From an uncultured Actinomycetota bacterium (GTDB taxonomy: Bacteria; Actinomycetota; Thermoleophilia; RBG-16-64-13): DNA of 64,000 bases. Under the pieces are notes generated by a model. It had not been told where the DNA came from. It ran no database searches and saw only the letters and a list, made by a program, of their open reading frames with translations. The position numbers and the translations under genes were made by a program. Below are positions 1 through 64,000 of the stretch, piece after piece (positions within the stretch are counted from its first letter, which is position 1; each line of letters starts with the position of its first letter). The DNA is taken from the NCBI GenBank assembly GCA_963783835.1, contig CAWAOX010000018.1, positions 152,435 to 216,434 on the forward strand, read 5' to 3'.

Positions 1-2604
1 GGAGAACTCGGGGGCGAGTATTCGCTCCCACAGAATCTTGACGCGGAACTGTCGGTGTTGGGGGCGAGCATGCTCACCCCCAACGTCATCCCCGCGGTCA
101 GCGAGATCGTTCGGCCGCACTACTTCTACCGGCCGGGGCACCAGCGGATATTCGAGGTCATCGAAGACCTGTTCTCTCGCGGGGAGCCAGTCGACCCCAT
201 CACGGTGTCCGAGCAACTGGCCAACAGGGCCAGTCTCGAGGCCATCGGCGGGCGGGCGTTCATCCACGGCCTGGTGACGTCGGTCCCCGCGGCCACGAAT
301 GCCCGGTACTACGCGGAGATCGTTCGCGAGAACTACTACCTGCGCTCGCTCATCAAGGTGGGAGGGGAGATCACCGAGATGGGCTACCGGCGCCAGCAGC
401 CCCCGCTCGAGCTTATCGACAGGGCGGAGCAGATGGTCTTCGACATCTCCCAGAGCCGGGTCATGGGAGAGTTCGAGCCGATAGGCGAGCTCATCACCGA
501 GAGCTTCTCCGAACTGGAGCGGCTCATGTCCGAAGGGCACCGCACCGTCGGATGCCAGACCGGCTTTCGCGAGGTGGATTCGCTCATCGGTGGCTTCCAG
601 CCCTCAAACCTGGTCATCCTGGCGGCGCGTCCCTCCATGGGCAAGACCGCCTTCGCGTTGAACGTGGCCCGCAACGTGGCCGTCGACCAAGCGAAGGGAG
701 TGGCCATCTTCAGCCTGGAGATGTCCAAGGCGGAGGTGGTCAACCGGATGATGTGCTCCGAGGCGCGGGTCGATAGCTGGCGGGTGCGCCGAGGGGCTCT
801 GCAGACAAGGGACTGGAGTCAGCTGGCGTCCGCCTGTACCCCGTTGCATACGGCTCCCATCTTCATCGACGACAGCGCCTCGCTCAACCTCATGGAGATC
901 CGGGCCAAGGCGCGGCGTCTCCGGTCTCAGGAGAAGAACCTGGGTCTCATCATCGTGGACTATCTGCAACTGATGATGGGCGACACCGGCGTCGAGAACC
1001 GGCAGCAGGAGATCTCCCGCATATCCCGCGGTCTCAAGATCCTTGCCCGCGAGCTCGAAGTGCCGGTGCTTGCTCTTTCGCAGTTGTCGCGGCAGGTGGA
1101 GCAGCGGGCCGGCAACAAGCCGGTGCTGTCGGACCTGAGGGAATGTGTGACCGGCGACACTCTCGTCTGCTTGGCCGACGGCTCTCGGGTGCCGGTCAAA
1201 GAGCTGGTGGGCCTGCGGCCGGACGTGATCGCGATCGGAGCGGACAAGCGCCTTGTCGAGGCTCGTGCCGAATGCGTGTGGCCGGTAGGGGTTCGGCCGG
1301 TGTATGAGGTCGTCACCGCGAGCGGGCGGCGGCTCCGGGCGACGGGAGAGCATCGTGTACTGGGCGGCGAGGGGTGGACTGAGGTCGACCGGCTGGTGCT
1401 GGGCGCCCGGGTCGCACTTGCCCGGCGTCTCCCCGAACCCGCTGCAATAGAGACGTGGTCCGACGGGCAGGTCGCTCTGCTCGGCCAACTCATCGGGGAC
1501 GGGAGCTATCTATCAGGGCAGCCGATGCGCTATACCACAGGGTCACTCGAGAACGCTGAACTCGTTGCCGGCGTCGCCGAGAGCGAGTTCGGGGCCCGAG
1601 TCACGTGGTACCGGGGGCCGGGGAACTGGTTCCAGCTTCTGTTGTCGGGCAACGGAAATCGCTGGCACCCCGCCGGGATCAATCACTGGCTTCGCAAGCT
1701 GGGTGTGTTCGGGCAAAGATCGCACGAGAAACGGATTCCTCAGGCTGCGTTCAAGCTGAGCAATCGGCAACTCGCGATCTTGCTCAGACATTTGTGGGCG
1801 ACCGATGGCACCATCCACCTGCGGAAGAACGGCGACAAAGGGTCTTCCCGAATCGCCTTTGCGACTTGCAGTCGTGGGCTGGCGGACGATGTCGCCGCTC
1901 TGCTTTTGCGCCTGAGGATAGTCGCCCGGATACGGCAGGCGAAGCAGGCTGGCTCAAGCTGGTTCACGGTCGATGTGTCCGGCCGGGAGCACATGCTTCG
2001 GTTCCTGCAAGAGGTCGGGGGCTTCGGTTCCCGGGCGGAAGCGGCGGAAAACCTACGGTCAAAGCTGGAGCCTATGTCGGCCAACACCAACGTAGATACT
2101 CTGCCTCCGTCAGCCTTCGCGAGAGTCAAAGAGACCATGGCCGCGCGCGGCCTGTCTCAGCGCGCCGTGGCGACCCTGCGGGGAACCTCGCACGCCGGGA
2201 CTAATTTCAACTTTGCTCCCTCTAGGGCAGTGATGCTGCAGTACGCCGACCTCCTCGAGGACGAGACTCTCCGAATCGAAGCTACGAGCGATCTCTTCTG
2301 GGATAGGGTCGTAGAGATCTCTCCGGGTGGAGACGAGGAGGTTTTCGATTTGACCGTGCCCGGGCCGTCCTGCTGGCTCGCGGATGGCCTTGTCACTCAC
2401 AACAGCGGAGCTATTGAGCAAGATGCAGACTTGGTGATGTTCATCTACCGCGACGAGGTCTACAACCGCGACAGCCAGGACAAGGGGACGGCCGAGATCA
2501 TCGTCGGCAAACAGCGGAACGGGCCCATCGGCGAGTGCAAGATGGCGTTCGCGCCAAACTACACGCGGTTCTCGGACCTGGCCGACGCTCGGTTGACCCC
2601 CTAG
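1..2604 (+). CDS. dnaB: Replicative DNA helicase DnaB, 5' end outside window, interrupted in-frame by an intein
   Basis: Frame-1 translation from nt 1 reads ...LPQNLDAELSVLGASML..., the conserved DnaB N-terminal domain. Walker-type helicase motifs (AARPSMGKTAF, IIVDYLQLM) are present. The C-terminal extein ...SGAIEQDADLVMFIYRDEVYN... follows the intein. Confidence 0.9.
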   Translation, partial: GELGGEYSLPQNLDAELSVLGASMLTPNVIPAVSEIVRPHYFYRPGHQRIFEVIEDLFSRGEPVDPITVSEQLANRASLEAIGGRAFIHGLVTSVPAATNARYYAEIVRENYYLRSLIKVGGEITEMGYRRQQPPLELIDRAEQMVFDISQSRVMGEFEPIGELITESFSELERLMSEGHRTVGCQTGFREVDSLIGGFQPSNLVILAARPSMGKTAFALNVARNVAVDQAKGVAIFSLEMSKAEVVNRMMCSEARVDSWRVRRGALQTRDWSQLASACTPLHTAPIFIDDSASLNLMEIRAKARRLRSQEKNLGLIIVDYLQLMMGDTGVENRQQEISRISRGLKILARELEVPVLALSQLSRQVEQRAGNKPVLSDLRECVTGDTLVCLADGSRVPVKELVGLRPDVIAIGADKRLVEARAECVWPVGVRPVYEVVTASGRRLRATGEHRVLGGEGWTEVDRLVLGARVALARRLPEPAAIETWSDGQVALLGQLIGDGSYLSGQPMRYTTGSLENAELVAGVAESEFGARVTWYRGPGNWFQLLLSGNGNRWHPAGINHWLRKLGVFGQRSHEKRIPQAAFKLSNRQLAILLRHLWATDGTIHLRKNGDKGSSRIAFATCSRGLADDVAALLLRLRIVARIRQAKQAGSSWFTVDVSGREHMLRFLQEVGGFGSRAEAAENLRSKLEPMSANTNVDTLPPSAFARVKETMAARGLSQRAVATLRGTSHAGTNFNFAPSRAVMLQYADLLEDETLRIEATSDLFWDRVVEISPGGDEEVFDLTVPGPSCWLADGLVTHNSGAIEQDADLVMFIYRDEVYNRDSQDKGTAEIIVGKQRNGPIGECKMAFAPNYTRFSDLADARLTP
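1144..2403 (+). mobile_element. DnaB intein (about 420 aa) with LAGLIDADG homing-endonuclease domain
   Basis: Begins CVTGDTLVCLADGSR directly after extein ...LSDLRE (block A). Has two LAGLIDADG-like blocks (LLGQLIGDGSY, LLRHLWATDGTIH). Ends ...EEVFDLTVPGPSCWLADGLVTHN followed by +1 Ser (SGAIEQDADL). Confidence 0.85.
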
Positions 2605-2622
2605 AAGCAGAAGACGGAGATC

Positions 2623-4133
2623 ATGACGACCAACGGCAGCACGTACGACGTGATCATCGTGGGCGGAGGGCCTGCCGGGATCTTTGCCGCTCTTGAGCTG
2701 GCCGCCAAGCCCGGCCTGCGGGTGCTCCTCCTCGAAAAGGGGGCCGACATCTCTGACCGGCGGTGCCCGGCGCGCGATACCGGCTCCTGCGCTCACTGTC
2801 CCACCTGCGACATAACGACCGGTTGGGGAGGAGCGGGCGCTTTCTCCGATGGCAAGCTCACGCTTGGCCCAGAGGTGGGGGGCTGGCTGGGCGACTACGT
2901 CGACGCGAAGGGAATGCTCAAGCTGATCGCCGACGTCGATGGCATCTACCGGCGATTCGGGGCCCCCGACCGGCTCTACGGCAACGAAGGGGACCGCTAC
3001 GATCATTGGGCCGACCTGGCGGCGAGGCAGGGCCTGCGGCTCGTGCGGTCGCCCGTGCGGCATCTGGGGACGGAACGGTCGGCCGAGGTGCTCGCCGCTA
3101 TGCGGGCCGAACTGGAAGACAAGGTCGACATCCGCACCGACACAGCGGTGGCCACGGTACTCACCGCCGACGGGCCGGCGCTACGGAAGAAGCCGGCGGA
3201 GGCCGGGGCGGCTACGCCGGCACAGCCCATGGCGAAACCGTACTCCAAGACGCAGCACGCCACCGGCGCAGCCTCCGCTGGTCTCGGTCGGGTCGCCGGC
3301 GTCACGACCGCCGACGGGCAGACCTACGAGAGCCCGATCGTGATCCTGGCCCCGGGCAGGGAGGGGTCCGCCTGGCTCACCGCGGAGGCGGGGAGGCTGG
3401 GCATCGGCTTGGTGAGCAACGCCGTCGACATCGGGGTCAGGGTGGAGGTGCCGGCGGTGGTGACCGACATCATCACCGACGAGTTGTACGAGCCCAAGCT
3501 GCTCTACACCTCGCGGCACTTCGAGGACCAGGTGCGCACCTTCTGCATGAACCCGCGGGGCGTGGTATGCACCGAGTGCTGGGGCGACGCCGTCACGGTG
3601 AACGGGCACAGCTACGCGGACTCCGACCTCAAGACCGCCAACACCAACTTCGCGCTGCTGGTCTCCACCCGGTTCACCGTGCCGTTCAAGGAGCCGATCG
3701 CGTACGGCAAGTCGGTCGCCCGTCTGGCGAACATGCTGGGCAGAGACATCCTGGTGCAGCGTCTGGGCGATCTGCGGGCGGGGCACCGCACCACACCGGA
3801 GAGATTGCGGCGCAGCGTCGTGGAACCGACGCTGCGCGCCGCCACCCCCGGCGACCTGAGCTTCGCGTTGCCCTACAGGCATCTGCGCGACCTCGTCGAC
3901 ATGCTCGACGCCCTGGACGCCCTGCTGCCGGGGGTGGGGGGCGTGACACGCTGCTCTACGGGGTCGAGGTCAAGTTCTACTCCTCGCGTCTCACGCTCGG
4001 TCCCGATCTGCAGACCCCGGTCAAGGGGCTCTACGCGGTCGGCGACGGGGCGGGCGTCACGCGCGGGTTGGTGCAGGCCTCTGCATCCGGGGTTGTGGCC
4101 GCCCGCGCGGCGCGGGCGGCGAGAGGCCGCTGA
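2623..4133 (+). CDS. FAD-dependent oxidoreductase, COG2509-like (NAD(FAD)-utilizing dehydrogenase); apparent frameshift near 3945-3960
   Basis: N-terminus DVIIVGGGPAGIFAALELA (Rossmann GxGxxG) plus a Cys cluster CPARDTGSCAHCPTC. The reading frame switches at the G-run gggggtgggggg. The conserved C-terminus LYAVGDGAGVTRGLVQASASG is found in the frame of ORF 2763..4133. Confidence 0.7.
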
Positions 4134-5588
<1,455 letters not shown>

Positions 5589-5604
5589 GGTAGGGGGCAG
5601 GGCG

Positions 5605-7419
5605 ATGGCTTCTGACCGGCGGCTGGATGTCTTGGTGGTCGGCGGAGGGGGCCGGGAGCATGCCCTCGTCCGCGGTCTCGCGAAGAGCCCGAGGATCGGG
5701 AGACTCTTCTGCGCCCCGGGTAACGCGGGCATCCGTGACGACGCGCTGATTGTTTCCACAGGGACCGAAGACATCCCCGGCCTGGTGGCCTTCGTCGAGC
5801 GGGAGAAGATCGACCTTACCATCGTAGGACCCGAAGCTCCTCTCGTGGCCGGCCTTGCCGACCGACTGCGGGAGCGGGGCCGCGCGGTTTTCGGCCCGGG
5901 AGCGGATGGCGCCCTCCTGGAAGGCTCCAAAGCCTTCGCCAAGCAGGTGATGGAGGCGGCCGGCGTCCCGACCGGCCGGTCGGCGATCTTCACTGAGCAC
6001 ATCGCGGCTCTCGCCTACCTATGGGAGCACGGGGCTCCCGTGGTGGTGAAGGCTGACGGCCTCGCCGCCGGCAAAGGGGTGATCGTCGCGCGCAGACTTA
6101 AGGAGGCGGAGGCGGCTCTCACCGAGTGCTTCGTGGAGCGCCGGTTCGGACTGGCCGGGGATACCGTCCTCGTCGAGGAGTTCCTGGAGGGCGAGGAGGT
6201 CTCCCTCCTGTCTCTGGTCAGCGGTGAGAGCATCCTGCCTCTCGCACCGGCCCAGGACTATAAGCGGGCCCTGGACGGAGACGCCGGCCCTAACACCGGA
6301 GGGATGGGCTCCTATTCGCCGGTGCCTACCGTCGACGCTAGGCTCTACCAAGAACTCGTCGACCTGGTGGTGCGGCCGACGGTGGCCGAACTGAGCCGCC
6401 GCGGCATCGACTTTCGGGGCGTCCTCTACGCGGGCCTGATGCTGACCAAGGACGGGCCCAAGGTCCTCGAGTTCAACTGCCGGTTCGGCGATCCCGAGAC
6501 CCAGGCCCTCCTTCCCCGGCTGGAGAGCGATCTGCTGGAACTGCTGTGGACGGCCGCGAACGGCGAGGTTCTGCCGACCGCCGCGGTCTGGCGACCGGGA
6601 GCCGCGGTGGGCGTCGTGCTTGCGTCGCGTGGGTATCCCGCCTCGGCGTCCAAGGGGGACGTCATAGGGGGGCTGGGGCGCGCGCGACGTTTGGACGGCG
6701 TGGAAGTGTTCCATGCGGCCACCAAAGAGGTGGCTGGTTCGGTCGTCACCTCCGGCGGCCGGGTTCTGACCGTCACCGGGCTCGGCGACACCTTTGCCGA
6801 AGCTCGGGCCCGCGCCTACGCCGGGGTGGCCGAGATCCGGTTCGAAGGAGAGCAACACCGCTCCGACATCGCTCTGCGTGCGGAGAAGTGGGAAGCAGCA
6901 GACGCGGGAGGAGGGAACGTGACCGGTCAGCCGTTGGTGGGGATCCTCATGGGGTCCCAATCGGACGCGGACGTCATGGACGCCGCCGCCGAGGAATTGG
7001 AGTCACGCGGCATACCGTATGAGATAAACGTCCTCTCCGCCCACCGGGATCCGGAAGCGGTGCGCGAGTATTCGCTGGCCGCCGAGTCCCGGGGTCTGAA
7101 GGTGGTCATAGCCGGCGCGGGCAAAGCTGCCGCGCTTCCCGGCGTCGTTGCGTCGATGACCGATCTGCCCGTCATAGGCGTGCCTATCCGCACCTCGGAC
7201 CTGGGGGGGCTCGACTCGCTCCTCTCGATGGTGCAGATGCCTCCCGGCGTTCCCGTGGCGACGGTGGCGATCAACGGCGCCCGCAACGCCGCCATCCTGG
7301 CCGCCAAGATCCTCCGGGTGGGGGGCCTCGCCGGCTCTCCCGGCACCGAAGGCGATCCGGCAGCCGGCGCCCAAGGCGGCGAAGCCCAGGGCGGCCCGGC
7401 CGAAAGCAGCGCCCGATGA
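5605..7419 (+). CDS. purD-purE: Fused phosphoribosylamine-glycine ligase (PurD) and AIR carboxylase/N5-CAIR mutase (PurE)
   Basis: The first ~420 aa are PurD ([12 protein letters not shown]...[10 protein letters not shown]). After the linker [16 protein letters not shown] comes a complete PurE domain ([15 protein letters not shown]...[17 protein letters not shown]...[19 protein letters not shown]). The ORF is continuous with no internal stop. Confidence 0.85.
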
Positions 7420-8717
7420 TCCCCCGCTACTCCACGCCGGAGATGGCCGCCATCTGGACCGACGAGGCGCGCATGGCTGCCTGGTTGCAGGTGGAATTGG
7501 CGGTGTGCGAAGCCTGGACCCGGTTGGGCCGGATACCCGAAGACGCGATGGCCGACATACGAGAGAAGGCCGCCTTCGATGTGGACCGGGTCAACGAGAT
7601 CGAGGAGACGACTCAGCACGACGTCATCGCGTTTGTGAGTTGTGTGGCCGAGAACGTGGGGGACGCCTCCAAGCACATCCACTATGGCCTCACCTCCTCC
7701 GACGTGCTCGATACCGGCCTGGCTCTGCAGTTGCGGGCAGCGGGCGTTCTGCTCGCCGAGGAGACCCGTAGGCTGGGCACGATCCTCCAACGCCGGGCGC
7801 TGGAGCACCGGGATACGGTCATGATCGGCCGCACGCACGGCGTGCACGCCGAACCCATCACCTTCGGCATGGTCCTCGGCCTGTGGGCCTTCGAGGTGCA
7901 ACGCGGTCTGGAGCGGCTGGAGCGCGGTACTCAGCAGGTCTCGGTCGGCAAGATCTCCGGCGCGGTGGGGAGCTACGGCAACGTGGATCCCGCGGTCGAG
8001 ACGATGACCATGTCCATTCTTGGCCTGGGTGCGGCGCCCATCTCCACGCAGATCGTGCAACGCGACCGCCACGCCGAGTTCATGGCGGCCCTCGCCCTGC
8101 TGGCCGGAACCATCGAGAAGATCGCTCTTCAGGTGCGCCACTACCAGCGCACCGAGGTGCTCGAGGCCGAGGAGTACTTCGCGCCGGGGCAGAAGGGCTC
8201 GTCGGCCATGCCTCACAAGCGGAATCCCATCATCTCCGAGCGCCTCTGCGGGCAGGCGCGCATCATCCGGGGCAATCTCGTTGCCGCCCTCGAGAACGTC
8301 CCCCTCTGGCACGAGCGCGACATCAGCCACTCGAGCGCCGAGCGGGTCATCTTCCCCGACAGCACGATCCTTCTCCATTACATGCTCAAGAAGGTCTGCT
8401 GGCTGGTGGACAAGCTCAACGTCTACCCGGAGAACATGGCGGCGAATATCGAAAAGAGCTACGGCCTGGTCTACAGCCAGCGGGTGCTTCTCGCTCTCGT
8501 CGAGGCCGGTATCCTCCGCGACGACGCCTACGCGATCGTGCAGCGGAGCGCCATGAGGGCCTGGGAGGAGAAGACCCAGTTCGCCGACCTGCTCAAGGCC
8601 GACCCGGAAGTGACTGCCCGGCTGTCGCCGGCCCAGATCGAGGCTCTGTTCGACCCCAGCTACGCGCTGCGCAACATGGGGGTCATCTTCGAGCGGGTGG
8701 CCGCACTGGAGTGGTGA
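7416..8717 (+). CDS. purB: Adenylosuccinate lyase
   Basis: [19 protein letters not shown]...[11 protein letters not shown] (fumarate-lyase signature). ATGA overlap with the upstream stop. Confidence 0.92.
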
Positions 8718-8835
8718 GCGCGGGGTTTCCCGCCGAGGAGACTCACCGAAGCTGATAGAATCGACCTTGGTTGGTTCCCCGCCGCGTGGCGCCCTCAGGC
8801 GCGGACACCTCATCTCTCTAAGGAGGAGAACCGGA

Positions 8836-9090
8836 GTGTACAAGGTCTCGGTCTATGTCACCCCCAAGGCTGGAGTGGTCGACCCTCAGGGCGCGGTCAT
8901 CGAGCGGGCCATGCCTGCCCTCGGGCACCCCGGGGCGGCGAATATCCGGGTGGGGCGCTACATCACTCTGGAGGTGCCGGGCACCGATCCCGAGCGGGTC
9001 AGAGCCGACGTGGACGACATGTGCCGCAAGCTCTTGGCCAATCCCATCATCGAGGACTATCGCTTTGAGTTGGAACTCGATTCAAAATGA
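8836..9090 (+). CDS. purS: FGAM synthase PurS subunit
   Basis: 84-aa protein VYKVSVYVTPKAGVVDPQGAVIERAM...IIEDYRFELE. GTG start 9 nt after AAGGAGG. Confidence 0.85.
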   Translation: MYKVSVYVTPKAGVVDPQGAVIERAMPALGHPGAANIRVGRYITLEVPGTDPERVRADVDDMCRKLLANPIIEDYRFELELDSK

Positions 9091-9233
9091 AGCAGCGGCC
9101 GCCGAGTCCGCACTGGACGGCACGATGCGTCGTCCTCGGTCGCGCCCGTAGCGCCGCTACGAGCGCTTCCTGCGTCCTTGCCTCGCACTCGTCCAGTGCG
9201 GACTGTCGGCGCACCTTCAGTTTGAATCGAGTT
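9074..9233. repeat. ~160-bp nested imperfect palindrome spanning the purS stop and the purS-purQ spacer
   Basis: Outer arms aactcgattcaaaatgaag (9074-9092) and cttcagtttgaatcgagtt (9215-9233) have 1 mismatch. Inner arms ccgagtccgcactggacgg (9102-9120) and cgtccagtgcggactgtcgg (9190-9209) differ by a 2-nt bulge. Central hairpin cgtagcgccgctacg (9147-9161). All are centred near 9154. Confidence 0.7.
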
Positions 9234-9261
9234 GTTGGCACCGCTGGGGAGGAAGTCTGAG

Positions 9262-9981
9262 GTGACCCAGGGCACAGGCAAGAAGGTCCGTTTCGGCGTC
9301 GTCGTCTTCCCCGGTTCCAACTGCGACTACGATGCCGTTCACGCCCTCTCCACCTTCCCCGAGGCCGACCCCTACTATCTGTGGCACAAGGACCGGGACC
9401 TCAAGAGCGCCCAGTGCATCGTGCTCCCCGGCGGCTTCTCCTATGGCGACTACCTGCGTACCGGCGCTATCGCCCGTTTCAGCCCCATCATGCAAGAAGT
9501 GGCCTCGTTCGCGGCCGGCGGCGGCCTGGTCCTGGGTATCTGTAACGGCTTCCAGACCCTCACCGAGGCCCACCTGCTGTATGGAGCCTTGCGGCGCAAC
9601 CGGGGCCTGAGGTTCATCTGCCATCCCCAGTATCTGCGGGTGGAGCGGACCGACACTCCCTTCACCAGCCGGCTCCAGGTGGGCCAGGTCATCCAGATTC
9701 CGGTCAACCACAACGAGGGCAACTGGACGGCGGGCTCCGACCACCTGCAGGAGATCGAGGACGGCGGGCTGGTGGCCTTCCGGTACTGTGACGCCGAGGG
9801 CCGGGTCACCGACGAGGCCAACCCGAACGGCGCTGTCGACAACGTGGCCGGCATTCTGAGTGAGGGCTACAACATCCTGGGCATGATGCCTCACCCCGAA
9901 CGGGTATGTGAGGACATAGTCGGCGGGACCGACGGACGGGCTATCTTCCAGTCGATGATCGATCACGTTTTGGGAGGGTAG
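9262..9981 (+). CDS. purQ: FGAM synthase glutaminase subunit
   Basis: GTG start after GGAGGA. KVRFGVVVFPGSNCDYD...LGICNGFQ (catalytic Cys)...MMPHPER. Confidence 0.9.
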   Translation: MTQGTGKKVRFGVVVFPGSNCDYDAVHALSTFPEADPYYLWHKDRDLKSAQCIVLPGGFSYGDYLRTGAIARFSPIMQEVASFAAGGGLVLGICNGFQTLTEAHLLYGALRRNRGLRFICHPQYLRVERTDTPFTSRLQVGQVIQIPVNHNEGNWTAGSDHLQEIEDGGLVAFRYCDAEGRVTDEANPNGAVDNVAGILSEGYNILGMMPHPERVCEDIVGGTDGRAIFQSMIDHVLGG

Positions 9982-9984
9982 GCG

Positions 9985-10221
9985 ATGGCCGGGCAAACTG
10001 TCTGCCCGCGCTGCGGCGCGCGAGATTCGTTCATGAAGGGATTCCTTCCCGAGACCTGCGTGTGCCGGGTCTGCCAGAGTCAGCTCGACTGGCGGGAGAT
10101 CCCGGGGTGCGGCCCGGATTGCGGCGCGACGAGCCCGCCGGGATGCGAAGCAGGCGAAGAAGCCGGTGCGGACCAGCCGGCCGCGGAAAACGGGGCCCCT
10201 GCGTCGGGCTCGGACGCCTAG
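9985..10221 (+). CDS. Small zinc-ribbon protein (CPRC...CRVC) with acidic/Gly-rich tail
   Basis: 78-aa ORF with RBS GGAGGG upstream of the ATG. MAGQTVCPRCGARDSF...CVCRVCQSQLDW. Coding-like GC3. It sits exactly between purQ and the RBS-supported purL start. Confidence 0.55.
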   Translation: MAGQTVCPRCGARDSFMKGFLPETCVCRVCQSQLDWREIPGCGPDCGATSPPGCEAGEEAGADQPAAENGAPASGSDA

Positions 10222-10234
10222 GAGAGCGGGGGGC

Positions 10235-12580
10235 ATGGCCGAGCTCTACGAGCAGTTGGGTCTTACCGGGTGGGAGTACGAGCGCATCTGTGAGCTTCAG
10301 GGCAGAGAGCCCACTCATGTCGAGCTTGCCGTCTTCTCGCTTATGTGGAGCGAGCACTGCGGCTACAAGCACTCCAAACTTCTGCTGAAACGCTTTCCCA
10401 CGAAAGGGGAACGCGTGCTGCAGGGACCGGGTGAGAACGCCGGCATCGTCGACATCGGTGGCGGTGTGGCCGTCGCCATGAAGATCGAGAGCCACAATCA
10501 CCCGTCGGCCGTCGAGCCCTACCAGGGAGCGGCGACCGGCGTCGGCGGCATCATCCGCGACATCTTCGCCATGGGATCCCGGCCCATCTGCGGCCTGGAC
10601 TCCCTGCGCTTCGGCGAGATCGAACCCCTGCCGGCTCGGGACGGCTGGGCCGGCTCCGCGGCGGTCGCGGCAGCGGCAGCCTCGCCCGATATCGCTCCCA
10701 GCGAAGCGGTGCTCAACCGCCAGCGCTACCTCTTCGAGCACGTGGTCGCCGGCGTCGGCGGCTATGGCAACTGCATGGGCATCCCCACGGTAGCCGGCGA
10801 GATCTACTTCGAAGACCCCTATGCCGGCAACTGTCTCGTCAACGCCATGACGGTGGGGCTGGTCAAGCGGGACGAGATCATCCTCAGCAGCGCGGCGGGG
10901 GTGGGTAACCACGTTGTGCTGATCGGCGCCAAGACCGGCCGGGACGGCATCGGCGGGGCCAGCGTGCTCGCCAGCCAAGTGTTCGACGAGACGCTCGAGC
11001 AGAAGCGCCCCTCCGTCCAGGTGGGCGACCCCTTCATGGAGAAGAAGTTGCTGGAAGCCTGTCTCGAACTGCTGCGCGCCGATCTTCTCGTGGCGCTTCA
11101 GGACTTGGGCGCCGCGGGCATCACCTCCTCCTCCAGCGAGATGGCGGCCAAGGGCGGGGTGGGCATCGACCTGCATGCCGATCGGGTCCCGCTGCGCGAG
11201 GCCGACATGGAGCCCTGGGAGATCATGATCAGCGAGAGCCAGGAGCGGATGCTGGCGATCGTCGCGCCGGAACAGTGGGAAGGGGTCAAGGCGGTCTGCG
11301 ACCGCTGGGACCTGGACGCCACCATCGTCGGCGGGGTGACCGACACGAAGAACCTGCGCGTCTTCTTCGGTGGCCAGGTAGTCGGCGACATGAGTGCCGT
11401 TGCCCTGACGGAGCCGCCCTGTTACGCCATTCCCCAGGAGCGGCCGGCCCACGAGGTCGACGAGCCCCTGGATCCGGCGGACTACCCGCGGCCGGATGTG
11501 GCTCTCGAAGACATACTCCTCGACCTCATCGGCTCGCCGAACATTGCCAGCCGGCGTTGGGTGTACAGGCAGTACGACCATCAGGTGCAACTGAACACGG
11601 TCATCGTCCCCGGGGGCGACGCGGCGCTCCTTCGCATCAAGAAGACGGGCGCGGGGATAGCGGTCTGCACCGACGGCAACGGCCGGCAGACCTACCTCGA
11701 TCCCTATCGGGGGGGTAAGGCCGCGGTGGCCGAAGCCGCCCGCAACGTCTCCTGCGTGGGCGCGAAGCCTATCGCCATCACCAACTGCCTCAACTTCGGC
11801 AATCCGGACAATGGGCCCATCGCGTATCAGCTGGCGCAGGCCATCGAAGGGATGGCCGAGGCCTGCGAGGCGCTGGGTACGCCGGTGATATCGGGGAATG
11901 TGTCGCTCTACAACGAGAGCTTCGAGCAGCCCATCTACCCGACGGCGGTCGTGGGGATGCTCGGGGTCATCGACGACGTCACCGCGAACTGCACCGTCGC
12001 CTTCAAAGCCGGAGGAGACGAGGTGTTCCTGCTCGGCGACGCCGGCCCGGTGCTGGATGGGTCCGAGTACCAGAAGCGCTGGTTCGGCGGACCGAAGGGC
12101 CGTCCGGCGGGGCGCATACCGGACGTGGACCTCGAGGCCGAAGTGGCGTTGCAGCGGGTGCTGCAGGAAGCGATCGCCGCGCGGCTCCTCCGCTCCGCGC
12201 ACGACTGCTCCGACGGAGGCCTGGCGATAGCGCTGGCCGAGAGTTGCATCGCGGGGAACATCGGGGCCGACCTTGCGTTCCATCGTCTGCATTGGATGGC
12301 GGATGGGCACGCGGCTGGATTGGCCCGCCGTCCCGACATCGCTTTCTTCGGCGAGACGCCTACCTTGGTGGTCGTGTCGGTCGCGGCTGAGGATGGCGTG
12401 GGCCTAAAGAATATGTGCCATGAGGCCGGCGTCCCTTGCCATCGACTGGGCCGCGTCGGCGGTGCTGAGTTGGCGATGAGCGCCGAGGGCCCCGGGGGCC
12501 GCTCGGCCGCCCTGCGCGTGCCGGTCGCCCGGTTAGAAGAGGTCTACGAGACGGCTCTACCCAGGGCCATGGGGGAATGA
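10235..12580 (+). CDS. purL: FGAM synthase II (large subunit)
   Basis: MAELYEQLGLTGWEYERICELQGREPTHVELAVFSLMWSEHCGYKHS is a typical PurL N-terminus. The AIRS-like domains are duplicated. The earlier in-frame ATG at 10166 would overlap the Zn-ribbon ORF. Confidence 0.9.
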   Translation: MAELYEQLGLTGWEYERICELQGREPTHVELAVFSLMWSEHCGYKHSKLLLKRFPTKGERVLQGPGENAGIVDIGGGVAVAMKIESHNHPSAVEPYQGAATGVGGIIRDIFAMGSRPICGLDSLRFGEIEPLPARDGWAGSAAVAAAAASPDIAPSEAVLNRQRYLFEHVVAGVGGYGNCMGIPTVAGEIYFEDPYAGNCLVNAMTVGLVKRDEIILSSAAGVGNHVVLIGAKTGRDGIGGASVLASQVFDETLEQKRPSVQVGDPFMEKKLLEACLELLRADLLVALQDLGAAGITSSSSEMAAKGGVGIDLHADRVPLREADMEPWEIMISESQERMLAIVAPEQWEGVKAVCDRWDLDATIVGGVTDTKNLRVFFGGQVVGDMSAVALTEPPCYAIPQERPAHEVDEPLDPADYPRPDVALEDILLDLIGSPNIASRRWVYRQYDHQVQLNTVIVPGGDAALLRIKKTGAGIAVCTDGNGRQTYLDPYRGGKAAVAEAARNVSCVGAKPIAITNCLNFGNPDNGPIAYQLAQAIEGMAEACEALGTPVISGNVSLYNESFEQPIYPTAVVGMLGVIDDVTANCTVAFKAGGDEVFLLGDAGPVLDGSEYQKRWFGGPKGRPAGRIPDVDLEAEVALQRVLQEAIAARLLRSAHDCSDGGLAIALAESCIAGNIGADLAFHRLHWMADGHAAGLARRPDIAFFGETPTLVVVSVAAEDGVGLKNMCHEAGVPCHRLGRVGGAELAMSAEGPGGRSAALRVPVARLEEVYETALPRAMGE

Positions 12581-14025
12581 TGCGGGACCCGTGGACTGAC
12601 GACTCACCCCATGATGAATGCGGGGTGTTCGCCATTTACGCCCCGGAGATGGATGTCGCTCGCCTGACCTTCTTCGCTCTCTTCGCTCTGCAGCACCGCG
12701 GGCAGGAGTCGGCCGGCATAGCGGTCACCGACGGTTCTCGCCTGATCGTCCACAAGGACATGGGGCTGGTGTCCCAGGTGTTCGAGGAGTCCATCCTGCA
12801 GACACTTCCTGGGAAGCTGGCCATCGGGCACGTGCGCTACTCGACAACCGGCTCCAGCGAGATGCGGAACGCGCAGCCCTTCGCTCGGACCCGGAACGGC
12901 TCCTTCATCGCCCTGGCTCATAACGGTAACTTGGTCAACACCGATGAACTGCGCGCCGGCCTCGTGGAGAGCGGGCATATCTTCGAGAGCACCTCCGACA
13001 CCGAGGTCATCGCGGCCCTGCTCGCCGAGCACCCCTCCCGGGATGTCCGGGGCGCGTTGCGCGACATCATCCCCCGGTTGCGCGGCGCGTTCAGCGCGGT
13101 GCTGCTCACCAGCGACGCGGTGATCGGCTTCCGCGACCCCTACGGCGTCCGTCCCCTGGTGCTGGGCAAGGTCGAGGAGCGCTACTGCCTGGCGAGCGAA
13201 TCTTCGGGCTTGGACATCATCGGCGCCCAGTTGATCCGCGAGATCGAGCCGGGGGAGATCTGCTGGATCGATGAGCAGGGCTACCACATCGAGCAGGTGG
13301 TCGACCGCAAGCGGGAAGCGCTCTGCGTGTTCGAATTCATCTACTTCGCGCGTCCGGATTCCGTGATGAAAGGCCAGACGCTGTATACCGCCCGCAGCCG
13401 GATGGGCGAAGAGCTGGCGAGCGAATCACCGGTGGAGGCCGATCTGGTGATCCCCGTCCCCGACACGGGGAACTCCGCCGCCATCGGCTACGCGGCGGGG
13501 AGCGGCATCATCTACGGCGAAGCCCTGATCAAGAACCGCTACATCGGACGGACGTTCATCAACCCCGAGGACCGGGTGCGCAAGCTCGGCATCCGCATGA
13601 AGTTCAACCCCATGAGTTCGGCCATCCGGGGCAAGCGTCTGGTGGTCGTCGACGACTCCATCGTGCGCGGCAACACCACCCGGGCACTGGTGCGGGTGCT
13701 CTTCGAGGCTGGGGCAAAGGAAGTCCATCTGCGGATAAGCTCGCCCCCCATCGTCTTTCCCTGCTTCTATGGCATCGATATGGCCGACCAGGACGAGTTC
13801 ATCGCGTTCGGGAAGAGCGTGGACGAGATCAGCGAGGAGCTGGGTGCGACCTCCGTGGCCTACCTGTCGCTCGACGGACTGATGCGGGCGACCCGAGCCG
13901 GTGAGGCGGCCGATTGCTTCTGCGCCGCCTGCTTCACCGGGGACTACCCGTGCGACGTGCCCGAGAAGCTCCGTCAATCGAAGTTCCGCTACGAAGAGAG
14001 CGCCTGCGGCGCGCTGGAGGGCTAG
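12577..14025 (+). CDS. purF: Amidophosphoribosyltransferase
   Basis: N-terminal nucleophile Cys (HDECGVFAIY). PRTase motif VVVDDSIVRGNTT. C-terminal Cys cluster CFCAACFTGDYPC. Confidence 0.92.
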   Translation: MMRDPWTDDSPHDECGVFAIYAPEMDVARLTFFALFALQHRGQESAGIAVTDGSRLIVHKDMGLVSQVFEESILQTLPGKLAIGHVRYSTTGSSEMRNAQPFARTRNGSFIALAHNGNLVNTDELRAGLVESGHIFESTSDTEVIAALLAEHPSRDVRGALRDIIPRLRGAFSAVLLTSDAVIGFRDPYGVRPLVLGKVEERYCLASESSGLDIIGAQLIREIEPGEICWIDEQGYHIEQVVDRKREALCVFEFIYFARPDSVMKGQTLYTARSRMGEELASESPVEADLVIPVPDTGNSAAIGYAAGSGIIYGEALIKNRYIGRTFINPEDRVRKLGIRMKFNPMSSAIRGKRLVVVDDSIVRGNTTRALVRVLFEAGAKEVHLRISSPPIVFPCFYGIDMADQDEFIAFGKSVDEISEELGATSVAYLSLDGLMRATRAGEAADCFCAACFTGDYPCDVPEKLRQSKFRYEESACGALEG

Positions 14026-14037
14026 GCGCCTCCGGTT

Positions 14038-14052
14038 CGCTCGCTGCGAGCG
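14038..14052. terminator. Short GC hairpin between convergent purF and cytochrome genes
   Basis: cgctcg-ctg-cgagcg in the 34-bp gap between two convergent stop codons. No T-run. Confidence 0.3.
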
Positions 14053-14059
14053 CTGTCCC

Positions 14060-15244
14060 TCAGTCGTCCGACGGCGGGCGGCCTCCGTGGCACGTGCACG
14101 ATTGAGTGGCGAAGCCACTCGGATGGCACTTGACGCAGGCAAAGCTCCTGGCGCTGTGCTCTCCGGCCGGCGGGTGCCGGAAGTCCGCGGGCTTCCACCC
14201 TTTGGGAGTATGGCAGTCCGCACAGTCGGTAAGGCCGTCATGCTTGTCCCCGTGGCAGGAGACGCAGGCGGGGTCCGCCGCGGGAAACTGAGTCCCGGCG
14301 ACGGTCGCCGCTCCCGGTTCGCTAACGTGGCAGTCGGCGCAGGATAGGCTTGCATGGGCGCCGACTCTGGGAAACGGATGCTCGAAATCGACATCTTTCC
14401 ACGCGGTGGGCATGTGGCAGCCCGCGCAGTCCGCCAAGCCCCCGTGCTTGTCCTCATGACACGACGCACACTCCGGGCCGGCCTGAGCGAGCTGGGTGCC
14501 CGCCATGTTCTGCACCCCCGGTTTGCTCACGTGGCAATCGGTGCAGGATAGGCCGGCGTGGGCGCCGGTCAGCGCGAAGGGATGACCGCTTGCCGCCGAG
14601 CTCCAACCGGTCATGGTGTGGCAGCTGCTGCATTCGCCCCTGGCCTCGTGCGGAGCCGCATGGCAGTACGAGCAGTTGTTGGGAGCGATGGTCCCGTCGT
14701 GGCACTCGAAACATGAGGACATCTTCGCCGGATCCACATACTCGGGGGGATTGACCGTCGTGTGGACGAAACGCACATGGCAACTGATGCAGTCGATATC
14801 GGAGTGCTTTTCGTGGGAGAACGTGACGGTCGGCAGGGTCGGGTCCGGAGGCGGGTCCTCGTGGCAGCGCAGGCAGCTCTCATCGGGGATCTCCCGGGTC
14901 ACAGCGAGCGGGGCGTCTGGATCGCCGGCGACGTGCACGTAGATCTCGCGGAACGAGCCTAGCTTCGTCTCGATATAGGGAATGGCGCCCGGAGGGATGT
15001 GGCAGTCGCGGCACTCAGCGCTGCTGTGTGTTGAGGCCTGCCAGCTCTCGTAGTACGGATCCATCTCGTGGCAGGTGTCGCAGAAGGAGCTGGCGCTGGT
15101 GTAGTGCGCGGTGACGAGCGCGGCGATGATGAGAACGACGATGACGGCCCCCGTGATGGAGAGGGCCATTACCCAGCGGCGACGCCTCTTGTGGCGCTTG
15201 ACGGCCGGCTGGGTGGGACCTTTGGTCCGCTCGTCTTCGTCCAC
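14060..15244 (-). CDS. Membrane-anchored multiheme (14 x CxxCH) c-type cytochrome, NapC/NirT-like N-terminus plus c7-type triheme repeats
   Basis: One N-terminal TM helix (MALSITGAVIVVLIIAALV) followed by 14 CxxCH motifs (CDTCH, CRDCH, CLRCH, CISCH, CFECH, CSYCH, CSSCH, CTDCH, CASCH, CAGCH, CADCH, CVSCH, CADCH, CVKCH). The ORF extends to 15376. The GTG at 15244 has a GGAGAGGG RBS. Confidence 0.8.
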   Translation of the reverse strand: MDEDERTKGPTQPAVKRHKRRRRWVMALSITGAVIVVLIIAALVTAHYTSASSFCDTCHEMDPYYESWQASTHSSAECRDCHIPPGAIPYIETKLGSFREIYVHVAGDPDAPLAVTREIPDESCLRCHEDPPPDPTLPTVTFSHEKHSDIDCISCHVRFVHTTVNPPEYVDPAKMSSCFECHDGTIAPNNCSYCHAAPHEARGECSSCHTMTGWSSAASGHPFALTGAHAGLSCTDCHVSKPGVQNMAGTQLAQAGPECASCHEDKHGGLADCAGCHMPTAWKDVDFEHPFPRVGAHASLSCADCHVSEPGAATVAGTQFPAADPACVSCHGDKHDGLTDCADCHTPKGWKPADFRHPPAGEHSARSFACVKCHPSGFATQSCTCHGGRPPSDD

Positions 15245-15323
15245 AACCGCCCTCTCCGAAAGGTCGCAAGGAGAAACCCCTCTCCAGCACAGTAGTAGAC
15301 GGGGTGCGGCAACGCAAGTGGCC

Positions 15324-16628
15324 TCAGCCGGGCGGAGCGGCGCTGAGCGACTCGACCGCCCCGCGGACATCCGCAAAACGGCCCGCGCCCGCGGCGAAAA
15401 GCTGCTCCACGAGTTCTGTCGCGCGGCCCTCGCTCAGATCCCGCTGTCCGATGGGGGGCGAATCGGCCACCAGCACTTCCTTGCCCGCCCGGGCGGCCGC
15501 GAGGGCGACAGTTAGGGGCTCGAGATTCCCCGGGCCGAAGAAGATCGGGGCGACGAAGACCACATCGGCCTCGTCAAGGTGCGTCTTCAATTGCTGGACC
15601 GCTTCGGTCGGGAAGGCCTGGAACGGCGGGGCGGCTATCACCTCGAGCTCATACCGCTGGGCGGTGGCGTAGTCGGTATCGAACACGCTGACGATGCCGA
15701 CCGTCGGCGAGAACCCGTGCAGGACGAGTTCCTCGATCAGCTCCGAGGCCGCGCCGCCACCGGCGATCACGTGCACTCGTTTCTCGCCCGCGCCTCCGGC
15801 GCCCCCCGTGGCTCCGCCTTCCGAGGCGCGCGACCACAGAGGAGTGAGGTATGGTCGCCTGCCCTGACGGTGGACCGCCACCCTCACCCTGAAGACCTCC
15901 AAGATCAGCCGGGGATCGAGGATCTCTTCCGGTGCTCCCCGTGCCGCGATATGCCCGGTGTCAAGCAGGAGGAGCTGGTCGCAATACTGGGCCGCCATGT
16001 TGAGGTCGTGCAGCACGACCACGATGGTCTTGCCCGCGGCGTGGAGCTGTCCCAGCAACTGCATGACCTCGAGCTGGTGGTTCAGGTCGAGGTTGTTGAG
16101 GGGCTCGTCGAGCAGCAGGACCGGGGTCTCCTGGGCCAGGGTCTGGGCGATCAGAGCCCGCTGCCGCTCGCCTCCAGAGAGTTGGGTGACCAGCCGACCT
16201 GCTAGCCCGGTCATCCCCGTCGCCTCGAGCGCGGAGGCCACAGCCATCTGCTCGGCCTCGGTGCCGCCCCCCGCGCCTCGCCGCCCGAGCGGGTGCGCGT
16301 AGCGCCCCATGGCGACCATCTCTTCAACGGTAAAGCTAAAGTCGAGGGTGAACTGCTGGGGGACGACCCCGACGAGGCGGGCCACCTCGGTCGCCCTGTA
16401 GCCGGAGAGCGGCCGATCCTGGAGCAGGACGTTCCCGGCGTGCGGGTGGATGGCGCCGGTGAGCACCCGAAGCAGAGTGGTCTTCCCCGACCCGTTGGGC
16501 CCGAGGATCCCGAGGAAGGCGCCGGTAGGGACATCGAGGTCGAGCGGGCCGAGCACGAGGCGGGCGCCGTAGCTGACCTGGAGTCCCGTCAGGCGATAGA
16601 CGCTGCGCATCTCCGTCGAGCCGGCCAT
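15324..16628 (-). CDS. ABC transporter ATP-binding protein (BtuD/FecE type) fused to a ~180-aa C-terminal Rossmann-like domain
   Basis: Walker A GPNGSGKTTL, signature LSGGERQRA, Walker B LLLDEP. After residue ~260 there is a Gly-rich linker, then VHVIAGGGAASELIEEL...VVFVAPIFFGPGNLEPL. The ATG at 16628 lies 1 nt after the permease stop. Confidence 0.8.
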   Translation of the reverse strand: MAGSTEMRSVYRLTGLQVSYGARLVLGPLDLDVPTGAFLGILGPNGSGKTTLLRVLTGAIHPHAGNVLLQDRPLSGYRATEVARLVGVVPQQFTLDFSFTVEEMVAMGRYAHPLGRRGAGGGTEAEQMAVASALEATGMTGLAGRLVTQLSGGERQRALIAQTLAQETPVLLLDEPLNNLDLNHQLEVMQLLGQLHAAGKTIVVVLHDLNMAAQYCDQLLLLDTGHIAARGAPEEILDPRLILEVFRVRVAVHRQGRRPYLTPLWSRASEGGATGGAGGAGEKRVHVIAGGGAASELIEELVLHGFSPTVGIVSVFDTDYATAQRYELEVIAAPPFQAFPTEAVQQLKTHLDEADVVFVAPIFFGPGNLEPLTVALAAARAGKEVLVADSPPIGQRDLSEGRATELVEQLFAAGAGRFADVRGAVESLSAAPPG

Positions 16629-16629
16629 C

Positions 16630-17670
16630 CTACACGCCCTTTCGGGAACGCAGAAGATAGAGGAAGAACGGGCCCCCGACGGCCGCGGTGATGATGCCGA
16701 CGGGGATCTCCGCGGGAGCCAGCGCCGTCCGGGCCACCGTATCGGCGGCAAGCAGCAGCAGGGCCCCGAACACGGCCGACGCCGGCAGCAGTCTGCGGTG
16801 GTCCGGTCCCACCAGGATGCGCATGATATGGGGCACCATCAGACCGATGAAGCCTATGAGCCCGGCGAAGGCGACAGCGGCCGCGGTGGTGAGCGACGCG
16901 GCGATCATCAGGTTGCGGCGGGTGCGCTGCCCGTCGACCCCCAGTTCCCTCGCGCGCTCCTCGCCCATCAGCAACAGGTTCAGCCTTCGCGACATGAACA
17001 TCATGTAGGTGAAGCCGACGGCTACGACCGGTAGGACGATGTACACCTTGTTCCAGGTAGCGGTGGTGAGGCCCCCCATGAGCCACACGACCACCGTATG
17101 CAGGTCGCTCTCGGTGGCCACCATGAGGAACGAGATGATCGCGGTCAGGGTCGATCCCACGGCGACGCCCGATAGGAGCAGGGACGCGCCCGCGGTCTTT
17201 CCGGAGAAGGTGGCCAGGCGGTAGACAAGGAAGGCCGCGGCCGTGGCGCCGACGAAGGCGAGCAGGGGGAGGCCGTAGATGCCAAAGCTCGCCAAGGGTC
17301 TGAAGACGATGGCGATCGTCGCGCCCAAGCCCGCGCCGGCAGACACGCCAAGCAGGTAGGGCTCGGCCAGCGGGTTGCGGAAGACCCCCTGGAACGAGGC
17401 CCCGGCCGTGGACAGGGCCACTCCTACGAGGAGGGCGAGTACGATCCGGGGTAGCCGGAGACTGAGGAGCAGACGGGGCGCCCAGTCGGGATAGTCGCCG
17501 GTCGCATCGCCGCCGCTGACCAGGAGGCCTCCAAGAGCTCGGAGAACCTCGCCCACCGACAGCCCGGCCGCCCCGACCATCGTCGAGACGAGGACGACCA
17601 CGACCAGCGCGGCCACCAGGGCCATCATGACCAGACGGTAGGTCCTGCGGCGATCGGCGCCGGCTATCAC
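16630..17670 (-). CDS. FecCD/BtuC-family ABC permease
   Basis: About 9-10 hydrophobic segments typical of the FecCD family. GTG at 17670 is preceded by AGGAGGA. The ORF extends to 17826 in the track. Confidence 0.8.
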   Translation of the reverse strand: MIAGADRRRTYRLVMMALVAALVVVVLVSTMVGAAGLSVGEVLRALGGLLVSGGDATGDYPDWAPRLLLSLRLPRIVLALLVGVALSTAGASFQGVFRNPLAEPYLLGVSAGAGLGATIAIVFRPLASFGIYGLPLLAFVGATAAAFLVYRLATFSGKTAGASLLLSGVAVGSTLTAIISFLMVATESDLHTVVVWLMGGLTTATWNKVYIVLPVVAVGFTYMMFMSRRLNLLLMGEERARELGVDGQRTRRNLMIAASLTTAAAVAFAGLIGFIGLMVPHIMRILVGPDHRRLLPASAVFGALLLLAADTVARTALAPAEIPVGIITAAVGGPFFLYLLRSRKGV

Positions 17671-17782
17671 GCGCGATTCCTCCTGTCTAGACCTGGGCGC
17701 GGCGGGCGCTTCGCGGCCCGCCGCGCCGTCCGGCGCCGGCTCCCGGCCGGGGAGCCGGCGCCAGACGGTCGCGATGCTCGGG

Positions 17783-18889
17783 CTAGAAGGCCTCCGGGTG
17801 AATGGCCTTGGCCAGCGTCTCGACACCCACGCCTATGCGGGGTCCCGGCTGGGTGACCACTACATCGTCGATGAGGGAGACCGCCCCCTCCTTGACCGCG
17901 GTCAGATTGGCGAAGCGGGGATCGGACGTGAACTCCTCGACACTCTTGTAGGTGCTGCTCGGAAGCAGGATCACGTCCGGATCGGCCGCTACGAGCTGCT
18001 CGGGCGTGAACTGGAAGTAGGCCTGTCCGGCAGCCGGCGAACCCGCCATGGACCCGACGTTGGTCGCGCCCACGAGCTTGAGCAGCTCATCGACAAACGA
18101 GCCGGAGCCGGCGGTCCAGAGGGTGTTGTCGAGCGCATAGAAGACCTTCGGCGAGTAATCGAGCTTTGAAGTGACGTCGGTCACGGCTTTGATCTGGGCC
18201 TTGATCGAGTCCACCACTTCGGTTGCTTTGCCGGTCGCGCCCGTTGCCGCGCCCACCGTGGTGATGTTCGCGTAGATCTGCTCGAGGGTCATGGGGTTGA
18301 GGATCAGTACCGGCGCTCCCGCCTTCTGCACGGGGGCCAGGGCTTCCTCGTTGCCCGAATAGCCGACCACCAGGTCGGGGCTGAGGGCCATGATGGCCTC
18401 GGTGTTCGCCTGGAAGTCGCCGATCTTGGCTATGCTCGCCGCCTCCGGGGGCTCACCGGGCAGGGACGTCGTGCCGACCACCCTGTCGCCCACGCCGAGC
18501 GCGAAGAGCGTCCAGGTATTGGCCGGAGCGGTGGAGACGATGCTCATAGGCTTGGCTTCGACGGTCACGCTGTTGCCGTTGTCGTCGGTGACCGTGACCG
18601 GGAAAGTCCCCTCGGCCGGTTGAGCGACGGTCGAGGCGGTCGTCTCTGTCGGAGCAGCGGTAGTCGAGGTCTCAGCGGGAGCCGCTGTGGAGGCGGTCGT
18701 GGCGGGTGAGGCCGTCGTCTCGGTCGACGCTGTGTCCGACCCGCACCCGGCCACAAGCAGGGCGCTGCTGAGAAGCAGCACCAAGGCGACGAGCAACGCG
18801 AGTGGGACGAAGGGGAGATGGGTGCGCCGCCGCGAGGGTGGCAGATCTGGCCCCGCCGTGGAACGGCGTGGCCTGGGATGTCCGGTCAT
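17783..18889 (-). CDS. Periplasmic substrate-binding lipoprotein, BtuF/TroA-like (cobalamin/siderophore class)
   Basis: Signal peptide with lipobox LLVAGC, then a T/A/S-rich linker, then a class III SBP fold. ATG at 18889 lies 5 nt after AAAGGAG. A cobalamin riboswitch sits upstream. Confidence 0.8.
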   Translation of the reverse strand: MTGHPRPRRSTAGPDLPPSRRRTHLPFVPLALLVALVLLLSSALLVAGCGSDTASTETTASPATTASTAAPAETSTTAAPTETTASTVAQPAEGTFPVTVTDDNGNSVTVEAKPMSIVSTAPANTWTLFALGVGDRVVGTTSLPGEPPEAASIAKIGDFQANTEAIMALSPDLVVGYSGNEEALAPVQKAGAPVLILNPMTLEQIYANITTVGAATGATGKATEVVDSIKAQIKAVTDVTSKLDYSPKVFYALDNTLWTAGSGSFVDELLKLVGATNVGSMAGSPAAGQAYFQFTPEQLVAADPDVILLPSSTYKSVEEFTSDPRFANLTAVKEGAVSLIDDVVVTQPGPRIGVGVETLAKAIHPEAF

Positions 18890-19044
18890 GCGGACTCCTT
18901 TCGGTTCGACATATGGTCAAGGCCCGCAAGATGGTGGAGAGCAGGTTGGCTACTCCCCGGCCTGACCAGGTAGCGGTCGAACCGAGTTGGCGCCCCGACG
19001 ACATCGGGGCGGAGTCGCTCTCTCCACGGAAAGCGTCTGCTCCT

Positions 19045-19215
19045 CCTCCGTAGCAGGTATCTGGCTCCCGAGAACCCGCCGCCCGCCCGGCGCCGCCTTT
19101 CGGCGGGCCTTCGCTGGCGAACAGGACCTCGGTTACAGTGGCGGGACCGCGCCGGCTTCTCACCGGCTTCCCTCTCGGCCTCGGCGAACCGAGGCCTGAC
19201 TGCGGAGGCACCATG
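19045..19215 (-). promoter_or_regulatory. Cobalamin (B12) riboswitch in the 5' leader of the btuF-like operon
   Basis: The minus strand reads ...gagGGAAgccGGTGagAAgCCggcgcgGtCCCGCcaCTGTAAccgagg...cagcGAAGGccc...gggaGCCAGatACCTGCt, which matches the conserved cobalamin-riboswitch core and B12-box. It is followed by a GC hairpin, then the RBS and ATG of the SBP gene. Confidence 0.8.
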
Positions 19216-19310
19216 CTTGCAGAGCGGACTCTAGCATTTCGATGTCTGTGCGTCCATGCCGGGACGGCGGGCGCCGGGCGGCTCGGTGCCGCTTTTGGTA
19301 CGCTGGTCCG

Positions 19311-19622
19311 GTGAGAAGCTCGGTCAGCATAGTGTTGTTCTTCCTCTTGAGCGGTTTCTTTCTCGCCGCTCTAATGGGGGCCATCGAGCGGAACCGCAGG
19401 CTTATCGGGATCGCCGGGGCCTGCCTGGTAGTCCTGGTGTGCATCATCGTGTTCGTCAAGCCGGTCCAGTTGCCGTCGCTCTCGGATCTACGGCACGGCA
19501 CGACGACGACTACAGCGACGACCGCCGGGCCGAGCAGCGCGGCTCCGGCTGCGGCGGCGACTCCGGCCGCGACACCGGCGACGTCGGGCACGAGTTCCAC
19601 CGCCGCTCCCTCGGGGTACTGA
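19311..19622 (+). CDS. Possible small two-TM membrane protein with Thr/Ala-rich tail (start uncertain)
   Basis: The ORF has hydrophobic segments [19 protein letters not shown] and [18 protein letters not shown], then the tail [29 protein letters not shown]. No convincing RBS. Confidence 0.25.
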
Positions 19623-19635
19623 GCGGAGGTGGCGC

Positions 19636-20719
19636 TTGTTCGATAAACCCGACAACGTCTTCCCCATCCACGCCGAGCACTCGGTGGACATGAGCTACCG
19701 GCAGGCCGGGGTGGACATCGAGGCGGGGGAGGAGGCCGTCCGCCTGATCAAGGCCGACGCCGAGAGCACCTACATCCCCGGAGTGCTTGGTTCCATCGGG
19801 GGCTTCGCCGGGATGTTCCAGCTTCCCAGCGGCCTGCAGGAGCCCGTGCTGGTGACGTCCACCGACGGCGTCGGCACCAAGCTGCTGCTCGCGCAGGAGA
19901 CCGGCCGTCTCGACACCATCGGCATCGACCTGGTGGCGATGTCGGTAAACGACGTCCTCACGGTCGGGGCCCGTCCCATCCTCTTCCTCGACTACGTCGC
20001 CGTCGGCCGGCTGCTGCCCGCCGAGATGGCGCGTATCGTGGCCGGCGTGGCCGAAGGCTGCCGCCAGGCGGGGTGCGCGCTCGTCGGCGGGGAGATGGCC
20101 GAGATGCCCGGGCTCTACTCTCCGGGGGAATTCGATGTGGCCGGTTTCTGCGTCGGTCTGGCGGAGCGGAGCAAGCTGATCGACGGCTCCACCGTCCAGG
20201 AGGGCGACGCGGTCCTGGGCCTCGCTTCCAGCGGCTTCCATTCCAACGGCTACTCGCTGGTCCGGAAAGTGCTCGAGGTCAACGACCTGCAACCGGGAGA
20301 CCGCTTCCCCGCACATGACGGAGACGATCGCCGACAGCCTCCTGCAGCCCACGCGCATCTACGTCCGCAGCGTGCTGCGGCTGCTCGACGGAGGTGTTCC
20401 GGTCAGGGCGATGGCGCACATAACCGGGGGCGGCATGATCGGGAACCTATCCCGGGTCATCCCCGACGGCCTTTCTGCCCGCCTCCACTTCAGTCATTGG
20501 AAGATCCCGCCGATGTTCAGGGCTATCCAGCATCTGGGCGACATCGCCGACGAGGAGATGTTCGCCACTTTCAACATGGGCGTCGGCTACGTTCTGATCG
20601 TCCCCGAGACTTCGTCGTCGGGCGCCCGGGACTTATTGACTCAGGGGGGCGAAGAGGTGATCGAGTTGGGCGAGATAGCCACCGGTCCGGCCAAGGTGAC
20701 GCTGGGAGGTCTGCTGTGA
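19636..20719 (+). CDS. purM: AIR synthetase; apparent frameshift near 20300-20317
   Basis: The N-terminal frame gives [21 protein letters not shown]...DYVAVGRL. The frame changes at ccccgcacatg. The C-terminal frame gives [20 protein letters not shown]...[11 protein letters not shown]...[10 protein letters not shown] (ORF 20315..20719). The 627-aa track ORF is an artefact that merges purM 5' with purN. Confidence 0.85.
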
Positions 20720-21519
20720 CGGCGGGGCCTGACAGCGACGGCGCGGGCGTCGGCGGAGCGGCCGCCGCGGCGCCGGGGGAAGAGCCGATCTTCCGCATCG
20801 CCGTCCTGGCGTCGGGGAGCGGCTCCAACCTTCAGGCGATAATCGATCGAGTGCACCGCTCGCGGTTCGAGGTGTTCGACACCGGTGAGGACGTGGCGTA
20901 TGGCGACGAGGTGGCCCGACGCCAGGACGAGCAGCCGGCCGGTGACGCGCCGGTCGGGCCGGCCGAGGCTGGAGAGCCCGGCTTGCCGCGGATCGAGATC
21001 ATCCTCGTCATCAGCGACATAGCCGGAGCCCGAGCCATCGAGCGCGCGGAGCGGGCAGGCATCCGCACCGCGGTCATCCCGGTGCGCGACTTCAAGGATC
21101 GGGACGAGCACGACCTTGCCCTCGTCACCAGGCTCTGCGAAGCGGAGCCCGACTTGGTGGTGCTCGCCGGATACATGCGCATCGTGTCGCCCGCGGTGCT
21201 CAAGGCCTTCCCCTGGCGGGTGATAAACCTGCATCCCGCGCTTCTGCCGGCCTTTCCGGGGACGCACTCCATCAGCGACGCGGTCCGCTACGGGGTCAAG
21301 GTGACAGGGGTGACGGTCCATTTCGTCGACCCGGGTGTCGACACCGGCCCCGTGATCGCGCAGGAGGCGGTGCGGGTGGAGGACGGGGACACCCCGGAGA
21401 CTCTGGCGGCGCGCATCCACGAGGTGGAGCACCGGTTGCTCCCGGCGACCATCCGTCTCATCGCGGCGGGGCGGGTGAAGCCGCCGCTTCCGGGAAGCCG
21501 GGTAGTGCAGGTAGACTGA
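20716..21519 (+). CDS. purN: GAR formyltransferase
   Basis: GTG start in a GTGA overlap with the purM stop. [17 protein letters not shown]...AGYMRIVS...[13 protein letters not shown] (PurN motifs). A ~50-aa acidic insertion follows the first beta-strand. Confidence 0.85.
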
Positions 21520-21556
21520 GGGACGAGTGAGGACGGAACGAGGGAGGTAGGAGACG

Positions 21557-23095
21557 GTGAAGGTCGCACGGGCGCTGGTTTCGGTATCGGATAAAAAGGA
21601 TCTCGAGTCCTTTGTGCGTGGCCTGGTCGAGCTGGGGATCGAAGTGATCTCCACGGGAGGTACGGCCCGCCACCTCAAGGAGGCCGGGCTGCCGATCACC
21701 GGGATCTCCCAGGTCACCGGGTTCCCCGAGATCATGGACGGACGGGTCAAGACGCTGCATCCCGCTATCCACGGCGGCATTCTCGCCGACCGGGATCGTC
21801 CCAGTCACATGAAGGCCATCGCCGAACTGGGCATCAAGCCCATCGACCTGGTGGTCGTCAACCTCTACCCGTTCGAGGCGACCGTGGCCCAGCGCGGGGT
21901 GAGCGAAGAAGAGGCGATCGAGAACATCGACATCGGCGGCCCCACGATGGTCCGCGCCGCGGCGAAGAACTTCGGCGGCGTGGGTATCGTCACCGACCCG
22001 GCGGACTACGCCCCGGTGCTGGACGAGCTCCAGGCGAACAAGGCCGAGCTGTCGTACGAGACCCGGCGCAAGCTGGCTGCGAAGGCCTTCCATCACACCG
22101 CTCACTACGACTCGGCCATCGCCACTTGGTTCGGGGAACGGGACGCCGATTTCCCCGAATATCTGATGCTCGATCTGGCAAAGGTCAGCGACCTGCGCTA
22201 CGGGGAGAACCCCCACCAAAGGGCGGCCTGGTACGCGTCGGTGGGTGCCGACGGCGAATCGGCGGGGGCGTTGGAGCAACTGCACGGACAGCGGATGTCC
22301 TTCAACAACCTGCTGGATCTCGATGCCGCGCGGCGGTGCCTGGACGAGTTCACCCTGCCCTGCTCGGTGATCGTCAAGCACAACAACCCGTGCGGGGTGG
22401 CGGTGGCCGAGAGCGCGACTACCGCGTACGAGAAGGCTCTCTCCTGCGATCCGGTGTCGGCGTTCGGGGGCGTGATCGCTATCAACCGGGTGGTCGACGA
22501 AGCCCTCGCCCGGCTGCTCTCCACCAACTTCGTCGAGGTGCTGTGGGCGCCAGGGTACACCGAAGAGGCCATGGAGATCCTGACGCTCAAGAAGGACATC
22601 CGCATACTCACCGGCCAGGTCAACCGCGACACCTGCGGCACCTTCGACATGAAGCGGGTGTACGGCGGCATGCTCATCCAGGACTGGGACTGCGAGGTCG
22701 ACCAGCGCGACAACATGCACGTCGTCACCTCCCGGCATCCGACCGAAGAGGAGTGGGGCGATCTGCTCTTCGCCTGGCGGGTGTCGAAGCACACGAAGTC
22801 GAACGCCATCATCCTGGTCAAGGACCTCATGACGATCGGCGTCGGTGCAGGGCAGATGAGCCGGGTAGATTCGGCCAACCTCGCCGTGAGCCGGGCCCGC
22901 TTCCCGCTGGCGGGATCGGCCGTCGCCTCAGACGCCTTCTTCCCGTTCCCGGATGCCCTGGAAGTAGCGGTGAACGCCGGAGCCACCTGCGTGATCCACC
23001 CCGGAGGCTCCATCCGCGACGACCAGTCGCTGGCTCTGGCGGAGGCTCGGGGGATGGCCATGGTGGTCACCGGGCGTCGCCACTTCCGGCACTAA
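21557..23095 (+). CDS. purH: Bifunctional AICAR transformylase / IMP cyclohydrolase
   Basis: MKVARALVSVSDKKDLESFVRGLVELGIEVISTGGTA (MGS-like N-domain) plus AICARFT domain. GTG start after GGAGGTAGGAG. Confidence 0.92.
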   Translation: MKVARALVSVSDKKDLESFVRGLVELGIEVISTGGTARHLKEAGLPITGISQVTGFPEIMDGRVKTLHPAIHGGILADRDRPSHMKAIAELGIKPIDLVVVNLYPFEATVAQRGVSEEEAIENIDIGGPTMVRAAAKNFGGVGIVTDPADYAPVLDELQANKAELSYETRRKLAAKAFHHTAHYDSAIATWFGERDADFPEYLMLDLAKVSDLRYGENPHQRAAWYASVGADGESAGALEQLHGQRMSFNNLLDLDAARRCLDEFTLPCSVIVKHNNPCGVAVAESATTAYEKALSCDPVSAFGGVIAINRVVDEALARLLSTNFVEVLWAPGYTEEAMEILTLKKDIRILTGQVNRDTCGTFDMKRVYGGMLIQDWDCEVDQRDNMHVVTSRHPTEEEWGDLLFAWRVSKHTKSNAIILVKDLMTIGVGAGQMSRVDSANLAVSRARFPLAGSAVASDAFFPFPDALEVAVNAGATCVIHPGGSIRDDQSLALAEARGMAMVVTGRRHFRH

Positions 23096-23100
23096 GAGTG

Positions 23101-23178
23101 CAAGGGGGCGCAGGGGTCCCTTCCGGCTGCGCACAAAAGCCTGTGCGACTCCTCCCTCGGACCCCTGCGCCCCCTTGG
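23101..23178. terminator. Perfect 19-bp-stem hairpin (with nested inner hairpin) downstream of purH and of the convergent amidohydrolase gene
   Basis: caagggggcgcaggggtcc ... ggacccctgcgcccccttg. The loop contains cgcaca-aaagcc-tgtgcg. No U-tract. Likely a bidirectional factor-independent-type terminator in a GC-rich genome. Confidence 0.5.
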
Positions 23179-23212
23179 CCCTTGCTGTCAGCAGCATCGC
23201 CCGCTTCCGCGG

Positions 23213-23327
23213 TGGTTGGGCCGGCTTCGCAGGCCTTTCGCTGCGGCGGCTTGCTTGCTCGCCGCTTCGGTGCGGCTTCGCTTCGCTGGCCGCTTCCGCT
23301 TGGCGGCTTCGCTTCGCTGGCCGCTGT
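23213..23327. repeat. Degenerate ~31-bp tandem repeat (gcggcttcgcttcgctggccgct x2 plus partial copies)
   Basis: Exact 23-bp copies at 23272-23294 and 23303-23325. Related ggcttcgc motifs occur upstream. Located between the purH terminator hairpin and the amidohydrolase stop. Confidence 0.6.
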
Positions 23328-23328
23328 C

Positions 23329-24351
23329 TTACAGGTCCATCCCGATTGAGGCCGCGGTGCTCCAGTACAGCTGCTCCTTTTCGGCGTCGCTCATCGGCTG
23401 GGCTTCTAGGAAGTCGGTGCACATCTTCATGTCCTCGAAGGGGTAGTCGCTGCCTATGACCATCCGGCCCGCGCCCATGGCCGTCACCGTGCAGGCGAAG
23501 GCCGCGGAGGAGTAGTTGCCGCTCGTCGAGGCCAGGAAGTTGTCGCGCAGGTACTCGCTGGGCATCCGTTTGAGCACGGGCGCCACCGCGGGGTCGGGGC
23601 GCACGTGGCCCTGGATGTAGGGGCGGTCGACCCGGTCGAACATGAACGGCAGGCCTTCGGCGTAGTGGCCGAGGATGATCTGCAGCTTCGGGAACGCGTC
23701 GAAGACGCCGCCGATGATCAGACGCATGGCCACGAGAGCGGTCTCGGCCCCGAAACCGAAGCTTGGCCCTGCCAGGGCCATGCCATAGGTCTGAAACTCC
23801 TTGATGATCGGCCAGGTGGGGTGGAGGTAGACGGGCACACCCAGCTCCTCCGCCTTGGCGAGCACCGGCCAGTAGCGCTTCTCGTCGATGTACGAGTCAC
23901 CGAAGTTCGAGTGCGTGTTCCAGCCCCGGAAACCAAGGTCTTTGACGCACCTCTCGAGCTCCTTGGCCGCCGCGTGGGCATCCTTTGGGGCCAGCGTGGC
24001 GTAGCCCAGATAACGGTCCGGATGCCTGTCGATCGCCTCCGCCAGAGCATCGTTCGTCGCCTTGGCGATCTTCGTCCCCAGCGAGGGCTCGAAGGGCTCG
24101 GTGCCCGGGGCGGCCAGGGAGAGGACGGTCACGTCGATGCCTGCTTCGTCCAGTAGCGCGATGCGTCCCTCGTCGAGGTCGAGGAGCCTGTCGAGCAGCC
24201 GATAGCCCAGGTAAGAGCCGGGTGCAGGATGCATCCGATACTTCGTGTCCGGGTCATCGGTGAGCCGGGGATAGCCATCGCCGTTCTTGCGCAGCGCGTC
24301 GACCCAGGCCTCGGACGCGAAATGGTTCTCGGTATCGATCCTCTTGATCAC
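23329..24351 (-). CDS. Amidohydrolase-2 family protein (ACMSD-like metal-dependent decarboxylase/hydrolase)
   Basis: 340 aa with overall similarity to the PF04909-type TIM-barrel family (VYLHPTWPI...GHYAEGLP...GSDYPFED). Confidence 0.75.
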   Translation of the reverse strand: MIKRIDTENHFASEAWVDALRKNGDGYPRLTDDPDTKYRMHPAPGSYLGYRLLDRLLDLDEGRIALLDEAGIDVTVLSLAAPGTEPFEPSLGTKIAKATNDALAEAIDRHPDRYLGYATLAPKDAHAAAKELERCVKDLGFRGWNTHSNFGDSYIDEKRYWPVLAKAEELGVPVYLHPTWPIIKEFQTYGMALAGPSFGFGAETALVAMRLIIGGVFDAFPKLQIILGHYAEGLPFMFDRVDRPYIQGHVRPDPAVAPVLKRMPSEYLRDNFLASTSGNYSSAAFACTVTAMGAGRMVIGSDYPFEDMKMCTDFLEAQPMSDAEKEQLYWSTAASIGMDL

Positions 24352-24391
24352 GACGGGTGCCCCCTTTGCGCGACGTACGGACCGGCCGAGA

Positions 24392-25121
24392 CTACCTCAT
24401 GACCATCCGGTCGAGCAACCCGAAGAGCAGTTCCCGGCAGGCGTCAAAGGGGGCTTCGGGGGCGAGGAGAGCCTCACGCGGCGATACCCAGGGCCTGCCA
24501 GCCATACCCTGGGAGCGGCCGGGCAGATCCCCGCCGGCGACCTGCACGAGTTCCTCCAGCGTCTCCCGGGTCTCCTCCAGATGGAACTGCAGCCCAATGA
24601 CCCGCCCGCCGTCGAAGGTGAAGGCCTGGTTCGGGACGGCCTCGGAGAACGCCGCGTGCGTGGCGCCAGGCGGGATCGAAAAGGTATCCCCGTGCCATTG
24701 GAGGGTGGTGAAGCGATCGGGGAAGTGGGCAAAGACCTCCAGCCCGCGCCCAGCCTCGGTGAGTTCCACCGGGTGCCAGCCGATCTCCTCGTAGGGAGCC
24801 CGTGTCACTTCGCCCCCCAGCACATCTGCGATGAGTTGCGCCCCCAGGCAGACACCGAGTACGGCCTTTCCCCTTGAGATGCAGGCGCGGATGAGGTCCT
24901 TCTCGCCGGCAAGCCACGGGTACTCGTCATCCTCGTAGACGTTCATCGGCCCGCCCATGATGACGAGCAGATCGACGCTGTCCGGTTCGGGCAGTTTGGC
25001 GGCTCCCGATCGGCTCGGCGAACATCAGCGTTCCCGAGAGTTCGTGCCCCCGGGCGCCAGTCCACTCTTGGATGAGGCCGACGCCCTCGTACGGGACATG
25101 CTGAAGGTAGTGCGTCTTCAC
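24392..25121 (-). CDS. Class-I glutamine amidotransferase-like protein; apparent frameshift near 24975-24995
   Basis: N-terminal piece MKTHYLQHVPYEGVGLIQEWTGARGHEL (ORF 24927..25121). C-terminal piece ...LLVIMGGPMNVYEDDEYPWL...GVCLGAQL (catalytic Cys)... in the other frame (ORF 24392..24958). Confidence 0.7.
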
Positions 25122-25130
25122 GCGGAGAGT

Positions 25131-26168
25131 CTACTCCAGCTCGAGGTCGACCCTTCGCTGGGGACTTACCCGTTCGGTCCGGCGGCCCTCCCGTTCAGCG
25201 CGGCGCACCTCCCGAGCCTCGAGGACCAGCCGCCGGTCGTCGATCTCGAACTCCCGCTCTGCAGCCCGCATGGCCCGCATCTTGGTCCGCGCGTTCCGAA
25301 CGACGTTCTTGTAGTAGTTGAAGTGCCAGCCCATGTGGAAGAGCGAGATGAGCGTCATGGCTATCCCCGCCTCCACGTGCCAGAACAGGAGGTCGATCGG
25401 CATGGTGAACGGCAGGGGGTAGTCGAGCTGGATGGTCAGGATCAGGCCGAAGATGCCCGTTACCAGGAAGGTGGCGAGGAGGAGCACGTTCCAGATCTTC
25501 CGATGGGTCGCGATCCGGATCCGCCTGGTCTTGTAGAGGAAGAAGCTCACCCCGTAGATGAGGAAGAAGCCGAGAGCGATAGGGCTCACGAGGTAGTGGG
25601 TGATGAAGGTGGCCCCCCTCGCCCCCTGTGCGACGGCGGCCGATGTGGCCTCGGCCGCCGGTACGGTGCCGTTGGTTGCCGTGCCGTCTGCCGCCACGAT
25701 CAACTCGCCGCCGCCCGAGGACGGGGTGGTGGTAGAGGTGGTTGCCGCCGAGTCCCCGGTGAGTAGTACAGCGGCGCCCCCGCCGGCCGCGGCCAAAGTG
25801 GCCGTGGAGGCGTCGCTGGAGTTGTCCACTGTGGCGGTGACGCCGATGCCGAGGCAGGCGCCGCAACCGGCGCACGGGCCCAGCGGGCAGTCACCGGTCG
25901 GAGGCTCGCCCGCGGTGGTGGTAGTGACGGCTAGAGCCGTGGTCGTCGTCGTGTCGGCCGGCTTCGATTGGGACAGGTCGCAGATCCCGTCGCCGTCGGT
26001 GTCCTCGTAAAGTCGGCAGACGCCCGGGTAAGGATCGTTCACGATACAGCGGGGGCAATCGTCCCAGGCGAGGGCGCCCGACGGGAACCCCAGACCGTAG
26101 ACAAAGCCGAAAAGGGCCAGACTGACGATGGTTGCCAGGACAGCGATCTTCCTCTTGCGACTGCTCAT
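25131..26168 (-). CDS. Cys-rich, Thr/Ala-rich membrane protein with C-terminal 4-TM His-containing domain (DUF4405-like?)
   Basis: Signal/TM segment, Cys motifs DCPRC...CRLYEDTDGDGIC and GDCPLGPCAGCGAC, a long T/A/S/G low-complexity linker, then a TM bundle with conserved His (ATHRKIWNVLLLATFLVTG...WHVEAGIAMTLISLFHMGWH). Confidence 0.6.
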   Translation of the reverse strand: MSSRKRKIAVLATIVSLALFGFVYGLGFPSGALAWDDCPRCIVNDPYPGVCRLYEDTDGDGICDLSQSKPADTTTTTALAVTTTTAGEPPTGDCPLGPCAGCGACLGIGVTATVDNSSDASTATLAAAGGGAAVLLTGDSAATTSTTTPSSGGGELIVAADGTATNGTVPAAEATSAAVAQGARGATFITHYLVSPIALGFFLIYGVSFFLYKTRRIRIATHRKIWNVLLLATFLVTGIFGLILTIQLDYPLPFTMPIDLLFWHVEAGIAMTLISLFHMGWHFNYYKNVVRNARTKMRAMRAAEREFEIDDRRLVLEAREVRRAEREGRRTERVSPQRRVDLELE

Positions 26169-26555
26169 GTATCCGAACCTTTGCTTCGGGGGCCGCCCCC
26201 TCGCGCTTGCCCGAGCAACACGGCTGGCGTTTGGAGGCGTCGACCCTGGTTGACGGTTTGAATCGTACCGAGTGGGGCGTAAGGCTTACGTAAGACCGCA
26301 GTCTCAGGCTCGCGCCGCCTCTCTTGGTCCGCTCGTCCAACGTCGGCACGGGCCGACGCGATCAGTATGGGGGCGCCACGATACGCAGCGGTAAAGAGGA
26401 GATGACGATCCTGTAATCCGAACGACCGCCACGCCCTGTCGCTGGGGGACGCCCTGGCGCCCGCCGGCCTCGCTCATGTGCGGTGCCGGCCGGCGGCTCG
26501 ACATCACCGCGGGGCGTGGCTGGGGGCACGGGCGCGGCAGTTGCCGCCGTCTTCG

Positions 26556-26584
26556 TTGACACTGGGAGAGGCTAGGGCTACAAT
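26556..26584 (+). promoter_or_regulatory. Sigma70-type promoter for tRNA-Lys (TTGACA-17 nt-TACAAT)
   Basis: TTGACA at 26556-26561, a 17-nt spacer, TACAAT at 26579-26584. The tRNA 5' end is 17 nt downstream. Confidence 0.6.
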
Positions 26585-26600
26585 CCAAAGCCTCCTACGT

Positions 26601-26673
26601 GGGCCGTTAGCTCAGTTGGTAGAGCACCGGACTTTTAATCCGATGGTCGATGGTTCGAGTCCATCACGGCTCA
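26601..26673 (+). tRNA. tRNA-Lys (anticodon UUU), no encoded CCA
   Basis: Cloverleaf: acceptor gggccgt/acggctc (one G-U), D-arm gctc-agttggta-gagc, anticodon loop cTTTTaa, T-arm gatgg-ttcgagt-ccatc. A C27:A43 mismatch at the top of the anticodon stem. Confidence 0.85.
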
Positions 26674-26678
26674 TTAGG

Positions 26679-26706
26679 AAAGCCCCGCATTTGCGGGGCT
26701 TTTTCT
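26679..26706 (+). terminator. Intrinsic terminator after tRNA-Lys
   Basis: aaagccccgcatttgcggggcttttt (GC stem plus T-run) immediately 3' of the tRNA. Confidence 0.8.
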
Positions 26707-26954
26707 TGCGTCTTGAGGGACCGCTGCAGGCCGCGACGGGGGCCGGGACGCGCGCAGAATGTACACGGAATGCTGTGCGGTCCCGGTAGATATTTGACAC
26801 TGTGGCTCCGGTAGGTGTGTTCCACTTCGGGACGCGGCTCCGGTACCTGGGCGACAGTGGCTCCGGTACCTATGTGACACTTCGAGAGGACTTTGCCTCC
26901 CGGCTCCACACCAGATAGCAGGAGAAATCCGGCTATCTGGGGAGGGCAGACACC

Positions 26955-27567
26955 GTGCTTGTGGAGCTGGGACTGGTGGAACAACGGCACAAAGCCGTGC
27001 TCGAAGTGCTGGCGGGAGCCACGATCAGCGACGTGGCCATGAGGAACGGGGTCACCCGGCAGACGGTCCATCGCTGGCTGAGACGCTATGCCCGGTCGGG
27101 CTCGCCGGTCTCGTCGATCACTCCTCACGCCCGGCCAGGTGCCCGCACCAGATGGCCCCGGAGATCGAGGCCCGCGTCCTCGAACTTCGGGAGGCCCATC
27201 CCGGCTGGGGCCCGCGCACCCTGCGCCATCAGCTCGATCGCGAAGGTGTGGTCCCTCTTCCCGGGCGCTCCTCCATCTATCGCCTCTTGGTCCGTCACGG
27301 CCTGGTGGATCCTCAGAAGCGAAGACGCAAGCGGGAGGACTATAGCCGCTGGGAACGCAGCCGCTCCATGGAACTCTGGCAGATGGACATCATGGGCGGG
27401 GTGAAGCTGAAGGCGGGGCCGAACTCAAGATGATCACCGGACTCGACGACCACTCCCGCTTCTGCGTCTCCGCGCTCCTTGTGCCTCGGGCCACGGCCCG
27501 CCCGGTCTGTGAAGCTCTGGCGCTGGCCATGCGCCGCCACGGCGTCCCCGACCAGATCCTCACGGCG
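26955..27567 (+). pseudogene. IS481-family transposase, N-terminal 2/3 (HTH + start of DDE core), two frameshifts, truncated by the IS110 insertion after ...GVPDQILT
   Basis: Three frames: HTH ...TISDVAMRNGVTRQTVHRWLRRYARSG; MAPEIEARVLELREAHPGWGPRTLRHQL...ELWQMDIMGG; ITGLDDHSRFCVSALLVPRATARPVCEAL...GVPDQILT. Confidence 0.7.
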
Positions 27568-29140
27568 TGCTATGAGAGTTTTGTCAATTCCCCGTCTTGG
27601 GCTATCGGGCCGTTGGGCGTCCAATCGAGTGGAACATTCGGGATGGTCCGCGTGCGGACTTCCCATCGTGCTCGTCGGACTTCTTGCCCGAGGGAGCGAG
27701 GGTGGCCAAGCGGTCGCGACGAGCTGACATCACTCGATATCGCCCACGACAACGGACGACCTCTTCCTCTCTCCGGTATTAGCCGAAGCCCTCGGGAAAC
27801 TGCCAAGCGACGAGAGCGACTCCTTTCCACGCATGCTCCGCGTCAAAGGTCTCTCGCCGCTTCATAACCGCGAACGCGTAAAGCAGCAGCTTGTTCATGC
27901 AGGCGCCGAAGGCTTACGGTCCCGACCAAGGGCCGGTCTGGCCGCTGGATGAGCCGGTCGAAGTGGGCCCGGATCCGAGGGTTGTGCTGCAGACGGGACA
28001 GGGTGGCCATATAGAGGACCTGGCGCAGCCCCGACCGACCTCGGTGGGTCATGCCCTGTTTTCGACCGATCCGCTGCCCGGTGTCATGCCGGGAAGGATC
28101 GGTGCCCGCGAGCTTGATGAGCTGTCTGCCGTGGCGATACTTGTCGATCGAGCCCACATGGGCAAGGATGCCAGCGGCAGACGACCAAGCGAGGCCGGGG
28201 ATGCTGAGCAGATAGCGACTTTCCTCCACAACTGCAAGCACCTTCTGGATCTCATGGGCGAGCGCGTCAATCTGATCGCTCAGGAGATCGACGCGCCCAA
28301 CCAGACGAGCAAGTTCCCGGACCAGAGGGCCCAGAGCAGCCGCGGGGACCACCGTGCGCTGCGCCCTTTCATGAACAGCCATGAGCTTGAACCGCCAGAG
28401 CCGGCGACCCCGACTGGCGGCTTTTACCTGCGAATGAAGTCATTCACGGGAAGAGCCGCAATCTCCTGGGGAGTGAGGCCGAGCCTAAGGACAGCCACAC
28501 ACCCTGGGGCGAGAAGATCCGTCCAGACCGAACGCAGCTCCGGGGAAGACCCCATAGAGCTGATGGCTAAGCAGCGTCTTTAAGCGGGCCCGCTCCTCAC
28601 GCAGGCGGGCATATTCGCCCAGGATCGACGGAGTGGATCAGGGGCCAGCTTCCACCTTGGTTTCGGTGACCAGGTCGTTGCGCACAAGTTCGGCTATCTG
28701 TTCGGCGTCAGAAATATCGGTCTTGTGCCGGTTCATCTGCCGAGCTTCGCGCAGGCGGAAGGTGGCGAGAGGATTCACGATGACGTACTCCTCGCCGCGG
28801 GCTTCCAGATAGTGGGCCAGAGCCTCCCACACGTGTCCGGTTGCCTCAAAGGCAAATACACGCCGGCCTGCTGACTGTGAGGCAAGCAGTCGGGTTCGCA
28901 TCAGAAGATCGTCGAATCCGACGAGCGAGTGGGGAACCCGAAACCGAGTGAGCCGCTCTCCCTCCATCCGGCAGATAACTGCCTGGTGCTGCTCTCCCGC
29001 CAGGTCAAGCCCCACGATGATATCCTCGGGCTCAAGGCGTAGTCTCCGGGCCATGATGGTTACCTCCTTTGGTTTGGCGCCTAAGGAATAACCCATGACG
29101 GAGATTCACACCTACTCTTATTCTTCCATAGTTCCATACT
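27564..29140 (-). mobile_element. IS110-family insertion sequence nested inside the IS481 transposase gene (boundaries inferred from the interrupted ILT|DNG codons)
   Basis: The IS481 ORF reads ...QILT up to 27563 and resumes ...ILDNGHEF at 29136. The intervening 1.58 kb encodes an IS110-type DEDD transposase on the minus strand, with an 86-bp 5' and a 279-bp 3' non-coding region. Confidence 0.65.
27843..29054 (-). pseudogene. IS110-family (DEDD) transposase, N- and C-terminal domains in different frames (frameshift(s) between 28383 and 28637)
   Basis: N-domain IVGLDLAGEQHQAV...AFEATGHVWEAL...VNPLATFRLREARQMNRHKTDISDAEQIAELVR (DEDD_Tnp_IS110), ORF 28638..29096. C-domain LLSIPGLAWSSAAGILAHVGSIDKYRHGRQLIKLAGTDPSRHDTG (Transposase_20), ORF 27843..28382. 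AGGAGG RBS 8 nt before the ATG at 29054. Confidence 0.7.
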
Positions 29141-29423
29141 CGACAACGGCCACGAGTTCCAGGCCAAGTTCCACTGGCACGTCGAGGACCAGGGCATGCG
29201 CCATACCTACATCAAGCCAAGAAGCCCGAACTTAAACGGCAAAGTGGAGCGTTCCCACCTCACTGACGAACTCGAGTTCTACCAACTCCTTGAGTACACC
29301 GACGACGTCGATCTCGCGGAGAAGCTCGCGGTCTGGGAGGAGTTCTACAACGTCCATCGGCCGCACGCTGCTCATGACGGGCGGACACCCTATGAGGTCC
29401 TCAGAGAGAAGTTGGTATCGTGA
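29136..29423 (+). pseudogene. IS481-family transposase C-terminal piece (end of rve core)
   Basis: ILDNGHEFQAKFHWHVEDQGMRHTYIKPRSPNLNGKVERSHLTDELEFYQLL...LAVWEEFYNVHRPHAAHDGRTPYEVL. Confidence 0.7.
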
Positions 29424-29514
29424 AAGTGTCAACCGAGGTCGTACAGGTCACAGTCAGAGCTCAGAACTCCTGCAGCAACCGGTTGTCTGACGCATATCCT
29501 GACCGCCGTCCGGA

Positions 29515-30186
29515 CTAGTCAAGCAAGTAGGCAATAGCTCGCGCAGGTGCTCCATCACCGGCCGTAATGCGAAGCGGAAGACAAACGAAGTAAATCCTCT
29601 TGCCCCCCAGTTGCTTGGCTACGGAACTGATTTCCTCGATGAGGGGAATGCCATTGCCGAGCAGAATATTGTGCGCCGGGTTCGACGTATCTCCGTATTT
29701 ATCGATGCTGAAGAAGTCTATGCCCACGGATTTCACTTTCTTCGCCACTAGCCATTCCGCACCGCTCCGATCGACGTATGTGTAGTTCGAATTGAGCCAC
29801 GCCTCTCCAAGATGGTCGGCGCAGCCGGTGTAGAGGATGACAATATCTCCTGGTCTCACCAACTCAGAGAACTTCTCCAGATCCTCGGCGCCAACAGCGG
29901 ACCCAAGCTCCTTGTCCGAAAGATCGAGGACAACTGCCTCCCCCATGAAGAGGTTCAGGTCCAATTCTTCGAGCGATAAACCTTCATTGAAGCGATGCCG
30001 CGGCGCATCGACATGCGTCCCCTGGTGCGTAGAAATCTTGAATCTGTGAACGTTAAATCCATTCTTTTCCACAGATGAGACCTGTTCAATCACCGCCGGC
30101 GCGTTGGCAGGATAGAAGGGCATCCCCTCCCATACTGGGTTGGACAGGTCATAGTATTTGCCTTTGAACGGGGCCGTCGCAGCCAT
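29515..30186 (-). CDS. Cyclase-family protein (kynurenine formamidase / isatin hydrolase type, PF04199-like), paralog A1
   Basis: HQGTHVDAPRHRF metal-binding motif, and a C-terminal HNILLGNGIPLIEE block identical to the paralog at 42133..42852. Noticeably lower GC than the pur region. Confidence 0.75.
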   Translation of the reverse strand: MAATAPFKGKYYDLSNPVWEGMPFYPANAPAVIEQVSSVEKNGFNVHRFKISTHQGTHVDAPRHRFNEGLSLEELDLNLFMGEAVVLDLSDKELGSAVGAEDLEKFSELVRPGDIVILYTGCADHLGEAWLNSNYTYVDRSGAEWLVAKKVKSVGIDFFSIDKYGDTSNPAHNILLGNGIPLIEEISSVAKQLGGKRIYFVCLPLRITAGDGAPARAIAYLLD

Positions 30187-30299
30187 TCTGGACTCCTTTG
30201 GTCTTGTCCTGCTATTCGTTAAGAACGCGGCGGTACGAATTCTCGTGCGAGTTACACTCTAGTTGCTGAGGACTAAGTCGGCGGAGCGGAACCCGCCCC

Positions 30300-31532
30300 T
30301 TACACCCTCGCGATAGTTTGTGGAGTCTTGTGGAGCCTCTCAGCTCCCTGATCGCCTACGATGTATCCATCGCATACGTTGGTCCAGACTCCCTCCCGCA
30401 CAGCGCCGGGGTGCACGGCTATGTTCATACCTCTCTCCAGCTTCCACGCCTCTTCGGGCCTGATGTTCGGCCGCTCGACAAGCGAAAGCCCTTGCCCATG
30501 GGAAAATGAGCGACCTGGCCTTCCGTAACCGCGCTCGGTTAGGAATTGAACCTGCTTCAGCCAGAGTTCTCCGGGTTCGGCACCCGGAACCATGGCCTTG
30601 GCGATGAGGTGCTGACACTCGAGCGCGTCGGCAAAAGCCTTCTCTAGGGAGGGAGAGGGCTCGCCCTGAACCGCGAAGATCTTGGTGATCTCGGTGTAAT
30701 AGCCGCAAGGTCCGTTTACTTCGACGAGCACTGAGACCTGATCCCCGGGCCGGATCACTCGGTTCTGCATACCGTAGACATCGAAAGGCACGATCGTACC
30801 CATCGGTCCCGAGCCCACCTGGATGATGCCTCGGGCACTACCGTGCTTGGAGCAGTAGTAGTGAGCCTCGGCGTACACATCGTAGTCGTGCATACCGGGC
30901 GTGATCGTCTTAGTAAGATGCTCGATACCGCATCCTCGAGCGCTGCGCAGCCCTTTATGCACTCGATCTCTTCGGGACTCTTGACGATCTTCAGCCGATC
31001 GACCAGTCGGTCGCATCGACGAACACCGCACCCGGTAGGTCTCGACCACGTACTCATAGAAGGTCACCGGAAGGAAGGTTTTCTCTACCCAGCCGATCTT
31101 AGGGTTCTTCTTTTCTCTGAGCACGCTGACAGCCAGTCTACCTTCCACTGTGCTCGAATAATGCGTGGTTGGGAAGTAGACGGCTCCCAGGGAGGCACCG
31201 ACGCCGCGTGCTAGTGCCATGGGCGGGAAAGGCTGGGTGGCGGGCGGCTCCATCCCGCAGTTGATCACCGCCATCTCACCCTCGAGCGGGAAGATCACGG
31301 TCATTGGATATTGATGGCGTGCCGCGAAGTCAGTGAACCAACGAAGAGTTCCTCCTAGAAACTCCTCGTGGTTTTGCATTACCAGATAGTCGAGCCCACG
31401 CTCTTGCATCATTTCTCGTGCGGCTTCCCAGCGGCGCTCGAGTTCGGGCGTGGAGATGCGATGGACCAGCCTCTCGACTGGGCTCACTGGGGTAGGATCA
31501 ACCACGGTCCTCTCCTTTCCTGACGAATGCAA
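30300..31532 (-). CDS. M24-family metallopeptidase (creatinase / Xaa-Pro dipeptidase-like); two compensating frameshifts near 30930-31040
   Basis: Pita-bread motifs ITPGMHDYDVYAEAHYYCSKHGSARG...GSGPMG...FSHGQGLSLVERP. The segment DRLVDRLKIVKSPEEIECIKGCAALED (typical M24) lies in a different frame (ORF 30755..31057). Confidence 0.7.
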   Translation of the reverse strand: MHSSGKERTVVDPTPVSPVERLVHRISTPELERRWEAAREMMQERGLDYLVMQNHEEFLGGTLRWFTDFAARHQYPMTVIFPLEGEMAVINCGMEPPATQPFPPMALARGVGASLGAVYFPTTHYSSTVEGRLAVSVLREKKNPKIGWVEKTFLPVTFYEYVVETYRVRCSSMRPTGRSAEDRQESRRDRVHKGLRSARGCGIEHLTKTITPGMHDYDVYAEAHYYCSKHGSARGIIQVGSGPMGTIVPFDVYGMQNRVIRPGDQVSVLVEVNGPCGYYTEITKIFAVQGEPSPSLEKAFADALECQHLIAKAMVPGAEPGELWLKQVQFLTERGYGRPGRSFSHGQGLSLVERPNIRPEEAWKLERGMNIAVHPGAVREGVWTNVCDGYIVGDQGAERLHKTPQTIARV

Positions 31533-31719
31533 CGCTCACATGCTTCTTGCCGCGTTCGGCTTCTGACCAATACGGGACGGCGGCCGTCCACCCCACTCGG
31601 CCGGATGTAAGGGGGATTCAGCTACTGGCTAGAATCTACCGGTGCCGCGGCCAGCCTTGTCTCTGAGAGTTGGAGCAGGGTGGTATGAAATGCGTCCAGG
31701 ACCGATGGCAATCAGTGCA

Positions 31720-32521
31720 TTACTTGTCCGCCGTCCACGACAAGCGTTGGCCGCTCATGAAGTCGCTATCGGCAGAGGCAAGAAAGAACGCCGGACCAGC
31801 CAGGTCTCCCGGGAGTTCGTTCCGCTCCTTGAGGCACTGCATGCCGCGTGTGCGCTCGCAGTGCTCCAGGATACTCTGGACCTTGCCCTGCGTTCGATGC
31901 CGTCAGCGTGAAACCGGGGGCAAGCGCGTTCACTCGAATTCCATACTCTCCCAACTCCCTCGCCAATGCTCGCGTGAATCCTATGATTCCTCCCTTGCTG
32001 ACCACATACGGGATGAACCCGCGCAGACCCTCAAAGAAAGCCGACGAAGTGATGTTGATGATCTTGCCGTACCCCTGTGGCTCCATATACGGAAAGACGG
32101 CCTGCGCCGAGAACCACATGCCGCGCAAATTGACATCCTGCGCGCTGTCCCATTCCTCAACGGTGTACTCGTCGAAGCGGCGAAGACCCGCCTTAGACGG
32201 AATTACGCGGGCAGCGGCTGCGTTGTTGACGAGAATGTCGATCTTCCCGCCGCATGCGTCCGCTAGCCGTTTTGCCGACGCTCGGCACTGATCCAAGTCG
32301 GTTACGTCACAAGTGAGCGGAATCGCGACTCCTCCGGCCGCTTGAATGTCCTCTACCACTTGCGCCGCGCTGGATGCGTGGCGAGTGAGCACTCCCACCC
32401 GGGCGCCCTCTTGGGCAAACCTCACCGCTATCGAGCGGCCGATGCTGTTGGTACCGCCAGCTCCTGTTACCAAAGCCACGCGGTCTTGAAGACGTCGGAA
32501 CGATCCGCATTCAGGTTCCAT
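31720..32521 (-). CDS. Short-chain dehydrogenase/reductase (SDR); frameshift near 31830-31850
   Basis: ATG 7 nt after GGAGGGA. VALVTGAGGTNSIGRSIA (TGxxxGxG)...NNAA...YVVSKGG (YxxxK). The canonical C-terminus ELPGDLAGPAFFLASADSDFMSGQRL appears only in a shifted frame. Confidence 0.7.
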
Positions 32522-32804
32522 ATCGTGCTCCCTCCATAGATGACCAAAATGTTCATTGATACCCGAAAAATGTGCCATTAGATTCTTTTATTGAGCTGCT
32601 TTGCACGGCTCGTGTCTCAACGGTACCAGGCCCATCGGCCGCAGACCACTCATTTTCGAAACCTGGGTGCTCTGCCAGTGGGAAGTGACTCTCTGCACAA
32701 GGAGAGTGCTTGAGTTCATATTTGTAACACGTTGACCGCATCGTGAAATCGTATTATGATGGGTCGGTCAAGAAAGTGGATGTTCGACGACGAGGGTGAT
32801 GGGA

Positions 32805-34921
32805 ATGGGGTACAGGGTCGGGGCAGACGTGGGTGGAACCTTCACCGACCTGGTGGCTATGGATGAGACGGGCAGGGTGGTAATAGCCAAAGCGCCCACG
32901 ACTCCAGCTGACCAGTCCGTCAGCGTCCAAGACGCGATCAAGAAAGCTGGTATAGATCTCGGCGCGGTCGATTTCTTTTCCCATGGCACGACCGTCGGGG
33001 TCAACGCGGTGATTGAGAACAAGGGGGCGAAGGTCGCCGTCATCACGACAGAGGGGTTCCGGGACGTGCTCGAGCTGCGTCGCGGCCGGCGTGTCATCGA
33101 GAACCCCGACGACATGTACAACCTCCAAATGGACCTTCCCCAGGACTACGTAGGTGGCTACGACCCACTGGTCAGAAGGCCGCTCCGGTTCGAAGTCCCG
33201 GAGCGCCTCGACTACCAGGGCAGCGTCCTCCGGCCTTTGGACGAGGACGCGGTCCGACGGAGCGTGGAAGATATCCGTGCTCAGGGCGTCCAAGCGGTCG
33301 TCATCTGCTATTTGTTCTCCTTCATGAATCCGGCCCATGAGCAACGAACGGCGGAGATCGTACGAGAGATGATGCCGGACGTCGATCTCTCGGTCTCCAG
33401 TGATATCCTGCCCATCGTTCGCGAGTACGAGAGGCTCAGCACGGCCACCGTGAACGCCTATGTCATGCCCATAATGCGCTCGTATCTTGGCAAGCTGCGC
33501 GACGCGCTCAAAGCCGGCGGTTTCAACCGGGACTTCTACCTGATGCAGTCGAGTGGCGGCATCATGTCCTCGGAGGTCGCCGCACGCCGGCCCGTCTATA
33601 CCATCGATTCGGGCCCGGCGGGGGGAGTGACGGCTGCCGCCCAATTGGGAATGTCGTTGGGATACCCGGATGTCATATCATTCGACATGGGCGGAACGAC
33701 GGCGAAGGTGTGCGTCATCCGCGACGGCACGCCGGAGGTGACCAGCCAGTTCTGGGTGGGTTCGAGGTACTTCATCGGGGCTCCGGTAATGGACATGGTG
33801 GAGATCGGAGCCGGAGGCGGAAGCATCGCGTCGATCGACAAGGGCGGTGGAGTCCACGTCGGTCCTCGCAGCGCCGGGTCGGTGCCGGGACCGGTCTGCT
33901 ACGGCAAAAGTGGGACCGAGCCCACGGTGACTGACGCCGATCTGATCCTGGGCTACATCAATTCTGAATACTACCTCGGCGGCGACATGACGGTAGACAT
34001 CGAGGCGGCCCGGACGGCAATCAAGACCAAGATCGCCGATCCTTTGGGCATGAGCGTCTCTGAAGCCGCACATGGGATATACCGCTTGGTCAATGCCAAC
34101 ATGATCGGCGCCACCAGGGTCGTCACCATCCAGCGAGGGCACGACCCCCGCGATTTCAGCCTGGTTGTCTCCGGTGGGACCGCGGCCATCCACGCCGTTC
34201 GCATGGCCCAGGAGCTACGTATTCCTAGGGTGATAGTCCCCCTGCAGGCTGGCGTCTTCTCGGCGGTAGGCTTGATCACTGCCGACGCCCGCTACGATGT
34301 CCACCGTTCTTACGTCGCCCGAGGTTCGCAGGCCGACCCCGGTCGCATGCAGGCGATCTTCGATGAGATAGCTCGTGAGGCGGCCGCCAGGATCGCCGAA
34401 CTGGGGTTCGCGCCCGACGACATAGTGCTGCGCTACGAGATAGACATGCGTTATCTAGGGCAGGCCCACGAGGTACCGGTTGAGGTCCCCTGCGGCCTCG
34501 TCACGGCCATGGACGAGGCCACCCTGAAGAAGCTGGTGGAGCTCTTCCACGAGAAGCATCTTCACCTGTTCGGCCACGCTTCGCGGGAGTCGGAGACTGA
34601 GTTCATGACGCTTACCGTCGCTGCGATCGGCCCAATGACCCGCGGCGAGATGCACCCGATAGAAACGGGCACGGGGGACCCCGGCGCCGCGTTCAAGGGC
34701 GTCAGAAAAGTGTTCTTCCAGGAGGCCGGCGGCTACATCGACTGCAACACCTACGAACGATCCCTGCTCAGGCGAGCAACGTGATCGTCGGCCCTGCGAT
34801 CGTCGAGCAGATGGATACCACCACGGTCCTTCCCCCCGGGGAGACGGCCCGAGTCGACGAGTACGGCACACTGATCGTCGAGCTTGCCGCGGACCAGGGC
34901 GAAGACGCGAGGGAGGTATGA
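32805..34921 (+). CDS. hyuA: Hydantoinase/oxoprolinase family A subunit (HyuA-type, ATP-dependent); frameshift near 34770-34785
   Basis: YRVGADVGGTFTDLV (ASKHA N-domain)...DMGGTTAKV... The C-terminus ASNVIVGPAIVEQMDTTTVLPPGE is in a shifted frame. The stop overlaps the hyuB ATG (ATGA). Confidence 0.8.
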
Positions 34922-36774
34922 CGATGGCGGGGAAAGAGGAGCGCCAGGACGCATTCACCCTCGGAGTCCTCCGCAGTCTGATGGAATCCATCCCTCTGGA
35001 GATGGCAGAGGTGCTTAAGCGCACCTCGTATCACCCCATCTTCAACGAGGTCCTCGATTTCTCCACGGCTCTTCTGGATTCCGAGGGCCGCCTGATCGCT
35101 TCCTCGATGGGAGTGGCGGTCCACCTTGGAGCTCTGGAACTGAGCGCCAAGGCCATAGTTGGCCACCTGGGCAAGGAGAACTTGGCCAAAGGCGACGTGA
35201 TGATCCATAACAACCCCTTCCCGGGGGGAACCCACCTACCGGACGTCGACGTGATCGCTCCCGTCTACCACAATGGTGAACTCGTGGCCTACTCGGTGGC
35301 GCGCGGCCACCACGGCGATATCGGCGGGATGCATCCGGGAAGCTTCGCCGGTGATACGGTGAGCATCTTCCAAGAAGGGGTGCGGCTGCCGCCCATCAAG
35401 CTCTACGACCGCGGAGTGCTCAACGAGGGGGTGCAAAGATCTGCTGCTGGCGAACGTTCGTGTGCCCCAGTTCACCTGGGGTGACCTTCAGGCCCAGATG
35501 GCCGGGTGCAGGCTGGGCGAGCGGCGGATCGAGGAGCTGTTCGAAAAGCATGGAGCGGAGGCTATGCAGGCGGCGATGGATTGGGCCATGGACTACTCCG
35601 AACAGCTCATGCGCGCCGAGATCGAGCGAATACCCGACGGCACGTACACCTTCGAGGACTTCTTGGACAACGATGGGATCGACAAGGATCGGCCGGTGAA
35701 GATCCACGTCAAGGTCACCATCCAAGGCAGCGATCTGACTGCGGACTTCAGCGGCTCCGACCCCCAGGTGAAGGGGCCTGCCAACTGCGTGCTCGGGGTC
35801 GTCCATTCGGCCACCTATTGCGCAATGTTCAATGTGACCGATCCGGCCATGCCGAAGAACCACGGCTGCTACCGTCCTATCAAGATCATCGCGCCTGAGG
35901 GGCTGGTGGTGAACGCCAGGTTCCCTGCTCCGGTCGTGAGCGGCAACACCGAGACGTCCCTGCGCATAATCGACGCCCTGACCGGCGCTCTCGCCAGGGT
36001 CATCCCCGAGAAGGTGATCGCGTCCGACTCAGGTACCGCCACCGCGCACATAGCGGCGGTTTCGATCCCCGCAACGGGGACTACTACGCCTGGTACCTCG
36101 GGTCCGACCCCACCGCGTGGGGGGCGCGGGCGACGAAGGACGGCTTCGAATTGGCCGGGGGGCCGCGGATAGGCGGCAGCGTGTCGCAAGTGTCGTTCGA
36201 GGTATTTGAGACCCGGTACCCTTTCCTGGTGGAAGAGTACGCCTATTATCCCGACTCCGGCGGCCCGGGCCGTTTTCGCGGTGGGATGTCGGGGGTGACC
36301 ATCATGCGGCCTGTGGGACACGAGTGCGATGTGGGAGGAGCCAACGACCGCTGCGTCATACCGCCATACGGCATTTTCGGTGGAATGCCCGGACTGCACG
36401 GCGAGAACAAGATCATCCACGCCGACGGGACGGAGACGCGCATAGATCGTGCCGGCGGCGAGATCGCCCGTGATGGAGATGTCCTCTACTTCAGGGCGCC
36501 AGGTGGGGGTGGGTATGGGGATCCCCTTGACCGCGACCTCGGCTACCTACAGCACGACCTCGATATTGGTCTGGTCTCTTCGGAAAGCGCGCGCAGGGAC
36601 TACGGCGCCGTTCTTGTCGAGGGGACGGCGACGATAGATCGCCAGTCTACTGAGGAGAACCGGGCAAAGCTCAAGGGGGAATGGAGGCGAGACCAGATCT
36701 TCATCGATCAGATGACCAAGCCCTTCGCCCAGCAGGGGTTTCGTGTCGTCGGCCTCGACGAGGAGATTTGTTGA
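34918..36774 (+). CDS. hyuB: Hydantoinase/oxoprolinase family B subunit (HyuB-type); two frameshifts (near 35470 and 36160)
   Basis: Three consecutive ORFs in different frames (34918..35484, 35462..36172, 36151..36774) together give ~619 aa of Hydantoinase_B (…VIAPVYHNGELVAYSVARGHHGDIGG…, …FETRYPFLVEEYAYYPDSGGPGRFRGG…). Confidence 0.75.
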
Positions 36775-36817
36775 TCCGTGGACAAACCGATATGTGAAGG
36801 ACCGAAGGGGGTCATGC

Positions 36818-37672
36818 ATGAAACTCTATGTTCTCGACTGCGGCCAGCTCTGGACGGAGGAGGGGTTCCTCAAGCATTTTGGTACCCAGGAGCTCACCGG
36901 GAAACCATACGAGGCCGGAGCCTTCGGTATCAGAAGCTGCCAGTACTTCATTGATCATCCGAAGGCCAAGATCGTCTTCGATCTTGGCTATACTCTCGAC
37001 GACTTTCGTGGGTTCGTCGGATTCCCCCTTCGCAAAGGTCCGGAGGGCACCCACTTCAAGCAGGCCCCCGACCAGAACCCGCTAGCCCAACTGGCCAAGA
37101 TCGGGGTCAAGCCGGACGACATCGACTACGTCGTAATCTCGCACCTAATGAGCGAGCACGCCGGGTACCTGCCCGAGTTCGCGGGGACCAAGGCGAAGAT
37201 CGTTGTGCAGGAGGACGAGCAGGAGTATGCGAGTCGGATAGGAGTGCCACCGAGACCGGGGGATGAGCCGGCGGTTGAGCAGTTCCATACCTGGATGTAC
37301 CTGCGCAAGCTCTATGAGGTGCCCGGTCTCGATTTCATGTACATCAAAGGCGACTACGAACTGGTGGGCAGAGACGTCGAGATCATTTCGCTCCCCGGGC
37401 ATACCCCGGGATTCCAGAACATGATGGTACGCCTGCCGAAGACCGGCCCCGTGTTCCTGTCCGCCTGCGAAACCAGAGGCATGTACTACGACGTTCCCGT
37501 CAACGGCTACGCCCCGGGTATCCCGCACGCATTCACCTGGTCGGCAGCCGGGGAACTGCAAAGCTTCAAGAGAGTCCGGGGGCTGGTCGAGAAGGAGGAG
37601 GGGCAAATCTTCTTCGGTCACGATTTGGAACAGTTCCTAACCCTCAAGGCGGCGCCCGGGTACTACGACTGA
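36818..37672 (+). CDS. MBL-fold-like metallo-hydrolase with variant motif (ISHLMSEH instead of HxHxDH), paralog A
   Basis: ATG after AAGGGGG. ...VISHLMSEHAGY...SLPGHTPGF...FFGHD. About 80% identical to the product of 49533..50386. Confidence 0.65.
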   Translation: MKLYVLDCGQLWTEEGFLKHFGTQELTGKPYEAGAFGIRSCQYFIDHPKAKIVFDLGYTLDDFRGFVGFPLRKGPEGTHFKQAPDQNPLAQLAKIGVKPDDIDYVVISHLMSEHAGYLPEFAGTKAKIVVQEDEQEYASRIGVPPRPGDEPAVEQFHTWMYLRKLYEVPGLDFMYIKGDYELVGRDVEIISLPGHTPGFQNMMVRLPKTGPVFLSACETRGMYYDVPVNGYAPGIPHAFTWSAAGELQSFKRVRGLVEKEEGQIFFGHDLEQFLTLKAAPGYYD

Positions 37673-37822
37673 GCGTGGCATCGGGTGAGCGAAGTGGGGT
37701 TGGGGGAATGAGCAAGACGAGGGAAGGGAGAACAAGGGTGAGTCCCGGTCAGATGCGAAGCTGTCAATACGCCAGGAGTTTCCCGTGCCTGGCTATCGAC
37801 GAACGGGTGCCCTGAGAGGAGA

Positions 37823-38236
37823 GTGCACGTGAAGAAGAAGACCTATCCACTCTTCTACGGGGGTCAGAAACAAAAGTTCGCCCGATCAGTGGTCGTGGGT
37901 GATCTGGTATTCCTCTCAGGGATGAGCGGCCGCACCATGGAGACCGGTGATGTTTCATCCGACGACGTCAAGGAGCAGATGCTAGTCGCCTTGGATAAAG
38001 TCCGCGCCGCTCTTGAGGAAGCGGGGAGCTCGATGGATCACATTGTCAAGACCGTGATCTACCTCAAGGATGTCAAGGATTACGAGCTAATGCGGGCGAC
38101 TGAGTCCGAGTACTACCACAAGTACGCTCCCGGACTTGTCGAGGAGCCACCGGCCAGCACCTTCATACAACCCGCCTCGCTCGCGCGGGCGAGCATGCTG
38201 GTAGAGATCGACGTAGTCGCCTGTTTGAAGGATTGA
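37823..38236 (+). CDS. RidA/YjgF/TdcF-family reactive-intermediate deaminase, copy 1
   Basis: …VVVGDLVFLSGMSG…HIVKTVIYLKDVKDYE…EIDVVA. Confidence 0.75.
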   Translation: MHVKKKTYPLFYGGQKQKFARSVVVGDLVFLSGMSGRTMETGDVSSDDVKEQMLVALDKVRAALEEAGSSMDHIVKTVIYLKDVKDYELMRATESEYYHKYAPGLVEEPPASTFIQPASLARASMLVEIDVVACLKD

Positions 38237-38679
38237 AGGCGGGATACACGAGAAAGATAACAAAGCACCCTGCGCGCTACCCGACAAAGGTGCGTTTTAG
38301 CCGATCAGCGGTGGTCGGTAACTACGTGTTTGTCTCTGGCTGCAGCGGACAGACCCTCGAGACGTTCCACGCGGATTCAGATGACGTGGAGGCGCAAACG
38401 GAGGTCGCCCTCGACAAGGTCAGAGCGGCCATCGAGGAAGCCGGGTCTTCCATGGAGAATCTGGTCAAAGTCATCGTCTACTTGACGAGTGCGGAAGATA
38501 GGCGCCGCGTAGAGGGCCGGATCGATGACTACTACTACAAGTATGCGCCTCGCCTGATAAAGGAGCGGCCAGCCGAGACTGTCGTGTGCGTTGCTGGGTT
38601 ACATGAAGCGGATCTTCTCGTTGAGATAGATAGCATCGCCGTGATTCCGGACAGCGAAGGTCAGGATGAGTGCTTTTAG
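38233..38679 (+). CDS. RidA/YjgF-family protein, copy 2 (TTG start overlapping upstream stop; start uncertain)
   Basis: …AVVGNYVFVSGCSGQT…NLVKVIVYLTSAED…EIDSIAV. Tandem paralog of the preceding gene. Confidence 0.7.
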   Translation: MKAGYTRKITKHPARYPTKVRFSRSAVVGNYVFVSGCSGQTLETFHADSDDVEAQTEVALDKVRAAIEEAGSSMENLVKVIVYLTSAEDRRRVEGRIDDYYYKYAPRLIKERPAETVVCVAGLHEADLLVEIDSIAVIPDSEGQDECF

Positions 38680-38851
38680 CGCTGAGACTGGGGCCAAAGA
38701 GAGATGTCGTGGAGGCGAGGACGTAACATGACCCCGGAGATTCTCCGGTCTGCATGTCGACCAGCAAGCGCGACGGCGTTGGTCGAAAAAAGACTGCAGC
38801 GTAACATAACGGAGAAACGGCGTCGAAGCTGAACAGGAAAGTGGGTCGTAA

Positions 38852-39610
38852 GTGATACAGAGTCTGGTCAAAGGCTTGGCAGTTCTATCGCTCTTTGACA
38901 AAGTCCACCCCGAGTGGACCTTGGATGAGATCGCTGAAGCAGTGGGGGTTCCGAGAATGACTGCCTATCGTCTTGCAAAGACGATGGAGGGGGTCGGCTA
39001 TCTCGTCTCGGATCATGGCAACAGATATCACCTTGGTCCGGCGGTCCTTGCCTCTACCTGTGCGTGCGTCGATCGCTACGCGGGCCTGGTAAAGGTAGCC
39101 CGGCCATATCTCGAAGAACTTGCAGCGGTGACCCAAGAAACTGTGACTTTTGCGATGGAGATTGATGGGGTACCGGTCGAGGTCGACGAAATCCTTACCT
39201 CGCGGCCTTTCGCTCGTCCGCATGCCATCGGGCGGATTTTCGGTCACACCAATACCGCTCATGGCAAGGTGTTCATGGCAAGCAAGTCCCCAGCGGAGCG
39301 GCAAGAGATCCAGTTTGAGGTGAGCACGGCGCACTCTATTGCCGATAAGCAGGCCTTATCAGCCGAACTGGAGCGGGTGGCACGAGATGGAATAGCGTAT
39401 AACTGCGAGGAGCGGGACATTGGGATCTGCGCCGTAGCTGCGCCGGTCCGGGATCAAGCTGGGCGAGTGGTCGCGTCCATCGCTGTGCTGGCTCCTCCCG
39501 GGAGGTTCAGGCCAATAATTGATAGGGAGGGGTTTGGGACTGCTGTCAAGTTGACGGCCGACGAGCTCTCCGCTTTCCTCGGCTACTTTGCGCCTGAGCG
39601 TATCGACTAG
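38852..39610 (+). CDS. IclR-family transcriptional regulator
   Basis: N-terminal wHTH (LVKGLAVLSLFDKVHPEWTLDEIAEAVGVPRMTAYRLAKTM) plus C-terminal effector domain. A 30-codon copy of its N-terminus recurs at 56667. Confidence 0.8.
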   Translation: MIQSLVKGLAVLSLFDKVHPEWTLDEIAEAVGVPRMTAYRLAKTMEGVGYLVSDHGNRYHLGPAVLASTCACVDRYAGLVKVARPYLEELAAVTQETVTFAMEIDGVPVEVDEILTSRPFARPHAIGRIFGHTNTAHGKVFMASKSPAERQEIQFEVSTAHSIADKQALSAELERVARDGIAYNCEERDIGICAVAAPVRDQAGRVVASIAVLAPPGRFRPIIDREGFGTAVKLTADELSAFLGYFAPERID

Positions 39611-40417
39611 GACGCGATGGCTAGGGATCAGAAGTCTTGAGTATTCATTCAATGATCATCGTTTGGGAAAACGTCTGAGCCAACGCTCTCTCCTTCAACG
39701 CTCCGGTAACCATGAATGCCCGGCGTTTCATTGCCCAGCCCTGCCTCCCCCGGCCTATCGGCCGTCTTTCGAGACGAGCCGTCCTTTGGTCTAGTTCGGT
39801 TCGGGAAGACCGATTGTCTCCCGCGTCGCGGGGACTTGAATGACGCCTCTGTTTCGCCTCAACAGGCCTATGTTTGCCTAAATCCACGTCTTTGAACGCC
39901 GCTCTACTGGCTTGCTGGCTTTCCAAGCTCGACCCGGCTCAGTCTAGTGCTTGTCTCTCGAGTACGCACATGAGTTTTCCGGTGGGTCACGTATCACGTC
40001 GCCGAGCGTCCAGAGACTGAATGTGGGGCCCGCGACGCGGCTGCTCGACTTGCCGGCGCAATCGGTCCGCAGTCAGCCGTCTCGAGCAGGAAGCAGCAAG
40101 TTCAATGAGACTCCCCTGGCGCCACCCTAACTGGCCAGCTCGCGCCGCCCTAAGCGGTCCTCCGTCTCATCCACTTTCACCTCTCCACAACGCAGGAGGT
40201 GGAAATGGTCAATCTGTTTCGTTCTACGATTAGCGAGTTGCCATAACATCTATTCCGTGACGGTGGAGACGCTATGAGCAATTCGTGCTGTGTTTCAAGC
40301 TTGACAAAGAGGGTTATCTGTAATAGATTTCGTTTCCTGCACGGTTTCGCTCGTCGATTGGGGATCACGGGTGAATCGACAGAAGGCACAGGGAAAAGCG
40401 CATGGAAGGGGGAGGCG

Positions 40418-41905
40418 ATGACTCACGATGACGAGCATCCGAAATCAGGGCGACCCGATTCCTTCGAGCCGGGAGCTTCGACGGTCAGCCGTCGCGATTT
40501 CCTTAGGATCGCGGGCCTATCCGGTGCCACGATCGCTCTCGGCGCAGGCTTGGGCGGGCTGCTGACCGCCTGCGGCGAAGAGGAAACCACCACCACCGCG
40601 GCGGAATCCACGACCACCACCGCAGGAAGCACCTCGACGTCGTCCGCGGCCAGCACCTCAACCTCGGTCTCGGCCAGCGAGGAAGTTGGAGCGGAAATCA
40701 AAATCGGTTTCGTCTCCCCCGCTACGGGGCCGCTCGCCAGCTTTGGGCTGAATGACGAGTACGCTGTTGACCGCTTCAGGGAATATGTCGGCGATGGTCT
40801 TGTTCTGGGAGACAACAAGAAGCACGAGATCACTGTAATCGTCCAAGACAGCCAGTCCGATTCCAACCGAGCATCGCAAGTGGCCGGGGACATAATAAAC
40901 AACAGCAAGCCGTCTATAATGGTGGTCGCCAGTACTCCGGACAGTGTTCTCCCCGTTTCCGTCCAATCCGAGGTGGGCAAGGTTCCCTGTTTTGGGACAG
41001 ACTGCCCCTGGCAGCCTTATTACTTCAATGGGCCGGAAGGCGGCTGGAACTACGCGCGTTGCTTGTTCTTCGGCATTGAGGACCTGGGCGCGTGCAATCA
41101 GGTAACCTGGAATCTGCTACCAACCAACAAGATCATCGGGACCATGTGGGCGAACGACGCCGATGGTAAGGCGTTCCAGGATGGAGTGACCGGAATGACA
41201 GCGGCCATGCTGCAGGCAGGGCTGACGGTCGTTGACCCCGGGCTATACCCGCCTGGCACTGAAGACTTCACTAGCCTGATTACTACCTTCAAGAAGACCG
41301 GCTGCGAAATAGTCTTTGGGAACTGTCCCCCGCCGGACCTTGTCAATTTCTGGAAGCAGTCGATACAGCAATCCTTCGTTCCGAAGATATGCACAGTCAA
41401 TAAGCCGCTCCTGTTCCCTGAGGACATGGAAGCGATCGGCGCCATTGGCACTAACATATGTTCGAACCTGTTGTGGTCGCCGCGGTGGCCGTACAAGTCC
41501 TACCTGACAGGGGAGAGCAACCAGCAATGGGCTGACGAGTTCACAAGAAGAACCGGAAAGCAATGGAGCGGCGCCCTCATGCACAGTGTCATCTTCGAGG
41601 CGGCGCTATGGACACTGAGGAACGCAGAAGACCCCACAAGCACTGAATCATGCCATGCTGCCGCCTCCAAGCTGAAGTTCGAGGGTATCGTGGGCCCCAT
41701 CGACTTCACGGAGCCAGTGGCAGCTTCCATAGAGCAGATCAAGCCGGGTCCCGGTCACCCACTGCCGACTGTCTACAAGACTCCGGTTCAGGAGGGCCAG
41801 TGGCAAACAGGCACGGGGCAGTACCCCTTCGAGATTCGCACCATAGAAAACAGCCTCCTACCCGAAGCACTCGTGGACGCGAAGATGCTGCCAATAACAG
41901 TCTGA
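40418..41905 (+). CDS. Orphan ABC substrate-binding lipoprotein, branched-chain-amino-acid (LivK/Peripla_BP_6) type, paralog A
   Basis: Tat-like SRRDFLRIAG plus lipobox LLTAC, a T/S/A linker, then IKIGFVSPATGPLASFG...SQSDSNRASQVAGDII. Confidence 0.75.
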   Translation: MTHDDEHPKSGRPDSFEPGASTVSRRDFLRIAGLSGATIALGAGLGGLLTACGEEETTTTAAESTTTTAGSTSTSSAASTSTSVSASEEVGAEIKIGFVSPATGPLASFGLNDEYAVDRFREYVGDGLVLGDNKKHEITVIVQDSQSDSNRASQVAGDIINNSKPSIMVVASTPDSVLPVSVQSEVGKVPCFGTDCPWQPYYFNGPEGGWNYARCLFFGIEDLGACNQVTWNLLPTNKIIGTMWANDADGKAFQDGVTGMTAAMLQAGLTVVDPGLYPPGTEDFTSLITTFKKTGCEIVFGNCPPPDLVNFWKQSIQQSFVPKICTVNKPLLFPEDMEAIGAIGTNICSNLLWSPRWPYKSYLTGESNQQWADEFTRRTGKQWSGALMHSVIFEAALWTLRNAEDPTSTESCHAAASKLKFEGIVGPIDFTEPVAASIEQIKPGPGHPLPTVYKTPVQEGQWQTGTGQYPFEIRTIENSLLPEALVDAKMLPITV

Positions 41906-42132
41906 CGTACGTACGATAGGACAGTGCCCCGGGCCAGGAAGCGACGCCTGGCCCGGGTTATTCGCGCCAAAGGGAGCTGCAGAATCTGCTCTCTTTGGGT
42001 TGTCATGATTGCTCCACTGAAGTTCAGGCATTTGGCGACCACAGCTGCCGGGAAGTCGGCTGTTAGTAGGCGTAATCCGTGAGGGTGGAGTTGTAGGCTG
42101 TTCGATCCGAGCCCCCGAAGGAGGTATGAGCG

Positions 42133-42852
42133 ATGGATGCCAAGCTGATTACGGAGTTGCTGAGAGATTATGAAGTAATCGACCTGTCGCACACTTTGGA
42201 GGAAGGCATCCCCACATACCCGAGACCAACGCCATATTCCCATAGTCTATTCGAGTCTTACTGGCATGGTGATCGTGCGTCCTCGTACGAGATTCTCATG
42301 AACGAGCATACCGGGACGCATATGGACGCGCCGGCTCATTTCATTCCGGAAGGTCCTGCTCACGTCTGGGTCGATGAGCTTCCCCCCACGTGTCTAATGG
42401 GCCGGGGGGTGATGATGGATGTGAGCGACACACCTCCGAAGACCGCATTCGGTCTGTCGGTACTCGAGAAATTCGAGCAGCAGCACGGCCCCATCAAAGA
42501 AGGCGACATCGTTTTGTTCCGTACCGGGTGGGACCGTAAGTGGAAATTGAAGCCGGATTTCGGGCCGTTTGTGCGCGATTGGCCGGGTCCCAGCGGCGAA
42601 GTCGCCCAGGCCCTGGTCCAACGTCGTGTCAAGGCGGTCGGCATTGACGTGACCGCGTTGGACACGTACGGCAACCCCGAACTGCCCTGCCACAACATTC
42701 TTCTCGGCAATGGAATACCCCTCATCGAGAACGTTGCCAACCTCGATCGACTGCCGCCCTTCAGCATCTTCATTGCGATGCCGCTCAAAATCAAATGGGG
42801 GTCTGGATCCCCACTTCGACCGCTTGCCTTCGTGCCCAAGGCTGCAGTTTGA
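42133..42852 (+). CDS. Cyclase-family protein (kynurenine formamidase / isatin hydrolase type), paralog A2
   Basis: HTGTHMDAPAHF...HNILLGNGIPLIEN. Confidence 0.75.
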   Translation: MDAKLITELLRDYEVIDLSHTLEEGIPTYPRPTPYSHSLFESYWHGDRASSYEILMNEHTGTHMDAPAHFIPEGPAHVWVDELPPTCLMGRGVMMDVSDTPPKTAFGLSVLEKFEQQHGPIKEGDIVLFRTGWDRKWKLKPDFGPFVRDWPGPSGEVAQALVQRRVKAVGIDVTALDTYGNPELPCHNILLGNGIPLIENVANLDRLPPFSIFIAMPLKIKWGSGSPLRPLAFVPKAAV

Positions 42853-42952
42853 CGTTCTTCAAGAACCGTAATCTCAGCACGTCGGCACGTCGTAACGCGA
42901 CCGGGCGAGTAGTTCATGTTCGTGACGAGAACAAAGGTTGGGAGCAAGAGCC

Positions 42953-43351
42953 ATGGTTGTGGGAATAACCCATGTGGGCGTCCGGGTCACCGACTTAGAG
43001 AAGTCGCTCGAGTTCTATCTTCGCATTCCGGATGTGCAAGAGGCGTTCAGGCTCTACTGGGACGATGGCAGCCTGATGATGGTCTGGCTCAAAGTCGCCC
43101 CCCGGCAGTTCCTGGAACTCTTTCCCGGAGGCAGCAAAGGTGCGCCGGCCGCTTCAGGATACTTCCATGTGTGCCTGCAGACAGACGATATCCACGAGCT
43201 TTATGACGAGTTGCTGAAAAGGGGAATCACTCCGAGGGGCCGTCCTGAGAAGCACGAGGACGACCATTCCTGGCAGTTCTGGATTGACGATCCGGAGGGC
43301 AACGCAATCGAGTTTCAGGAATTCACAGCTGACTCGTTGGAGCTGGAATAG
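42953..43351 (+). CDS. VOC-family (glyoxalase / extradiol-dioxygenase fold) protein
   Basis: ITHVGVRVTDLEKSLEFY...GYFHVCLQTDDIHELYDEL...EGNAIEFQE. Confidence 0.65.
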   Translation: MVVGITHVGVRVTDLEKSLEFYLRIPDVQEAFRLYWDDGSLMMVWLKVAPRQFLELFPGGSKGAPAASGYFHVCLQTDDIHELYDELLKRGITPRGRPEKHEDDHSWQFWIDDPEGNAIEFQEFTADSLELE

Positions 43352-43595
43352 GGTGGCCGGCATCTTTCTCCAGCGTGGCGAGACGAGGCCGGCTCCCGGC
43401 AGGGACGGGGACGTGTTGGGGGGGCCGATAACACGTCTGTCGCGCGGCCAGTCTTCGATGGGGGTTGGGGCATCCTTCAGGCTGTAGCAGATCTCTGTTG
43501 AGAGACGCGTTTGGAGTGAGGACCCATTAGCTCCCTTGGCACCAAAGAAGTGCTGGGAGCCCGGAAGGGCAGAGAGACATAGAAAAGGATTTCGC

Positions 43596-44390
43596 ATGAG
43601 GATCATTGACCCACATCTGCACGTTGATCGGATGAAAGGCAAGGACGTCGAGACCATGTCGGTAGCCGGGGTGGAGGGAGCAGTTCTGCCGACTCCTCAT
43701 CTTCTACAGTGGATGGTTTCGGCGGAGACATTATTCAGAATGTGGCGGATGTTCCTAGATTTCGAGGTCAAGCATTCGGAGTCACTCGGCGTCAAGGTGT
43801 TCGTGACCCTGGGCGTACCCTTCTACGGCTTGGACACAGAGTCCGTGGAGGAGGCACTGCGAAAGTTACCCGACTATCTCGATCATCCTTCGGTCGTCGG
43901 GCTGGGAGAGATTGGCATGGATGCCGGGATTGCAGACGAGGAGAGGCTGTTTCGTGCACAGCTAAACATCGCCAAAGAGCACAATAAGCCCGTGATCGTC
44001 CACACCCCCACTCCACTGGAACCTCAGGCGGCGGAGGTCTGTGGGCAGATAATCAAAGTCATTGAGAGCGAGCGCTTTCCCATGGATCGAGTGGTCCTAG
44101 ATCACACCGGCCGGAACAGTCTGAACGACCGCCTCAGCACCGGAGCTATGGTCGGTCTCAGCCTTTGCTACGACAAACTCCGCCCGGAAGATGCCGCCGA
44201 AATCGTGGCCGAGATGCCGGAACATCGCAACCAACTGCTCGTGAACTCGGAGTTCGGCTACGCGGGCGAGGGATACTTCTCGGTCCCCCGCTCCGTGCTA
44301 TCCATGCGTCGGTTGGGCCTGAGGCGCGACGTTATCGAGAGCGTCACTTGGGATAATCCAAAGAGGTTCTTCAACCTTCCAATTGACTAG
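43596..44390 (+). CDS. TatD-like metal-dependent hydrolase (amidohydrolase superfamily), paralog A
   Basis: IDPHLHVD (HxH)...GLGEIGMD...VIVHTP...DHTG. About 85% identical to 55789..56583. Confidence 0.7.
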   Translation: MRIIDPHLHVDRMKGKDVETMSVAGVEGAVLPTPHLLQWMVSAETLFRMWRMFLDFEVKHSESLGVKVFVTLGVPFYGLDTESVEEALRKLPDYLDHPSVVGLGEIGMDAGIADEERLFRAQLNIAKEHNKPVIVHTPTPLEPQAAEVCGQIIKVIESERFPMDRVVLDHTGRNSLNDRLSTGAMVGLSLCYDKLRPEDAAEIVAEMPEHRNQLLVNSEFGYAGEGYFSVPRSVLSMRRLGLRRDVIESVTWDNPKRFFNLPID

Positions 44391-44604
44391 CGCGCTCGAG
44401 TGGCGAAGGCTCCCGGCGAGCGAGGACGAGCATGGCGGCGAATGAAGAGTGAGTGGCCGTGGAGTCGATTGGCGAGTTGCAGCCGCGTAGGTACGCCATA
44501 AGGGAATTGTGAGAGACAGCCTTGACCTCGGGTGAGATGGGCCTTTGAACGCACCAGTGATGAAGCACTCGGTTGGGCAGGGTATCGGGAAAGAGGAGAG
44601 CAGT

Positions 44605-46725
44605 ATGAGTCAGCGCTTCGAGAAGCTCATGGAGCCCGGGATGATCGGGCCGGTGAAGACGCGCAACCGTATCATCAAGACGGCCAACGGCACCTCCTAC
44701 GTGGACGCTGACCAGACCGTCGGCGAGCGCATGATCACCTATTACGAGAGCCTGGCCCGGGGCGGCGTGGGCTTCTTGGTGGTGGAGTCCTGCGGGGTGG
44801 AGTACCCGCTGGGCATACACCACATCCACTACCAGCCAGACGGCAGCTACGAGGGCGTACAGTTGCACATGGACGACGACCGCCTGATTCCCGGCTTCCA
44901 GCGGCTCACCGATAGGGTGCACAAGCTGGGGTGCCCGGTGTCCATCCAGTTCCAGCACTCCGGGGCGTGGAACCCCACTGGGCTTTTGCCCCGCGACATG
45001 AAGATCCGCGATATCAAGTGCGCCTCGGCCATGACCGAGGAGGAACTTCCCGGCCCCGACTTTCTTCCCTGCCGGGCCCTGACCCATCAGGAAGTGGAGG
45101 ATCAGATCGACCTGTGGGCATCCGCCGCCGAGCGGGCCATGAGGGCAGGGTTTGACGCCTGCGAGATCAACCACGCCACGGCGCACCAGGGCAACAGCTT
45201 CCTGTCGCGCATCTGGAACAAACGCGACGATGAGTACGGCCCGCAGAGCTACGAGAACCGCACGCGGTTCATCCGCGAGATCATCAAGGAAGCCGAGCGC
45301 CGCTGCGGCCCGAACTTCGCGGTCCACGCGCTGATCAATGCTGTCGAGTACAACCACCCATTGGGGACAACCCTCGAAGAGGGCGTGGAGATGTCCAAGC
45401 TCATCTGCGAGGTAGCCGATGGCCTGAATGTGCGCGGGGAGCGCTACGGACACCGGGGCGGCCTCCTGCAGCCCGACCGCCTGATGTACCCGGAGCCACC
45501 CTACGACCTGCCCAAAGATTTCGACTGGAGCAGACGGGGAGACGGGGCGGCCGTGCCTTTGACGGCAGCGATCAAGCGGGCCGGCGTCAAGGTGCCGGTG
45601 TGGACTGCCAGCCGCATCGACGCAGAGTGGGGCGAGAAGTACCTGCGCGAAAGCAGGCTCGACTTCGTGGGCATGACCCGCTTCCTCCTGGCCGACCCCG
45701 AATACCCCAACAAGATCCGGGAGGGGCGCCTGGAAGATGTCCGGCCCTGCCTCGGCTGTTTGCATTGCTTTGAGACGCGCAACCGCAACAAGAAGCTCGA
45801 GTGTCGTGTGAACGGCACGCTGGGCCGCGAGATCATGCCCGAGTACCAAGCGAAGCCGGCGGAGCGCAAGAAGAAGGTACTCGTTGTGGGCGGCGGCCCC
45901 TCCGGCATGGAAGCGGCCCGGGTGGCGGCCCAGCGCGGCCACCAAGTCGCGCTGTACGAGAAGGACTCGCGGCTGGGCGGGCTGGTGCCTCTGTCGGCCA
46001 TCGTCAAGGACTGCGAGACGCCCGAACTCCAGGACTTCGTGAAGTACGAAGTGCGAGAGCTGAAGAAGGCGGGGGTGACCATCCACAAAGGCACCGCCGT
46101 CACCGCCGACGTGGTGCGCCAAGAGAAGCCCGATGCCATCATCGTGGCGGCCGGCGCTGTCCACCCCGAGGTGGCGCTGCCCGGGTACGGCCGCAAGAGC
46201 GTCATCCGGACCGAGAAACTCTACGGCATGCTCAACTTCTGGCTTAAGATCTTCACGCCTGAGCAGTTGCAGAAGCTCACCCATCTGTGGATGCCGGTAG
46301 GCAGGCGGGCGGTGATCATGGGGGGTACGCTCCATGGGTGCGAGCTCGGAGAATTCCTAGTCAAGCGGCACCGGAAGGTCATCGTCGCCCACAACGGCCC
46401 CGCCTCGGAGTTGGGGGACGAGATGGGCCGGGACGACCTGGCCAACCTGTGGCCGTGGTTCAAAGAGAAGTACGTGAGCCTGTGGCCGGACGCAAAGTAC
46501 CAGGCGGTGACCGAGGATGGCCTCAAGGTGCAGCAGCCCGACAAGCGGTCGTTCGTGCTTCCGGGTAAGAACGTCATCAACACCCAGGATTGGGCGGCCA
46601 ACGCAGCTCTTGTGGAAGAGCTGTCGAAGGTGGTATCCGAGGTATACGTAGCCGGAAGCGCCCGGGAACCCGGGCTCATGGCGGACGCGGTCCGGGAGGG
46701 GATAGAGGCGGGCTGCGCCGTCTGA
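44605..46725 (+). CDS. OYE-like FMN oxidoreductase fused to FAD/NAD(P)-binding domain with 4Fe-4S motif (2,4-dienoyl-CoA reductase / 2-enoate reductase / trimethylamine-dehydrogenase architecture)
   Basis: N-terminal TIM-barrel OYE motifs (…IQFQHSGAW…). CLGCLHCFETRNRNKKLEC Cys cluster. C-terminal VLVVGGGPSGMEAARVAAQRGHQVALYEK dinucleotide fold. Confidence 0.75.
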   Translation: MSQRFEKLMEPGMIGPVKTRNRIIKTANGTSYVDADQTVGERMITYYESLARGGVGFLVVESCGVEYPLGIHHIHYQPDGSYEGVQLHMDDDRLIPGFQRLTDRVHKLGCPVSIQFQHSGAWNPTGLLPRDMKIRDIKCASAMTEEELPGPDFLPCRALTHQEVEDQIDLWASAAERAMRAGFDACEINHATAHQGNSFLSRIWNKRDDEYGPQSYENRTRFIREIIKEAERRCGPNFAVHALINAVEYNHPLGTTLEEGVEMSKLICEVADGLNVRGERYGHRGGLLQPDRLMYPEPPYDLPKDFDWSRRGDGAAVPLTAAIKRAGVKVPVWTASRIDAEWGEKYLRESRLDFVGMTRFLLADPEYPNKIREGRLEDVRPCLGCLHCFETRNRNKKLECRVNGTLGREIMPEYQAKPAERKKKVLVVGGGPSGMEAARVAAQRGHQVALYEKDSRLGGLVPLSAIVKDCETPELQDFVKYEVRELKKAGVTIHKGTAVTADVVRQEKPDAIIVAAGAVHPEVALPGYGRKSVIRTEKLYGMLNFWLKIFTPEQLQKLTHLWMPVGRRAVIMGGTLHGCELGEFLVKRHRKVIVAHNGPASELGDEMGRDDLANLWPWFKEKYVSLWPDAKYQAVTEDGLKVQQPDKRSFVLPGKNVINTQDWAANAALVEELSKVVSEVYVAGSAREPGLMADAVREGIEAGCAV

Positions 46726-46830
46726 TCGATTACGCGCCTCACGTGGGACAGCCCGAAGAGGTTCTTCCACTTTGACATTGACCGAGTCATGCTCGGTCCG
46801 AACGTCCAGCATCGAAAGGCGGACGCATCG

Positions 46831-49056
46831 ATGAGCGAAGAGAAAGTGGTCAAATCGCTGGCCTGGTCGGCGGGCTGTGGCTCGCACGGGGGCTGCGGGG
46901 TAGAGATCCATGTGAAGGATGGCAAGGCGACCAAAGTCGAAGGGGATCCAGACCATCCCTTCAACCAGGGGCGCCTATGCGCCAAGGGTCTGGCAGTGTG
47001 CCAATACACCTATCATCCCGACCGTGTACTTCACCCCTTGAAACGCGTGGGAGAACGCGGAGAGGGCAAGTGGCAGCGGATCAGCTGGGACGAGGCTTTC
47101 GACATATGCGAAACCAAGCTGAAGGATATCCGCGATCAACATGGGGCGGAGTCAGTGGTCTTCTGCCAGGGTACGGGCAGAGACGTCGGGGGTCCGATAT
47201 CTTATCTCGCGTATGCGTACGGCAGCCCCAACTGGACGCAGATGGGGCTTTCGGGTCAGTGCTGCTACACCCCTCGCCAGGCCTCGATGTTCGCCACTCA
47301 GGGCGACTACTGCGTCGCCGATTGCTCGCAGTTCCTCGAAAAGAGATATGACGACCCAGAGTGGAGGCCTCCGAAGTACATAATCATCTGGGCCCAGAAC
47401 CCGAGCATCGGGTGTTCGGATGCGTTCTTCCTTCCCTGGATCGTCGACTCCATGAAACGCGGGTCCAAGCTCATCGTCATCGATCCTCGTTCCACGTGGT
47501 ATTCAGGTAGGGCCGAGCTACATCTCAAGTGCCGGCCGGGGGCCGACGGGGCCATCGCCATGGCCATGCTCAATGTTGTGATCAACGAGGAGCTCTACGA
47601 TAAAGAATTTGTGGCGAAGTGGTGCCACGGGTTCGAGGAACTCAAGCAGAGGGTCCAGGAGTATCCTCCCGAGAAGATGGCACCTATTGCCTGGGTCACT
47701 GCCGACCAAATCAGGGAAGCCGCTCGTCTATTTGCCACCAACACTCCGTCGGCCATCCACTGGGGGCAGCCCATCGATACGGTGCCGCAGTCGACCGCCG
47801 TCGGCCAGGCGATCAACGATCTGTGGGCGATCACCGGCAATATCGATGTGCCAGGCGGTATGGTCTTGGCCAAATCCTCACACGGCGTCTCCAGTTACCC
47901 TTACAGCACCAGAGAGGTCATGGAGATGTATGGGGAAGACCTGGTCAACCGCCTGAACGAGAAGAGAATCGGGGCAGACAGATACCCCGCGGTGAAGAAT
48001 TTCCGAGCCTGGGTCCAGCCGGATGTCCTCATCGAGCAGATGGAGACCGGTAAGCCTTACCCGGTCAAGGCAGCGTGGATCCAGACATCCAACGTGATCG
48101 GCGGACAGGCGGCCGAGCCAAGGAGACACTACGAGGCGCTAAAGAAACTCGATTTCATCGTCTACGTGGACCTGTTCCAGACCCCCACCAGCATGGCAGT
48201 GGCCGACATCTTCTTGCCGGCAGCGACATTCCCCGAGAAGAACAGCATGCGTTCGTGGTGGGCTCCGCTGAGTGTGATGGTCAAGGCCGTGCAGGTGGGC
48301 GAAGCCAAGTCTGACTGGGAGATCAACTTGGAGATGGCCAAGCGGGTGGCGACCAAGCCCATTCCGTTCAAAGATGTCATCGAGCTCTTTGACGCTCGTC
48401 TCCAGCCAGCCGACTTGACCTTCCAGGAGCTAGTCGACAAGGGCGGATGGGAAATGCCCCCCGAAGGTCGGAGCCGGCCCTACTACCGTCACGAGAAAGG
48501 CTACCTGAGGGAGGACAAACAGCCCGGATTCAACACTCCGACCGGGAAAGTCGAGCTCTACTCTACTTTCTGGGAGCGTTGTGGGCTTGACCCGCTGCCC
48601 TACTTCGAAGATGCACCTGAGAGTCCAGTGGCGCATCCCGAACTGACCGAGAAGTACCCGTTCATACTGGCTAGCGGCCGGCGCTCGCCGGTGCTGTTTC
48701 ACTCTGAGATGCGCAACATCCCGTGGCTGAGGGAGATCGATCCCGATCCCAATGTGGAACTGCATCCTGATATCGCGGCGAAGTTGGGCATCGGGGACGG
48801 GGAATGGGTCTACGTGGAGAACGACCGCGGCAGGGTCAAGATGAAGGCCAAGGTGACCAGGATGGCTCATCCTGGCATTGCGACGGTCGCTCACGGGTGG
48901 TGGCTACCAGAGACGGAAGGCAAGGCTCCGAATCTGTTCAGCACCTGGGAGCACAATGTCAACAACCTGATTCCCATGGGCAGGCAAGGACGCTCCGGCT
49001 TCGGCGGGGGCGGCTACCGTAGCTGCCTATGCAGAGTTGTCAAGATAGCCGACTGA
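46831..49056 (+). CDS. Cytoplasmic molybdopterin (Mo/W-bisPGD, DMSO-reductase superfamily) oxidoreductase catalytic subunit
   Basis: N-terminal FS0-like motif C-x2-H-x2-C-x30-C (WSAGCGSHGGCGV...RLCAKG). No Tat signal. Molybdopterin-binding domains (…IIWAQNP…, …ILASGRRSPVLFHS…, C-terminal beta-barrel …GEWVYVENDRGRVKMKAKVT…). Confidence 0.75.
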   Translation: MSEEKVVKSLAWSAGCGSHGGCGVEIHVKDGKATKVEGDPDHPFNQGRLCAKGLAVCQYTYHPDRVLHPLKRVGERGEGKWQRISWDEAFDICETKLKDIRDQHGAESVVFCQGTGRDVGGPISYLAYAYGSPNWTQMGLSGQCCYTPRQASMFATQGDYCVADCSQFLEKRYDDPEWRPPKYIIIWAQNPSIGCSDAFFLPWIVDSMKRGSKLIVIDPRSTWYSGRAELHLKCRPGADGAIAMAMLNVVINEELYDKEFVAKWCHGFEELKQRVQEYPPEKMAPIAWVTADQIREAARLFATNTPSAIHWGQPIDTVPQSTAVGQAINDLWAITGNIDVPGGMVLAKSSHGVSSYPYSTREVMEMYGEDLVNRLNEKRIGADRYPAVKNFRAWVQPDVLIEQMETGKPYPVKAAWIQTSNVIGGQAAEPRRHYEALKKLDFIVYVDLFQTPTSMAVADIFLPAATFPEKNSMRSWWAPLSVMVKAVQVGEAKSDWEINLEMAKRVATKPIPFKDVIELFDARLQPADLTFQELVDKGGWEMPPEGRSRPYYRHEKGYLREDKQPGFNTPTGKVELYSTFWERCGLDPLPYFEDAPESPVAHPELTEKYPFILASGRRSPVLFHSEMRNIPWLREIDPDPNVELHPDIAAKLGIGDGEWVYVENDRGRVKMKAKVTRMAHPGIATVAHGWWLPETEGKAPNLFSTWEHNVNNLIPMGRQGRSGFGGGGYRSCLCRVVKIAD

Positions 49057-49069
49057 CAGGAGCAGCTCG

Positions 49070-49399
49070 ATGTCGAGAATGGCCTTGATGATAGATTACG
49101 AATTCTGCACCGGCTGCCACAGTTGTGAGGTCGCCTGCAAACAAGAGCATGGCTATCCCGTGGGAATCGGCGGTATTCACATGAACGAGGTAATGACGAC
49201 CAAGCCCGATGGTGAGCTGAGAATCGATTACCTGCCCTTTCCTACTATCTACTGCGATCTCTGCAGTGCTCGAACGGCCCAGGGCGAGGTTCCGGCGTGC
49301 GTGAAGCACTGCCAAACCGCAGTGATGAACTACGGCAGCACTGTTGAGTTGGCTCGACTGATGGAGGAGCGGAGTCACGCAGCCATGTTCACGCCGTAG
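49070..49399 (+). CDS. Small 4Fe-4S ferredoxin-like subunit (109 aa) of the molybdopterin enzyme
   Basis: CTGCHSCEVAC (CxxCxxCxxxC) plus YCDLCSARTAQGEVPACVKHC. Follows the alpha subunit after a 13-nt gap. Confidence 0.7.
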   Translation: MSRMALMIDYEFCTGCHSCEVACKQEHGYPVGIGGIHMNEVMTTKPDGELRIDYLPFPTIYCDLCSARTAQGEVPACVKHCQTAVMNYGSTVELARLMEERSHAAMFTP

Positions 49400-49532
49400 T
49401 CGGGTTCGTTAGACATGGCTGGAAGCGCGCGTGACGGCAGATAGCCGTGTGGCTTGGCGCTTCTGAAGAGAGCAGCGGCGCCCGAGCTGTGTCCTCCCAA
49501 TAGGGGTCGCCAGATGCAAGGAGGCAGATTAG

Positions 49533-50386
49533 GTGAAGCTATACGTCTTGAACGGCGGCCAGTTGTTCGTGGAAAAGGGCTTTTCTCGCACTTTGGCACG
49601 GCGGAGGACAATGACAAGGACTACGAGCCCGAGGCTCGCATTCTTCGCAGTCTCCAGTTCTACGTCGAGCACCCCGAGGCCAAGATTGTTTTCGAACTCG
49701 GGTACGACAACGATGACTTCAGCAAGTTTGAGGGGTTCCCGCATCGTCAGGGACCCGGAGGGATGTGGAGCCACCAGGAGCCGGATGAGAACCCGGTGGC
49801 CCAGTTGAAGCAGATCGGTGTCAAGCCAGAAGACATCGACTATGCAGTCGTGTCTCATCTCATGAGCGAGCATGTGGGCTACCTTCCGCACTTCGCGGGG
49901 ACGAAGGCGAAGATCGTTGTTCAGCAGGACGAACAGGAGTACGCGAGCCGGATAGGGGTCCCGCCGAGTCCGGGGGACGAGCCGGCGGTGGAGCAGTTCC
50001 ATTCCTGGATGTACCTTCGCAAACTCTACGAGGTGCCCGGCCTCAACTATATCTACATCACGGGTGACCACGAACTAGTAGGCAAGGATGTCGAGATTCT
50101 GTCACTACCAGCGCATACACCCGGATTTCCATACGTGATGGTGCGTCTGCCGAAGACCGGCCCCGTGTTCCTGTCCGCCTGTGAGACAAGGGGCATGTAC
50201 TACGACGTGCCGATCAACGGCTATGCCCCCGGAATACCGCATGCGTTCACGTGGTCCGCAGCCGGGGAGTTGCACAGCTTCAAGAGGGTGCGGGACCTTG
50301 TCGAGGGGGAGGAGGGACAGATCTTTTTCGGTCATGACCTGGAACAGTTCCTTACGTTGAAAGCGGCGCCCGAGTACTACGACTGA
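49533..50386 (+). CDS. MBL-fold-like metallo-hydrolase, paralog B; frameshift near 49580-49600
   Basis: MKLYVLNGGQLFVEKGF, then a frame shift to ...SHFGTAEDNDKDYEP...VVSHLMSEHVGY...LPAHTPGF...FFGHD (ORF 49454..50386 frame). Confidence 0.65.
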
Positions 50387-50458
50387 GCAGCGGATCAGGC
50401 TGCGCGAGGTGGCGTTGGGGGAATGAGCCAGAAGCTGGAAAGCAGAAAGGAGCGGCAA

Positions 50459-51949
50459 ATGAGCAGCGGGGGAAAAGAGCCGAAAGACCGAGAAGGCGCG
50501 ACCGGCGCAACGCCGGGACCCGTCATCAGCCGGAGGGAGTTCCTCAAGGTCGCGGGGATAGCTGGCGCCGCGATTGGTGTCGGCGCGGGGCTGGGCGGGT
50601 TGCTGGCCGCCTGCGGTAATGAGACGACCACCACGACCGGGGCGCCGACCACCGGGGCGCCGACCACCCAGGCGACCACGGCTACGACGGCGGCGGCCAG
50701 CACCACCACCGTCAGTGCTGCCGCCGAGATGGGCCGGGAGATTAAGATCGGTGTCGTGATGCCCAAGACCGGCCCGCTGGCGGCCTTCGGCCCGGCGGAC
50801 GAGTGGGGCGCCAGTCTGGCGTCCGAAGTGATAGGGGACGGGATGGTCCTTGGGGACGCCAAGAAGCACCCGGTCACCTTCGTGCTGAGAGACTGTCAAT
50901 CCGACTCCAACAGAGCCGCCCAGATAGCGGGCGATCTTATCCAGAACGACAAGGTGGACATACTCCTGGGCTCGGTGACTCCCGATGTCACAAACCCGGC
51001 TGCGGATCAGGCCGAGGCCATGGGGACGCCTTTCATGACCAGCTATGCTCCCTGGCAGGCGTTCATATTCGGGCGGGGCGCCGATCTGACCAAGACGTTC
51101 AAGTGGACGTATGCTCATTCGATGGGCACCGAGCAGATGGGCTATAGCATCATCGGGGCCGTAGATCAGATCCCCAACAACAAGATGGTCGCACTTATCA
51201 CCATGAACAACCCGGACGGCAATGCCTGGCTGGACGACAAATACGGCACCCCGGTGGCCTTGCGAAAGTACGGCTATGAACTGGCCGCCTCCACCCAGTT
51301 CAATCTAGGCTCCGAGGACTTCACCAAGGAGATCGCCACTTTCAAGAAGGCGGGCGTCGACGTGCTGATCGCCGCAATGCAACCGCCGGATTTCACCAAT
51401 TTCTGGAAGCAATCGATGCAGCAGGGGTTCACTCCTAAGATACCGAGCGGAGGGCTGGGCATCACGATGCCTCCGGGCGTGGCTGGCATCGGCCCGCAAG
51501 CAGTCGGCCTGATCATCGAGCACGGCTGGACTCGGGACTATCCCTACATCGATCCTCTCACCGGGATGAATTGCCCGCAGTTGGCGGCGAGATGGGAGAA
51601 GGACACCGGCCTCCAAGAGCAATTGTCCATCGGCTTCCTGGACAAGTTCGCGTGGACGGTAGATGTGCTCAAGCGCACCAAGAACCTGGACGACAAAGAG
51701 TCGATCGTCGAGGCCATCAAGACCACCAAGATGGACGGCATAACCGGTCCCATCGATTTCACTGCCCCGATCGACGCCGATCCAACTGCGACGGACAGCT
51801 TCCGGCCGCATCCGAACGTGTCCAAGCCCGTGTGGACCGGTGCGCAATGGATCAAAGGGACGACGTGGCCTATCGACGCGGTGACCGTGAATAACGTATT
51901 GGCTCCGGCGGTGCCGACGGTGCCGACAGTCCCGTACGTGTACGCATGA
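50459..51949 (+). CDS. Orphan ABC substrate-binding lipoprotein, branched-chain-amino-acid type, paralog B
   Basis: AAGGAG RBS. SRREFLKVAG plus lipobox LLAAC, a T/A linker, then IKIGVVMPKTGPLAAFG...CQSDSNRAAQIAGDLI. Confidence 0.75.
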   Translation: MSSGGKEPKDREGATGATPGPVISRREFLKVAGIAGAAIGVGAGLGGLLAACGNETTTTTGAPTTGAPTTQATTATTAAASTTTVSAAAEMGREIKIGVVMPKTGPLAAFGPADEWGASLASEVIGDGMVLGDAKKHPVTFVLRDCQSDSNRAAQIAGDLIQNDKVDILLGSVTPDVTNPAADQAEAMGTPFMTSYAPWQAFIFGRGADLTKTFKWTYAHSMGTEQMGYSIIGAVDQIPNNKMVALITMNNPDGNAWLDDKYGTPVALRKYGYELAASTQFNLGSEDFTKEIATFKKAGVDVLIAAMQPPDFTNFWKQSMQQGFTPKIPSGGLGITMPPGVAGIGPQAVGLIIEHGWTRDYPYIDPLTGMNCPQLAARWEKDTGLQEQLSIGFLDKFAWTVDVLKRTKNLDDKESIVEAIKTTKMDGITGPIDFTAPIDADPTATDSFRPHPNVSKPVWTGAQWIKGTTWPIDAVTVNNVLAPAVPTVPTVPYVYA

Positions 51950-52093
51950 AACTAGATAGGACCGGGTGCCGCCCAGCAGGTGCCCGGTCCCAGGCGCAAG
52001 GCAGGTAGTCGACCCCCTGTGTAGGGGCCGCCCCCAGTCCAGCGGGGCTGCGGGGCGGCCCAAGACATCCGAGAGCGGGTCACCGAAAGAAGG

Positions 52094-52981
52094 ATGGAGC
52101 GTATGCACCGAGTTCTCTTGCCCTTTGAGTTCGCCGAGCCCACGAGCGTGGCCGAGGTCATCGAACTCGTGGACGGCGAGAAGGCCAGACCGCTAGCCGG
52201 AGGCGTCGATCTTGTCCTCAAGATGCGGCTGCGCCAAGTCGTCCCGGAGAGGGTGGTCAGCCTGCAGAAAGTGCCCGGCCTGGACTACGTGCAGGCGGAT
52301 GGCTATACGCTCAGATTCGGCGCTCTAGCCACGCTCAGGCAGATTGAGCGGGCACCGGAGGTCAAGGACCGGTGGCCCCTCCTGGCCGAAGCCATCGGTT
52401 GCATCGTGTCCGTGCAGACCAAGGTGATGGGCACGGCGGTCGGCAACCTGTGTGTCGGCACCCCGGCGTCCGACGTGGCCCCGGCCCTCTACGCCCTCGG
52501 CGCCCGGGTGAAGATCGCCGGCAGGCAGGGGGTGCGGGAGATCCCCATCGAGGAGTTCTTCGTGGACGCCGGGAAGACCGCGGTCGGGCGTAACGAGATC
52601 GTGACAGAGATCGTGGTGCCGGTCCCGCCTTTGGGGAGCGCCGGCGCTTTCCTCAAGCTCTCCAAGACCTCCGAAGATATCGCCAAAGTGAACGCCGCCG
52701 TCATGGTGTCCGTTTCCGGCGACACCTGCACTTCGGCTCGGATCGCCCTTGGCTCGGTGGCGCCGACCCCGGTGAGGGCGGTGGAAGCGGAGCAAGTGCT
52801 GCAAGGACGGCCTTTGAGCGCGAAAGCTATCGCGGAGGCAGCCGAAGCGGCCTGCGAAGCGGTCGCTCCGATATCCGACGTGCGCTCCACCGCGGCCTAC
52901 CGCAACGAGATGGTGCGGGTGCTGGTCCGGGACGCGCTGGTCAGGGCGGTCTCGCGAGTCCCAGCTGCAAAGGAGGGATGA
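52094..52981 (+). CDS. Xanthine-dehydrogenase-family molybdoenzyme, FAD-binding medium subunit (CoxM-like)
   Basis: PCMH-type FAD domain (…ARPLAGGVDLVLKMRL…) with a CO-dehydrogenase-flavoprotein C-terminal domain. Translationally coupled to the next two genes. Confidence 0.75.
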   Translation: MERMHRVLLPFEFAEPTSVAEVIELVDGEKARPLAGGVDLVLKMRLRQVVPERVVSLQKVPGLDYVQADGYTLRFGALATLRQIERAPEVKDRWPLLAEAIGCIVSVQTKVMGTAVGNLCVGTPASDVAPALYALGARVKIAGRQGVREIPIEEFFVDAGKTAVGRNEIVTEIVVPVPPLGSAGAFLKLSKTSEDIAKVNAAVMVSVSGDTCTSARIALGSVAPTPVRAVEAEQVLQGRPLSAKAIAEAAEAACEAVAPISDVRSTAAYRNEMVRVLVRDALVRAVSRVPAAKEG

Positions 52982-53466
52982 TGGCCAAGGAGATAGCGAC
53001 CTTTCTCGTCAACGGCGGGGAGTACGAAGTCATCATCGAGCCCCACGTGCTCCTCATCGATGTGCTCCGGGACAAGCTCGGGCTCACCGGGACCAAATAC
53101 GCCTGCGGCGCCGGTGACTGCGGCGCCTGCACCGTCCTCATCGACGGCAGACCTTCGTTCTCGTGCCTCACGCTGGCGGTCACAGCCAAAGGCAAGAGCA
53201 TCTTTACCATCGAGGGCCTGGCGGAAGGAAATGAACTCCATCCTATCCAGCAGGCTTTCGTGGATAAGGGAGCCATCCAGTGTGGCTTCTGCACGCCGGG
53301 CATGATCCTCTCGGCCAAGGCGCTGCTGGATGAGAACCCCGAGCCCACCCGGGAGGAGATAAAGAGCGCTCTTGCCGGCAACCTATGCCGCTGCACCGGT
53401 TATGTGAAGATCCTGGACGCCGTTGAGTCTGCAGCCGCCGGCCTGAGGAACGGAGGGCAACGATGA
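52978..53466 (+). CDS. Xanthine-dehydrogenase-family [2Fe-2S] small subunit (CoxS-like)
   Basis: CGAGDCGACTV (plant-type 2Fe-2S) plus CGFCTPGM...CRCTGY (second cluster). Confidence 0.8.
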   Translation: MMAKEIATFLVNGGEYEVIIEPHVLLIDVLRDKLGLTGTKYACGAGDCGACTVLIDGRPSFSCLTLAVTAKGKSIFTIEGLAEGNELHPIQQAFVDKGAIQCGFCTPGMILSAKALLDENPEPTREEIKSALAGNLCRCTGYVKILDAVESAAAGLRNGGQR

Positions 53467-55775
53467 CCATGAATACGTTCTCCTGCGTCGGCAAGCCGCT
53501 TACCCGGCCAGATGTTGCTGCCAAGGCTACTGGTGCAGCCGAATACGGAGCCGACGTCACGCTTCCGGGCATGCTGATCGGCAGGATCCTCACTAGCCCA
53601 TACGCTCATGCCAACGTTGTCAAGATCGACACCTCGAGGGCGAGAGCTCTTCCCGGGGTGGCCGCGGTAATAACCCACGAAGACGTCCCCAAGAGAAGCT
53701 TCACCCGCTCGGTCATGGCCGAGGGCCTGCCCCCGTTCGCCTATGAGGGCGAGAATCAGGATCAGTACATCCTCTCCGACAAGGCCCGGTACGTCGGCGA
53801 CTGGATCGCCGCGGTGGCCGCCGTCGATGTGTACACGGCTGAGCGGGCCCTCGACCTCATCGAGGTCGAATACGAGCCGCTTCCCGCCGTCTTCGACCCG
53901 GCAGAAGCCCTCGAGCCGGGTGCTCCCACCGTCCACGAACGCTGGAGGGACAACGTCGCCGGGGTCATCGAGCACTCGTTCAACCGGGGCGACCTGGACA
54001 AGGCCTTGGCCGAGTCCGAATACGTGGTCGAGTTCTCCGGCCGCAATTCCCGGCAGAAACAGGCTCATATGGAGCCGGACGTGGCGGTAGCGCGCTGGGA
54101 CGAACGCGGCCGAGTGACGATCTGGTCGCCGAACCAGAACGCTCACCTCGCCAAGAGGACCATGGCACGGAGGATCTTCGGCATCGGCGAGGGGGACGTC
54201 CGCTGGATCACCACGACCGTGGGCGGAGGGTTCGGGGCTAGGCTCAGTCTTGGAGTCGAGCCGCTCGCCGCGCTACTCGCCAAGGTGACCGGCAAACCGG
54301 TGAAGGTGATCATCACCCGGGAAGAGGACTTCAGTGGCTGGAGCAGCCGTACGGAGCAGCGTCAGACCATCCGACTCGGCGTCACCAAAGATTGCATCAT
54401 CACAGCCATCGAGCAGAGGATCGTCTCCGACGCCGGCGCCTACTTCTCCCACAGCGGCACTATCAGTGCCGTCAACATGCAGGGGACGTTGGGAGTGATG
54501 CGTGCGCCCGTGATATACGGCAAGGCAACGATCGTCTACACCAACAACCCCACCTCGAGCGGCATGCGGGGATACGGCAACCCGGAGGGGTCCTTCATCC
54601 TGCAGCAGGCTATCGACATGGCCGCCGAGAAGTGCGGGATGGACCCCCTCGAGTTCCGCCTGAGGAACGCCAGGGGGGTGGGTGAGCCCAGCATGTGGGA
54701 GCCCCAGATCCTGACGAGTTGCGCTCTTCCTGAGTGCATCACCCGGGGCGCCGAGGCCATCGGCTGGAAGGACAAGTGGTTGGGGTGGGGCCGAAAGAAG
54801 GAGGGCCGCTACCGGCGCGGAGTGGGCATGTCCATCATGACCCACGCAAGCGGCGCGGGTGGCTTCCTCCTGGAACACTCGACCGCCTCCATCAAGTTGA
54901 ACGAGGACGGCTCGGCCCAGCTTGCGGTCAGCCCCTGTGAGATGGGCCAGGGCATCCTCGGCGCCCTCTCGCAGATCGCCGCCGAAGGGATGGGTCTCCG
55001 CTACGAAGACATCCACGTGGTGACCGGGGATACCGACGTCACTCTCTTCGATATCGGCACCCACGCCAGCCGCTCCACCTACGCCATCGGCAACGCCGTC
55101 CTCGACGCGGGTCGCCAGATCAAGGCCATCGTCCTCGAGCGGGCGGCCGCAAGGCTGGAGGCTGCGCCTGAAGCCCTCGACATCAGAGAAGGCCGAGTCT
55201 ACGCGAATGACGATGCCGCGAAAGGCCTGAGCGTGGCCGAGATAGCGAGCGAGGGCATCTACGACTACGGCTTAGACGCGCGGCACATCCAGGCGACCGG
55301 CAAGCACCAGAGCCTCACCCACTGCCCCAACTTCCAGGCGGGTTTTGCCGAGATCGAGGTCGATCTCGAGACCGGGGTGATAAAGGTGCTCAAGTTCGTG
55401 GTCGCCCACGACATCGGCCGGGCCATCAACCCGCTCACGGTGGAGTCCTGTCTTGAAGGGGGCGCCTATCAGGGCTTGGGCTATGCGTTGACCGAGGACC
55501 TCCTTATAGACGGCAAGACCGGCAAGGTGCTCACCGACAGCTTCGCGACCTACAAGATGCTCTCCACCCTGGATATGCCGCCAGTAGAAGTCATCCTCGT
55601 AGAAGAACCCGATCCGACCGGGCCCTTCGGAGCCAAGGGCGTGGGCGAGACCGGAATCACTAACGTGGCGCCCTCGATTGCGAACGCTCTGTACGACGCG
55701 GTCGGTGTACGGATCCATTCGCTTCCGATGACCCCAGAAAAGGTTCTGGAAGCGCTAAAGACGAAACAGGCTTAG
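53463..55775 (+). CDS. Xanthine-dehydrogenase-family molybdopterin-binding large subunit (CoxL-like, hydroxylase type)
   Basis: 770 aa with aldehyde-oxidase/XDH a/b-hammerhead and MoCo domains. GGGFGAR motif (hydroxylase-type rather than the CODH VAYRCSFR loop). Confidence 0.8.
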   Translation: MTMNTFSCVGKPLTRPDVAAKATGAAEYGADVTLPGMLIGRILTSPYAHANVVKIDTSRARALPGVAAVITHEDVPKRSFTRSVMAEGLPPFAYEGENQDQYILSDKARYVGDWIAAVAAVDVYTAERALDLIEVEYEPLPAVFDPAEALEPGAPTVHERWRDNVAGVIEHSFNRGDLDKALAESEYVVEFSGRNSRQKQAHMEPDVAVARWDERGRVTIWSPNQNAHLAKRTMARRIFGIGEGDVRWITTTVGGGFGARLSLGVEPLAALLAKVTGKPVKVIITREEDFSGWSSRTEQRQTIRLGVTKDCIITAIEQRIVSDAGAYFSHSGTISAVNMQGTLGVMRAPVIYGKATIVYTNNPTSSGMRGYGNPEGSFILQQAIDMAAEKCGMDPLEFRLRNARGVGEPSMWEPQILTSCALPECITRGAEAIGWKDKWLGWGRKKEGRYRRGVGMSIMTHASGAGGFLLEHSTASIKLNEDGSAQLAVSPCEMGQGILGALSQIAAEGMGLRYEDIHVVTGDTDVTLFDIGTHASRSTYAIGNAVLDAGRQIKAIVLERAAARLEAAPEALDIREGRVYANDDAAKGLSVAEIASEGIYDYGLDARHIQATGKHQSLTHCPNFQAGFAEIEVDLETGVIKVLKFVVAHDIGRAINPLTVESCLEGGAYQGLGYALTEDLLIDGKTGKVLTDSFATYKMLSTLDMPPVEVILVEEPDPTGPFGAKGVGETGITNVAPSIANALYDAVGVRIHSLPMTPEKVLEALKTKQA

Positions 55776-55788
55776 GAGAGGAGCTCTC

Positions 55789-56583
55789 ATGAGGATGATC
55801 GACCCCCATCTGCACTTGGACCGCATGAAGGGCAAAGACGTCGAGACCCTCTCTATCGCGGGAGTCGAGGCGGCGGTGCTGCCGACACCCCATCTTCTGC
55901 AGTGGATGGTCTCGGCGGAGACGCTCTTTCGGATGTGGCGCATGTTCTTGGACTTCGAGGTCAAGCACTCCGAATCGCTTGGTATCAAGGTCTTTGTGAC
56001 CCTGGGCGTCCCTTTCTACGGACTGGATACGGAATCCGTGGCCGAGGCCCTGGTCGAGCTGCCCAAGTATCTGAGCCATCCCTCCGTCGTGGGTCTCGGG
56101 GAGATAGGCATGGACGCCGGCATAGCCGACGAGGAGAAGATCTTCCGGAGACAACTGGCCATCGCCAAGGAGCATGACAAGCCAGTGATTGTGCACACCC
56201 CGACTCCGTTGGAGCCACAAGCCACGGACGTCTTCCGCCAAATAGTCAAAGTGGTCGAGAGCGAGCACTTCCCCATGGATCGGGTGGTATTCGATCACAC
56301 TGGGATCCAGACCCTGAAGGAACGCCTCAATACGGGAGCTATGGTCGGACTGAGCCTCTGCTACGACAAACTCCGGCCGGAAGACGCAGCCGAGGTGGTT
56401 GCCGAGTACGAGGATTACCGGCCACAACTGCTGGTCAATTCGGAATTCGGCTACAGCGGGGAAGGGTACTACTCGGTACCGCGGGCGGTGCTCTCTATGC
56501 GGAGACTGGGACTCAAGAGGGATGTCATCGAAGGCGTCACCTGGGATAACCCGCGTAGGTTCTTTGGTCTGAACGTGGATTAG
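55789..56583 (+). CDS. TatD-like metal-dependent hydrolase, paralog B
   Basis: AGGAGAGGAG RBS. MRMIDPHLHLDRMKGKDVETLSIAG..., about 85% identical to the paralog at 43596. Confidence 0.7.
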   Translation: MRMIDPHLHLDRMKGKDVETLSIAGVEAAVLPTPHLLQWMVSAETLFRMWRMFLDFEVKHSESLGIKVFVTLGVPFYGLDTESVAEALVELPKYLSHPSVVGLGEIGMDAGIADEEKIFRRQLAIAKEHDKPVIVHTPTPLEPQATDVFRQIVKVVESEHFPMDRVVFDHTGIQTLKERLNTGAMVGLSLCYDKLRPEDAAEVVAEYEDYRPQLLVNSEFGYSGEGYYSVPRAVLSMRRLGLKRDVIEGVTWDNPRRFFGLNVD

Positions 56584-56666
56584 GGACGGGAGGCCCTCCG
56601 CTGAGAGCTTGAGCGTGGTGGTGTACCATGACCGCGAATACGGATGAATCGAGAGTTGAGCTGTAG

Positions 56667-56756
56667 ATGATACAAAGTCTAGTCAAGGGGCTGATGGTTC
56701 TATCGCTCTTCGACAAGGTTCGGTCGGAGTGGACCTTGGTACGCCATCAAGTCTGA
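56667..56756 (+). pseudogene. 30-codon remnant of an IclR-regulator N-terminus (duplicate of 38852..)
   Basis: MIQSLVKGLMVLSLFDKVRSEWTLV then a stop. Compare MIQSLVKGLAVLSLFDKVHPEWTLD at 38852. Confidence 0.7.
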
Positions 56757-57008
56757 GTTACGCCGAAGAACATGGCGCTCTCCCGCGTGAACGAGGGAGT
56801 CCCGAAGGGACACGGGAATTCGTCGAAACAGCTTGACAGCCTGTGACACCCGGCGTTGGGCGGTTCGTTGGAAGAATGTTGGGAGCGCCGGGGACGAGTG
56901 AGCCGCCCTTCTCGCGGCGCAAGAGCCCGTCACCGCACAAGATGGCCCAAGTGCCGCTCATCAACCGAAGGTCGCAGGCCACCTTCTTTCTCGTCCCAGC
57001 TCCCCCTA

Positions 57009-58590
57009 CTAGAACCGCATGTTCAGTATCCCAGCCGTGCGGGGACGGTGACGGGCAGGCCCGGTCGGCGGCAGGGCGGTCGAGCGCCGACAGTAGAAGG
57101 CGATGCCGTAGGAAAGGGCATCGGCGGTGTGTTCGGCCTCGTTGTGCTCAAGGTCGGTCTCCTTCGTCACCCTACCTTCTGCGTCGGTGGGCCACTTGGC
57201 TTCTTCCAGGTCACGGGCGAAGTCCTCGAGATCTGCCCGATAGGCGAATCGCCCCCTTCTGTTCTGGCCGATGTCCCGCTCCGCCATCATGTCCCGGACC
57301 AGGCGAATGCGGTCAGCGAACGTTCTTCAGGTGGGCGGGGCGATGACATGGATGCCATAGCGTTCGCTCAGCTCCCCGAAAGACTGAGCGCCCGTAAGTG
57401 AGGTCCCGATTAAAGCCAGAGGGGTCTCCGGTCACCTGCAGCTTGCCGTAGCTGACCCGCCAGGTGCGCTATGAGGTCGGCGTAGGTCTCGGCCGTGGCA
57501 TCGTGTCCCTTCCAGGCGTCCATCACCCGGCACTCGCTCACCCCCGGTACCTCGACGAACTGGAGAGAGCACCGCGGCCGCCGTAGTCACCCCCGGGTCG
57601 ATGCTGACCACGAACACCCCGCCCGGCTCGATGGCCAGCTCGGCGCACCCATGGCGGGCGGCGTCGAACTCGGGGAAGGCCCGGCCGGCGATGGAGCGCT
57701 CGTAGCTGATGTCGAGCTCCTGGGCGACCTGCTCCGGGGGCATGCAGCTGGCATTGCTCGTCATACCAGGGGCTGCGCCACTCCCCACCCTCGCAGGGCT
57801 GCGAGCGCCCCGGGATGGCGTGACCCCTCCGGGGCACTGGTACTGGTCCCGTCCCTTTCACGGGGATGCTGCGCTCCAGTGGTGGCGGACCTGCTGCAGG
57901 GTGTCGGAGCTCCCGCAGCTAGGCGAAGACGTTGCTCTGTGCCCTGCGGGGTGGAGAGGTAGATGGGGACAGCGCACCGCCTGGGCGAAGGCGGCCTGGA
58001 TGGCGCAGCTGTGCTCGGTGGCGGCGGTCTCGTCCCAGAGACCGTAGAGGAAGGTGCCGCCCCGCCCGGCGTTGGGGTTGGCCGCCTCCCCGATGATGGC
58101 TGGCCTCCGAGCACCGGGTTGACGAGACTCAGGTGGCGGATCTCCAAGCGGAACGTCTCCTCGCCCGGCAGCCGTTCATACATGAAGCGGATCTTGCCGT
58201 GGAGCGAGTCGGGGGTGGAGTTCTGCCCCCCGTCATCCACCTTCTGCTCCTTGCGGCTGATGTTGAGGGCCTGGAAGTTCCTCCAGTGCTCAGGGTGTAG
58301 AGCTCCAGCGCCATCATGAGCCAGGTGTCGCCCATCTGCCGGGACTTCTCGGTACGGATGCCGGCCGGTTCGTCCGCGGCGGGCCTTGGCCACCTCGGTC
58401 GAAGAAGATGCGGACGAAGTCCTCCTGGTAGTCGTAGAGGTCGAAGGGGAGGACCCCGCCGGGAGCGGTGGGGTCCAGGATGAGGCAGTTCGCCTCGATC
58501 CAGGCGATGCAGTGCTCGGCCTGGACCTCGAGCGGCTGGCGACTCGATGCCCGGGCCGCGCCGGGCCAGCTCCTCCCGTATGTGCCTCAA
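57009..58590 (-). pseudogene. Phage terminase large subunit, split over 3-4 frames
   Basis: Minus-strand pieces: ...PFDLYDYQEDFVRIFFD (N-terminal ATPase region), ...ISYERSIAGRAF...VFVVSIDPGVTTAAAV (nuclease domain), ...HNEAEHTADALSYGIAF (C-terminus). High GC, unlike the catabolic block. Confidence 0.55.
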
Positions 58591-58593
58591 GCG

Positions 58594-59016
58594 TCACGTT
58601 GAGTACGAGCTTCCTAGTGTCCATGCTGACGCTCCACGATCTTCTCGAGGTGGTCTAGTTCGACGATCGGAAAGAGCGGATAGGTCGATGGGGACGGCCT
58701 GGATCTGGATGGGCCCCCCGTCGGGTCCGGCGAGGCGCACGGGGGCATCGAGCCCCAGCAACTCCGACCGGAGTTTCTTGATGAGGCGCCGCTCGGTCAT
58801 GAAGCGCGGATCCTTGGTGTTCTGGAACTGAAGGGCGCAGTCGCGCTCCATCTCGAAAAGATCAGCGACCTCTTTGCCCCGCAGCGCCTCGACGTCACCG
58901 AGTGCCGCTTCGCGCCAGCGGGAGACCAGGATCTTGACGTCGCGGGCGACGGTCGGTTGGCTCACCCTGAGCTGCTCGGCGATCTCCTGCTGGCGCATGC
59001 CCAGGCGGAAATACAT
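58594..59016 (-). CDS. Phage terminase small subunit-like HTH protein
   Basis: MRQQEIAEQLRVSQPTVARDVKIL (HTH)...RLIKKLRSELLGLDAP. Sits immediately upstream of the terminase-large fragments. Confidence 0.5.
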   Translation of the reverse strand: MYFRLGMRQQEIAEQLRVSQPTVARDVKILVSRWREAALGDVEALRGKEVADLFEMERDCALQFQNTKDPRFMTERRLIKKLRSELLGLDAPVRLAGPDGGPIQIQAVPIDLSALSDRRTRPPREDRGASAWTLGSSYST

Positions 59017-59085
59017 CTCCGAGACCTTGGATCGCGGCGTTCTTCCGCCCGAAGACGAGCGGCCTGTATCTGTCCGGCGGCCATG

Positions 59086-59463
59086 TCACTCACCCCCTTC
59101 AAGAAGACGGGGGACGAGACCCATGCCCGCCAGGCGTTCCAGACTCACGGCCACATACTTGGGTTCGAGCTCCAGGGCGTAGCAGACCCTGCCCGTCTGC
59201 TCAGCCGCCACCGCGGTGGTGCCGGAACCCAGGAAGGGATCGAAGACCAGTGTCGCCCGGGCGGCTGGAGTTGAGCAGCGCCCGGCTGAAGAGTTCGACC
59301 GGCTTCATGGTGGGATGCTCCTCGGAGCGGGCCGGACGCGGGATCTGCCAGAGGTCGCTCTGGCTGCGGTCTTCGACCGGGACCAGCCGGCGTGCGCCCG
59401 TTCCTTCCAGCCGTACCAGATGGGCTCATACTGGGTGTGGTAGTCCTTGCGGGACGCCCTCAT
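59086..59463 (-). pseudogene. Phage-type N6/N4 DNA methyltransferase, C-terminal part only, frameshifted
   Basis: Minus strand reads ...DYHTQYEPIWYGWKE...HPTMKPVELFSRALLNSSRPGD. With a 1-nt correction it continues TVFDPFLGSGTTAVAAEQTGRVCYALELEPKYV (PF01555 C-terminal motifs). The N-terminal DPPY region is missing. Confidence 0.5.
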
Positions 59464-59900
59464 CGAGATCTTCCACCGCGGGGTGCTGGTGAAAGCCCAT
59501 GCCCGCCGTCACCCGAAAGACGCACCGCCTCCTGTCCGCGGCCACCACATGTCCCGGTCGAAACCGCTCCCGCCAGAGCCAGCGCCCGGCGGCACACTCA
59601 TGCGCATGGTCGACCCCACCGGCTGCGTGAGCTTCGCGGGAAGGAGTTATCGGATGGGGAAGCCTTTCAAGGGCCTGCAAGTCGAGGTGCGCCTCGAGAA
59701 GGACATGCTGGAGCTGTGGCTAGACGGAGAGCGGATCCGCACCCATAAAGCCACCCACGATCCGAGCAAACTCTACGGGGCCTTCGCCAATCCCGGAGGC
59801 AGACCGCGCAAGAAGAAGGCCTCATGAAGAAATCGCCAAAACCTTCGAGACCTGAGTGACTGTAACAAGAGTACCGGAACTCAAGTGGAACACGGGTACC
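59447..59900 (+). mobile_element. Remnant right end of a second IS481-type (or IS21-type) element: transposase C-terminal fragment plus terminal repeats
   Basis: …RMVDPTGCVSFAGRSYRMGKPFKGLQVEVRLEKDMLELWLDGERIRTH… (post-DDE C-terminal domain). 59850-59900 gtaccggaactcaagtggaacacgggtaccggaacttgacacgtgtacc is the inverted counterpart of the left-end repeats at 26796-26882 (shared aagtggaacac, taccgga, tgacac). Confidence 0.55.
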
Positions 59901-59964
59901 GGAACTTGACACGTGTACCCCAGTGCGGCCCAAGTGTGTCGCAGACCTCGCGGTGGCGGCAGGT

Positions 59965-61344
59965 CTAGCCGAGCGGCTCCAGCTTCGCCGAGAAGTGCCG
60001 GAGGAACGGCGCCTGCTCAACGATGCGGTACCCTGGAAGGGATCCGCGCTCCTCCCAGACCTTCAGCACGACCTCGATAACGTAGTCCATATGCGACTGC
60101 GTGTACGTACGGCGCGGAATCGCAAGGCGCACGAGCTCGCGCTGGCTGACCGTTTCCTCGCCCGTGACCGGGTCCGGACGACCGAACATGAGGGTGCCGA
60201 TCTCGCACGTACGCACGCCACCCAGCTCATACAGAGCGTTGCTCACGGCCACGCCTGGCAACTGACGCTGCGTGAGGTGTGCGGCGAAACGCTTCGCGTC
60301 AAGGTAGATCGCGTGACCACCGGTCGGCCAAAGCAACGGCACGCCGTTGTCGCGCAGGTGCTGGCCAACATAGTGCGTTGAGGCGATGCGGTAGTTGAGA
60401 TAGTCCTCATCGACGGCTTCCTGCATCCCGATGGCAAGCGCCTCCAGATCGCGGCCGGACAAGCCTCCGTACGTTGGAAAGCCTTCGGTGAGGATGAGAA
60501 GGATGCGCTCCTCACGGGCCAGCTCGGCATCGCGAGTGGCAAGGAAGCCGCCCATATTGACAATCGCGTCCTTCTTGGCACTCATGGTGCAGCCCTCGGC
60601 GAGGCCGCACATCTCGCGCACGATGTCGCTCACCGACTTCTGGGCGTAGCCGGGCTCCCGTTGCTTTATGAGGAAGGCGTTCTCGGCGATGCGACAGGCA
60701 TCGAGGTAAAGCGGTTTGCCGAACTCGCGGCATACCTCCGCGACGGCATTCGCGTTCGCCATCGACACGGGTTGTCCGCCACCGGAGTTGTTTGTGACGG
60801 TGAGCATCACGAGCGGGATACGGTTGGCGCCGTAATCGGCGAAGGCTGCGCGTAGCCCAGTGACGTCCATGTCGCCCTTGAACGGGTAGTCACTCTCCAT
60901 GTCGCCAAGCTGTGGGGAGGGAAGGTCGAGCGCCAGCGCTCCGCGGGACTCGATGTTGGCGCGTGTTGTGTCGAAATGGCTGTTGTTGGGGACAACGTCG
61001 CCCTCGCTGCACATCACGCTGAAGAGGATTCGCTCAGCCGCACGACCCTGGTGGGTCGGTATTACGTGTTCGAAACCCATCAGGTCGCGCACCGAGTCCT
61101 GGAAACGGAAGAACGACGGGCTGCCGGCGTAGCTCTCGTCGCCCCGCATAACGCCGGCCCACTGTTTCGCGCTCATCGCGCCCGTGCCTGAGTCGGTGAG
61201 TAGGTCGATGATCACGTCTTCCGAGTGCAGGCCAAAGATGTTGTAGTCGGCCTCGGCGAGCATGGTTCTACGCTGGCCGGGGGTCGTTAGCTTGATCTGC
61301 TCGACGACTTTAATGCGGAACGGCTCGATGATGGTCTTGAACAT
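59965..61344 (-). CDS. tnaA: Tryptophanase / tyrosine phenol-lyase family beta-eliminating lyase (PLP-dependent)
   Basis: MFKTIIEPFRIKVVEQIKLTTPGQRR...SAKKDAIVNMGG (PLP-Lys region). 459 aa, typical TnaA/Tpl length. Confidence 0.8.
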   Translation of the reverse strand: MFKTIIEPFRIKVVEQIKLTTPGQRRTMLAEADYNIFGLHSEDVIIDLLTDSGTGAMSAKQWAGVMRGDESYAGSPSFFRFQDSVRDLMGFEHVIPTHQGRAAERILFSVMCSEGDVVPNNSHFDTTRANIESRGALALDLPSPQLGDMESDYPFKGDMDVTGLRAAFADYGANRIPLVMLTVTNNSGGGQPVSMANANAVAEVCREFGKPLYLDACRIAENAFLIKQREPGYAQKSVSDIVREMCGLAEGCTMSAKKDAIVNMGGFLATRDAELAREERILLILTEGFPTYGGLSGRDLEALAIGMQEAVDEDYLNYRIASTHYVGQHLRDNGVPLLWPTGGHAIYLDAKRFAAHLTQRQLPGVAVSNALYELGGVRTCEIGTLMFGRPDPVTGEETVSQRELVRLAIPRRTYTQSHMDYVIEVVLKVWEERGSLPGYRIVEQAPFLRHFSAKLEPLG

Positions 61345-61386
61345 GGCTCCCCCATTTGGCCTGCCAGTTGCTTTCGGAACGGGCGA

Positions 61387-61426
61387 GTGCTACTTTGTAT
61401 CCAGATTGTATCCAAAAAAGGTCAGA
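61387..61426. promoter_or_regulatory. Palindromic candidate GntR operator in the divergent tnaA / gntR promoter region
   Basis: TGTATCCAgatTGTATCCAA ...(10 nt)... TTGGATACAg gives inverted TGTATCCAA/TTGGATACA half-sites. Confidence 0.45.
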
Positions 61427-61491
61427 TTGGATACAGAAAGCGCGGGTGGGCTGGAACGGCGAACCGACGACCGGGGCCCGGGGGGCTGGGT

Positions 61492-62154
61492 ATGGAAACG
61501 GATCGGGTTTACGAACGGCTACTTGACCTTATCATCACGCTCCAACTGGAACCTGGCTCGACGGTCACCCAGGCTTATCTCACCGATCTCCTTGACTGCG
61601 GGCGCACGCCTCTCAGGGAAGCCACCCAGCGACTGATGGTCGAAGGTCTGGTGGTTCACACGCCCAACCGCGGGATCTCCATCGCTCCTCTCGACATACG
61701 TCAATTCGGGCAGGCGGACGAAGCCTACCGGTGCGTGCATTCACAGGCCATAAGGCGTGCTGCGCTTCGCAGGACTGACTCGCAGGTCGCCGATCTTCAG
61801 GCCCTCCTCCATGAAGCGGAGTCGCTGCTGGCCGGCGCTCATCCCTCAGAGGCCGCCTTGCTTGATGTGAAGTTCCATAGCCTCCTTGCTGAGGCGTCGC
61901 AGAACCAGTATCTGGCCGAGGACGCCGCCCGGCTGGAGAAGTTGCTCGTCCGCTTCGTATCTCTCTTCCATTCCGCACCCGGGGTGCACAAAGAAGTCTG
62001 GGATTATCACCAAAAGATTCTCGATGCCGTCCGCGATCAGGACCCCGACGAGGCGGAGAGACTTTTTTTCGCGCACATCGACGTGGTCAGACAGGATGTC
62101 CTTGGCGCCTGGGGCATGCCCGATGTCTTCCAGAACGCCGCGAGAAGGGGGTGA
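61492..62154 (+). CDS. GntR-family (FadR/FCD-type) transcriptional regulator
   Basis: wHTH RVYERLLDLIITLQLEPGSTVTQAYLTDLLDCGRTPLREATQRLMVEGLV plus an FCD-like helical C-terminal domain. Confidence 0.75.
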   Translation: METDRVYERLLDLIITLQLEPGSTVTQAYLTDLLDCGRTPLREATQRLMVEGLVVHTPNRGISIAPLDIRQFGQADEAYRCVHSQAIRRAALRRTDSQVADLQALLHEAESLLAGAHPSEAALLDVKFHSLLAEASQNQYLAEDAARLEKLLVRFVSLFHSAPGVHKEVWDYHQKILDAVRDQDPDEAERLFFAHIDVVRQDVLGAWGMPDVFQNAARRG

Positions 62155-62263
62155 TGGCGGGACCGGAGAACAGGGTGCTTGGGCACCATATGCCGCGCTT
62201 GTTCCCAGGAAGGCTGCTCGAAGAGTTGATGAACGTGCAAGTTCCATTTGGGGGAGGTTGAAC

Positions 62264-64000
62264 ATGTCAGTGCGAGAAGATGGCAGCAAAGAGGCAGATC
62301 AATTCGACATACCCGCGACCAAGGCGGTCAGTCGCCGTGAGTTCCTCAAACTAGCGGGCATCACTGGGGCGGTCGTCAGCTTGGGCGGCGGTCTCGGAGC
62401 GCTGCTGGCCGCCTGTGGTGGGGAGACCACGACCACAACGGTCGCTGGGGCGACCACGACCGCCGGCGTGACCACGACGGCTGCCGGCGCGACCACCACG
62501 ACGGCTGCGGTCACCAGCACCAGCGCGGCCGGAGGCATGGGCGAGAAGGTGGTCATCGCCGTAGAGGACTTCGGGCGGGACATCCCCTTCTCGTGGTTGA
62601 ACGGGCCCCGGGACGCGCGCCCGTGGCTACAGATATGGGATCCCTTGATCGAAGTCAGCAACGCCGAGCCGGCCAACTTCAAGCCCGGGCTGTTCACCGA
62701 GTGGACCCACTCCGACGACTACAAGACCTGGACCTTCAAAGTCCGCCAAGGGGTCATGTTCCACGAGGACAACGGGGAATTGACGTCTGAAGACGTGAAG
62801 TGGTCCATCGAGCAGACTCTGCGCCCGGATGCGCAGGGCTTCGCGAACGTCGTCTTCCAGCAGAGCCTTGAGTCGATAGAGGCGCCCGACAAGTACACCG
62901 TGGTGACCAATTGGAAGCGGGGCTTCTGGGAAGCCCTGGACCAGCTGTGCATCCTGGGTGCCAACCCGAACATCACCTGCAAGGCGTACATGGAGAAGGT
63001 CGGCGAGGAGGCCGCCATGTCGCATCCGATCGGGACGGGGCCCTATCATTTCGTATCCGGGACGCAGGGCAGCAACTACCTGTTCGAGGTCGTACCGGAC
63101 CACTGGCGCGTCGCCGGCGGCTTCAAGCAGATTGAATACCAGGCCGTGCCTGACGAGGCGACCCGGGTGGCCGGTCTTCAGTCCGGTCAGTTCGACGTGG
63201 TCATGGCCACGGGCGACTCGCTCAAGCAGATCCAGTCGGCCGGCCTCAACGTTGCTGATTTTCCAGGGATATCTCACTACTTCGTCAACATGCCCGGGCT
63301 GACTACCCCGGCGTTCAAGGACTACAACCCGGATTTCCCCTGGGTTGGTCAGCCGGATGCTGCCAGCCAGGAAAAAGCTCTGAAAGTGCGCAAAGCACTC
63401 AACCTGGCCGTTAACAAGCAGGCCATCATCGACGCATTCTGGCAAGGTCACGGAACTCAGGTCCCCTTCGGCTATTTCTATTATCCGGGGGCTCCGGGCT
63501 ACAGCGACAAGTGGGCCATTCCCCCGTATGACCCCGACCAGGCGAAGCAGTTGCTCGCCGAGGCAGGCTATGCCGAAGGCTTCGAGATCCCCGTCCTCAT
63601 GGTCAACCAGGCGGTCGATGGGCCGCAGATCATGGAGGCCGTTGCGCAGGATTGGGAGAAGATCGGCCTCAAAGTCGCCCGGGCAAGTGGCGGGATGATG
63701 GACCTGGTACCCCAGATCCAAACCGCCACGTGGACACAGGCCTGGGTCTTCGCCTACCCTCAAGTAATCGGCAACGCGACCACCGGCATGTATGACAACA
63801 TCGGCGTCGGCAGTCCCGGTAACGTGTTCATCAGGAACGATGCGATCGAGGCTGAATTGACGGCTGCCAAGGACGAATTGGATGAGGCCAAGCGCACCTC
63901 GATGACGAGCGCCATCGGGCAAGAGATGTACGACGCGTTCTACGGCGTGATGATCGGTATCAAGGCCATGACGTACGGTACGAACGCCAAGATCGGTGGG
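62264..64000 (+). CDS. Family-5 (DppA/OppA-like) ABC substrate-binding lipoprotein, 3' end outside window
   Basis: GGAGGT RBS. Tat-like SRREFLKLAG plus lipobox LLAAC, a T/A linker, then an SBP_bac_5-like body (…GTGPYHFVS…, …LNLAVNKQAIIDAF…). The ORF is not in the track because it has no stop within the window. Confidence 0.75.
   Translation, partial: MSVREDGSKEADQFDIPATKAVSRREFLKLAGITGAVVSLGGGLGALLAACGGETTTTTVAGATTTAGVTTTAAGATTTTAAVTSTSAAGGMGEKVVIAVEDFGRDIPFSWLNGPRDARPWLQIWDPLIEVSNAEPANFKPGLFTEWTHSDDYKTWTFKVRQGVMFHEDNGELTSEDVKWSIEQTLRPDAQGFANVVFQQSLESIEAPDKYTVVTNWKRGFWEALDQLCILGANPNITCKAYMEKVGEEAAMSHPIGTGPYHFVSGTQGSNYLFEVVPDHWRVAGGFKQIEYQAVPDEATRVAGLQSGQFDVVMATGDSLKQIQSAGLNVADFPGISHYFVNMPGLTTPAFKDYNPDFPWVGQPDAASQEKALKVRKALNLAVNKQAIIDAFWQGHGTQVPFGYFYYPGAPGYSDKWAIPPYDPDQAKQLLAEAGYAEGFEIPVLMVNQAVDGPQIMEAVAQDWEKIGLKVARASGGMMDLVPQIQTATWTQAWVFAYPQVIGNATTGMYDNIGVGSPGNVFIRNDAIEAELTAAKDELDEAKRTSMTSAIGQEMYDAFYGVMIGIKAMTYGTNAKIGG

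Follow-up and report, generated by a model that had tools for sequence, protein, structure and literature searches.

A mosaic catabolic island in an uncultured Actinomycetota genome holds a recurrent gene cluster tentatively linked to oxygen-independent N-heterocycle degradation

We analyzed a 64,000-nucleotide stretch of an uncultured Actinomycetota genome (GenBank assembly GCA_963783835.1, contig CAWAOX010000018.1, positions 152,435 to 216,434), here called the window, and found a mosaic catabolic island at 26.6-56.7 kb, with a pur cluster (purA, purD, purB, purL, purF, purM/N, purH) as its left flank. The features are listed by window position and strand, with their evidence.

26600..26674, +, tRNA-Lys (UUU), left anchor of the island (ARAGORN; Rfam tRNA 72 bits)
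26955..29423, no strand assigned, insertion sequence (IS) debris overall (Pfam and ORF translations, as for its four parts below)
26955-27433, +, IS481/IS3-like HTH pieces
27843-28382, -, Transposase_20 part of a broken IS110-family transposase
28638-29096, -, DEDD N-terminal part of a broken IS110-family transposase
29196-29423, +, rve_3 integrase end
29515..30186, -, Cyc1, cyclase-family protein 1, edge gene (Pfam Cyclase 2e-29)
30300..31532, -, M24 metallopeptidase-family gene, internally garbled (Pfam Peptidase_M24)
31766..32578, -, SDR oxidoreductase (Pfam adh_short)
32796..34920, +, hyuA, ATP-binding subunit, ATP-dependent lactamase-type (Pfam Hydant_A_N, Hydantoinase_A, Hydant_A_C)
34924..36774, +, hyuB, hydrolytic subunit (three ORFs matching consecutive parts of Pfam Hydantoinase_B)
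36818..37672, +, MBL1, MBL-fold hydrolase, lactonase-like (Pfam Lactamase_B)
37823..38236, +, RidA1, RidA-family protein 1 (Pfam Ribonuc_L-PSP)
38233..38679, +, RidA2, RidA-family protein 2 (Pfam)
38852..39610, +, IclR-family regulator (Pfam HTH_IclR, IclR_C)
40418..41905, +, SBP1, Peripla_BP_6 solute-binding lipoprotein (Pfam; TAT signal, lipobox, Thr-rich linker)
42133..42852, +, Cyc2, cyclase-family protein 2, isatin-hydrolase-like (Pfam Cyclase 9e-39)
42938..43351, +, VOC/glyoxalase-fold protein (Pfam Glyoxalase)
43536..44390, +, TatD1, TatD-type metal hydrolase (Pfam TatD_DNase)
44605..46725, +, OYE-[4Fe-4S]-FAD/NAD(P) flavoenzyme (Pfam Oxidored_FMN, Pyr_redox_2)
46831..49056, +, cytoplasmic Mo/W-bisPGD catalytic subunit, acetylene-hydratase-like (Pfam Molybdop_Fe4S4, Molybdopterin, Molydop_binding)
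49070..49399, +, 109-aa ferredoxin-like subunit, 2x[4Fe-4S] (Pfam Fer4 families; eight Cys)
49454..50386, +, MBL2, MBL-fold hydrolase (Pfam)
50423..51949, +, SBP2, Peripla_BP_6 solute-binding lipoprotein (Pfam; TAT signal and lipobox)
52094..52981, +, CoxM-type FAD subunit of an XDH-family molybdoenzyme (Pfam FAD_binding_5, CO_deh_flav_C)
52978..53466, +, CoxS-type 2x[2Fe-2S] subunit (Pfam Fer2, Fer2_2; eight Cys)
53463..55775, +, CoxL-type molybdopterin subunit (Pfam Ald_Xan_dh_C, MoCoBD_1, MoCoBD_2)
55789..56583, +, TatD2, TatD-type metal hydrolase (Pfam TatD_DNase)
56667..56738, +, IclR remnant, first 24 codons, the island's right breakpoint (direct repeat D3)
59965-61344, tryptophanase-family gene, outside the block
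61387-62154, GntR/FCD gene, outside the block and the only one in the window

The sequence-only reading had described a lower-GC block beside the pur genes, and window composition bears this out, with a G+C of 0.669 at positions 1-26599 vs 0.603 at 29501-56740. Its proposed limits of 29500-56600 captured the low-GC region and fell short of the edges, which extend from tRNA-Lys at 26.6 kb through the IS debris to the IclR stump at 56.7 kb, giving a true extent of about 30 kb. GC3 was 0.80-0.89 in nine flanking housekeeping genes and heterogeneous across the island (0.61-0.87), higher in OYE (0.87), CoxM/CoxL (0.82), and HyuB (0.81) and lower in the SDR (0.61), Cyc1 (0.63), IclR (0.63), and Mo-bisPGD (0.75) genes; the island gene set looks compositionally foreign. 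At the right end, the IclR stump and the beginning of the intact IclR gene form direct repeat D3, the stump shares 83% identity over 24 aa with the IclR after TatD in locus L091, and window DNA homology to L091 and L128 ends at about 56565. The tRNA-Lys neighbor, the IS debris at the start, and the truncated IclR at the end point to horizontal acquisition of the block; no repeat of the tRNA-Lys 3' end was found elsewhere within the window. Pfam placed nearly all of the families named earlier in the block; the GntR gene, at 61.4 kb, is not part of it. Pfam also agreed on two SBPs and on the lack of permease or ABC ATPase genes within the block. Tryptophanase does lie just outside, at a position that is not conserved: L091 and L128 carry other genes there.

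Comparison with other loci showed a recurrent backbone, whose core operon is HyuA-HyuB-RidA-MBL-(SBP)-CoxM-CoxS-CoxL-RidA-TatD-IclR. Many metagenome and MAG contigs of uncultured bacteria from sediment and soil carry this core in compact operon form, the few named homologs being labeled Actinomycetota/Thermoleophilia or Chloroflexota. Locus L092, whose proteins are 71-87% identical to those of the window, reads Aminotran_3-HyuA-HyuB-RidA-MBL-CoxMSL, with the same gene order in L095 and L096, and L117 reads HyuA-HyuB-RidA1-MBL-SBP2-CoxMSL-RidA2-TatD-IclR at 67-90%; variants occur in L097, L099, L101, L107/108, L113, L116, L119, L091, and L128. Among 15 loci with CoxL of at least 60% identity and flanks of at least 6 kb, HyuAB, RidA, and TatD were each near CoxL in seven and any partner family in 10. 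In all four loci with CoxL of at least 78% and at least 6 kb upstream, HyuA-HyuB-RidA-MBL lay directly upstream, and RidA directly followed HyuB in these four and in L144. The two RidA genes, members of a family of enamine/imine deaminases, each match a set position in the operon: RidA1 is 77-91% identical to the post-HyuB RidA of L092, L095, L096, L117, and L144, and RidA2 is 66-81% identical to the post-CoxL RidA of L097, L098, L099, and L117. Likewise, MBL1 matches the MBL of the compact L092 operon (87%), its paralogous duplicate MBL2 (77% aa) the MBL preceding SBP2 in L097 and L117 (85-89%), SBP2 the SBP that follows MBL and precedes CoxM in L097, L117, and L144 (81-89%), and TatD2 the post-CoxL gene of L091, L117, L119, and L128 (82-90%); CoxL is 96% identical to P0137. 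Accessory genes vary by locus (aminotransferase, flavin reductase, isochorismatase, DAO-type oxidase, UbiD decarboxylases, beta-oxidation genes) and give no consistent substrate clue. Full-text literature searches found no description of the core operon, in line with the earlier remark that the gene set matched no described pathway, and the backbone cluster is apparently undescribed so far.

A neighboring module, comprising IclR-SBP-cyclase-VOC-OYE/FeS/FAD reductase-SDR-MBL, adjoins the core in the close relative L144, where the two are contiguous and HyuAB is intact. One 17-kb L144 stretch carries 12 of the 24 island genes at 76-94% aa identity, with order mostly kept and the remainder in rearranged blocks. 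The run opens with IclR (93%) and continues with SBP1 (94-96%, which fixes the SBP1 start codon), Cyc2 (85%), VOC (85%), OYE (94%, P0257), the OYE-adjacent SDR (85% over residues 20-236, with a divergent C-terminus), and MBL (76%), and its core part comprises HyuA (84%), HyuB (81-89%), RidA1 (91%), MBL (82%), SBP2 (81%), and then CoxM. Because L144 ends at CoxM, the full supercluster is contiguous in only one other contig; CoxS, CoxL, RidA2, and the TatD family are tied to the L144-shared genes through other loci.

In the window, the comparison showed a backbone rearranged into two complementary partial copies, HyuAB-MBL1-RidA1-RidA2-IclR on the left and MBL2-SBP2-CoxMSL-TatD2-IclR stump on the right, which jointly make up a complete set of the conserved operon genes. 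Three additions to the backbone were seen: a duplicated TatD, a Mo/W-bisPGD cassette, and M24 with Cyc1 at the left edge. TatD1 is 83% identical to TatD2 and lies in an interval of 1175 bp in the window vs 134 bp in L144, which has no TatD at this position. Window positions 46771-49413, holding the Mo-bisPGD pair, stand in place of the L144 SDR segment 7522-8807. The catalytic subunit, in which no TAT signal was seen, is closest in the PDB to acetylene hydratase (1.3e-98), with Cys145 aligning with its metal-ligand Cys, and its homologs reach at most 75% identity, chiefly in Dehalococcoidia. Alpha and small beta subunits were adjacent in 81 of 88 homolog loci among unrelated surrounding genes, and CoxMSL, MBL, or SBPs were never beside the pair in these 88. 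The pair occurs, for example, near TRAP and beta-oxidation genes, near HyuAB-RidA-TatD in a single Chloroflexia MAG, and, in Neomoorella, within a phloroglucinol/transhydroxylase cluster that includes two cyclases; the closest long-contig homolog, P0122, lies among housekeeping genes with no called small subunit. The pair is a separate mobile two-gene cassette, independent of the backbone. At the left edge, Cyc1 had only 25-34% matches among 146 compared loci and scored 94.6 bits against NCBIfam arylformamidase, below the cut-off of 223; M24 had no homolog in any compared locus, and neither gene had a conserved partner in any of them. The earlier idea of a single pathway using all the enzymes was not upheld.

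On a rival reading, unrelated catabolic fragments accreted beside the tRNA and IS elements and are decaying, with no working pathway in this organism. The IS debris with its broken IS110-family transposase, the truncated IclR gene, the heterogeneous GC3, the duplicated MBL and TatD genes, the missing permease genes, and the partnerless Mo-bisPGD cassette, M24, and Cyc1 would all fit this, as would six frame disruptions at 30.9-36.1 kb in M24, hyuA, and hyuB. HyuA is split into two reading frames by a 1-nt deletion near 34769, three intact homologs matching two colinear pieces in different frames (tblastn), and HyuB into three by a 1-nt insertion near 35434 and a 1-nt deletion near 36055 (colinear tblastn pieces of residues 1-171, 169-378, and 377-615). 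M24 is garbled over about 105 nt (about 30926-31031) with three frame changes, its conserved peptide LVDRLKIVKSPEEIECIKGCAALEDAV being encoded in a different frame. These disruptions place the working state of this genome's copy in doubt and may be genuine decay or assembly indels; since housekeeping purM has a frame change of the same kind near 20304, with more candidates near 3954 and 58107, some may be the latter. Against accretion, the genes at 36.8-56.6 kb are each full-length against homologs and in a single frame, the two partial copies retain one full operon set, and the ordered L144 run and recurrent core operon argue that most genes did not assemble at random. We regard accretion without a working pathway as unlikely.

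No island enzyme reached an NCBIfam equivalog cut-off, so all activities are assigned at the family level, and what the backbone acts on must be weighed from family relationships. Among solved structures, CoxL and OYE both come closest to reductases that act in the anaerobic metabolism of aromatic compounds, and together with the neighbors of OYE homologs these matches allow phenolic instead of N-heterocyclic substrates for the OYE module. Extended to the island, anaerobic degradation of a hydroxylated aromatic acid or polyphenol would make CoxMSL a reductive dehydroxylase like 4-hydroxybenzoyl-CoA reductase (4-HBCR), OYE a dearomatizing reductase like 2-naphthoyl-CoA reductase (NCR), the cyclase a hydrolase that cleaves a ring C-C bond, as does dihydrophloroglucinol cyclohydrolase, and Mo-bisPGD a hydroxylase or transhydroxylase. 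CoxL is closest in the PDB to 4-HBCR alpha (2e-105) and shares its GGGFGAR motif. OYE, with a CxxCxxC...C motif at residues 402-420, has an NCR-like/dienoyl-CoA-reductase architecture and is nearer to NCR (1e-57) than to trimethylamine dehydrogenase (TMADH; 2e-30), which does not support its earlier placement as TMADH-like. Its 85-87% homologs neighbor two AthL-like (pyrogallol-transhydroxylase-like) transhydroxylases, a cyclase, a CoA ligase, and 2-oxoacid:ferredoxin oxidoreductase. The nearest NCBIfam model of IclR is the PcaR/PcaU/PobR family (below cut-off), the Neomoorella cluster houses the Mo-bisPGD pair, and a C-C hydrolase is known in the cyclase family (PMC10470551). However, CoxM has colinear Pfam domains without insertion and just four scattered Cys, and so lacks the extra [4Fe-4S] loop that defines the 4-HBCR beta subunit; CoxL scores 552 against the 4-HBCR alpha model (cut-off 994), and neither a CoA ligase nor a CoA transferase is encoded in the island. 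HyuB also groups much nearer to ATP-dependent lactamases (N-methylhydantoinase 9e-90, its best solved homolog; caprolactamase CapB 4e-85) than to carboxylases (acetophenone carboxylase 7e-37; acetone carboxylase 3e-16), and the tight linkage of two RidA genes to HyuB and CoxL across loci indicates imine or enamine (nitrogen) chemistry. A phenolic pathway is, to us, distinctly improbable.

HyuAB might alternatively serve as an N-methylhydantoinase and M24 as a creatinase-like enzyme on creatinine, N-methylhydantoin, or another hydantoin, given the best solved HyuB homolog, the M24 gene in the block, and, downstream in some homologous loci, a DAO-type oxidase or a gene of the isochorismatase family, to which N-carbamoylsarcosine amidase belongs. 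This seems very unlikely: caprolactamase is nearly equal as a HyuB match; the garbled M24 is never operon-linked elsewhere and has no Pfam match to the creatinase N-terminal domain; and creatinine breakdown by the known route does not require a molybdenum hydroxylase, RidA, MBL, or TatD enzyme. There is only the slimmest chance that CoxMSL is a xanthine dehydrogenase in a purine salvage or degradation unit beside the pur genes, as XdhA is the top NCBIfam model for CoxL (634.6 bits) and XdhB is among the best for CoxM, but CoxL falls under both XdhA cut-offs (780 and 916), tRNA and IS debris and a change in composition separate the island from the pur genes, close operon homologs occur in unrelated contexts, and genes for uricase, allantoinase, and Clostridium-type purine fermentation are absent.

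We give somewhat less than an even chance to the reading we prefer, a mosaic island whose backbone serves oxygen-independent N-heterocycle degradation. Chemistry on N-heterocycles or cyclic amides, proposed earlier, is favored by family logic (a lactamase-like HyuB followed by RidA), and the suggested isatin-hydrolase-like character of the cyclases held for Cyc2, which is closest in the PDB to isatin hydrolase A (2e-27; kynurenine formamidase 3e-18). CoxL conserves the catalytic Glu of GVGE and differs from CODH in lacking the AYRCSFR loop; the top PDB matches of MBL1 are AHL lactonases (about 1e-19), and that of TatD2 is AF_1765 (1e-22). In the proposed mechanism, a lipoprotein SBP would capture the substrate, with the permease encoded elsewhere, and the XDH-family molybdoenzyme would hydroxylate the carbon beside the ring N with water-derived oxygen to give a lactam. 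HyuAB would then phosphorylate the lactam at the cost of ATP and hydrolyze it, as in the ATP-dependent lactamase mechanism (PMC8453981). The RidA encoded directly after HyuB could hydrolyze the enamine or imine so formed, yielding ammonia and a keto compound, and the MBL-fold and TatD-type hydrolases and second RidA could process an additional cyclic ester or amide and another imine. From the module, OYE/FeS/FAD may contribute ring reduction, the isatin-hydrolase-like cyclase hydrolytic ring opening, and VOC and SDR tailoring, with IclR regulating the cluster. Pyridine-carboxylate/pyridone-type or oxindole/isatin-type compounds fit best as candidate substrates.

The lower-GC block of the window (the island, from a tRNA-Lys gene to the stump of an IclR gene) carries a conserved, apparently undescribed catabolic cluster in which known enzyme families occur in a new arrangement, and all of its parts lie within known enzyme families. 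Pfam scans recovered nearly all of the genes that an earlier, sequence-only reading had listed for it. At the left, on the minus strand, we detected a cyclase, an M24 gene and an SDR; after the SDR comes a series of HyuA, HyuB, MBL, RidA, RidA, IclR and a binding protein (SBP), and then one of cyclase, VOC, TatD and a flavoenzyme with OYE, 4Fe-4S and FAD domains (the OYE enzyme). A Mo-bisPGD catalytic subunit (MoPGD) with a 109-aa ferredoxin-like subunit, followed by MBL, SBP, CoxM, CoxS, CoxL and TatD, completes the island; paired genes are numbered here from left to right. The block held no permease or ABC ATPase gene by Pfam, as had been claimed, and the GntR regulator that had been placed inside it lies outside, the sole GntR gene being at 61387-62154. 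Just outside the block, where that reading had seen a tryptophanase, there is indeed a gene of the family (59965-61344), which passed the NCBIfam subfamily model and missed both the tryptophanase and the tyrosine phenol-lyase equivalogs; its linkage to the operon was absent in relatives. This gene (-) and the GntR/FCD regulator (+) form a divergent pair (59965-62154). Neither at gathering score nor at E<=0.1 did Rfam report a riboswitch within the island. A 93-nt tRNA-Val that ARAGORN called at 30273-30365 (-), in part on top of the M24 3' end, lacked Rfam support and is probably a false positive.

Neighbourhoods were compared across 146 loci fetched with MoPGD, CoxL and the OYE enzyme as anchors. 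CoxL homologs at 75-96% identity were numerous, the metagenome scan comprising 51 loci. The names attached to homologs point to Thermoleophilia and Actinomycetota for the host. One locus, L092, carries a compact operon (Aminotran_3-HyuA-HyuB-RidA-MBL-CoxM-CoxS-CoxL), and another, L117, reads HyuA-HyuB-RidA1-MBL-SBP2-CoxMSL-RidA2-TatD-IclR, matching the window proteins at 67-90%; parts or permutations of the L117 operon recurred in many other loci. Where CoxL identity was at least 60% and at least 6 kb of flank was present (n=15), any partner family was found in 10/15 loci and HyuAB in 7/15, and four of the five partner-less CoxL loci had no upstream sequence. The closest relative of the OYE enzyme (94%) lies on L144, whose near-complete supercluster runs IclR-SBP-cyclase-VOC-OYE-SDR(-)-MBL-HyuA-HyuB-RidA-MBL-SBP-CoxM..., with hyuA and hyuB intact and with matches to 12 window genes at 76-94%. 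The cluster is conserved elsewhere (L092, L117 and L144), which speaks against random accretion for most of the genes. Accessory genes around the core operon varied by locus and included an aminotransferase, a flavin reductase, an isochorismatase, a DAO-type oxidase, UbiD decarboxylases, beta-oxidation genes and LivHM-type permeases, giving no consistent hint of a substrate across the eight loci. We found no published description of the operon in full-text searches of the literature, in agreement with the view that the gene set is not recognisable as a described pathway. The interpretation given in the sequence-only reading is partly supported; by family membership, the conserved cluster is probably of N-heterocycle or lactam type.

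Alignment of the window with L144 revealed how the odd enzyme mix may have arisen. DNA identity was ~90-92% over IclR-SBP1-Cyc2-VOC and the OYE gene and 77-81% over SDR, HyuAB, RidA1, MBL and SBP2. Relative to L144, VOC and OYE are separated in the window by an additional TatD gene, and the MoPGD pair of the window (46771-49413) occupies the exact place of the L144 SDR gene (L144 7522-8807). Together with the paralogs MBL1/MBL2 (77% identical) and TatD1/TatD2 (83%), this comparison argues that the canonical operon is present in the window as two incomplete copies that complement each other: a left copy of HyuAB-MBL1-RidA1-RidA2-IclR and a right copy of MBL2-SBP2-CoxMSL-TatD2-IclR stump, with the SBP1-cyclase-VOC-OYE module and the inserted MoPGD cassette between them. 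None of the 146 fetched loci had a counterpart of the M24 gene or Cyc1. The odd set of enzymes pointed out by the sequence-only reading is real, and it is partly a product of mosaicism. Its interpretation as a single pathway fits the conserved N-heterocycle/lactam-type cluster and fails for the MoPGD pair, the M24 gene and one cyclase, which are add-ons.

Composition and borders set the block apart from its flanks. Its lower GC, also claimed from the sequence, was borne out (0.603 over 29501-56740 against 0.669 over 1-26599), with sliding-window values of 0.65-0.69 to ~27 kb, 0.56-0.64 at 28-57 kb and a partial recovery thereafter. Third-position GC was 0.80-0.89 in nine flanking housekeeping genes and 0.61-0.87, very uneven, in the island genes. 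The left border consists of the following features:

26600-26674: tRNA-Lys gene, the border itself (ARAGORN, Rfam)
after the tRNA-Lys gene to 29423: IS481/IS3-like transposase fragments and a broken IS110-family transposase (Pfam, ORFs)

At the right border, an IclR gene starts 84 nt past the TatD2 stop codon and breaks off after 24 codons; in the closest relatives TatD is likewise followed by an IclR, to which this stump is 83% identical. DNA similarity to three relatives (L091, L093 and L128; 87-93%) stops at ~56565, past which relatives of the L091/L128 type run into unrelated housekeeping genes. A repeat of at least 13 nt of the tRNA-Lys 3' end was not found at the far border, and the mobility genes within the island are broken transposase pieces, with no intact integrase. 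The block thus adjoins a tRNA, retains mobility-gene remnants, deviates in composition and has another context in relatives (L091 and L128, 87-92% nucleotide identity over CoxL-TatD). Together with the truncated IclR gene, these borders bear the signs of an island insertion followed by truncation.

Several features were detected in the left flank. A DnaB helicase gene (55-2604, +) contains an intein with a LAGLIDADG homing endonuclease (Pfam DnaB, DnaB_C, Intein_splicing, LAGLIDADG_3), and PurD (GARS_N/A/C) and PurE (AIRC) domains share a single 604-aa ORF (5605-7419, +), as either a true fusion or a read-through. Amid the pur genes lies a multihaem c-type cytochrome of the NapC/NirT / cytochrome c7 type (14060-15376, -). 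A cobalamin riboswitch at 19035-19219 (-) (Rfam, 63 bits) is upstream of genes for a BtuF-like Peripla_BP_2 protein, a FecCD permease and an ABC ATPase, and with the genes at 15324-18889 (-) it is probably a B12 uptake operon. Directly before the tRNA-Lys gene, there is a gene for a 345-aa membrane protein (25131-26168, -) that Pfam did not match; its N-terminal motif, CPRCIVNDPYPGVCRLYEDTDGDGICD, is rich in Cys, and it has a long linker of mostly Thr and Ala.

Reading frames were disrupted in the left part of the island. Searches by tblastn with intact homologs from three loci divided hyuA between two frames and hyuB among three, with complete and colinear coverage, as a result of single-base indels: a deletion near 34769 in hyuA, and an insertion near 35434 and a deletion near 36055 in hyuB, none of them clearly in homopolymers. 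The M24 gene is open, but a ~105-nt segment (~30926-31031) reads the conserved peptide successively in the other two frames. All genes at 36.8-56.6 kb aligned at full length in one frame, and the six events in 5 kb are far denser than in the rest of the window. Single frameshifts in hyuB or hyuA also occurred in independent metagenome contigs with the same operon, L096 (~4250) and L117 (~2842; there also at the MBL N-terminus). Outside the island, purM-purN (19636-21519, +) forms one 627-aa ORF in which the purM frame shifts near 20304, the conserved C-terminal half (...AHITGGG...) continuing in the next frame; the cause is an indel of the assembly or a genuine frameshift in this housekeeping gene. 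A codon-bias scan gave two further same-strand candidates for frame changes without a nearby stop codon, at ~3954 (+) and ~58107 (-), the first within the gene of an FAD-dependent protein (2623-4215), where the match to the C-terminal domain stops short. We dropped an outright pseudogene reading of the six disruptions after the purM frame change and the two flank candidates, which make assembly error a possible source of the island indels as well. The island copy is rearranged and possibly damaged, whether by local assembly error or by real decay.

The CoxMSL proteins form a three-subunit XDH-family enzyme, with an FAD subunit, a 2x[2Fe-2S] subunit and a MoCo subunit of hammerhead and two MoCoBD domains. 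The catalytic Glu of CoxL, E729, is invariant in 21 homologs and aligns with the GxGES Glu of quinoline oxidoreductase and CODH, and Leu261 is presumably the equivalent of Glu802, which with Arg880 binds xanthine in bovine XDH; we do not count this correspondence as evidence. Among solved structures, CoxL matched the 4-hydroxybenzoyl-CoA reductase alpha subunit first (2e-105), 6-hydroxypseudooxynicotine dehydrogenase second (2e-86) and quinoline 2-oxidoreductase fourth (9e-75), behind a CO dehydrogenase large chain; nicotinate dehydrogenase was a distant match (two chains, 4e-58 and 3e-54). By score or motif, the enzyme did not qualify as any of three known members of the family. XdhA identity failed the NF043082/PRK09970 cut-offs of 780/916 bits (634.6 and 591.6 for CoxL), as did 4-hydroxybenzoyl-CoA reductase with TIGR03194 (552.5 against 994.6) and TIGR03195 (119 against 404.6, in an alignment that falls into two parts where the loop would be). 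In CoxM the FAD_binding_5 domain is colinear, the Cys residues number four and are scattered, and the extra Cys-rich [4Fe-4S] loop of HcrB is missing. Form I aerobic CO dehydrogenase is set aside by the missing Cu-Cys loop AYRCSFR, CoxL having SSGMRGYGNPEG where 1zxi has GGVAYRCSFRVTEA, and by a score of 300 with the CODH CoxL model TIGR02416 (cut-off 991). On sequenced plasmids, the best CoxL match was 58% (Gemmobacter fulvus p1). That plasmid (L146; NZ_CP076362.1, 143-175 kb) is the nearest cultured-organism locus with a CoxL homolog, and its generically annotated cluster of two XDH-family sets, VOC, cupin, a fumarylacetoacetase-family hydrolase, RidA, CoxG and GntR, with no HyuAB, looks like one for aerobic N-heteroaromatic degradation.

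Despite one break in hyuA and two in hyuB, the domains of both genes are colinear with intact homologs: Hydant_A_N, Hydantoinase_A and Hydant_A_C in HyuA and a full-length Hydantoinase_B in HyuB, which places them in the lactamase/hydantoinase-oxoprolinase family. An intact HyuB homolog matched N-methylhydantoinase (9e-90) and CapB (4e-85) far ahead of acetophenone carboxylase (ApcD, 7e-37) and acetone carboxylase (3e-16), so by sequence match HyuB is nearer to the lactam-opening members than to the carboxylases. The caprolactamase CapAB equivalogs (NF050156/NF050157, cut-off 1000 bits) were not reached, HyuA scoring 589.7 and the L092 HyuB 337.5. Enzymes of the family phosphorylate the lactim in the A subunit and hydrolyse it in the B subunit (PMC8453981). 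The two-subunit HyuA/HyuB architecture is shared with CapAB, valerolactam OplBA, N-methylhydantoinase and 5-oxoprolinase (PMC8453981), and the gene immediately before hyuA at L092 encodes a class-III aminotransferase, a feature also of the caprolactam pathway. Unlike the island operon, none of these four systems has a linked XDH-family molybdoenzyme, RidA, MBL or TatD. The best plasmid match of HyuB was at most 42%.

The OYE enzyme has the TMADH/enoate-reductase-type architecture assigned to it from the sequence, with OYE, [4Fe-4S] and ADP-binding domains (Pfam) and a CxxCxxC...C cluster motif. Its matches were 2-naphthoyl-CoA reductase (NCR; 1e-57), histamine dehydrogenase (7e-39), dienoyl-CoA reductase (1e-37) and TMADH (2e-30), and homologs at 85-87% adjoin two pyrogallol-transhydroxylase-like enzymes, a cyclase, a CoA ligase and a 2-oxoacid:ferredoxin oxidoreductase. 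4-Hydroxybenzoyl-CoA reductase (HcrABC) and NCR are the closest solved relatives of CoxL and the OYE enzyme and share their subunit and domain architecture, but the island has no CoA-ester-forming enzyme and its CoxM lacks the HcrB FeS loop. Both cyclases are Pfam Cyclase members scoring below the arylformamidase cut-off (TIGR03035; 94.6 and 61.4 for Cyc1 and Cyc2, cut-off 223), and Cyc2 is nearest to isatin hydrolase A (2e-27). Besides isatin hydrolase, the family takes in kynurenine formamidase and dihydrophloroglucinol cyclohydrolase (PMC10470551); it contains C-N and C-C ring hydrolases, including the phloroglucinol-pathway C-C hydrolase (PMC10470551), and the bond cleaved can therefore not be read from sequence. 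MBL1 resembles AHL lactonases, TatD2 matched an uncharacterised archaeal protein only, and SBP1 and SBP2 are TAT-lipobox lipoproteins with Thr-rich linkers, features that fit a monoderm host.

The MoPGD pair belongs to a separate large family, abundant in Dehalococcoidia and other anaerobes. We detected thousands of homologs at 60-75% identity, mostly in Dehalococcoidia MAGs, with others in Desulfobacterota, Acidobacteriota, Neomoorella sulfitireducens and Desulfopila. The small ferredoxin-like gene directly follows MoPGD in 81/88 loci, and the wider surroundings are wholly different: a TRAP transporter with beta-oxidation and aldehyde:ferredoxin oxidoreductase genes; housekeeping genes only; a phloroglucinol/pyrogallol-transhydroxylase cluster with two cyclases (Neomoorella); or HyuA-HyuB-MoPGD-small-RidA-TatD-RidA with ABC transporters (one Chloroflexia MAG). 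Homologs of CoxMSL, MBL, SBP, M24 and VOC were absent within 10 kb of MoPGD in these loci, and MoPGD was rejected as an island anchor, having no co-occurrence with CoxMSL, MBL or SBPs in an 80-locus genome scan. Its best solved homolog is the acetylene hydratase of Pelobacter acetylenicus (2e7z, 1.3e-98); C145 aligns with the W/Mo-ligand Cys of 2e7z and is invariant in 18 homologs. Both enzymes are cytoplasmic and keep the metal-ligand Cys, but acetylene hydratase has no electron-transfer partner, whereas the MoPGD family nearly always has one with 2x[4Fe-4S] (81/88), and this conserved partner implies that the pair would do redox chemistry. Acetylene hydratase proper (single-subunit, non-redox) is disfavoured by the conserved partner gene and by the Cys-Asp pair (the catalytic Asp beside the second FeS-cluster Cys), absent in that form; the phmmer alignment to acetylene hydratase begins past the CGSHGGC region, beyond the catalytic Asp position. 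The first-cluster motif is C-x2-H-x2-C (CGSHGGC: Cys16, His19, Cys22, Cys50), not the usual C-x2-C-x3-C...C, with His19, Cys22 and Cys50 invariant in 18 homologs. MoPGD also lacks close similarity to pyrogallol-phloroglucinol transhydroxylase (AthL), with no PF21423 match and just 7e-7 to 4v4c. Earlier work recorded acetylene-hydratase-like genes in sediment Chloroflexi and gave them no function (PMC3971608). The Neomoorella sulfitireducens locus (L006/L061; NZ_JANRHG010000009.1; a cultured acetogen relative) has MoPGD and the mini-ferredoxin inside a larger cluster of phloroglucinol-pathway-type SDR, BKACE, 3HCDH and cupin genes, an AthL-like transhydroxylase pair, a CoA transferase and two cyclases. 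This organism could serve to find the function of the MoPGD family.

The tight HyuA-HyuB-RidA order, in which stop and start codons sometimes overlap, recurs together with the XDH-family enzyme, from which we propose a series of hydroxylation, cleavage and deamination. In this series, the XDH-family Mo enzyme would hydroxylate next to the ring nitrogen to give a lactam, HyuAB would open the lactam by ATP-dependent cleavage, and RidA would hydrolyse the resulting enamine or imine with release of ammonia. MBL, TatD and the second RidA may act on further cyclic or imine intermediates, and the cyclase/VOC/OYE/SDR module may carry out ring reduction and hydrolysis. We tentatively suggest, as a possibility that we regard as rather doubtful, that the core operon, widespread in uncultured anaerobic Actinomycetota and Chloroflexota, is an undescribed oxygen-independent route of N-heteroaromatic ring opening by Mo hydroxylation, ATP-driven lactam cleavage and RidA, and that with the cyclase/OYE module it is the missing gene set for anaerobic pyridine- or indole-type degradation.

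Two known systems come nearest to this proposal. The iaa cluster for anaerobic indoleacetate degradation in Aromatoleum/Azoarcus was reportedly described by Ebenau-Jehle et al. in 2012. It is oxygen-independent and combines a Mo hydroxylase with a HyuAB-type hydrolase proposed to open the lactam of 2-oxindole; as that cluster is generally described, it shares with the island operon the pairing of a molybdenum hydroxylase with a hydantoinase-like hydrolase and the independence from oxygen. We know of no description of iaa with RidA, MBL or TatD partners. Membership in the iaa cluster is rejected for the island, which has no CoA ligase, CoA transferase or B12-dependent mutase among its genes; iaa also needs beta-oxidation genes, and the island has none. 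Nicotinate fermentation in Eubacterium barkeri employs nicotinate dehydrogenase, 6-hydroxynicotinate reductase and enamidase, and follows the same order of Mo hydroxylation, ring reduction by an FeS-flavoenzyme, hydrolytic opening of a cyclic amide and ammonia release from an enamine. E. barkeri, however, opens the ring with an ATP-independent bifunctional amidohydrolase (enamidase), a task that the island would split between HyuAB and RidA, and its downstream B12 mutase and methylitaconate genes are absent from the island. IaaCE is listed as a hydantoinase-like hydrolase (PMC8453981). These parallels suggest that the proposed route may be functionally analogous to the enamidase step and to the logic of Mo enzyme plus IaaCE.

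Anaerobic breakdown of N-heterocycles (pyridines, indole/oxindole, quinolines and cyclic amides) is documented biochemically, and its genetics are poorly defined. What was an odd gene list is now testable as a conserved operon with intact copies in L092, L095 and L144, with a clear mechanistic proposal leading from Mo hydroxylase to ATP-dependent lactamase to RidA and with SBP2, a dedicated binding protein that is open to direct ligand screening. If the operon were instead an ordinary one, for a purine or hydantoin route, finding this out would cost little. Specialists in anaerobic degradation would seek the substrate of this operon, and SBP screening and expression of intact homologs make it testable.

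Follow-up and report, generated by a model that had tools for sequence, protein, structure and literature searches.

The locus described here lies in a window of 64,000 nucleotides from an uncultured Actinomycetota bacterium, and between positions 36818 and 56583 Pfam searches recover the gene content and order of the first-pass annotation, with all genes on the plus strand. An A side running MBL-A, RidA1, RidA2, IclR-A, SBP-A, cyclase, VOC and TatD-A is followed 3' of TatD-A by an OYE-like gene, a Mo-bisPGD gene and its 109-residue 2x[4Fe-4S] partner, and then by MBL-B, SBP-B, CoxM, CoxS, CoxL and TatD-B, MBL and TatD thus each being present twice. Upstream, HyuA (hydantoinase/oxoprolinase A; 32796-34890, +; Pfam Hydantoinase_A with N and C domains) is frameshifted near 34770, its reading frame ending at 34784 while homology to the HyuA C-terminus of two related loci (L092 and L104) runs on in another frame to about 34890. 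HyuB (hydantoinase B; 34918-36774, +) is spread over three frames, with frameshifts at about 35435 and 36040 and three successive ORFs matching positions 1-164, 172-368 and 404-519 of Pfam Hydantoinase_B. In L092 the corresponding gene runs uninterrupted in one frame. The four frameshifts of the locus are concentrated in HyuA, HyuB and MBL-B; they could be sequencing errors, and that of MBL-B sits in a T-run. The setting is a chromosomal island of lower GC content at about 28.6-59.9 kb, in which GC falls from 0.67 to 0.57-0.63, which is flanked by an IS110 fragment and a Mu-transposase fragment and has the pur operon and dnaB upstream of it.

MBL-A (36818-37672, +; Pfam Lactamase_B) is a clade-I MBL-fold hydrolase with an HxMxEH motif and is 84% identical to the MBLs of L087, L088 and L089. 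The motif reads SHLMSEHAG in both copies, and methionine occupies the second histidine position in 68 of 72 homologues. An identity as N-acyl-homoserine lactonase (AiiA/AttM/AhlS) was rejected, the HxHxDH dinuclear zinc motif being absent and the NCBIfam scores amounting to 80-93 against cutoffs of 375-475. MBL-B (49533-50386, +) is frameshifted by a one-nucleotide deletion near 49581, the switch of frame being seen in its translations, and is an intragenic chimera of two MBL clades, with a 5' third of clade II and 3' two-thirds of clade I: up to about residue 108 its identity is 88-93% with P0241 and 55-62% with MBL-A, while from about residue 110 to 284 it is 82-92% with MBL-A and 65-75% with P0241. 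Its best database match is a clade-II protein. The crossover falls in the most conserved part of the gene, the SHLMSEH region, a position to be expected for real recombination and for metagenome misassembly alike.

TatD-A (43596-44390, +) is an AF1765-like hydrolase of the amidohydrolase superfamily and, like TatD-B (55789-56583, +), matches Pfam TatD_DNase. The AF2 model of TatD-B (pLDDT 93, pTM 0.91) has AF1765 (3guw) as its best fold match, with further matches to PTE-like lactonases and dihydroorotase, and is consistent with the amidohydrolase superfamily in its (beta/alpha)8 barrel, its N-terminal HxH motif and its later His/Asp/Glu metal ligands; H7, H9, E105, H136, H170 and D193 are invariant in all 15 sequences compared. 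A TatD/YchF DNA exonuclease was ruled out, as TIGR00010 scores 42 against a cutoff of 206 and the nearest structure is the uncharacterised AF1765. In neighbour-joining trees built on 264 to 284 residues TatD-B groups at 99% bootstrap with P0001 and P0002 from other metagenome contigs (98% and 91% identical, respectively), while TatD-A clusters apart from it with P0008, P0003, P0006 and P0010, its position within that clade being weakly supported (34%). The phylogeny of the paralogues, run as a check on their origin, makes TatD-A and TatD-B sisters in 0 of 300 bootstraps.

Similarity between the two sides does extend beyond single genes, as had been claimed, since self-BLASTN connects the MBL stop with the SBP 5' end (36940-37732 against 49654-50447, 77.4%) and the coxL 3' end with TatD (43504-44371 against 55695-56564, 74.6%), besides a match of 79% between 38853-38924 and 56668-56739; the collinearity is interrupted by unrelated DNA in between. 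The identity of 80-85% given earlier for the MBL, SBP and TatD pairs is not recovered, however, the proteins being 77%, 38.7% and 83% identical, respectively. Synonymous divergence between the copies is saturated (dS 1.5 for MBL and 2.6 for TatD, NG86) at a dN/dS of 0.05-0.10, and the divergence of the two sides is old and under purifying selection. An assembly duplication, that is one copy counted twice, can be excluded on account of the saturated dS and of nucleotide differences between the copies at about 25% of positions.

SBP-A (40415-41905, +) and SBP-B (50423-51949, +) are both Peripla_BP_6 lipoproteins by Pfam, the latter 92% identical in protein to the SBP of L088 and the former without a homologue in any related locus fetched; SBP-A is not the duplicate of SBP-B, nor closely paralogous to it. 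The gene for a cyclase-family hydrolase (PF04199; 42133-42852, +; Pfam Cyclase 9e-39) was likewise not found in the related loci compared, and is followed by that of a VOC/glyoxalase-fold protein (42938-43351, +; Pfam Glyoxalase). The junction of VOC with TatD-A is reproduced at 99.95% over 42674-44660 in an independent Logan contig (L001) and in two other contigs, a confirmation which covers only the stretch from the cyclase gene through VOC, the relic R3 described below and TatD-A to the 5' part of the OYE-type gene. Between MBL-A and TatD-A there are thus RidA, IclR, SBP-A, cyclase and VOC genes and no molybdoenzyme; the Mo-bisPGD and OYE-type genes, which had been assigned to the position equivalent to that of CoxMSL, both lie 3' of TatD-A instead, outside the CoxMSL slot. 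Nor are the RidA and IclR genes insertions, as was first supposed, since they are regular operon members in other genomes: RidA1 (37823-38236, +) shares 85-92% identity with the RidA encoded between HyuB and MBL by L092, L096 and L104, RidA2 (38233-38679, +; both Pfam Ribonuc_L-PSP) is 68-78% identical to that between CoxL and TatD in L002, L005 and L103, and the regulator IclR-A (38852-39610, +; Pfam HTH_IclR and IclR_C) has as its counterpart behind TatD in L085 and L086 an IclR of 80% identity, and in L115 one of 74%.

CoxM-CoxS-CoxL (52094-55775, +) is a three-subunit molybdenum hydroxylase of the XDH family, with Pfam matches well above gathering scores throughout (CoxM, the FAD subunit, FAD_binding_5 and CO_deh_flav_C; CoxS, the 2x[2Fe-2S] subunit, Fer2 and Fer2_2; CoxL, the MoCo subunit, the hammerhead domain Ald_Xan_dh_C, MoCoBD_1 and MoCoBD_2) and with both GGGFG and a C-terminal GVGETG present. 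It is not an aerobic CO dehydrogenase, as both AYRCSFR (form I) and AYRGAGR (form II) are absent from the 770-residue large subunit; the NCBIfam CODH models score far under their cutoffs on the CoxMSL of the window. The best PDB match of CoxL is 4-hydroxybenzoyl-CoA reductase (1rm6, 2e-105), but an assignment to that enzyme was rejected as well, CoxL scoring 552 against a cutoff of about 995 for the alpha subunit (TIGR03194) and CoxM, of 295 residues, scoring 119 against about 405, in two pieces only, for the beta subunit (TIGR03195). Other PDB matches (3hrd, 7dqx, 1t3q) link CoxMSL to N-heterocycle hydroxylases. From 50.75 to 55.5 kb the nucleotide identity to L088 and L085 is 95-98%, whereas the flanks of this stretch (MBL, the SBP leader, the coxL 3' end and most of TatD) are only 60-85% identical to them; the 3' part of MBL-B in particular is only 75-85% identical to the L088 MBL.

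The Mo/W-bisPGD catalytic subunit (46831-49056, +) belongs to the DMSO-reductase superfamily by all three of its Pfam domains (Molybdop_Fe4S4 4e-14, Molybdopterin 1.7e-32, Molydop_binding 2.5e-20) and is acetylene-hydratase-like by sequence, with 2e7z as its best PDB match over nearly the full length (1.5e-98); homologues of 70-75% identity occur mostly in Dehalococcoidia. Its ferredoxin-like partner (49070-49399, +; Pfam Fer4), with eight cysteines in two cluster motifs, is kept in L109-L114. The neighbours of the two genes are AOR, TRAP-transporter and beta-oxidation genes in L109-L112 and a TatD-family gene directly 5' in L113, while in L114 no Hyu, MBL or TatD homologue was seen beside them. 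Since they are found elsewhere without MBL or Hyu, and bear the relic of their own upstream TatD here, the catalytic and small subunits form an independent cassette. AthL-like Mo-bisPGD genes (PF21423), of the pyrogallol-phloroglucinol transhydroxylase/resorcinol hydroxylase type, occur elsewhere: in L089 one fills the CoxM slot immediately behind a clade-I MBL, and in L003 and L004 TatD is directly preceded by one. AthL-like enzymes hydroxylate aromatic rings without O2, as XDH-type enzymes do, but the Mo-bisPGD enzyme of the window falls outside their subfamily (PF04879 and not PF21423; 23% identical to the L004 enzyme). The earlier suggestion that XDH-type and DMSO-reductase-type enzymes may serve analogous steps draws its support from comparison, with L089, L003, L004 and L113, and not from the window itself. 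The remaining redox gene encodes an OYE/2,4-dienoyl-CoA-reductase-type Fe-S flavoenzyme (44605-46725, +; Pfam Oxidored_FMN and Pyr_redox_2), which is 2-naphthoyl-CoA-reductase-like (best PDB match NCR, 6qkg, 1e-57); it has the OYE plus FAD/NAD(P) domain architecture, reaches no NCBIfam equivalog, and has a GC3 of 0.87 against 0.63-0.72 in its neighbours.

Six gene relics are found at the junctions, two of them already recognised in the first-pass annotation and four newly found, and each aligns well above the 500 shuffles against which it was scored. R1 (37683-37732, +), the SBP relic behind MBL-A, is confirmed as the start of an SBP-B-type gene as far as codon ~8, together with its RBS and the intergenic region, and matches 50398-50447 at 80% over 50 nt (score 30, shuffle maximum 20). 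R2 (38681-38760, +), upstream of IclR-A, corresponds to the last ~27 codons of a TatD gene (71% over 82 nt to the TatD-B 3' end at 56499-56579; 28 against 15), and R3 (43504-43589, +), upstream of TatD-A, to the last ~27 codons of a coxL gene (67% over 88 nt to 55695-55782; 26 against 15), with matches also to the coxL 3' ends of L085 and L115. R4 (56663-56739, +), after TatD-B, holds the first ~24 codons of an IclR gene (78% over 77 nt to 38848-38924; 43 against 17) in a position where IclR is intact in L085, L086 and L115; this relic had been described correctly except for its length, which is ~24-26 conserved codons and not 30. Its coding-like divergence pattern (dN 0.14 and dS 1.2 over 25 codons) suggests that the truncation came long after the copies had diverged. 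R5 (46736-46782, +), between the OYE stop and the Mo-bisPGD start, comprises the last ~16 codons of a TatD gene and reads LTWDSPKRFFHFDID (77% over 47 nt to the TatD-A 3' end; 25 against 18), which argues that a TatD-then-Mo-bisPGD arrangement, as in L113, once existed here. R6 (37750-37821, +), directly upstream of RidA1, is a probable HyuB 3' end supported by one comparator only (68% over 73 nt to the L104 HyuB 3' end, 8125-8196; 23 against 15), the match being not significant against the HyuB of L092 or that of the window. The two further TatD 3' ends, R2 and R5, point to more than two source copies. Furthermore, the coxL relic before TatD-A and the SBP relic behind MBL-A support the notion that the A-side genes descend from complete CoxMSL-bearing operons; this much of the earlier account appears to stand, but not the exchange of enzymes in place.

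Judging by gene order, a number of metagenome contigs share a single conserved operon, HyuAB-(RidA)-MBL-(SBP)-CoxMSL-(RidA)-TatD-(IclR). The arrangements are HyuA-HyuB-RidA1-MBL-CoxMSL in L092, L096 and L104, HyuB-MBL-SBP-CoxMSL in L088, MBL-SBP-CoxMSL-RidA2-TatD in L103, CoxL-TatD-IclR in L085, L086 and L115, and CoxL-RidA-TatD-HyuA in L002. The shared operon is widespread, uncharacterised and catabolic, and none of the related loci compared holds both molybdoenzyme types together.

We consider it probable that the region from 32.8 to 56.7 kb was put together by recombination as a mosaic, to which at least three, and probably four, long-diverged copies or variants of this catabolic operon contributed. 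A mosaic is preferred to a local duplication followed by a swap because dS is saturated, the TatDs are not sisters, MBL-B is chimeric and relics are present. The joins would lie at or next to conserved genes. The copy at 49.5-56.6 kb would have kept SBP-CoxMSL-TatD together with the chimeric, frameshifted MBL and a truncated IclR, and among the copies traced only one still carries the XDH-type enzyme; the others would survive as the intact MBL-A, RidA1, RidA2, IclR-A and TatD-A, the frameshifted HyuAB and the six relics. The block of SBP-A, cyclase and VOC and the OYE-type reductase would be additions from elsewhere, and the Mo-bisPGD and ferredoxin-like pair a separate TatD-linked cassette, whose own TatD was cut to its last ~16 codons. 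The copies either were brought together by horizontal transfer and recombination or are very old paralogues, and would not stem from a recent local duplication.

The first-pass annotation had instead proposed that a module MBL-SBP-molybdoenzyme-TatD was duplicated in place and that in one copy a Mo-bisPGD/OYE set, serving an analogous step, later took the place of the XDH-type enzyme. MBL and TatD do recur with unchanged order and strand, their collinear nucleotide similarity running into flanking non-coding DNA, the SBP 5' and coxL 3' relics suggest that the A side once had SBP-CoxMSL, and Mo-bisPGD genes replace or accompany the XDH-type enzyme next to MBL or TatD in L089, L003, L004 and L113. 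Such a history is nevertheless improbable, given that dS is saturated, that TatD-A and TatD-B are never sisters and each have nearer relatives elsewhere, that MBL-B combines two clades, that SBP-A and SBP-B are only 39% identical, that the replaced slot is without a molybdoenzyme while Mo-bisPGD lies 3' of TatD-A with the relic of a different TatD, and that two more TatD 3' relics indicate more than two source copies.

Another explanation is that strains or operon variants were wrongly joined during assembly at conserved genes such as MBL and TatD, the frameshifts being sequencing errors. This would fit a contig of an uncultivated organism, the MBL-B crossover in a conserved region, the one-nucleotide deletion in a T-run and the abrupt shifts of identity to L088 and L085 along the second module, but it is rendered unlikely by the facts that the A and B copies, with an identity of only about 75%, are too divergent to confuse an assembler, that the breakpoints carry short diverged relics and not clean joins, that the VOC-R3-TatD-A-OYE junction recurs in independent contigs, that a simple two-parent misjoin does not fit an MBL-B 3' part so much less similar to L088 than the adjoining SBP-CoxMSL, and that HyuAB accounts for three of the four frameshifts, all the other long genes being intact. 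One may also ask whether the genes from HyuA through to TatD-B make up a single working pathway, with the two molybdoenzymes, MBLs and TatDs acting on successive intermediates and the relics being harmless scars. In favour of this, the genes share one strand and are closely spaced, the dN/dS of 0.03-0.11 between the intact paralogues and their homologues indicates strong purifying selection, and TatD-family genes neighbour both Mo-enzyme families elsewhere. Pairwise dN/dS reflects long-term selection and not present function, however, and since frameshifts disrupt HyuA, HyuB and MBL-B, the IclR gene behind TatD-B has been destroyed, no related locus combines both molybdoenzyme types and GC3 is heterogeneous (0.63-0.87), we regard a single working pathway as hardly probable.

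Returning to the mosaic of operon copies, the operon may be envisaged to act on a ring compound. The molybdoenzyme would use water-derived oxygen to hydroxylate an (N-hetero)aromatic ring, hydrolytic opening of the ring would fall to one or more of the TatD-like amidohydrolase-superfamily enzyme, the MBL-fold enzyme and the ATP-dependent HyuAB enzyme of lactamase type, and the RidA proteins would then deaminate the enamine or imine products, while the SBP may take up the substrate and IclR may regulate the operon. The most likely chemistry is that an N-heterocycle is hydroxylated and its ring then opened by hydrolysis, in a model that draws only on family membership and gene neighbourhood, with no family match reaching an equivalog cutoff. 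RidA, HyuAB and the hydrolases would suit a wide range of substrates. More tentatively, and with considerable doubt on our part, the AF1765-like TatD may represent a portable downstream kit, often accompanied by the HxMxEH MBL, RidA and HyuAB, which sediment bacteria pair with interchangeable O2-independent Mo/W hydroxylases in the same operon slot. The hydroxylases concerned would be the XDH-type CoxMSL and AthL-like or acetylene-hydratase-like bisPGD enzymes, which belong to two unrelated superfamilies. If so, the kit would constitute a modular hydroxylate-then-hydrolyse route for heterocyclic or phenolic compounds and the window a snapshot of cassette exchange.

Among known systems, the nearest homologues of TatD-A and TatD-B in the plasmid collection are EboB-type TatD hydrolases of ebo clusters (Haloferax pHV3 and Streptomyces plasmids), but the full-length identity is low (31-35%) and the context there differs entirely, with a UbiA prenyltransferase, sugar-phosphate isomerases and inositol-phosphate synthase. 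HcrABC of Thauera aromatica (1rm6) has the same subunit organisation as CoxMSL, near which however no CoA-ligase or benzoyl-CoA pathway genes are seen. Acetylene hydratase of Pelobacter acetylenicus (2e7z) shares all three Pfam domains with the Mo-bisPGD subunit but is a monomeric, non-redox enzyme, whereas the subunit described here is paired with a conserved 2x[4Fe-4S] subunit, pointing to electron transfer. The hallmarks of acetylene hydratase are a catalytic Asp beside a cluster Cys and a W-ligating Cys; the N-terminal cluster motif of the Mo-bisPGD subunit is atypical, with three Cys visible, and the HMMER alignment to 2e7z stops short of the N-terminal motif which holds that Asp.

Parallels are also found in molybdenum-hydroxylase-initiated N-heterocycle clusters, such as the picolinate, nicotine and quinoline clusters and the nicotinate fermentation cluster of Eubacterium barkeri, with its nicotinate dehydrogenase, 6-hydroxynicotinate reductase and enamidase, the general logic of which is hydroxylation next to the nitrogen and then hydrolytic ring opening. 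These clusters share with the locus a three-subunit XDH-family hydroxylase together with hydrolases of the amidohydrolase superfamily and of other kinds, and furthermore a reductase-type flavoenzyme, RidA-type deaminases, a binding protein and a local regulator; they differ in that HyuAB is present here and no subunit reaches an equivalog cutoff, and the AF1765-like TatD and HxMxEH MBL subfamilies are not known from the pathways named. With respect to architecture, mosaic and duplicated catabolic modules are known in degradative islands and plasmids, and pJP4 carries two tfd chlorocatechol modules, that is diverged copies of a catabolic module side by side, as here. Flanking IS remnants and truncated genes at joins are likewise common to the locus and to pJP4-type degradative islands and plasmids. 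Unlike the tfd modules, however, the copies described here sit on the chromosome of an uncultivated bacterium, the relics allow at least three source copies to be traced, and one gene, MBL-B, is itself an intragenic chimera.

The first-pass annotation had read the molybdoenzyme locus as a module, MBL-SBP-molybdoenzyme-TatD, that was segmentally duplicated and had its redox enzyme swapped in one copy. Its observation is partly confirmed and its interpretation partly supported, but what we document in place of duplication plus enzyme swap is operon mosaicism, the locus being, as read from the assembled contig, a patchwork that recombination put together from several old copies of an operon, with unrelated additions. 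Genes were called from an ORF listing and Pfam scans of the window, and those from HyuA to TatD-B all lie on a single strand: HyuA (32796-34784), HyuB (34918-36774, spread over three frames), MBL-A (36818-37672), RidA1 (37823-38236), RidA2 (38233-38679), IclR-A (38852-39610), SBP-A (ending at 41905), a cyclase-family gene (42133-42852, +), a VOC gene (42938-43351), TatD-A (43596-44390), a flavoenzyme gene of the OYE/2,4-dienoyl-CoA-reductase type (ending at 46725), the Mo-bisPGD subunit of the DMSO-reductase superfamily (ending at 49056) with its ferredoxin-like partner (49070-49399, 109 residues, eight cysteines), MBL-B (49533-50386), SBP-B (50423-51949), the XDH-family hydroxylase genes CoxM, CoxS and CoxL (52094-55775) and TatD-B (55789-56583).

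Self-BLASTN of the window gives four collinear matches, namely MBL (36940-37732 against 49654-50447, 77.4%), TatD (43504-44371 against 55695-56564, 74.6%), the start of IclR (38853-38924 against 56668-56739, 79%) and a short part of the SBP leaders (71%), so the proposed collinear similarity of the left (A) and right (B) copies does exist. The 80-85% identity claimed for the paralogues, however, is borne out by the TatD proteins (83%) but not by MBL (77%) or SBP, and at just 38.7% protein identity SBP-A is not a duplicate of SBP-B. Nor do the Mo-bisPGD and OYE genes occupy the position equivalent to CoxMSL, since they lie after TatD-A and no molybdoenzyme is found between MBL-A and TatD-A. Furthermore, Nei-Gojobori dS between the copies is saturated for both MBL (1.5) and TatD (2.6), with dN/dS of 0.05-0.10, and TatD-A and TatD-B are sisters in none of 300 replicates of a bootstrapped neighbour-joining tree, in which TatD-B clusters with P0001 and P0002, the latter encoded on the related contig L085 (99% bootstrap), while TatD-A joins P0008 and has a looser affinity to P0003, P0006 and P0010 (P0010 being from a Burkholderiales MAG). 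Saturated divergence and copies that are never sisters exclude both an assembly duplication, which the first-pass annotation had named among the things that would undo its reading, and a recent local duplication, and together with the separate nature of the Mo-bisPGD cassette they speak against segmental duplication followed by a swap.

The history of the locus is instead recorded in gene relics at its junctions. The two originally reported, an SBP 5' end after MBL-A and an IclR 5' end after TatD-B, are real, scoring well in excess of shuffled sequences, although the latter comprises about 24-26 conserved codons and not 30; an extension to residue 85 needs gaps and stop codons and is not credible. 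Four further fragments were found. One consists of the last ~27 coxL codons immediately 5' of TatD-A (R3, 43504-43589; 67% identity over 88 nt, score 26 against a shuffle maximum of 15), another of the last ~27 TatD codons immediately 5' of IclR-A (R2, 38681-38760; 71% over 82 nt, 28 against 15), and a third of the last ~16 codons of another TatD gene, lying 3' of the OYE stop codon and 5' of the Mo-bisPGD start (R5, 46736-46782; 77% over 47 nt, 25 against 18), in which LTWDSPKRFFHFDID can still be read. The fourth (R6, 37750-37821) lies 5' of RidA1 and is probably the 3' end of a HyuB gene, its match being significant against the related locus L104 only. There are thus traces of four TatD genes, TatD-A, TatD-B, R2 and R5. 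Downstream of TatD-A a search for IclR remnants found none, nor did a search for HyuB remnants upstream of MBL-B. Most of the differences between the IclR relic and IclR-A are at synonymous positions (dN 0.14, dS 1.2), so most of the divergence arose while both were genes, a pattern from which the truncations would be comparatively recent.

The patchwork extends into genes. From its sequence affinities MBL-B is judged an intragenic chimera of two MBL clades, since residues 1 to ~108 are 88-93% identical to a second clade (P0241, P0318, P0320, P0322) and 55-62% to MBL-A, whereas from residue ~110 to 284 the closer resemblance is to MBL-A (82-92%), P0241 matching at 65-75%; the junction inside the gene lies at ~49.86 kb. 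P0321 is a further protein of the second clade, P0241 is encoded on a 725-kb contig, and P0318 occurs, as does P0323 (97% identical to TatD-A), on one or more JGI contigs of 12,934 nt. Likewise, in sliding comparisons the related contigs L088 and L085 are 95-98% identical to the window over ~50.75-55.5 kb and 60-85% identical across MBL-B, over the leader of SBP, at the 3' end of coxL and through most of TatD-B. Judged by this contrast, the SBP-CoxMSL core has recently been exchanged between lineages whose flanks differ. It is the six relics, the intragenic chimera and the sharp identity breakpoints that make the history of the locus reconstructable. MBL-B furthermore lacks one nucleotide in a run of T near 49581, where the N-terminus of P0241 gives the expected reading GFF(W/S)HFGT, and HyuA carries one frameshift (~34770) and HyuB two (~35435, ~36040). 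The frameshifts in HyuA and HyuB are either sequencing errors or real, marking pseudogenes of an operon copy in decay; the homologues are intact in L092, L096 and L104, as are the long genes of the window other than these two and MBL-B, and to judge by its reading frames the left-hand operon remnant looks decayed.

The Mo-bisPGD catalytic subunit best matches acetylene hydratase (2e7z, 1.5e-98) and then thiosulfate/polysulfide reductase, reaches no NCBIfam equivalog, and is invariably paired with a ferredoxin-like partner of 109-113 residues. Elsewhere the pair stands beside aldehyde:ferredoxin oxidoreductase, TRAP transporter and beta-oxidation genes (L109-L112, 71% identity) or between a SOR/SNZ-family gene and a tetrapyrrole methylase with no adjoining Hyu, MBL or TatD homologue (L114, 75%), and in L113 (74%) it is immediately preceded by a member of the TatD family (49% identity to TatD-A). 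R5 indicates that the window once had this same TatD-Mo-bisPGD adjacency, the TatD remnant now being abutted by the OYE gene, which has a GC3 of 0.87 against 0.63-0.72 in its neighbours and 2-naphthoyl-CoA reductase as best PDB match. From these contexts and R5 we conclude that the cassette is a separate TatD-linked module type and not a replacement within a duplicated CoxMSL frame.

Across related metagenome and MAG contigs one conserved operon, taken as the ancestral unit, recurs with optional members. The order HyuA-HyuB-RidA1-MBL-CoxM-CoxS-CoxL is found in L092, L096 and L104, with an isochorismatase after CoxL in L092; L088 has HyuB-MBL-SBP-CoxMSL, L103 has MBL-SBP-CoxMSL-RidA2-TatD, and L085, L086 and L115 have CoxL-TatD-IclR with IclR intact. 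A profile search of genome contigs with the TatD alignment returned mostly generic TatD genes, the relevant loci being L002-L005 only, among them CoxL-RidA-TatD-HyuA in a Desulfatiglandales MAG (L002) and a locus in which a full ABC transporter separates RidA and TatD (L005). The two RidA genes and IclR, taken at first for insertions, recur in these operons and are therefore regular members; only SBP-A, the cyclase, the VOC gene and the OYE gene are without counterpart among related loci. Exact-sequence matches were found for none of TatD-B, SBP-B, MBL-A and the Mo-bisPGD protein, and literature searches did not find the operon described. The locus brings to light a widespread, uncharacterised operon, HyuAB-RidA-MBL(HxMxEH)-XDH-type hydroxylase-TatD(AF1765-like)-IclR, which occurs in many metagenomes from sediment and groundwater, and it hints at molybdoenzyme interchange. 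It should also be mentioned that in L087 a single 441-residue ORF (4895-6220) comprises three tandem RidA-like domains immediately upstream of an MBL homologue, with an MFS transporter after it.

The hint of interchange comes from other loci. L089 carries HyuB-RidA1-MBL, with an MBL of clade I, and 4 nt further on begins a Mo-bisPGD gene of the AthL-like (pyrogallol-transhydroxylase) type, which fills the slot held by CoxM in L090-L092; the frame of this Mo-bisPGD gene (1447-2819) shifts past position 2445, by a frameshift or an assembly error. Enzymes of the AthL-like subfamily also lie immediately upstream of TatD-family genes in L003 (Dehalococcoidales) and L004 (Chloroflexia), the latter with Amidohydro_2, MBL and AOR genes further along. 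The hydrolase set is therefore recurrently associated with either molybdoenzyme superfamily, and the suggestion that XDH-type and DMSO-reductase-type enzymes serve analogous steps is plausible on this evidence, although the window itself does not demonstrate it. The slot in L089, a close variant of the operon, and the TatD adjacency in three others (L003, L004, L113) provide a testable lead, namely that unrelated molybdoenzyme superfamilies may feed the same hydrolytic steps.

As to function, CoxMSL has the full set of XDH-family domains and does not reach the XdhA cutoff; CO dehydrogenase (characteristic loops missing, scores below cutoff) and 4-hydroxybenzoyl-CoA reductase (below cutoff) were rejected. 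The TatD-like protein is confidently modelled (pLDDT 93) as an amidohydrolase-superfamily barrel with an invariant HxH/E/H/H/D ligand set, closest to the uncharacterised AF1765 and then to PTE-like lactonases, TatD nucleases and dihydroorotase, and by motifs and score cutoffs it was rejected as a TatD nuclease. The MBL-fold proteins resemble AHL lactonases and 4-pyridoxolactonase, but in MBL-A and MBL-B SHLMxEHxG (HxMxEH) replaces the canonical HxHxDH zinc motif. Methionine stands at the second histidine position in 68 of 72 homologues (P0241-P0312), so the metal site is probably altered and assignment as AHL lactonase, which score cutoffs likewise oppose, is doubtful. It is almost certain that the labels 'TatD DNase', 'AHL lactonase' and 'CoxL' on the operon genes are in error. 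Relatives of HyuAB hydrolyse lactams or act as carboxylases, in both cases with ATP, and RidA proteins are deaminases of enamines and imines. On the most parsimonious view, the predicted pathway would hydroxylate an (N-hetero)aromatic substrate in a water-dependent step, open its ring hydrolytically and deaminate the product.

Upstream of ~23 kb, dnaB and a purine-biosynthesis operon have a GC of 0.65-0.69, which falls to 0.57-0.63 from ~28.6 kb onward, and fragments of an IS110 transposase (28638-29096) and a Mu-transposase C-terminus (59447-59827) bound the lower-GC region; the molybdoenzyme locus therefore lies inside a chromosomal island. In the upstream part, DnaB (55-2604) is split by an intein that carries a homing-endonuclease domain of the LAGLIDADG type, ORFs with GARS and AIR-carboxylase (5605-7419) and with AIRS and formyltransferase domains (19636-21519) are apparent purD-purE and purM-purN fusions, and a multihaem cytochrome c gene (14060-15376, -) with NapC/NirT and c7-type domains contains a 171-nt direct repeat (14193-14363 / 14397-14567, 71%). 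Over 28600-62154, the island encodes two Peripla_BP_6 binding proteins and no ABC permease or ATPase, unlike L005 with its full transporter. It also holds an M24 (creatinase/Xaa-Pro-peptidase-like) gene (30300-31532) and a second cyclase-family gene (29515-30186, -), whose protein is 37% identical to that of the first; over 39 nt the two cyclase genes are 90% identical (29635-29673 / 42691-42729). Past the IclR relic, ~3 kb (56740-59960) are without convincing genes; an HTH-like ORF (58594-59016, -) and the Mu-transposase fragment there are probably what is left of a mobile element by which IclR was truncated. Directly past the island, at 59965-62154, are a Beta_elim_lyase gene (tryptophanase/tyrosine-phenol-lyase type, -), a possible indole or phenol source with no connection to the island implied, and a divergent GntR/FCD regulator. 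A third binding protein, an SBP_bac_5 lipoprotein past the right boundary (62264-64000, running off the window end), has leader and Thr-rich linker in common with SBP-B (62328-62525 against 50526-50711, 67%).

The locus is a mosaic catabolic island built around a molybdenum hydroxylase. No relatives of MBL were found in the plasmid collection, where the only relatives of TatD are of the EboB type at 31-35% identity, the nearest (35%) belonging to ebo-like clusters of Haloferax volcanii pHV3 (L116, 238552-253316). In those clusters, unlike in the window, TatD is accompanied by UbiA prenyltransferase, sugar-phosphate isomerases and inositol-phosphate synthase.

Follow-up and report, generated by a model that had tools for sequence, protein, structure and literature searches.

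A two-subunit molybdenum enzyme, probably of the Gordonibacter-type catechol dehydroxylase clade, with three cysteines in its proximal iron–sulfur motif

What reaction is catalysed by a molybdenum enzyme whose proximal iron–sulfur motif has an unusual arrangement of cysteines, and whose neighbouring gene encodes a small ferredoxin-like protein? Two adjacent genes, here called alpha and beta, raise this question in the 64,000-nucleotide stretch of DNA that we analysed (the window). The explanation that we favour, and consider reasonably probable, is that they encode a soluble, cytoplasmic, two-subunit Mo-bisPGD enzyme of the Gordonibacter-type clade that works by the mechanism proposed below. 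The features of alpha on which the argument draws are these (AH, acetylene hydratase; FS0, proximal Fe–S cluster):

46831–49056, + strand: alpha, catalytic Mo-bisPGD subunit, 741 aa, cytoplasmic; very probably of the Gordonibacter-type catechol dehydroxylase clade.
46864–46986, + strand: FS0 segment, W12-S-A-G-C16-G-S18-H19-G-G-C22...C50-A-K52, from direct reading, alignment to AH and a family census.
47263–47277, + strand: C145-Y-T-P-R149, in which Cys145, aligned with AH Cys141, is the predicted Mo ligand.

Alpha is a member of the Mo/W-bisPGD (DMSO reductase) superfamily: its domain set, metal-ligand Cys and four-domain fold all fit. The gene starts at the ATG at 46831, as in the identical database protein (P0001) and in homologues, and its product exceeds the Pfam gathering scores for Molybdop_Fe4S4 (52.8 bits), Molybdopterin (113.3 bits) and Molydop_binding (73 bits). 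An AF2 model from a 98-sequence alignment (pLDDT 92.7, pTM 0.93) was used in preference to a discarded one from a shallow 15-sequence alignment (pLDDT 62.5). Its best PDB match in Foldseek is AH (2e7z, TM 0.83), also the closest solved structure by sequence (E 1e-98), followed by PsrA (2vpw_A, TM 0.82); formate dehydrogenase structures score well under AH, and pyrogallol transhydroxylase (4v4c_A) is a weak, very distant match (E 6.4e-7). The 26 NCBIfam models that match alpha are led by PhsA (283 bits, cut-off 694), FdhA (TIGR01591, the test for formate dehydrogenase; 257 bits, cut-off 666) and DmsA/YnfE (223 bits, cut-off 778), and because every score lies far under its cut-off, no name can be transferred. 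No Tat (RR) motif was found in the 741 residues; the FS0 motif already begins at residue 12, so there is no space for a Tat or Sec signal. Nor did Pfam reveal an NrfD/DmsC-type anchor among the open reading frames between 40.3 and 56.6 kb, each of which has a soluble-enzyme or binding-protein assignment. An earlier, sequence-only reading, in which the Mo-bisPGD enzyme is cytoplasmic and has neither Tat signal nor anchor gene, is borne out on these points.

The same reading had suggested a profile search and phylogenetic placement; the former gave superfamily domains in Pfam and sub-threshold NCBIfam names, and the latter leads to Cldh and Dodh. These are also the highest-scoring characterised enzymes in pairwise comparison with alpha (42% identity and 573 bits; 40% and 547 bits), followed by AH (34%, 334 bits), Dadh (29% over a partial alignment, 172 bits) and a Psr-like enzyme (97 bits). 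In a neighbour-joining tree, a distance method only (137 sequences, 649 columns, 200 bootstraps, the Psr-like sequence as outgroup), alpha falls in the clade of Cldh and Dodh, with 99% bootstrap for the wider clade and 71% for the inner one, and AH and Dadh lie outside. Between Cldh and Dodh themselves, identity is only 45% (PMC7028382, supplementary file 2c), so the window enzyme lies within the divergence spanned by characterised members. We consider it very likely that alpha and beta belong to the Gordonibacter-type catechol dehydroxylase clade. Formate dehydrogenase had been offered as an example of a characterised clade to which alpha might clearly belong; at clade level such membership is found, and it is with Cldh and Dodh. 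The likeness first drawn to AH, pyrogallol transhydroxylase and resorcinol hydroxylase holds in that alpha is nearer to AH than to respiratory reductases, but the closest characterised family is Cldh/Dodh. The characterised enzymes lie outside the window's own subclade (at least 54% identity), and 42% identity fixes neither the reaction nor the substrate.

The partner subunit fits the same placement:

49070–49399, + strand: beta, electron-transfer subunit with two predicted [4Fe-4S] clusters, 109 aa, 13 nt after alpha.
49106–49138, + strand: first Cys group of beta, C13-x2-C16-x2-C19-x3-C23, read directly and kept in all beta homologues listed.
49253–49312, + strand: second Cys group of beta, C62-x2-C65-x11-C77-x3-C81, read directly and likewise kept in all beta homologues listed.

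Beta gives weak Fer4 matches in Pfam, and its eight Cys would suffice for two [4Fe-4S] clusters; the same eight are found in a 115-aa protein encoded downstream of the Cldh orthologue of Gordonibacter sp. 28C, to which beta is 50% identical (E 6e-32). Among PDB matches, residues 1–63 align to residues 1–62 of PsrB/NrfC and residues 49–102 to residues 125–178 of FdhB. Beta thereby matches the first (N-terminal) and last Cys groups of the four-cluster subunits (PsrB/NrfC, FdnH/FdhB, DmsB, NarH), but it lacks their inserted second ferredoxin domain, with Cys groups II and III, and their C-terminal anchor helix. Without groups II and III it is about half their size and has two clusters instead of four. 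In the NarGHI and Psr structures, the two clusters closest to the catalytic subunit are those held by groups I and IV of NarH/PsrB-type subunits. The description of beta as a two-cluster mini-ferredoxin of about half size was accurate, whereas 'truncated' was not: in 75 of 83 examined loci its gene comes immediately after that of alpha, and beta is the normal, conserved partner in the family, not a degraded gene. This pairing argues for redox catalysis.

The most likely function, to which we give about an even chance, is reductive dehydroxylation of a hydroxylated aromatic compound; here we infer both the direction of catalysis and the substrate class. Electrons from a low-potential donor would enter beta, whose two [4Fe-4S] clusters, at Cys groups I and IV, would be those nearest the catalytic subunit, judging from NarH/PsrB-type structures. 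They would pass to FS0 of alpha, held by C16, C22 and C50 only, and then by way of K52 and the pterin to the Mo ligated by Cys145, where an aromatic hydroxyl of a catechol- or polyphenol-type substrate would be removed reductively, by oxygen-atom transfer to Mo(IV) and subsequent 2e-/2H+ regeneration. Cldh, Dodh and Hcdh have been proposed to work in this way. At the predicted Mo-ligand site, C145, P148 and R149 show no variation among 98 sequences from the window and Cldh clades, and C-x2-P-R is common to alpha, Cldh, Dodh and Dadh and not found in AH. Native Gp Hcdh, of the Gordonibacter type, contains one Mo per protein and is active with methyl viologen/dithionite (PMC11585353).

The alternative that survives best, although we think it unlikely, is an oxidative enzyme: a water-dependent hydroxylase or dehydrogenase acting on aromatic, heteroaromatic or alicyclic compounds, with electrons leaving FS0 through beta to a cytoplasmic acceptor. 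The characterised members of the clade are all reductive dehydroxylases (PMC7028382, PMC11887054, PMC11585353, PMC12771579), and known oxidative aromatic or alkyl hydroxylases belong to other clades (ethylbenzene dehydrogenase at 67 bits, pyrogallol transhydroxylase at E 6e-7); yet Mo-bisPGD enzymes run in both directions, and a homologue lies in a Thauera 3,5-dihydroxybenzoate operon (PMC7028382). Gene context, too, gives the oxidative reading some support, as alpha–beta adjoins AthL-type hydroxyl-transfer enzymes in other genomes and has an XDH-family hydroxylase-type enzyme and flavoproteins among its neighbours in the window:

40274–46725, + strand: upstream genes for a solute-binding protein, a cyclase (PF04199), a VOC/glyoxalase protein, a TatD-like hydrolase and a 726-aa OYE/FadH-type Fe–S flavoprotein (Pfam, NCBIfam).
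49454–56583, + strand: downstream genes for an MBL-fold lactonase-like protein, a solute-binding protein, an XDH-family trio (FAD, 2Fe-2S and Moco subunits) and a TatD-like hydrolase (Pfam, NCBIfam).

A functional link between these neighbours and alpha–beta may be supposed, and the genes around the pair in the window (hydantoinase A/B, RidA, MBL lactonase, TatD, OYE and the XDH-family enzyme) might instead indicate chemistry on N-heterocycles or lactones. The hydantoinase B gene in this neighbourhood carries two frameshifts. The XDH-family models all match the trio under their curated cut-offs; the idea that the trio is a 4-hydroxybenzoyl-CoA-reductase/Ucdh-type second dehydroxylase was considered and is not supported, with XdhA at 635 bits above the 4-HBCR alpha model at 552 bits, both under cut-off, and a weak match of the FAD subunit to the 4-HBCR beta model (119 bits). 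A scan for promoters and terminators between 43.3 and 52.2 kb gave nothing above shuffled expectation.

Beyond the window, alpha-type genes are abundant: 6,329 of 8,000 database candidates scored reach E <= 1e-20, and genomes that represent species contain 361 loci, most of them in Dehalococcoidia from sediment. Among the 83 loci examined, a cyclase accompanies alpha in 10, an OYE protein in 4 and a TatD protein in 3, counts that synteny between related MAGs inflates. Genes that recur near the pair in other genomes are those for SDR, cyclase, AthL-type transhydroxylase, BKACE, thiolase and TRAP/MFS transporters, a set that fits polyphenol or trihydroxybenzene catabolism; the SDR/thiolase context dominates in Dehalococcoidia and differs from the window's own neighbours.

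The FS0 motif departs from the canonical pattern in another way than the sequence-only reading had proposed. Of its formula, C-x2-H-x2-C-x30-C, the first part and the judgement that the motif is unusual stand, but the last spacing is 27, giving C-x2-H-x2-C-x27-C by direct reading. His was also said to occupy the second ligand position in place of a Cys. In a MAFFT alignment with AH and family members that retain Cys2, AH residues C12, D13, C16, C46 and K48 correspond to S18, H19, C22, C50 and K52: the Cys2 column holds Ser18, His19 comes one residue later opposite Asp13 of AH, and the missing Cys is Cys1, with three Cys (16, 22 and 50) in all. A His directly after Cys2 is found in 29 of 87 canonical four-Cys relatives, the nearest of which have C-H-G-G-C with all four Cys present. 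An ordinary Cys hidden at the His position by an indel artefact is ruled out: C-G-[ST]-H-G-G-C, carried by 70 of 120 close homologues, is conserved at 48 independent species-level genome loci and is common in Chloroflexota.

The odd Cys motif, judged from these alignments, appears to be a hallmark of the Gordonibacter-type family, neither an error nor a His-for-Cys swap. The whole clade that contains Cldh and Dodh lacks Cys1 (P-G-C-H-x-G-C), and His19 is invariant and the three Cys are conserved in the 98 sequences. In the window's subclade the N-terminal Cys lies at −6 (C-G-S-H-G-G-C) as opposed to −4 elsewhere, the loop is one residue longer, and the relocation covaries with residue 52, which is Lys in this subclade and Arg otherwise. 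Among the clade signatures derived in this analysis, alpha has C-x2-P-R, His19, Cys3 and Cys4, with the N-terminal Cys shifted to −6. The window-type GCGSH is absent from the eLife 2020 alignments, the Figure 7 alignment showing only [ST]GPGCH (23 times) and AGPGCH (once). Within the library that could be searched, we found neither comment on the FS0 motif of Gordonibacter-type enzymes nor discussion of the two features flagged here, the clade-wide three-Cys FS0 and the covarying relocation.

We propose, tentatively and with slightly less than even confidence, that the proximal cluster of the whole clade, alpha included, is held by three Cys only and is not a standard all-Cys [4Fe-4S]. It may be either a [3Fe-4S] or a site-differentiated [4Fe-4S] with its fourth Fe on His19, an O-ligand or nothing, and the site would have been re-engineered in the window's Chloroflexota-type subclade, where the Cys moved two residues and Arg52 became Lys. 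If true, this FS0 would join the His-type of NarG and the 3Fe type of arsenite oxidase as a third non-canonical form in Mo-bisPGD enzymes, and might tune a very low potential or proton delivery for aromatic C–O cleavage.

Because His19 is invariant and occupies the position of the catalytic Asp13 of AH, we infer that it is an active-site acid/base beside the cluster and does not ligate it; this role and that of the three-Cys site are suggested by alignment to a 34%-identical structure. That His19 is instead the fourth FS0 ligand, forming a 3Cys/1His [4Fe-4S] as in NarG-type enzymes and a new cluster-ligation type, seems rather improbable to us. Its invariance alongside only three conserved Cys, the resemblance of C-x2-H-x2-C in the window variant to C-x2-C-x2-C of ferredoxins, and the Asp in the Cys2 column of relatives P0309 and P0333 (G-D-H-P-V-G-C), a sign that the site tolerates non-Cys residues, all suit a His ligand. 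However, most of the clade has C-H-x2-C, which would make adjacent Cys and His ligands of one cubane, a rare arrangement, and the 29 canonical relatives with this His after Cys2 have a full set of four Cys as it is. The equivalent Asp13 of AH reportedly faces the metal-bound water, not the cluster (Seiffert 2007; tenBrink 2011).

A non-redox hydratase like AH, with an Fe–S cluster that is only structural or electrostatic, is very unlikely, even though AH is the best solved-structure match (E 1e-98, TM 0.83) and some relatives are labelled 'acetylene hydratase' in their sources: the catalytic Asp13 is His in alpha, the canonical AH Cys motif is missing, as are the hydrophobic-ring residues (I142 is Y146, W179 is S196), AH lies many nodes away in the tree, and it was crystallised as a single chain (2e7z), whereas a two-cluster beta adjoins alpha in 75 of 83 loci. 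A respiratory-type reductase of an inorganic or S/N-oxide acceptor (thiosulfate/polysulfide, DMSO or selenate) is least probable of all, since the top NCBIfam names (PhsA, FdhA, DmsA/YnfE) and the second-best fold match, PsrA, are set against scores far under cut-offs, a Psr-like sequence at only 97 bits, and no Tat signal, four-cluster beta or NrfD/DmsC anchor.

The preferred reading, a soluble dehydroxylase, ties abundant, uncharacterised 'acetylene-hydratase-like' genes to a class defined by experiment in gut Coriobacteriia, the soluble catechol dehydroxylases. If the environmental enzymes also dehydroxylate polyphenols, sediments would have in them a major anaerobic route for processing aromatics of plant and humic origin.

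Among known systems, the closest are the Gordonibacter-type dehydroxylases (Cldh, Dodh, Gp Hcdh, Gs Vadh and Eadh1/2; Mo-bisMGD), whose catalytic subunit is smaller and lacks a Tat signal, and which have a small Fe–S partner and no anchor (PMC7028382, PMC11887054, PMC11585353, PMC12771579). The window pair shares with them 40–42% identity in alpha and 50% in beta, the absence of Tat and of a membrane anchor, the gene order alpha then beta, the loss of Cys1 with W-S-x-G-x-G-x-H-x-G-C, C-x2-P-R after the Mo-ligand Cys, and its size, 741 aa against about 740–800 aa. It differs in host, an environmental high-GC bacterium instead of gut Coriobacteriia, and in neighbours, which are ABC-type binding proteins, hydrolases and an XDH-family enzyme instead of MFS transporters and LysR/LuxR regulators. 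A search with PurA from the window turned up just two relatives with names, both MAGs labelled 'Actinobacteria bacterium' (77–79% identity), so that support for placing the host in Actinomycetota is weak. The Eggerthella-type enzymes (Dadh, Cadh and Hcdh) belong to the same broad AH-related radiation and share C-x2-P-R after the Mo-ligand Cys, but have a Tat signal, 1000–1200 aa, a four-Cys C-x2-C-x4-C FS0, a four-cluster beta and a membrane anchor (PMC7028382). AH of Pelobacter acetylenicus (2e7z) resembles alpha in being cytoplasmic and of about 730 aa, in its metal-ligand Cys (C141, equivalent to C145), in a Lys two residues past Cys4 and in the conserved W293 and W472. It differs in its canonical C-x2-C-x3-C with Asp after Cys2, where alpha lacks Cys1 and has His after the Cys2 column; in C-I-G-N-T at the metal Cys, where alpha has C-x2-P-R; and in being a non-redox W enzyme with no partner subunit, where alpha has beta. 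Finally, the AthL type (pyrogallol–phloroglucinol transhydroxylase/resorcinol hydroxylase) has a first domain without FS0 and a beta of about 280 aa with CarboxypepD_reg; true AthL-type pairs at loci L001 and L070 (838 aa plus 277 aa) are unlike the window pair.

The catalytic subunit, alpha, and its Fe-S partner, beta, were read from the ORF list and translation as adjacent genes:

46831-49056, + strand, alpha, 741 aa
49070-49399, + strand, beta, 109 aa, 13 nt 3' of alpha

A longer alpha ORF is possible from 46789; the MSEEK start is used by the identical database protein P0001 and by all homologues. From this start the translation reads MSEEKVVKSLAW12-S-A-G-C16-G-S18-H19-G-G-C22-G-V...G-R-L-C50-A-K52. 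As the motif for the proximal Fe-S cluster (FS0) already begins at residue 12, there is no space for a Tat or Sec signal, in agreement with the sequence-only reading. That reading had also missed no membrane-anchor gene: by Pfam, the ORFs at 40.3-56.6 kb, every one on the same strand as alpha-beta, encode soluble enzymes or solute-binding proteins. It had given the FS0 motif as C-x2-H-x2-C-x30-C; the pattern is present, but its last spacing is x27 (C22 to C50), x30 being a miscount.

Alpha contains all three Pfam domains of Mo/W-bisPGD enzymes and reached no curated cut-off in NCBIfam, where the top model was PhsA (283 bits versus 694 required). Among solved structures, acetylene hydratase (AH, PDB 2e7z; E 1.3e-98) is nearest to it in sequence, followed by the polysulfide reductase PsrA and formate dehydrogenases. 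The fold of an AF2 model built from 98 homologues (pLDDT 92.7, pTM 0.93) likewise matches 2e7z first (TM 0.83) and 2vpw_A second (TM 0.82); the PDB copy searched contained no catechol dehydroxylase structure. The earlier suggestion that the enzyme resembles the AH and pyrogallol transhydroxylase types thus holds for AH, the top structure, but not for pyrogallol transhydroxylase, which is very distant (E 6e-7).

Gordonibacter-type catechol dehydroxylases are cytoplasmic, AH-related enzymes of two subunits without a Tat signal, in which a smaller catalytic subunit is joined by a small Fe-S partner (PMC7028382, PMC11887054, PMC11585353, PMC12771579). With reference sequences taken from the eLife source alignment (Cldh, Dodh, Dadh, AH), BLASTP aligned alpha with the Gordonibacter-type Cldh at 42% identity (573 bits) and Dodh at 40% (547 bits), with AH at 34% (334 bits), with the Eggerthella-type Dadh at 29% over a partial alignment (172 bits) and with a Psr-like enzyme at 23% (97 bits); the mutual identity of Cldh and Dodh is only 45% (PMC7028382, supplementary file 2c). 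Phylogenetic placement, proposed in the sequence-only reading as a check, puts alpha in the Cldh/Dodh clade. In a neighbour-joining tree of 137 sequences (representatives of clusters formed at 50% identity from the hits of an exhaustive HMMER search, plus references), alpha joins its own cluster representatives with 98% bootstrap and is nested with Cldh, Dodh and other sequences lacking Cys1, the first canonical FS0 ligand (71%), inside a wider clade at 99%. The next branches are canonical-motif clades including Dadh, and AH is far more distant. The pair adds an environmental, uncharacterised member to the soluble catechol-dehydroxylase family.

Among 8000 candidates scored, at least 6329 proteins are related to alpha at E <= 1e-20; the best 120 of these share 61-100% identity with it, and the named ones come chiefly from Dehalococcoidia/Chloroflexota MAGs. 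A genome scan found 361 alpha loci in species-representative genomes. The best 80 of the 361 belong chiefly to Dehalococcoidales, and also to Desulfobacterota (for example, Desulfopila aestuarii DSM 18488), Acidobacteriota, Neomoorella sulfitireducens, Desulfitobacteriia and SAR324.

The FS0 site of alpha has three cysteines. In the alignment, AH Cys12 (Cys2), the catalytic Asp13, Cys16 (Cys3), Cys46 (Cys4), Lys48 and the metal ligand Cys141 correspond to Ser18, His19, Cys22, Cys50, Lys52 and Cys145 of alpha, respectively, so that Cys145 is the predicted metal ligand. AH Cys9 (Cys1) has no Cys equivalent; its column holds the invariant Trp12, ahead of a three-residue insertion. The Cys1-less motif comes in two variants. 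Variant 1, that of alpha, is W-S-x-G-C-G-[ST]-H-G-G-C, with its Cys two residues earlier than in variant 2, W-S-x-G-[PA]-G-C-H-G-G-C, which retains Cys2; Cldh has it as PGCHEGC and Dodh as PGCHNGC. H19, C22, C50, C145, P148 and R149 do not vary in 98 sequences drawn from the window and Cldh clades, and no member offers more than three cysteines for FS0.

A census of the cluster representatives (50% identity) and references, limited to sequences with an N-terminus, found the canonical C-x2-C-x3-C in 87 sequences, C-H-x2-C in 12 Cys1-less sequences and C-H-x3-C in 6. The residue following Cys2 in the 87 is most commonly His (29), with Tyr in 11 and Asp in 5, the latter being AH and close relatives. 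The sequence-only reading took His as replacing Cys at the second ligand position; this does not stand, for the Cys2 column is Ser18 and the closest canonical enzymes have this His as well as all four Cys. Because it follows Cys2 in those four-Cys relatives, His19 is probably the ancestral residue adjoining Cys2 and not a Cys substitute. In a few census sequences, such as C-W-S-P-P-G-C-H-G-G-C, a Cys further upstream persists at -10 to -12, and these look like intermediates.

Residue 52 covaries with the variant: in raw counts over 120 close homologues, with kinship ignored, C16/S18 pairs with Lys52 in 70/71 and [AP]16/C18 with Arg52 in 39/45. This residue occupies the position of the AH lysine situated between cluster and pterin. 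All 48 genome loci with variant 1 are labelled Chloroflexota or Dehalococcoid-type, and it was not found in the eLife 2020 data set; variant 2 occurs in Desulfobacterota, Acidobacteriota, Firmicutes and Pseudomonadota loci and in some Chloroflexota loci. We read the FS0 motif as a signature of the soluble catechol-dehydroxylase clade, marked by Cys1 loss, to which the window's subclade adds the relocation of one FS0 Cys. The cluster itself may be [3Fe-4S], may be a [4Fe-4S] in which one iron is open or has an O or His ligand, or may be of another type. No discussion of a three-Cys proximal cluster was found in the literature searched, and this feature of the family is the most interesting remaining point.

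Some members depart further. One representative, P0252, reads S-A-P-G-D-H-P-T-G-A and lacks three of the four FS0 Cys (Cys2 to Asp, Cys3 to Ala, Cys4 to Pro); its lineage may have lost the cluster. Locus L009, from Dehalococcoidales MAG N6_293, and protein P0058 have W-S-A-G-R-G-S-H-G-G-C, in which just Cys3 and Cys4 remain; the same MAG holds a second, normal variant-1 copy (L020).

Alpha-beta is part of a same-strand block of the window that runs, 5' to 3', through hydantoinase A and B, an MBL-fold lactonase-like protein, two RidA, an IclR regulator, a binding protein, a cyclase, a VOC protein, a TatD-like hydrolase, an OYE/FadH-type Fe-S flavoprotein, alpha, beta, a second MBL paralogue, a binding protein, an XDH-family trio and a second TatD-like hydrolase:

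34918-36774, + strand, hydantoinase B/oxoprolinase gene, split over three frames (34918-35484, 35462-36172, 36151-36774)
36743-37672, + strand, MBL-fold paralogue 1, 309 aa, after hydantoinase B
44545-46725, + strand, OYE/FadH-type flavoprotein, 726 aa, immediately 5' of alpha
49454-50386, + strand, MBL-fold paralogue 2, 310 aa, directly 3' of beta
52094-55775, + strand, XDH-family trio (FAD 295 aa, 2Fe-2S 162 aa, Moco 770 aa), 2.7 kb 3' of the bis-PGD enzyme

The flavoprotein combines Old Yellow Enzyme and pyridine-nucleotide-disulfide oxidoreductase domains, resembles BaiCD/2,4-dienoyl-CoA reductase and could be a pathway ene-reductase or an NAD(P)H-linked electron input; an OYE-type homologue lies near alpha in only 4/83 loci. 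The XDH-family trio falls below the cut-off of every curated model (XdhA 635/780, 4-hydroxybenzoyl-CoA reductase alpha 552/995) and is a second uncharacterised Mo enzyme of the block. Both MBL-fold paralogues are weakly similar to AHL lactonases and to 4-pyridoxolactonase. A 616-aa hydantoinase B orthologue aligns end to end with the split gene (73-76% identity) over frames 3/1/3, which places two frameshifts near 35430 and 36058; the gene is thus a pseudogene or bears indel errors of assembly.

The first 27 kb of the window hold housekeeping genes, among them the purine genes PurA, PurL, PurF, PurM/N and PurH. Further landmarks are:

55-2604, DnaB with LAGLIDADG intein, housekeeping part
14060-15376, NapC/NirT-type multihaem cytochrome, housekeeping part
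59447-59827, Mu-transposase C-terminal fragment

GC is 57-63% in the catabolic block (28000-50000) versus 64-69% in 1-27000. The only named relatives of PurA are 'Actinobacteria bacterium' MAGs (77-79% identity), unlike alpha, whose nearest named relatives are from Dehalococcoidia. This difference, the GC step and the transposase fragment suggest that the block may be a horizontally acquired island.

Across the loci compared, alpha-beta alone is universally conserved. A Chloroflexia MAG encodes hydantoinase A/B, alpha, beta, RidA, TatD and RidA consecutively. In Neomoorella sulfitireducens (L001/L056, 1-16000), alpha-beta lies in a degradation-type cluster with an AthL-type transhydroxylase (838 aa + 277 aa), SDR, BKACE, 3-hydroxyacyl-CoA dehydrogenase, two cyclases, thiolase, acyl-CoA dehydrogenase, CoA-transferase and a TRAP transporter. 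From its Pfam content we read the cluster as carrying the genes of a pathway that degrades pyrogallol/phloroglucinol. It offers the best indication that the Neomoorella orthologue may act on a trihydroxybenzene-type substrate. 'Acetylene hydratase-like' genes have been described beside pyrogallol transhydroxylases on sediment Chloroflexi scaffolds (Hug et al. 2013, PMC3971608).

The neighbours that recur most often over 79 loci are SDR (29), thiolase-like proteins (26) and their DUF35 partner (21), FadB-like proteins (21), acyl-CoA dehydrogenase (20), RACo-like activase (16), TRAP subunits (9-14), cyclase (8) and AthL-type beta (7); housekeeping genes recur too, because of synteny among related MAGs. 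The RACo-like protein (2Fe-2S + ASKHA ATPase; L019:1568-3511 and 15 other loci) belongs to a family of reductive activators of corrinoid proteins; it could supply low-potential electrons at the expense of ATP, or its recurrence could simply reflect synteny among related Dehalococcoidales. Such variable contexts fit substrate-specific enzymes serving different aromatic/polyphenol catabolic routes and do not pinpoint the substrate of the window enzyme.

By analogy with characterised relatives, the Mo site would reductively remove an aromatic hydroxyl, with electrons passing from a donor through two beta clusters, FS0, and K52 and the pterin to Mo, and with His19, at the AH Asp13 position, as a proton relay. 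In one relative, Gp Hcdh, each protein carries one Mo, and its activity was assayed with methyl viologen/dithionite (PMC11585353). Gordonibacter urolithinfaciens has served as an expression host for catechol dehydroxylases (PMC11887054). Oxidative hydroxylation by alpha-beta is an unlikely alternative to this reductive chemistry. AH-like hydration by alpha, to which the top structure match would point, is improbable beside the Cldh/Dodh placement and the His at the catalytic Asp position. Respiratory-type reduction of inorganic acceptors, suggested by the PhsA and PsrA matches, is the most improbable for this pair, whose alpha scores only 97 bits against a Psr-like enzyme.

Beta carries two Cys motifs, as the sequence-only reading noted; they are C13-x2-C16-x2-C19-x3-C23 and C62-x2-C65-x11-C77-x3-C81, and the eight Cys would be enough for two [4Fe-4S] clusters. 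The label 'truncated' does not fit, since family members normally have a small ferredoxin as partner: by tblastn, a beta homologue with all eight Cys lies 10-30 nt 3' of alpha in 75/83 loci. In Gordonibacter sp. 28C, a 115-aa protein directly after the Cldh orthologue shares 50% identity with beta (E 6e-32) and the same Cys layout. Beta is a conserved electron-transfer partner of alpha. Its N-terminal part matches residues 1-62 of PsrB/NrfC and its C-terminal part residues 125-178 of the beta subunit of W-formate dehydrogenase, so the first and last Cys groups are kept and the middle domain is absent. In NarH/PsrB-type structures, Cys groups I and IV bind the pair of clusters that lie nearest the catalytic subunit; beta would thus correspond to that half of the customary electron path which adjoins the catalytic subunit, sharing the first and last Cys groups with four-cluster subunits but lacking their inserted middle domain.
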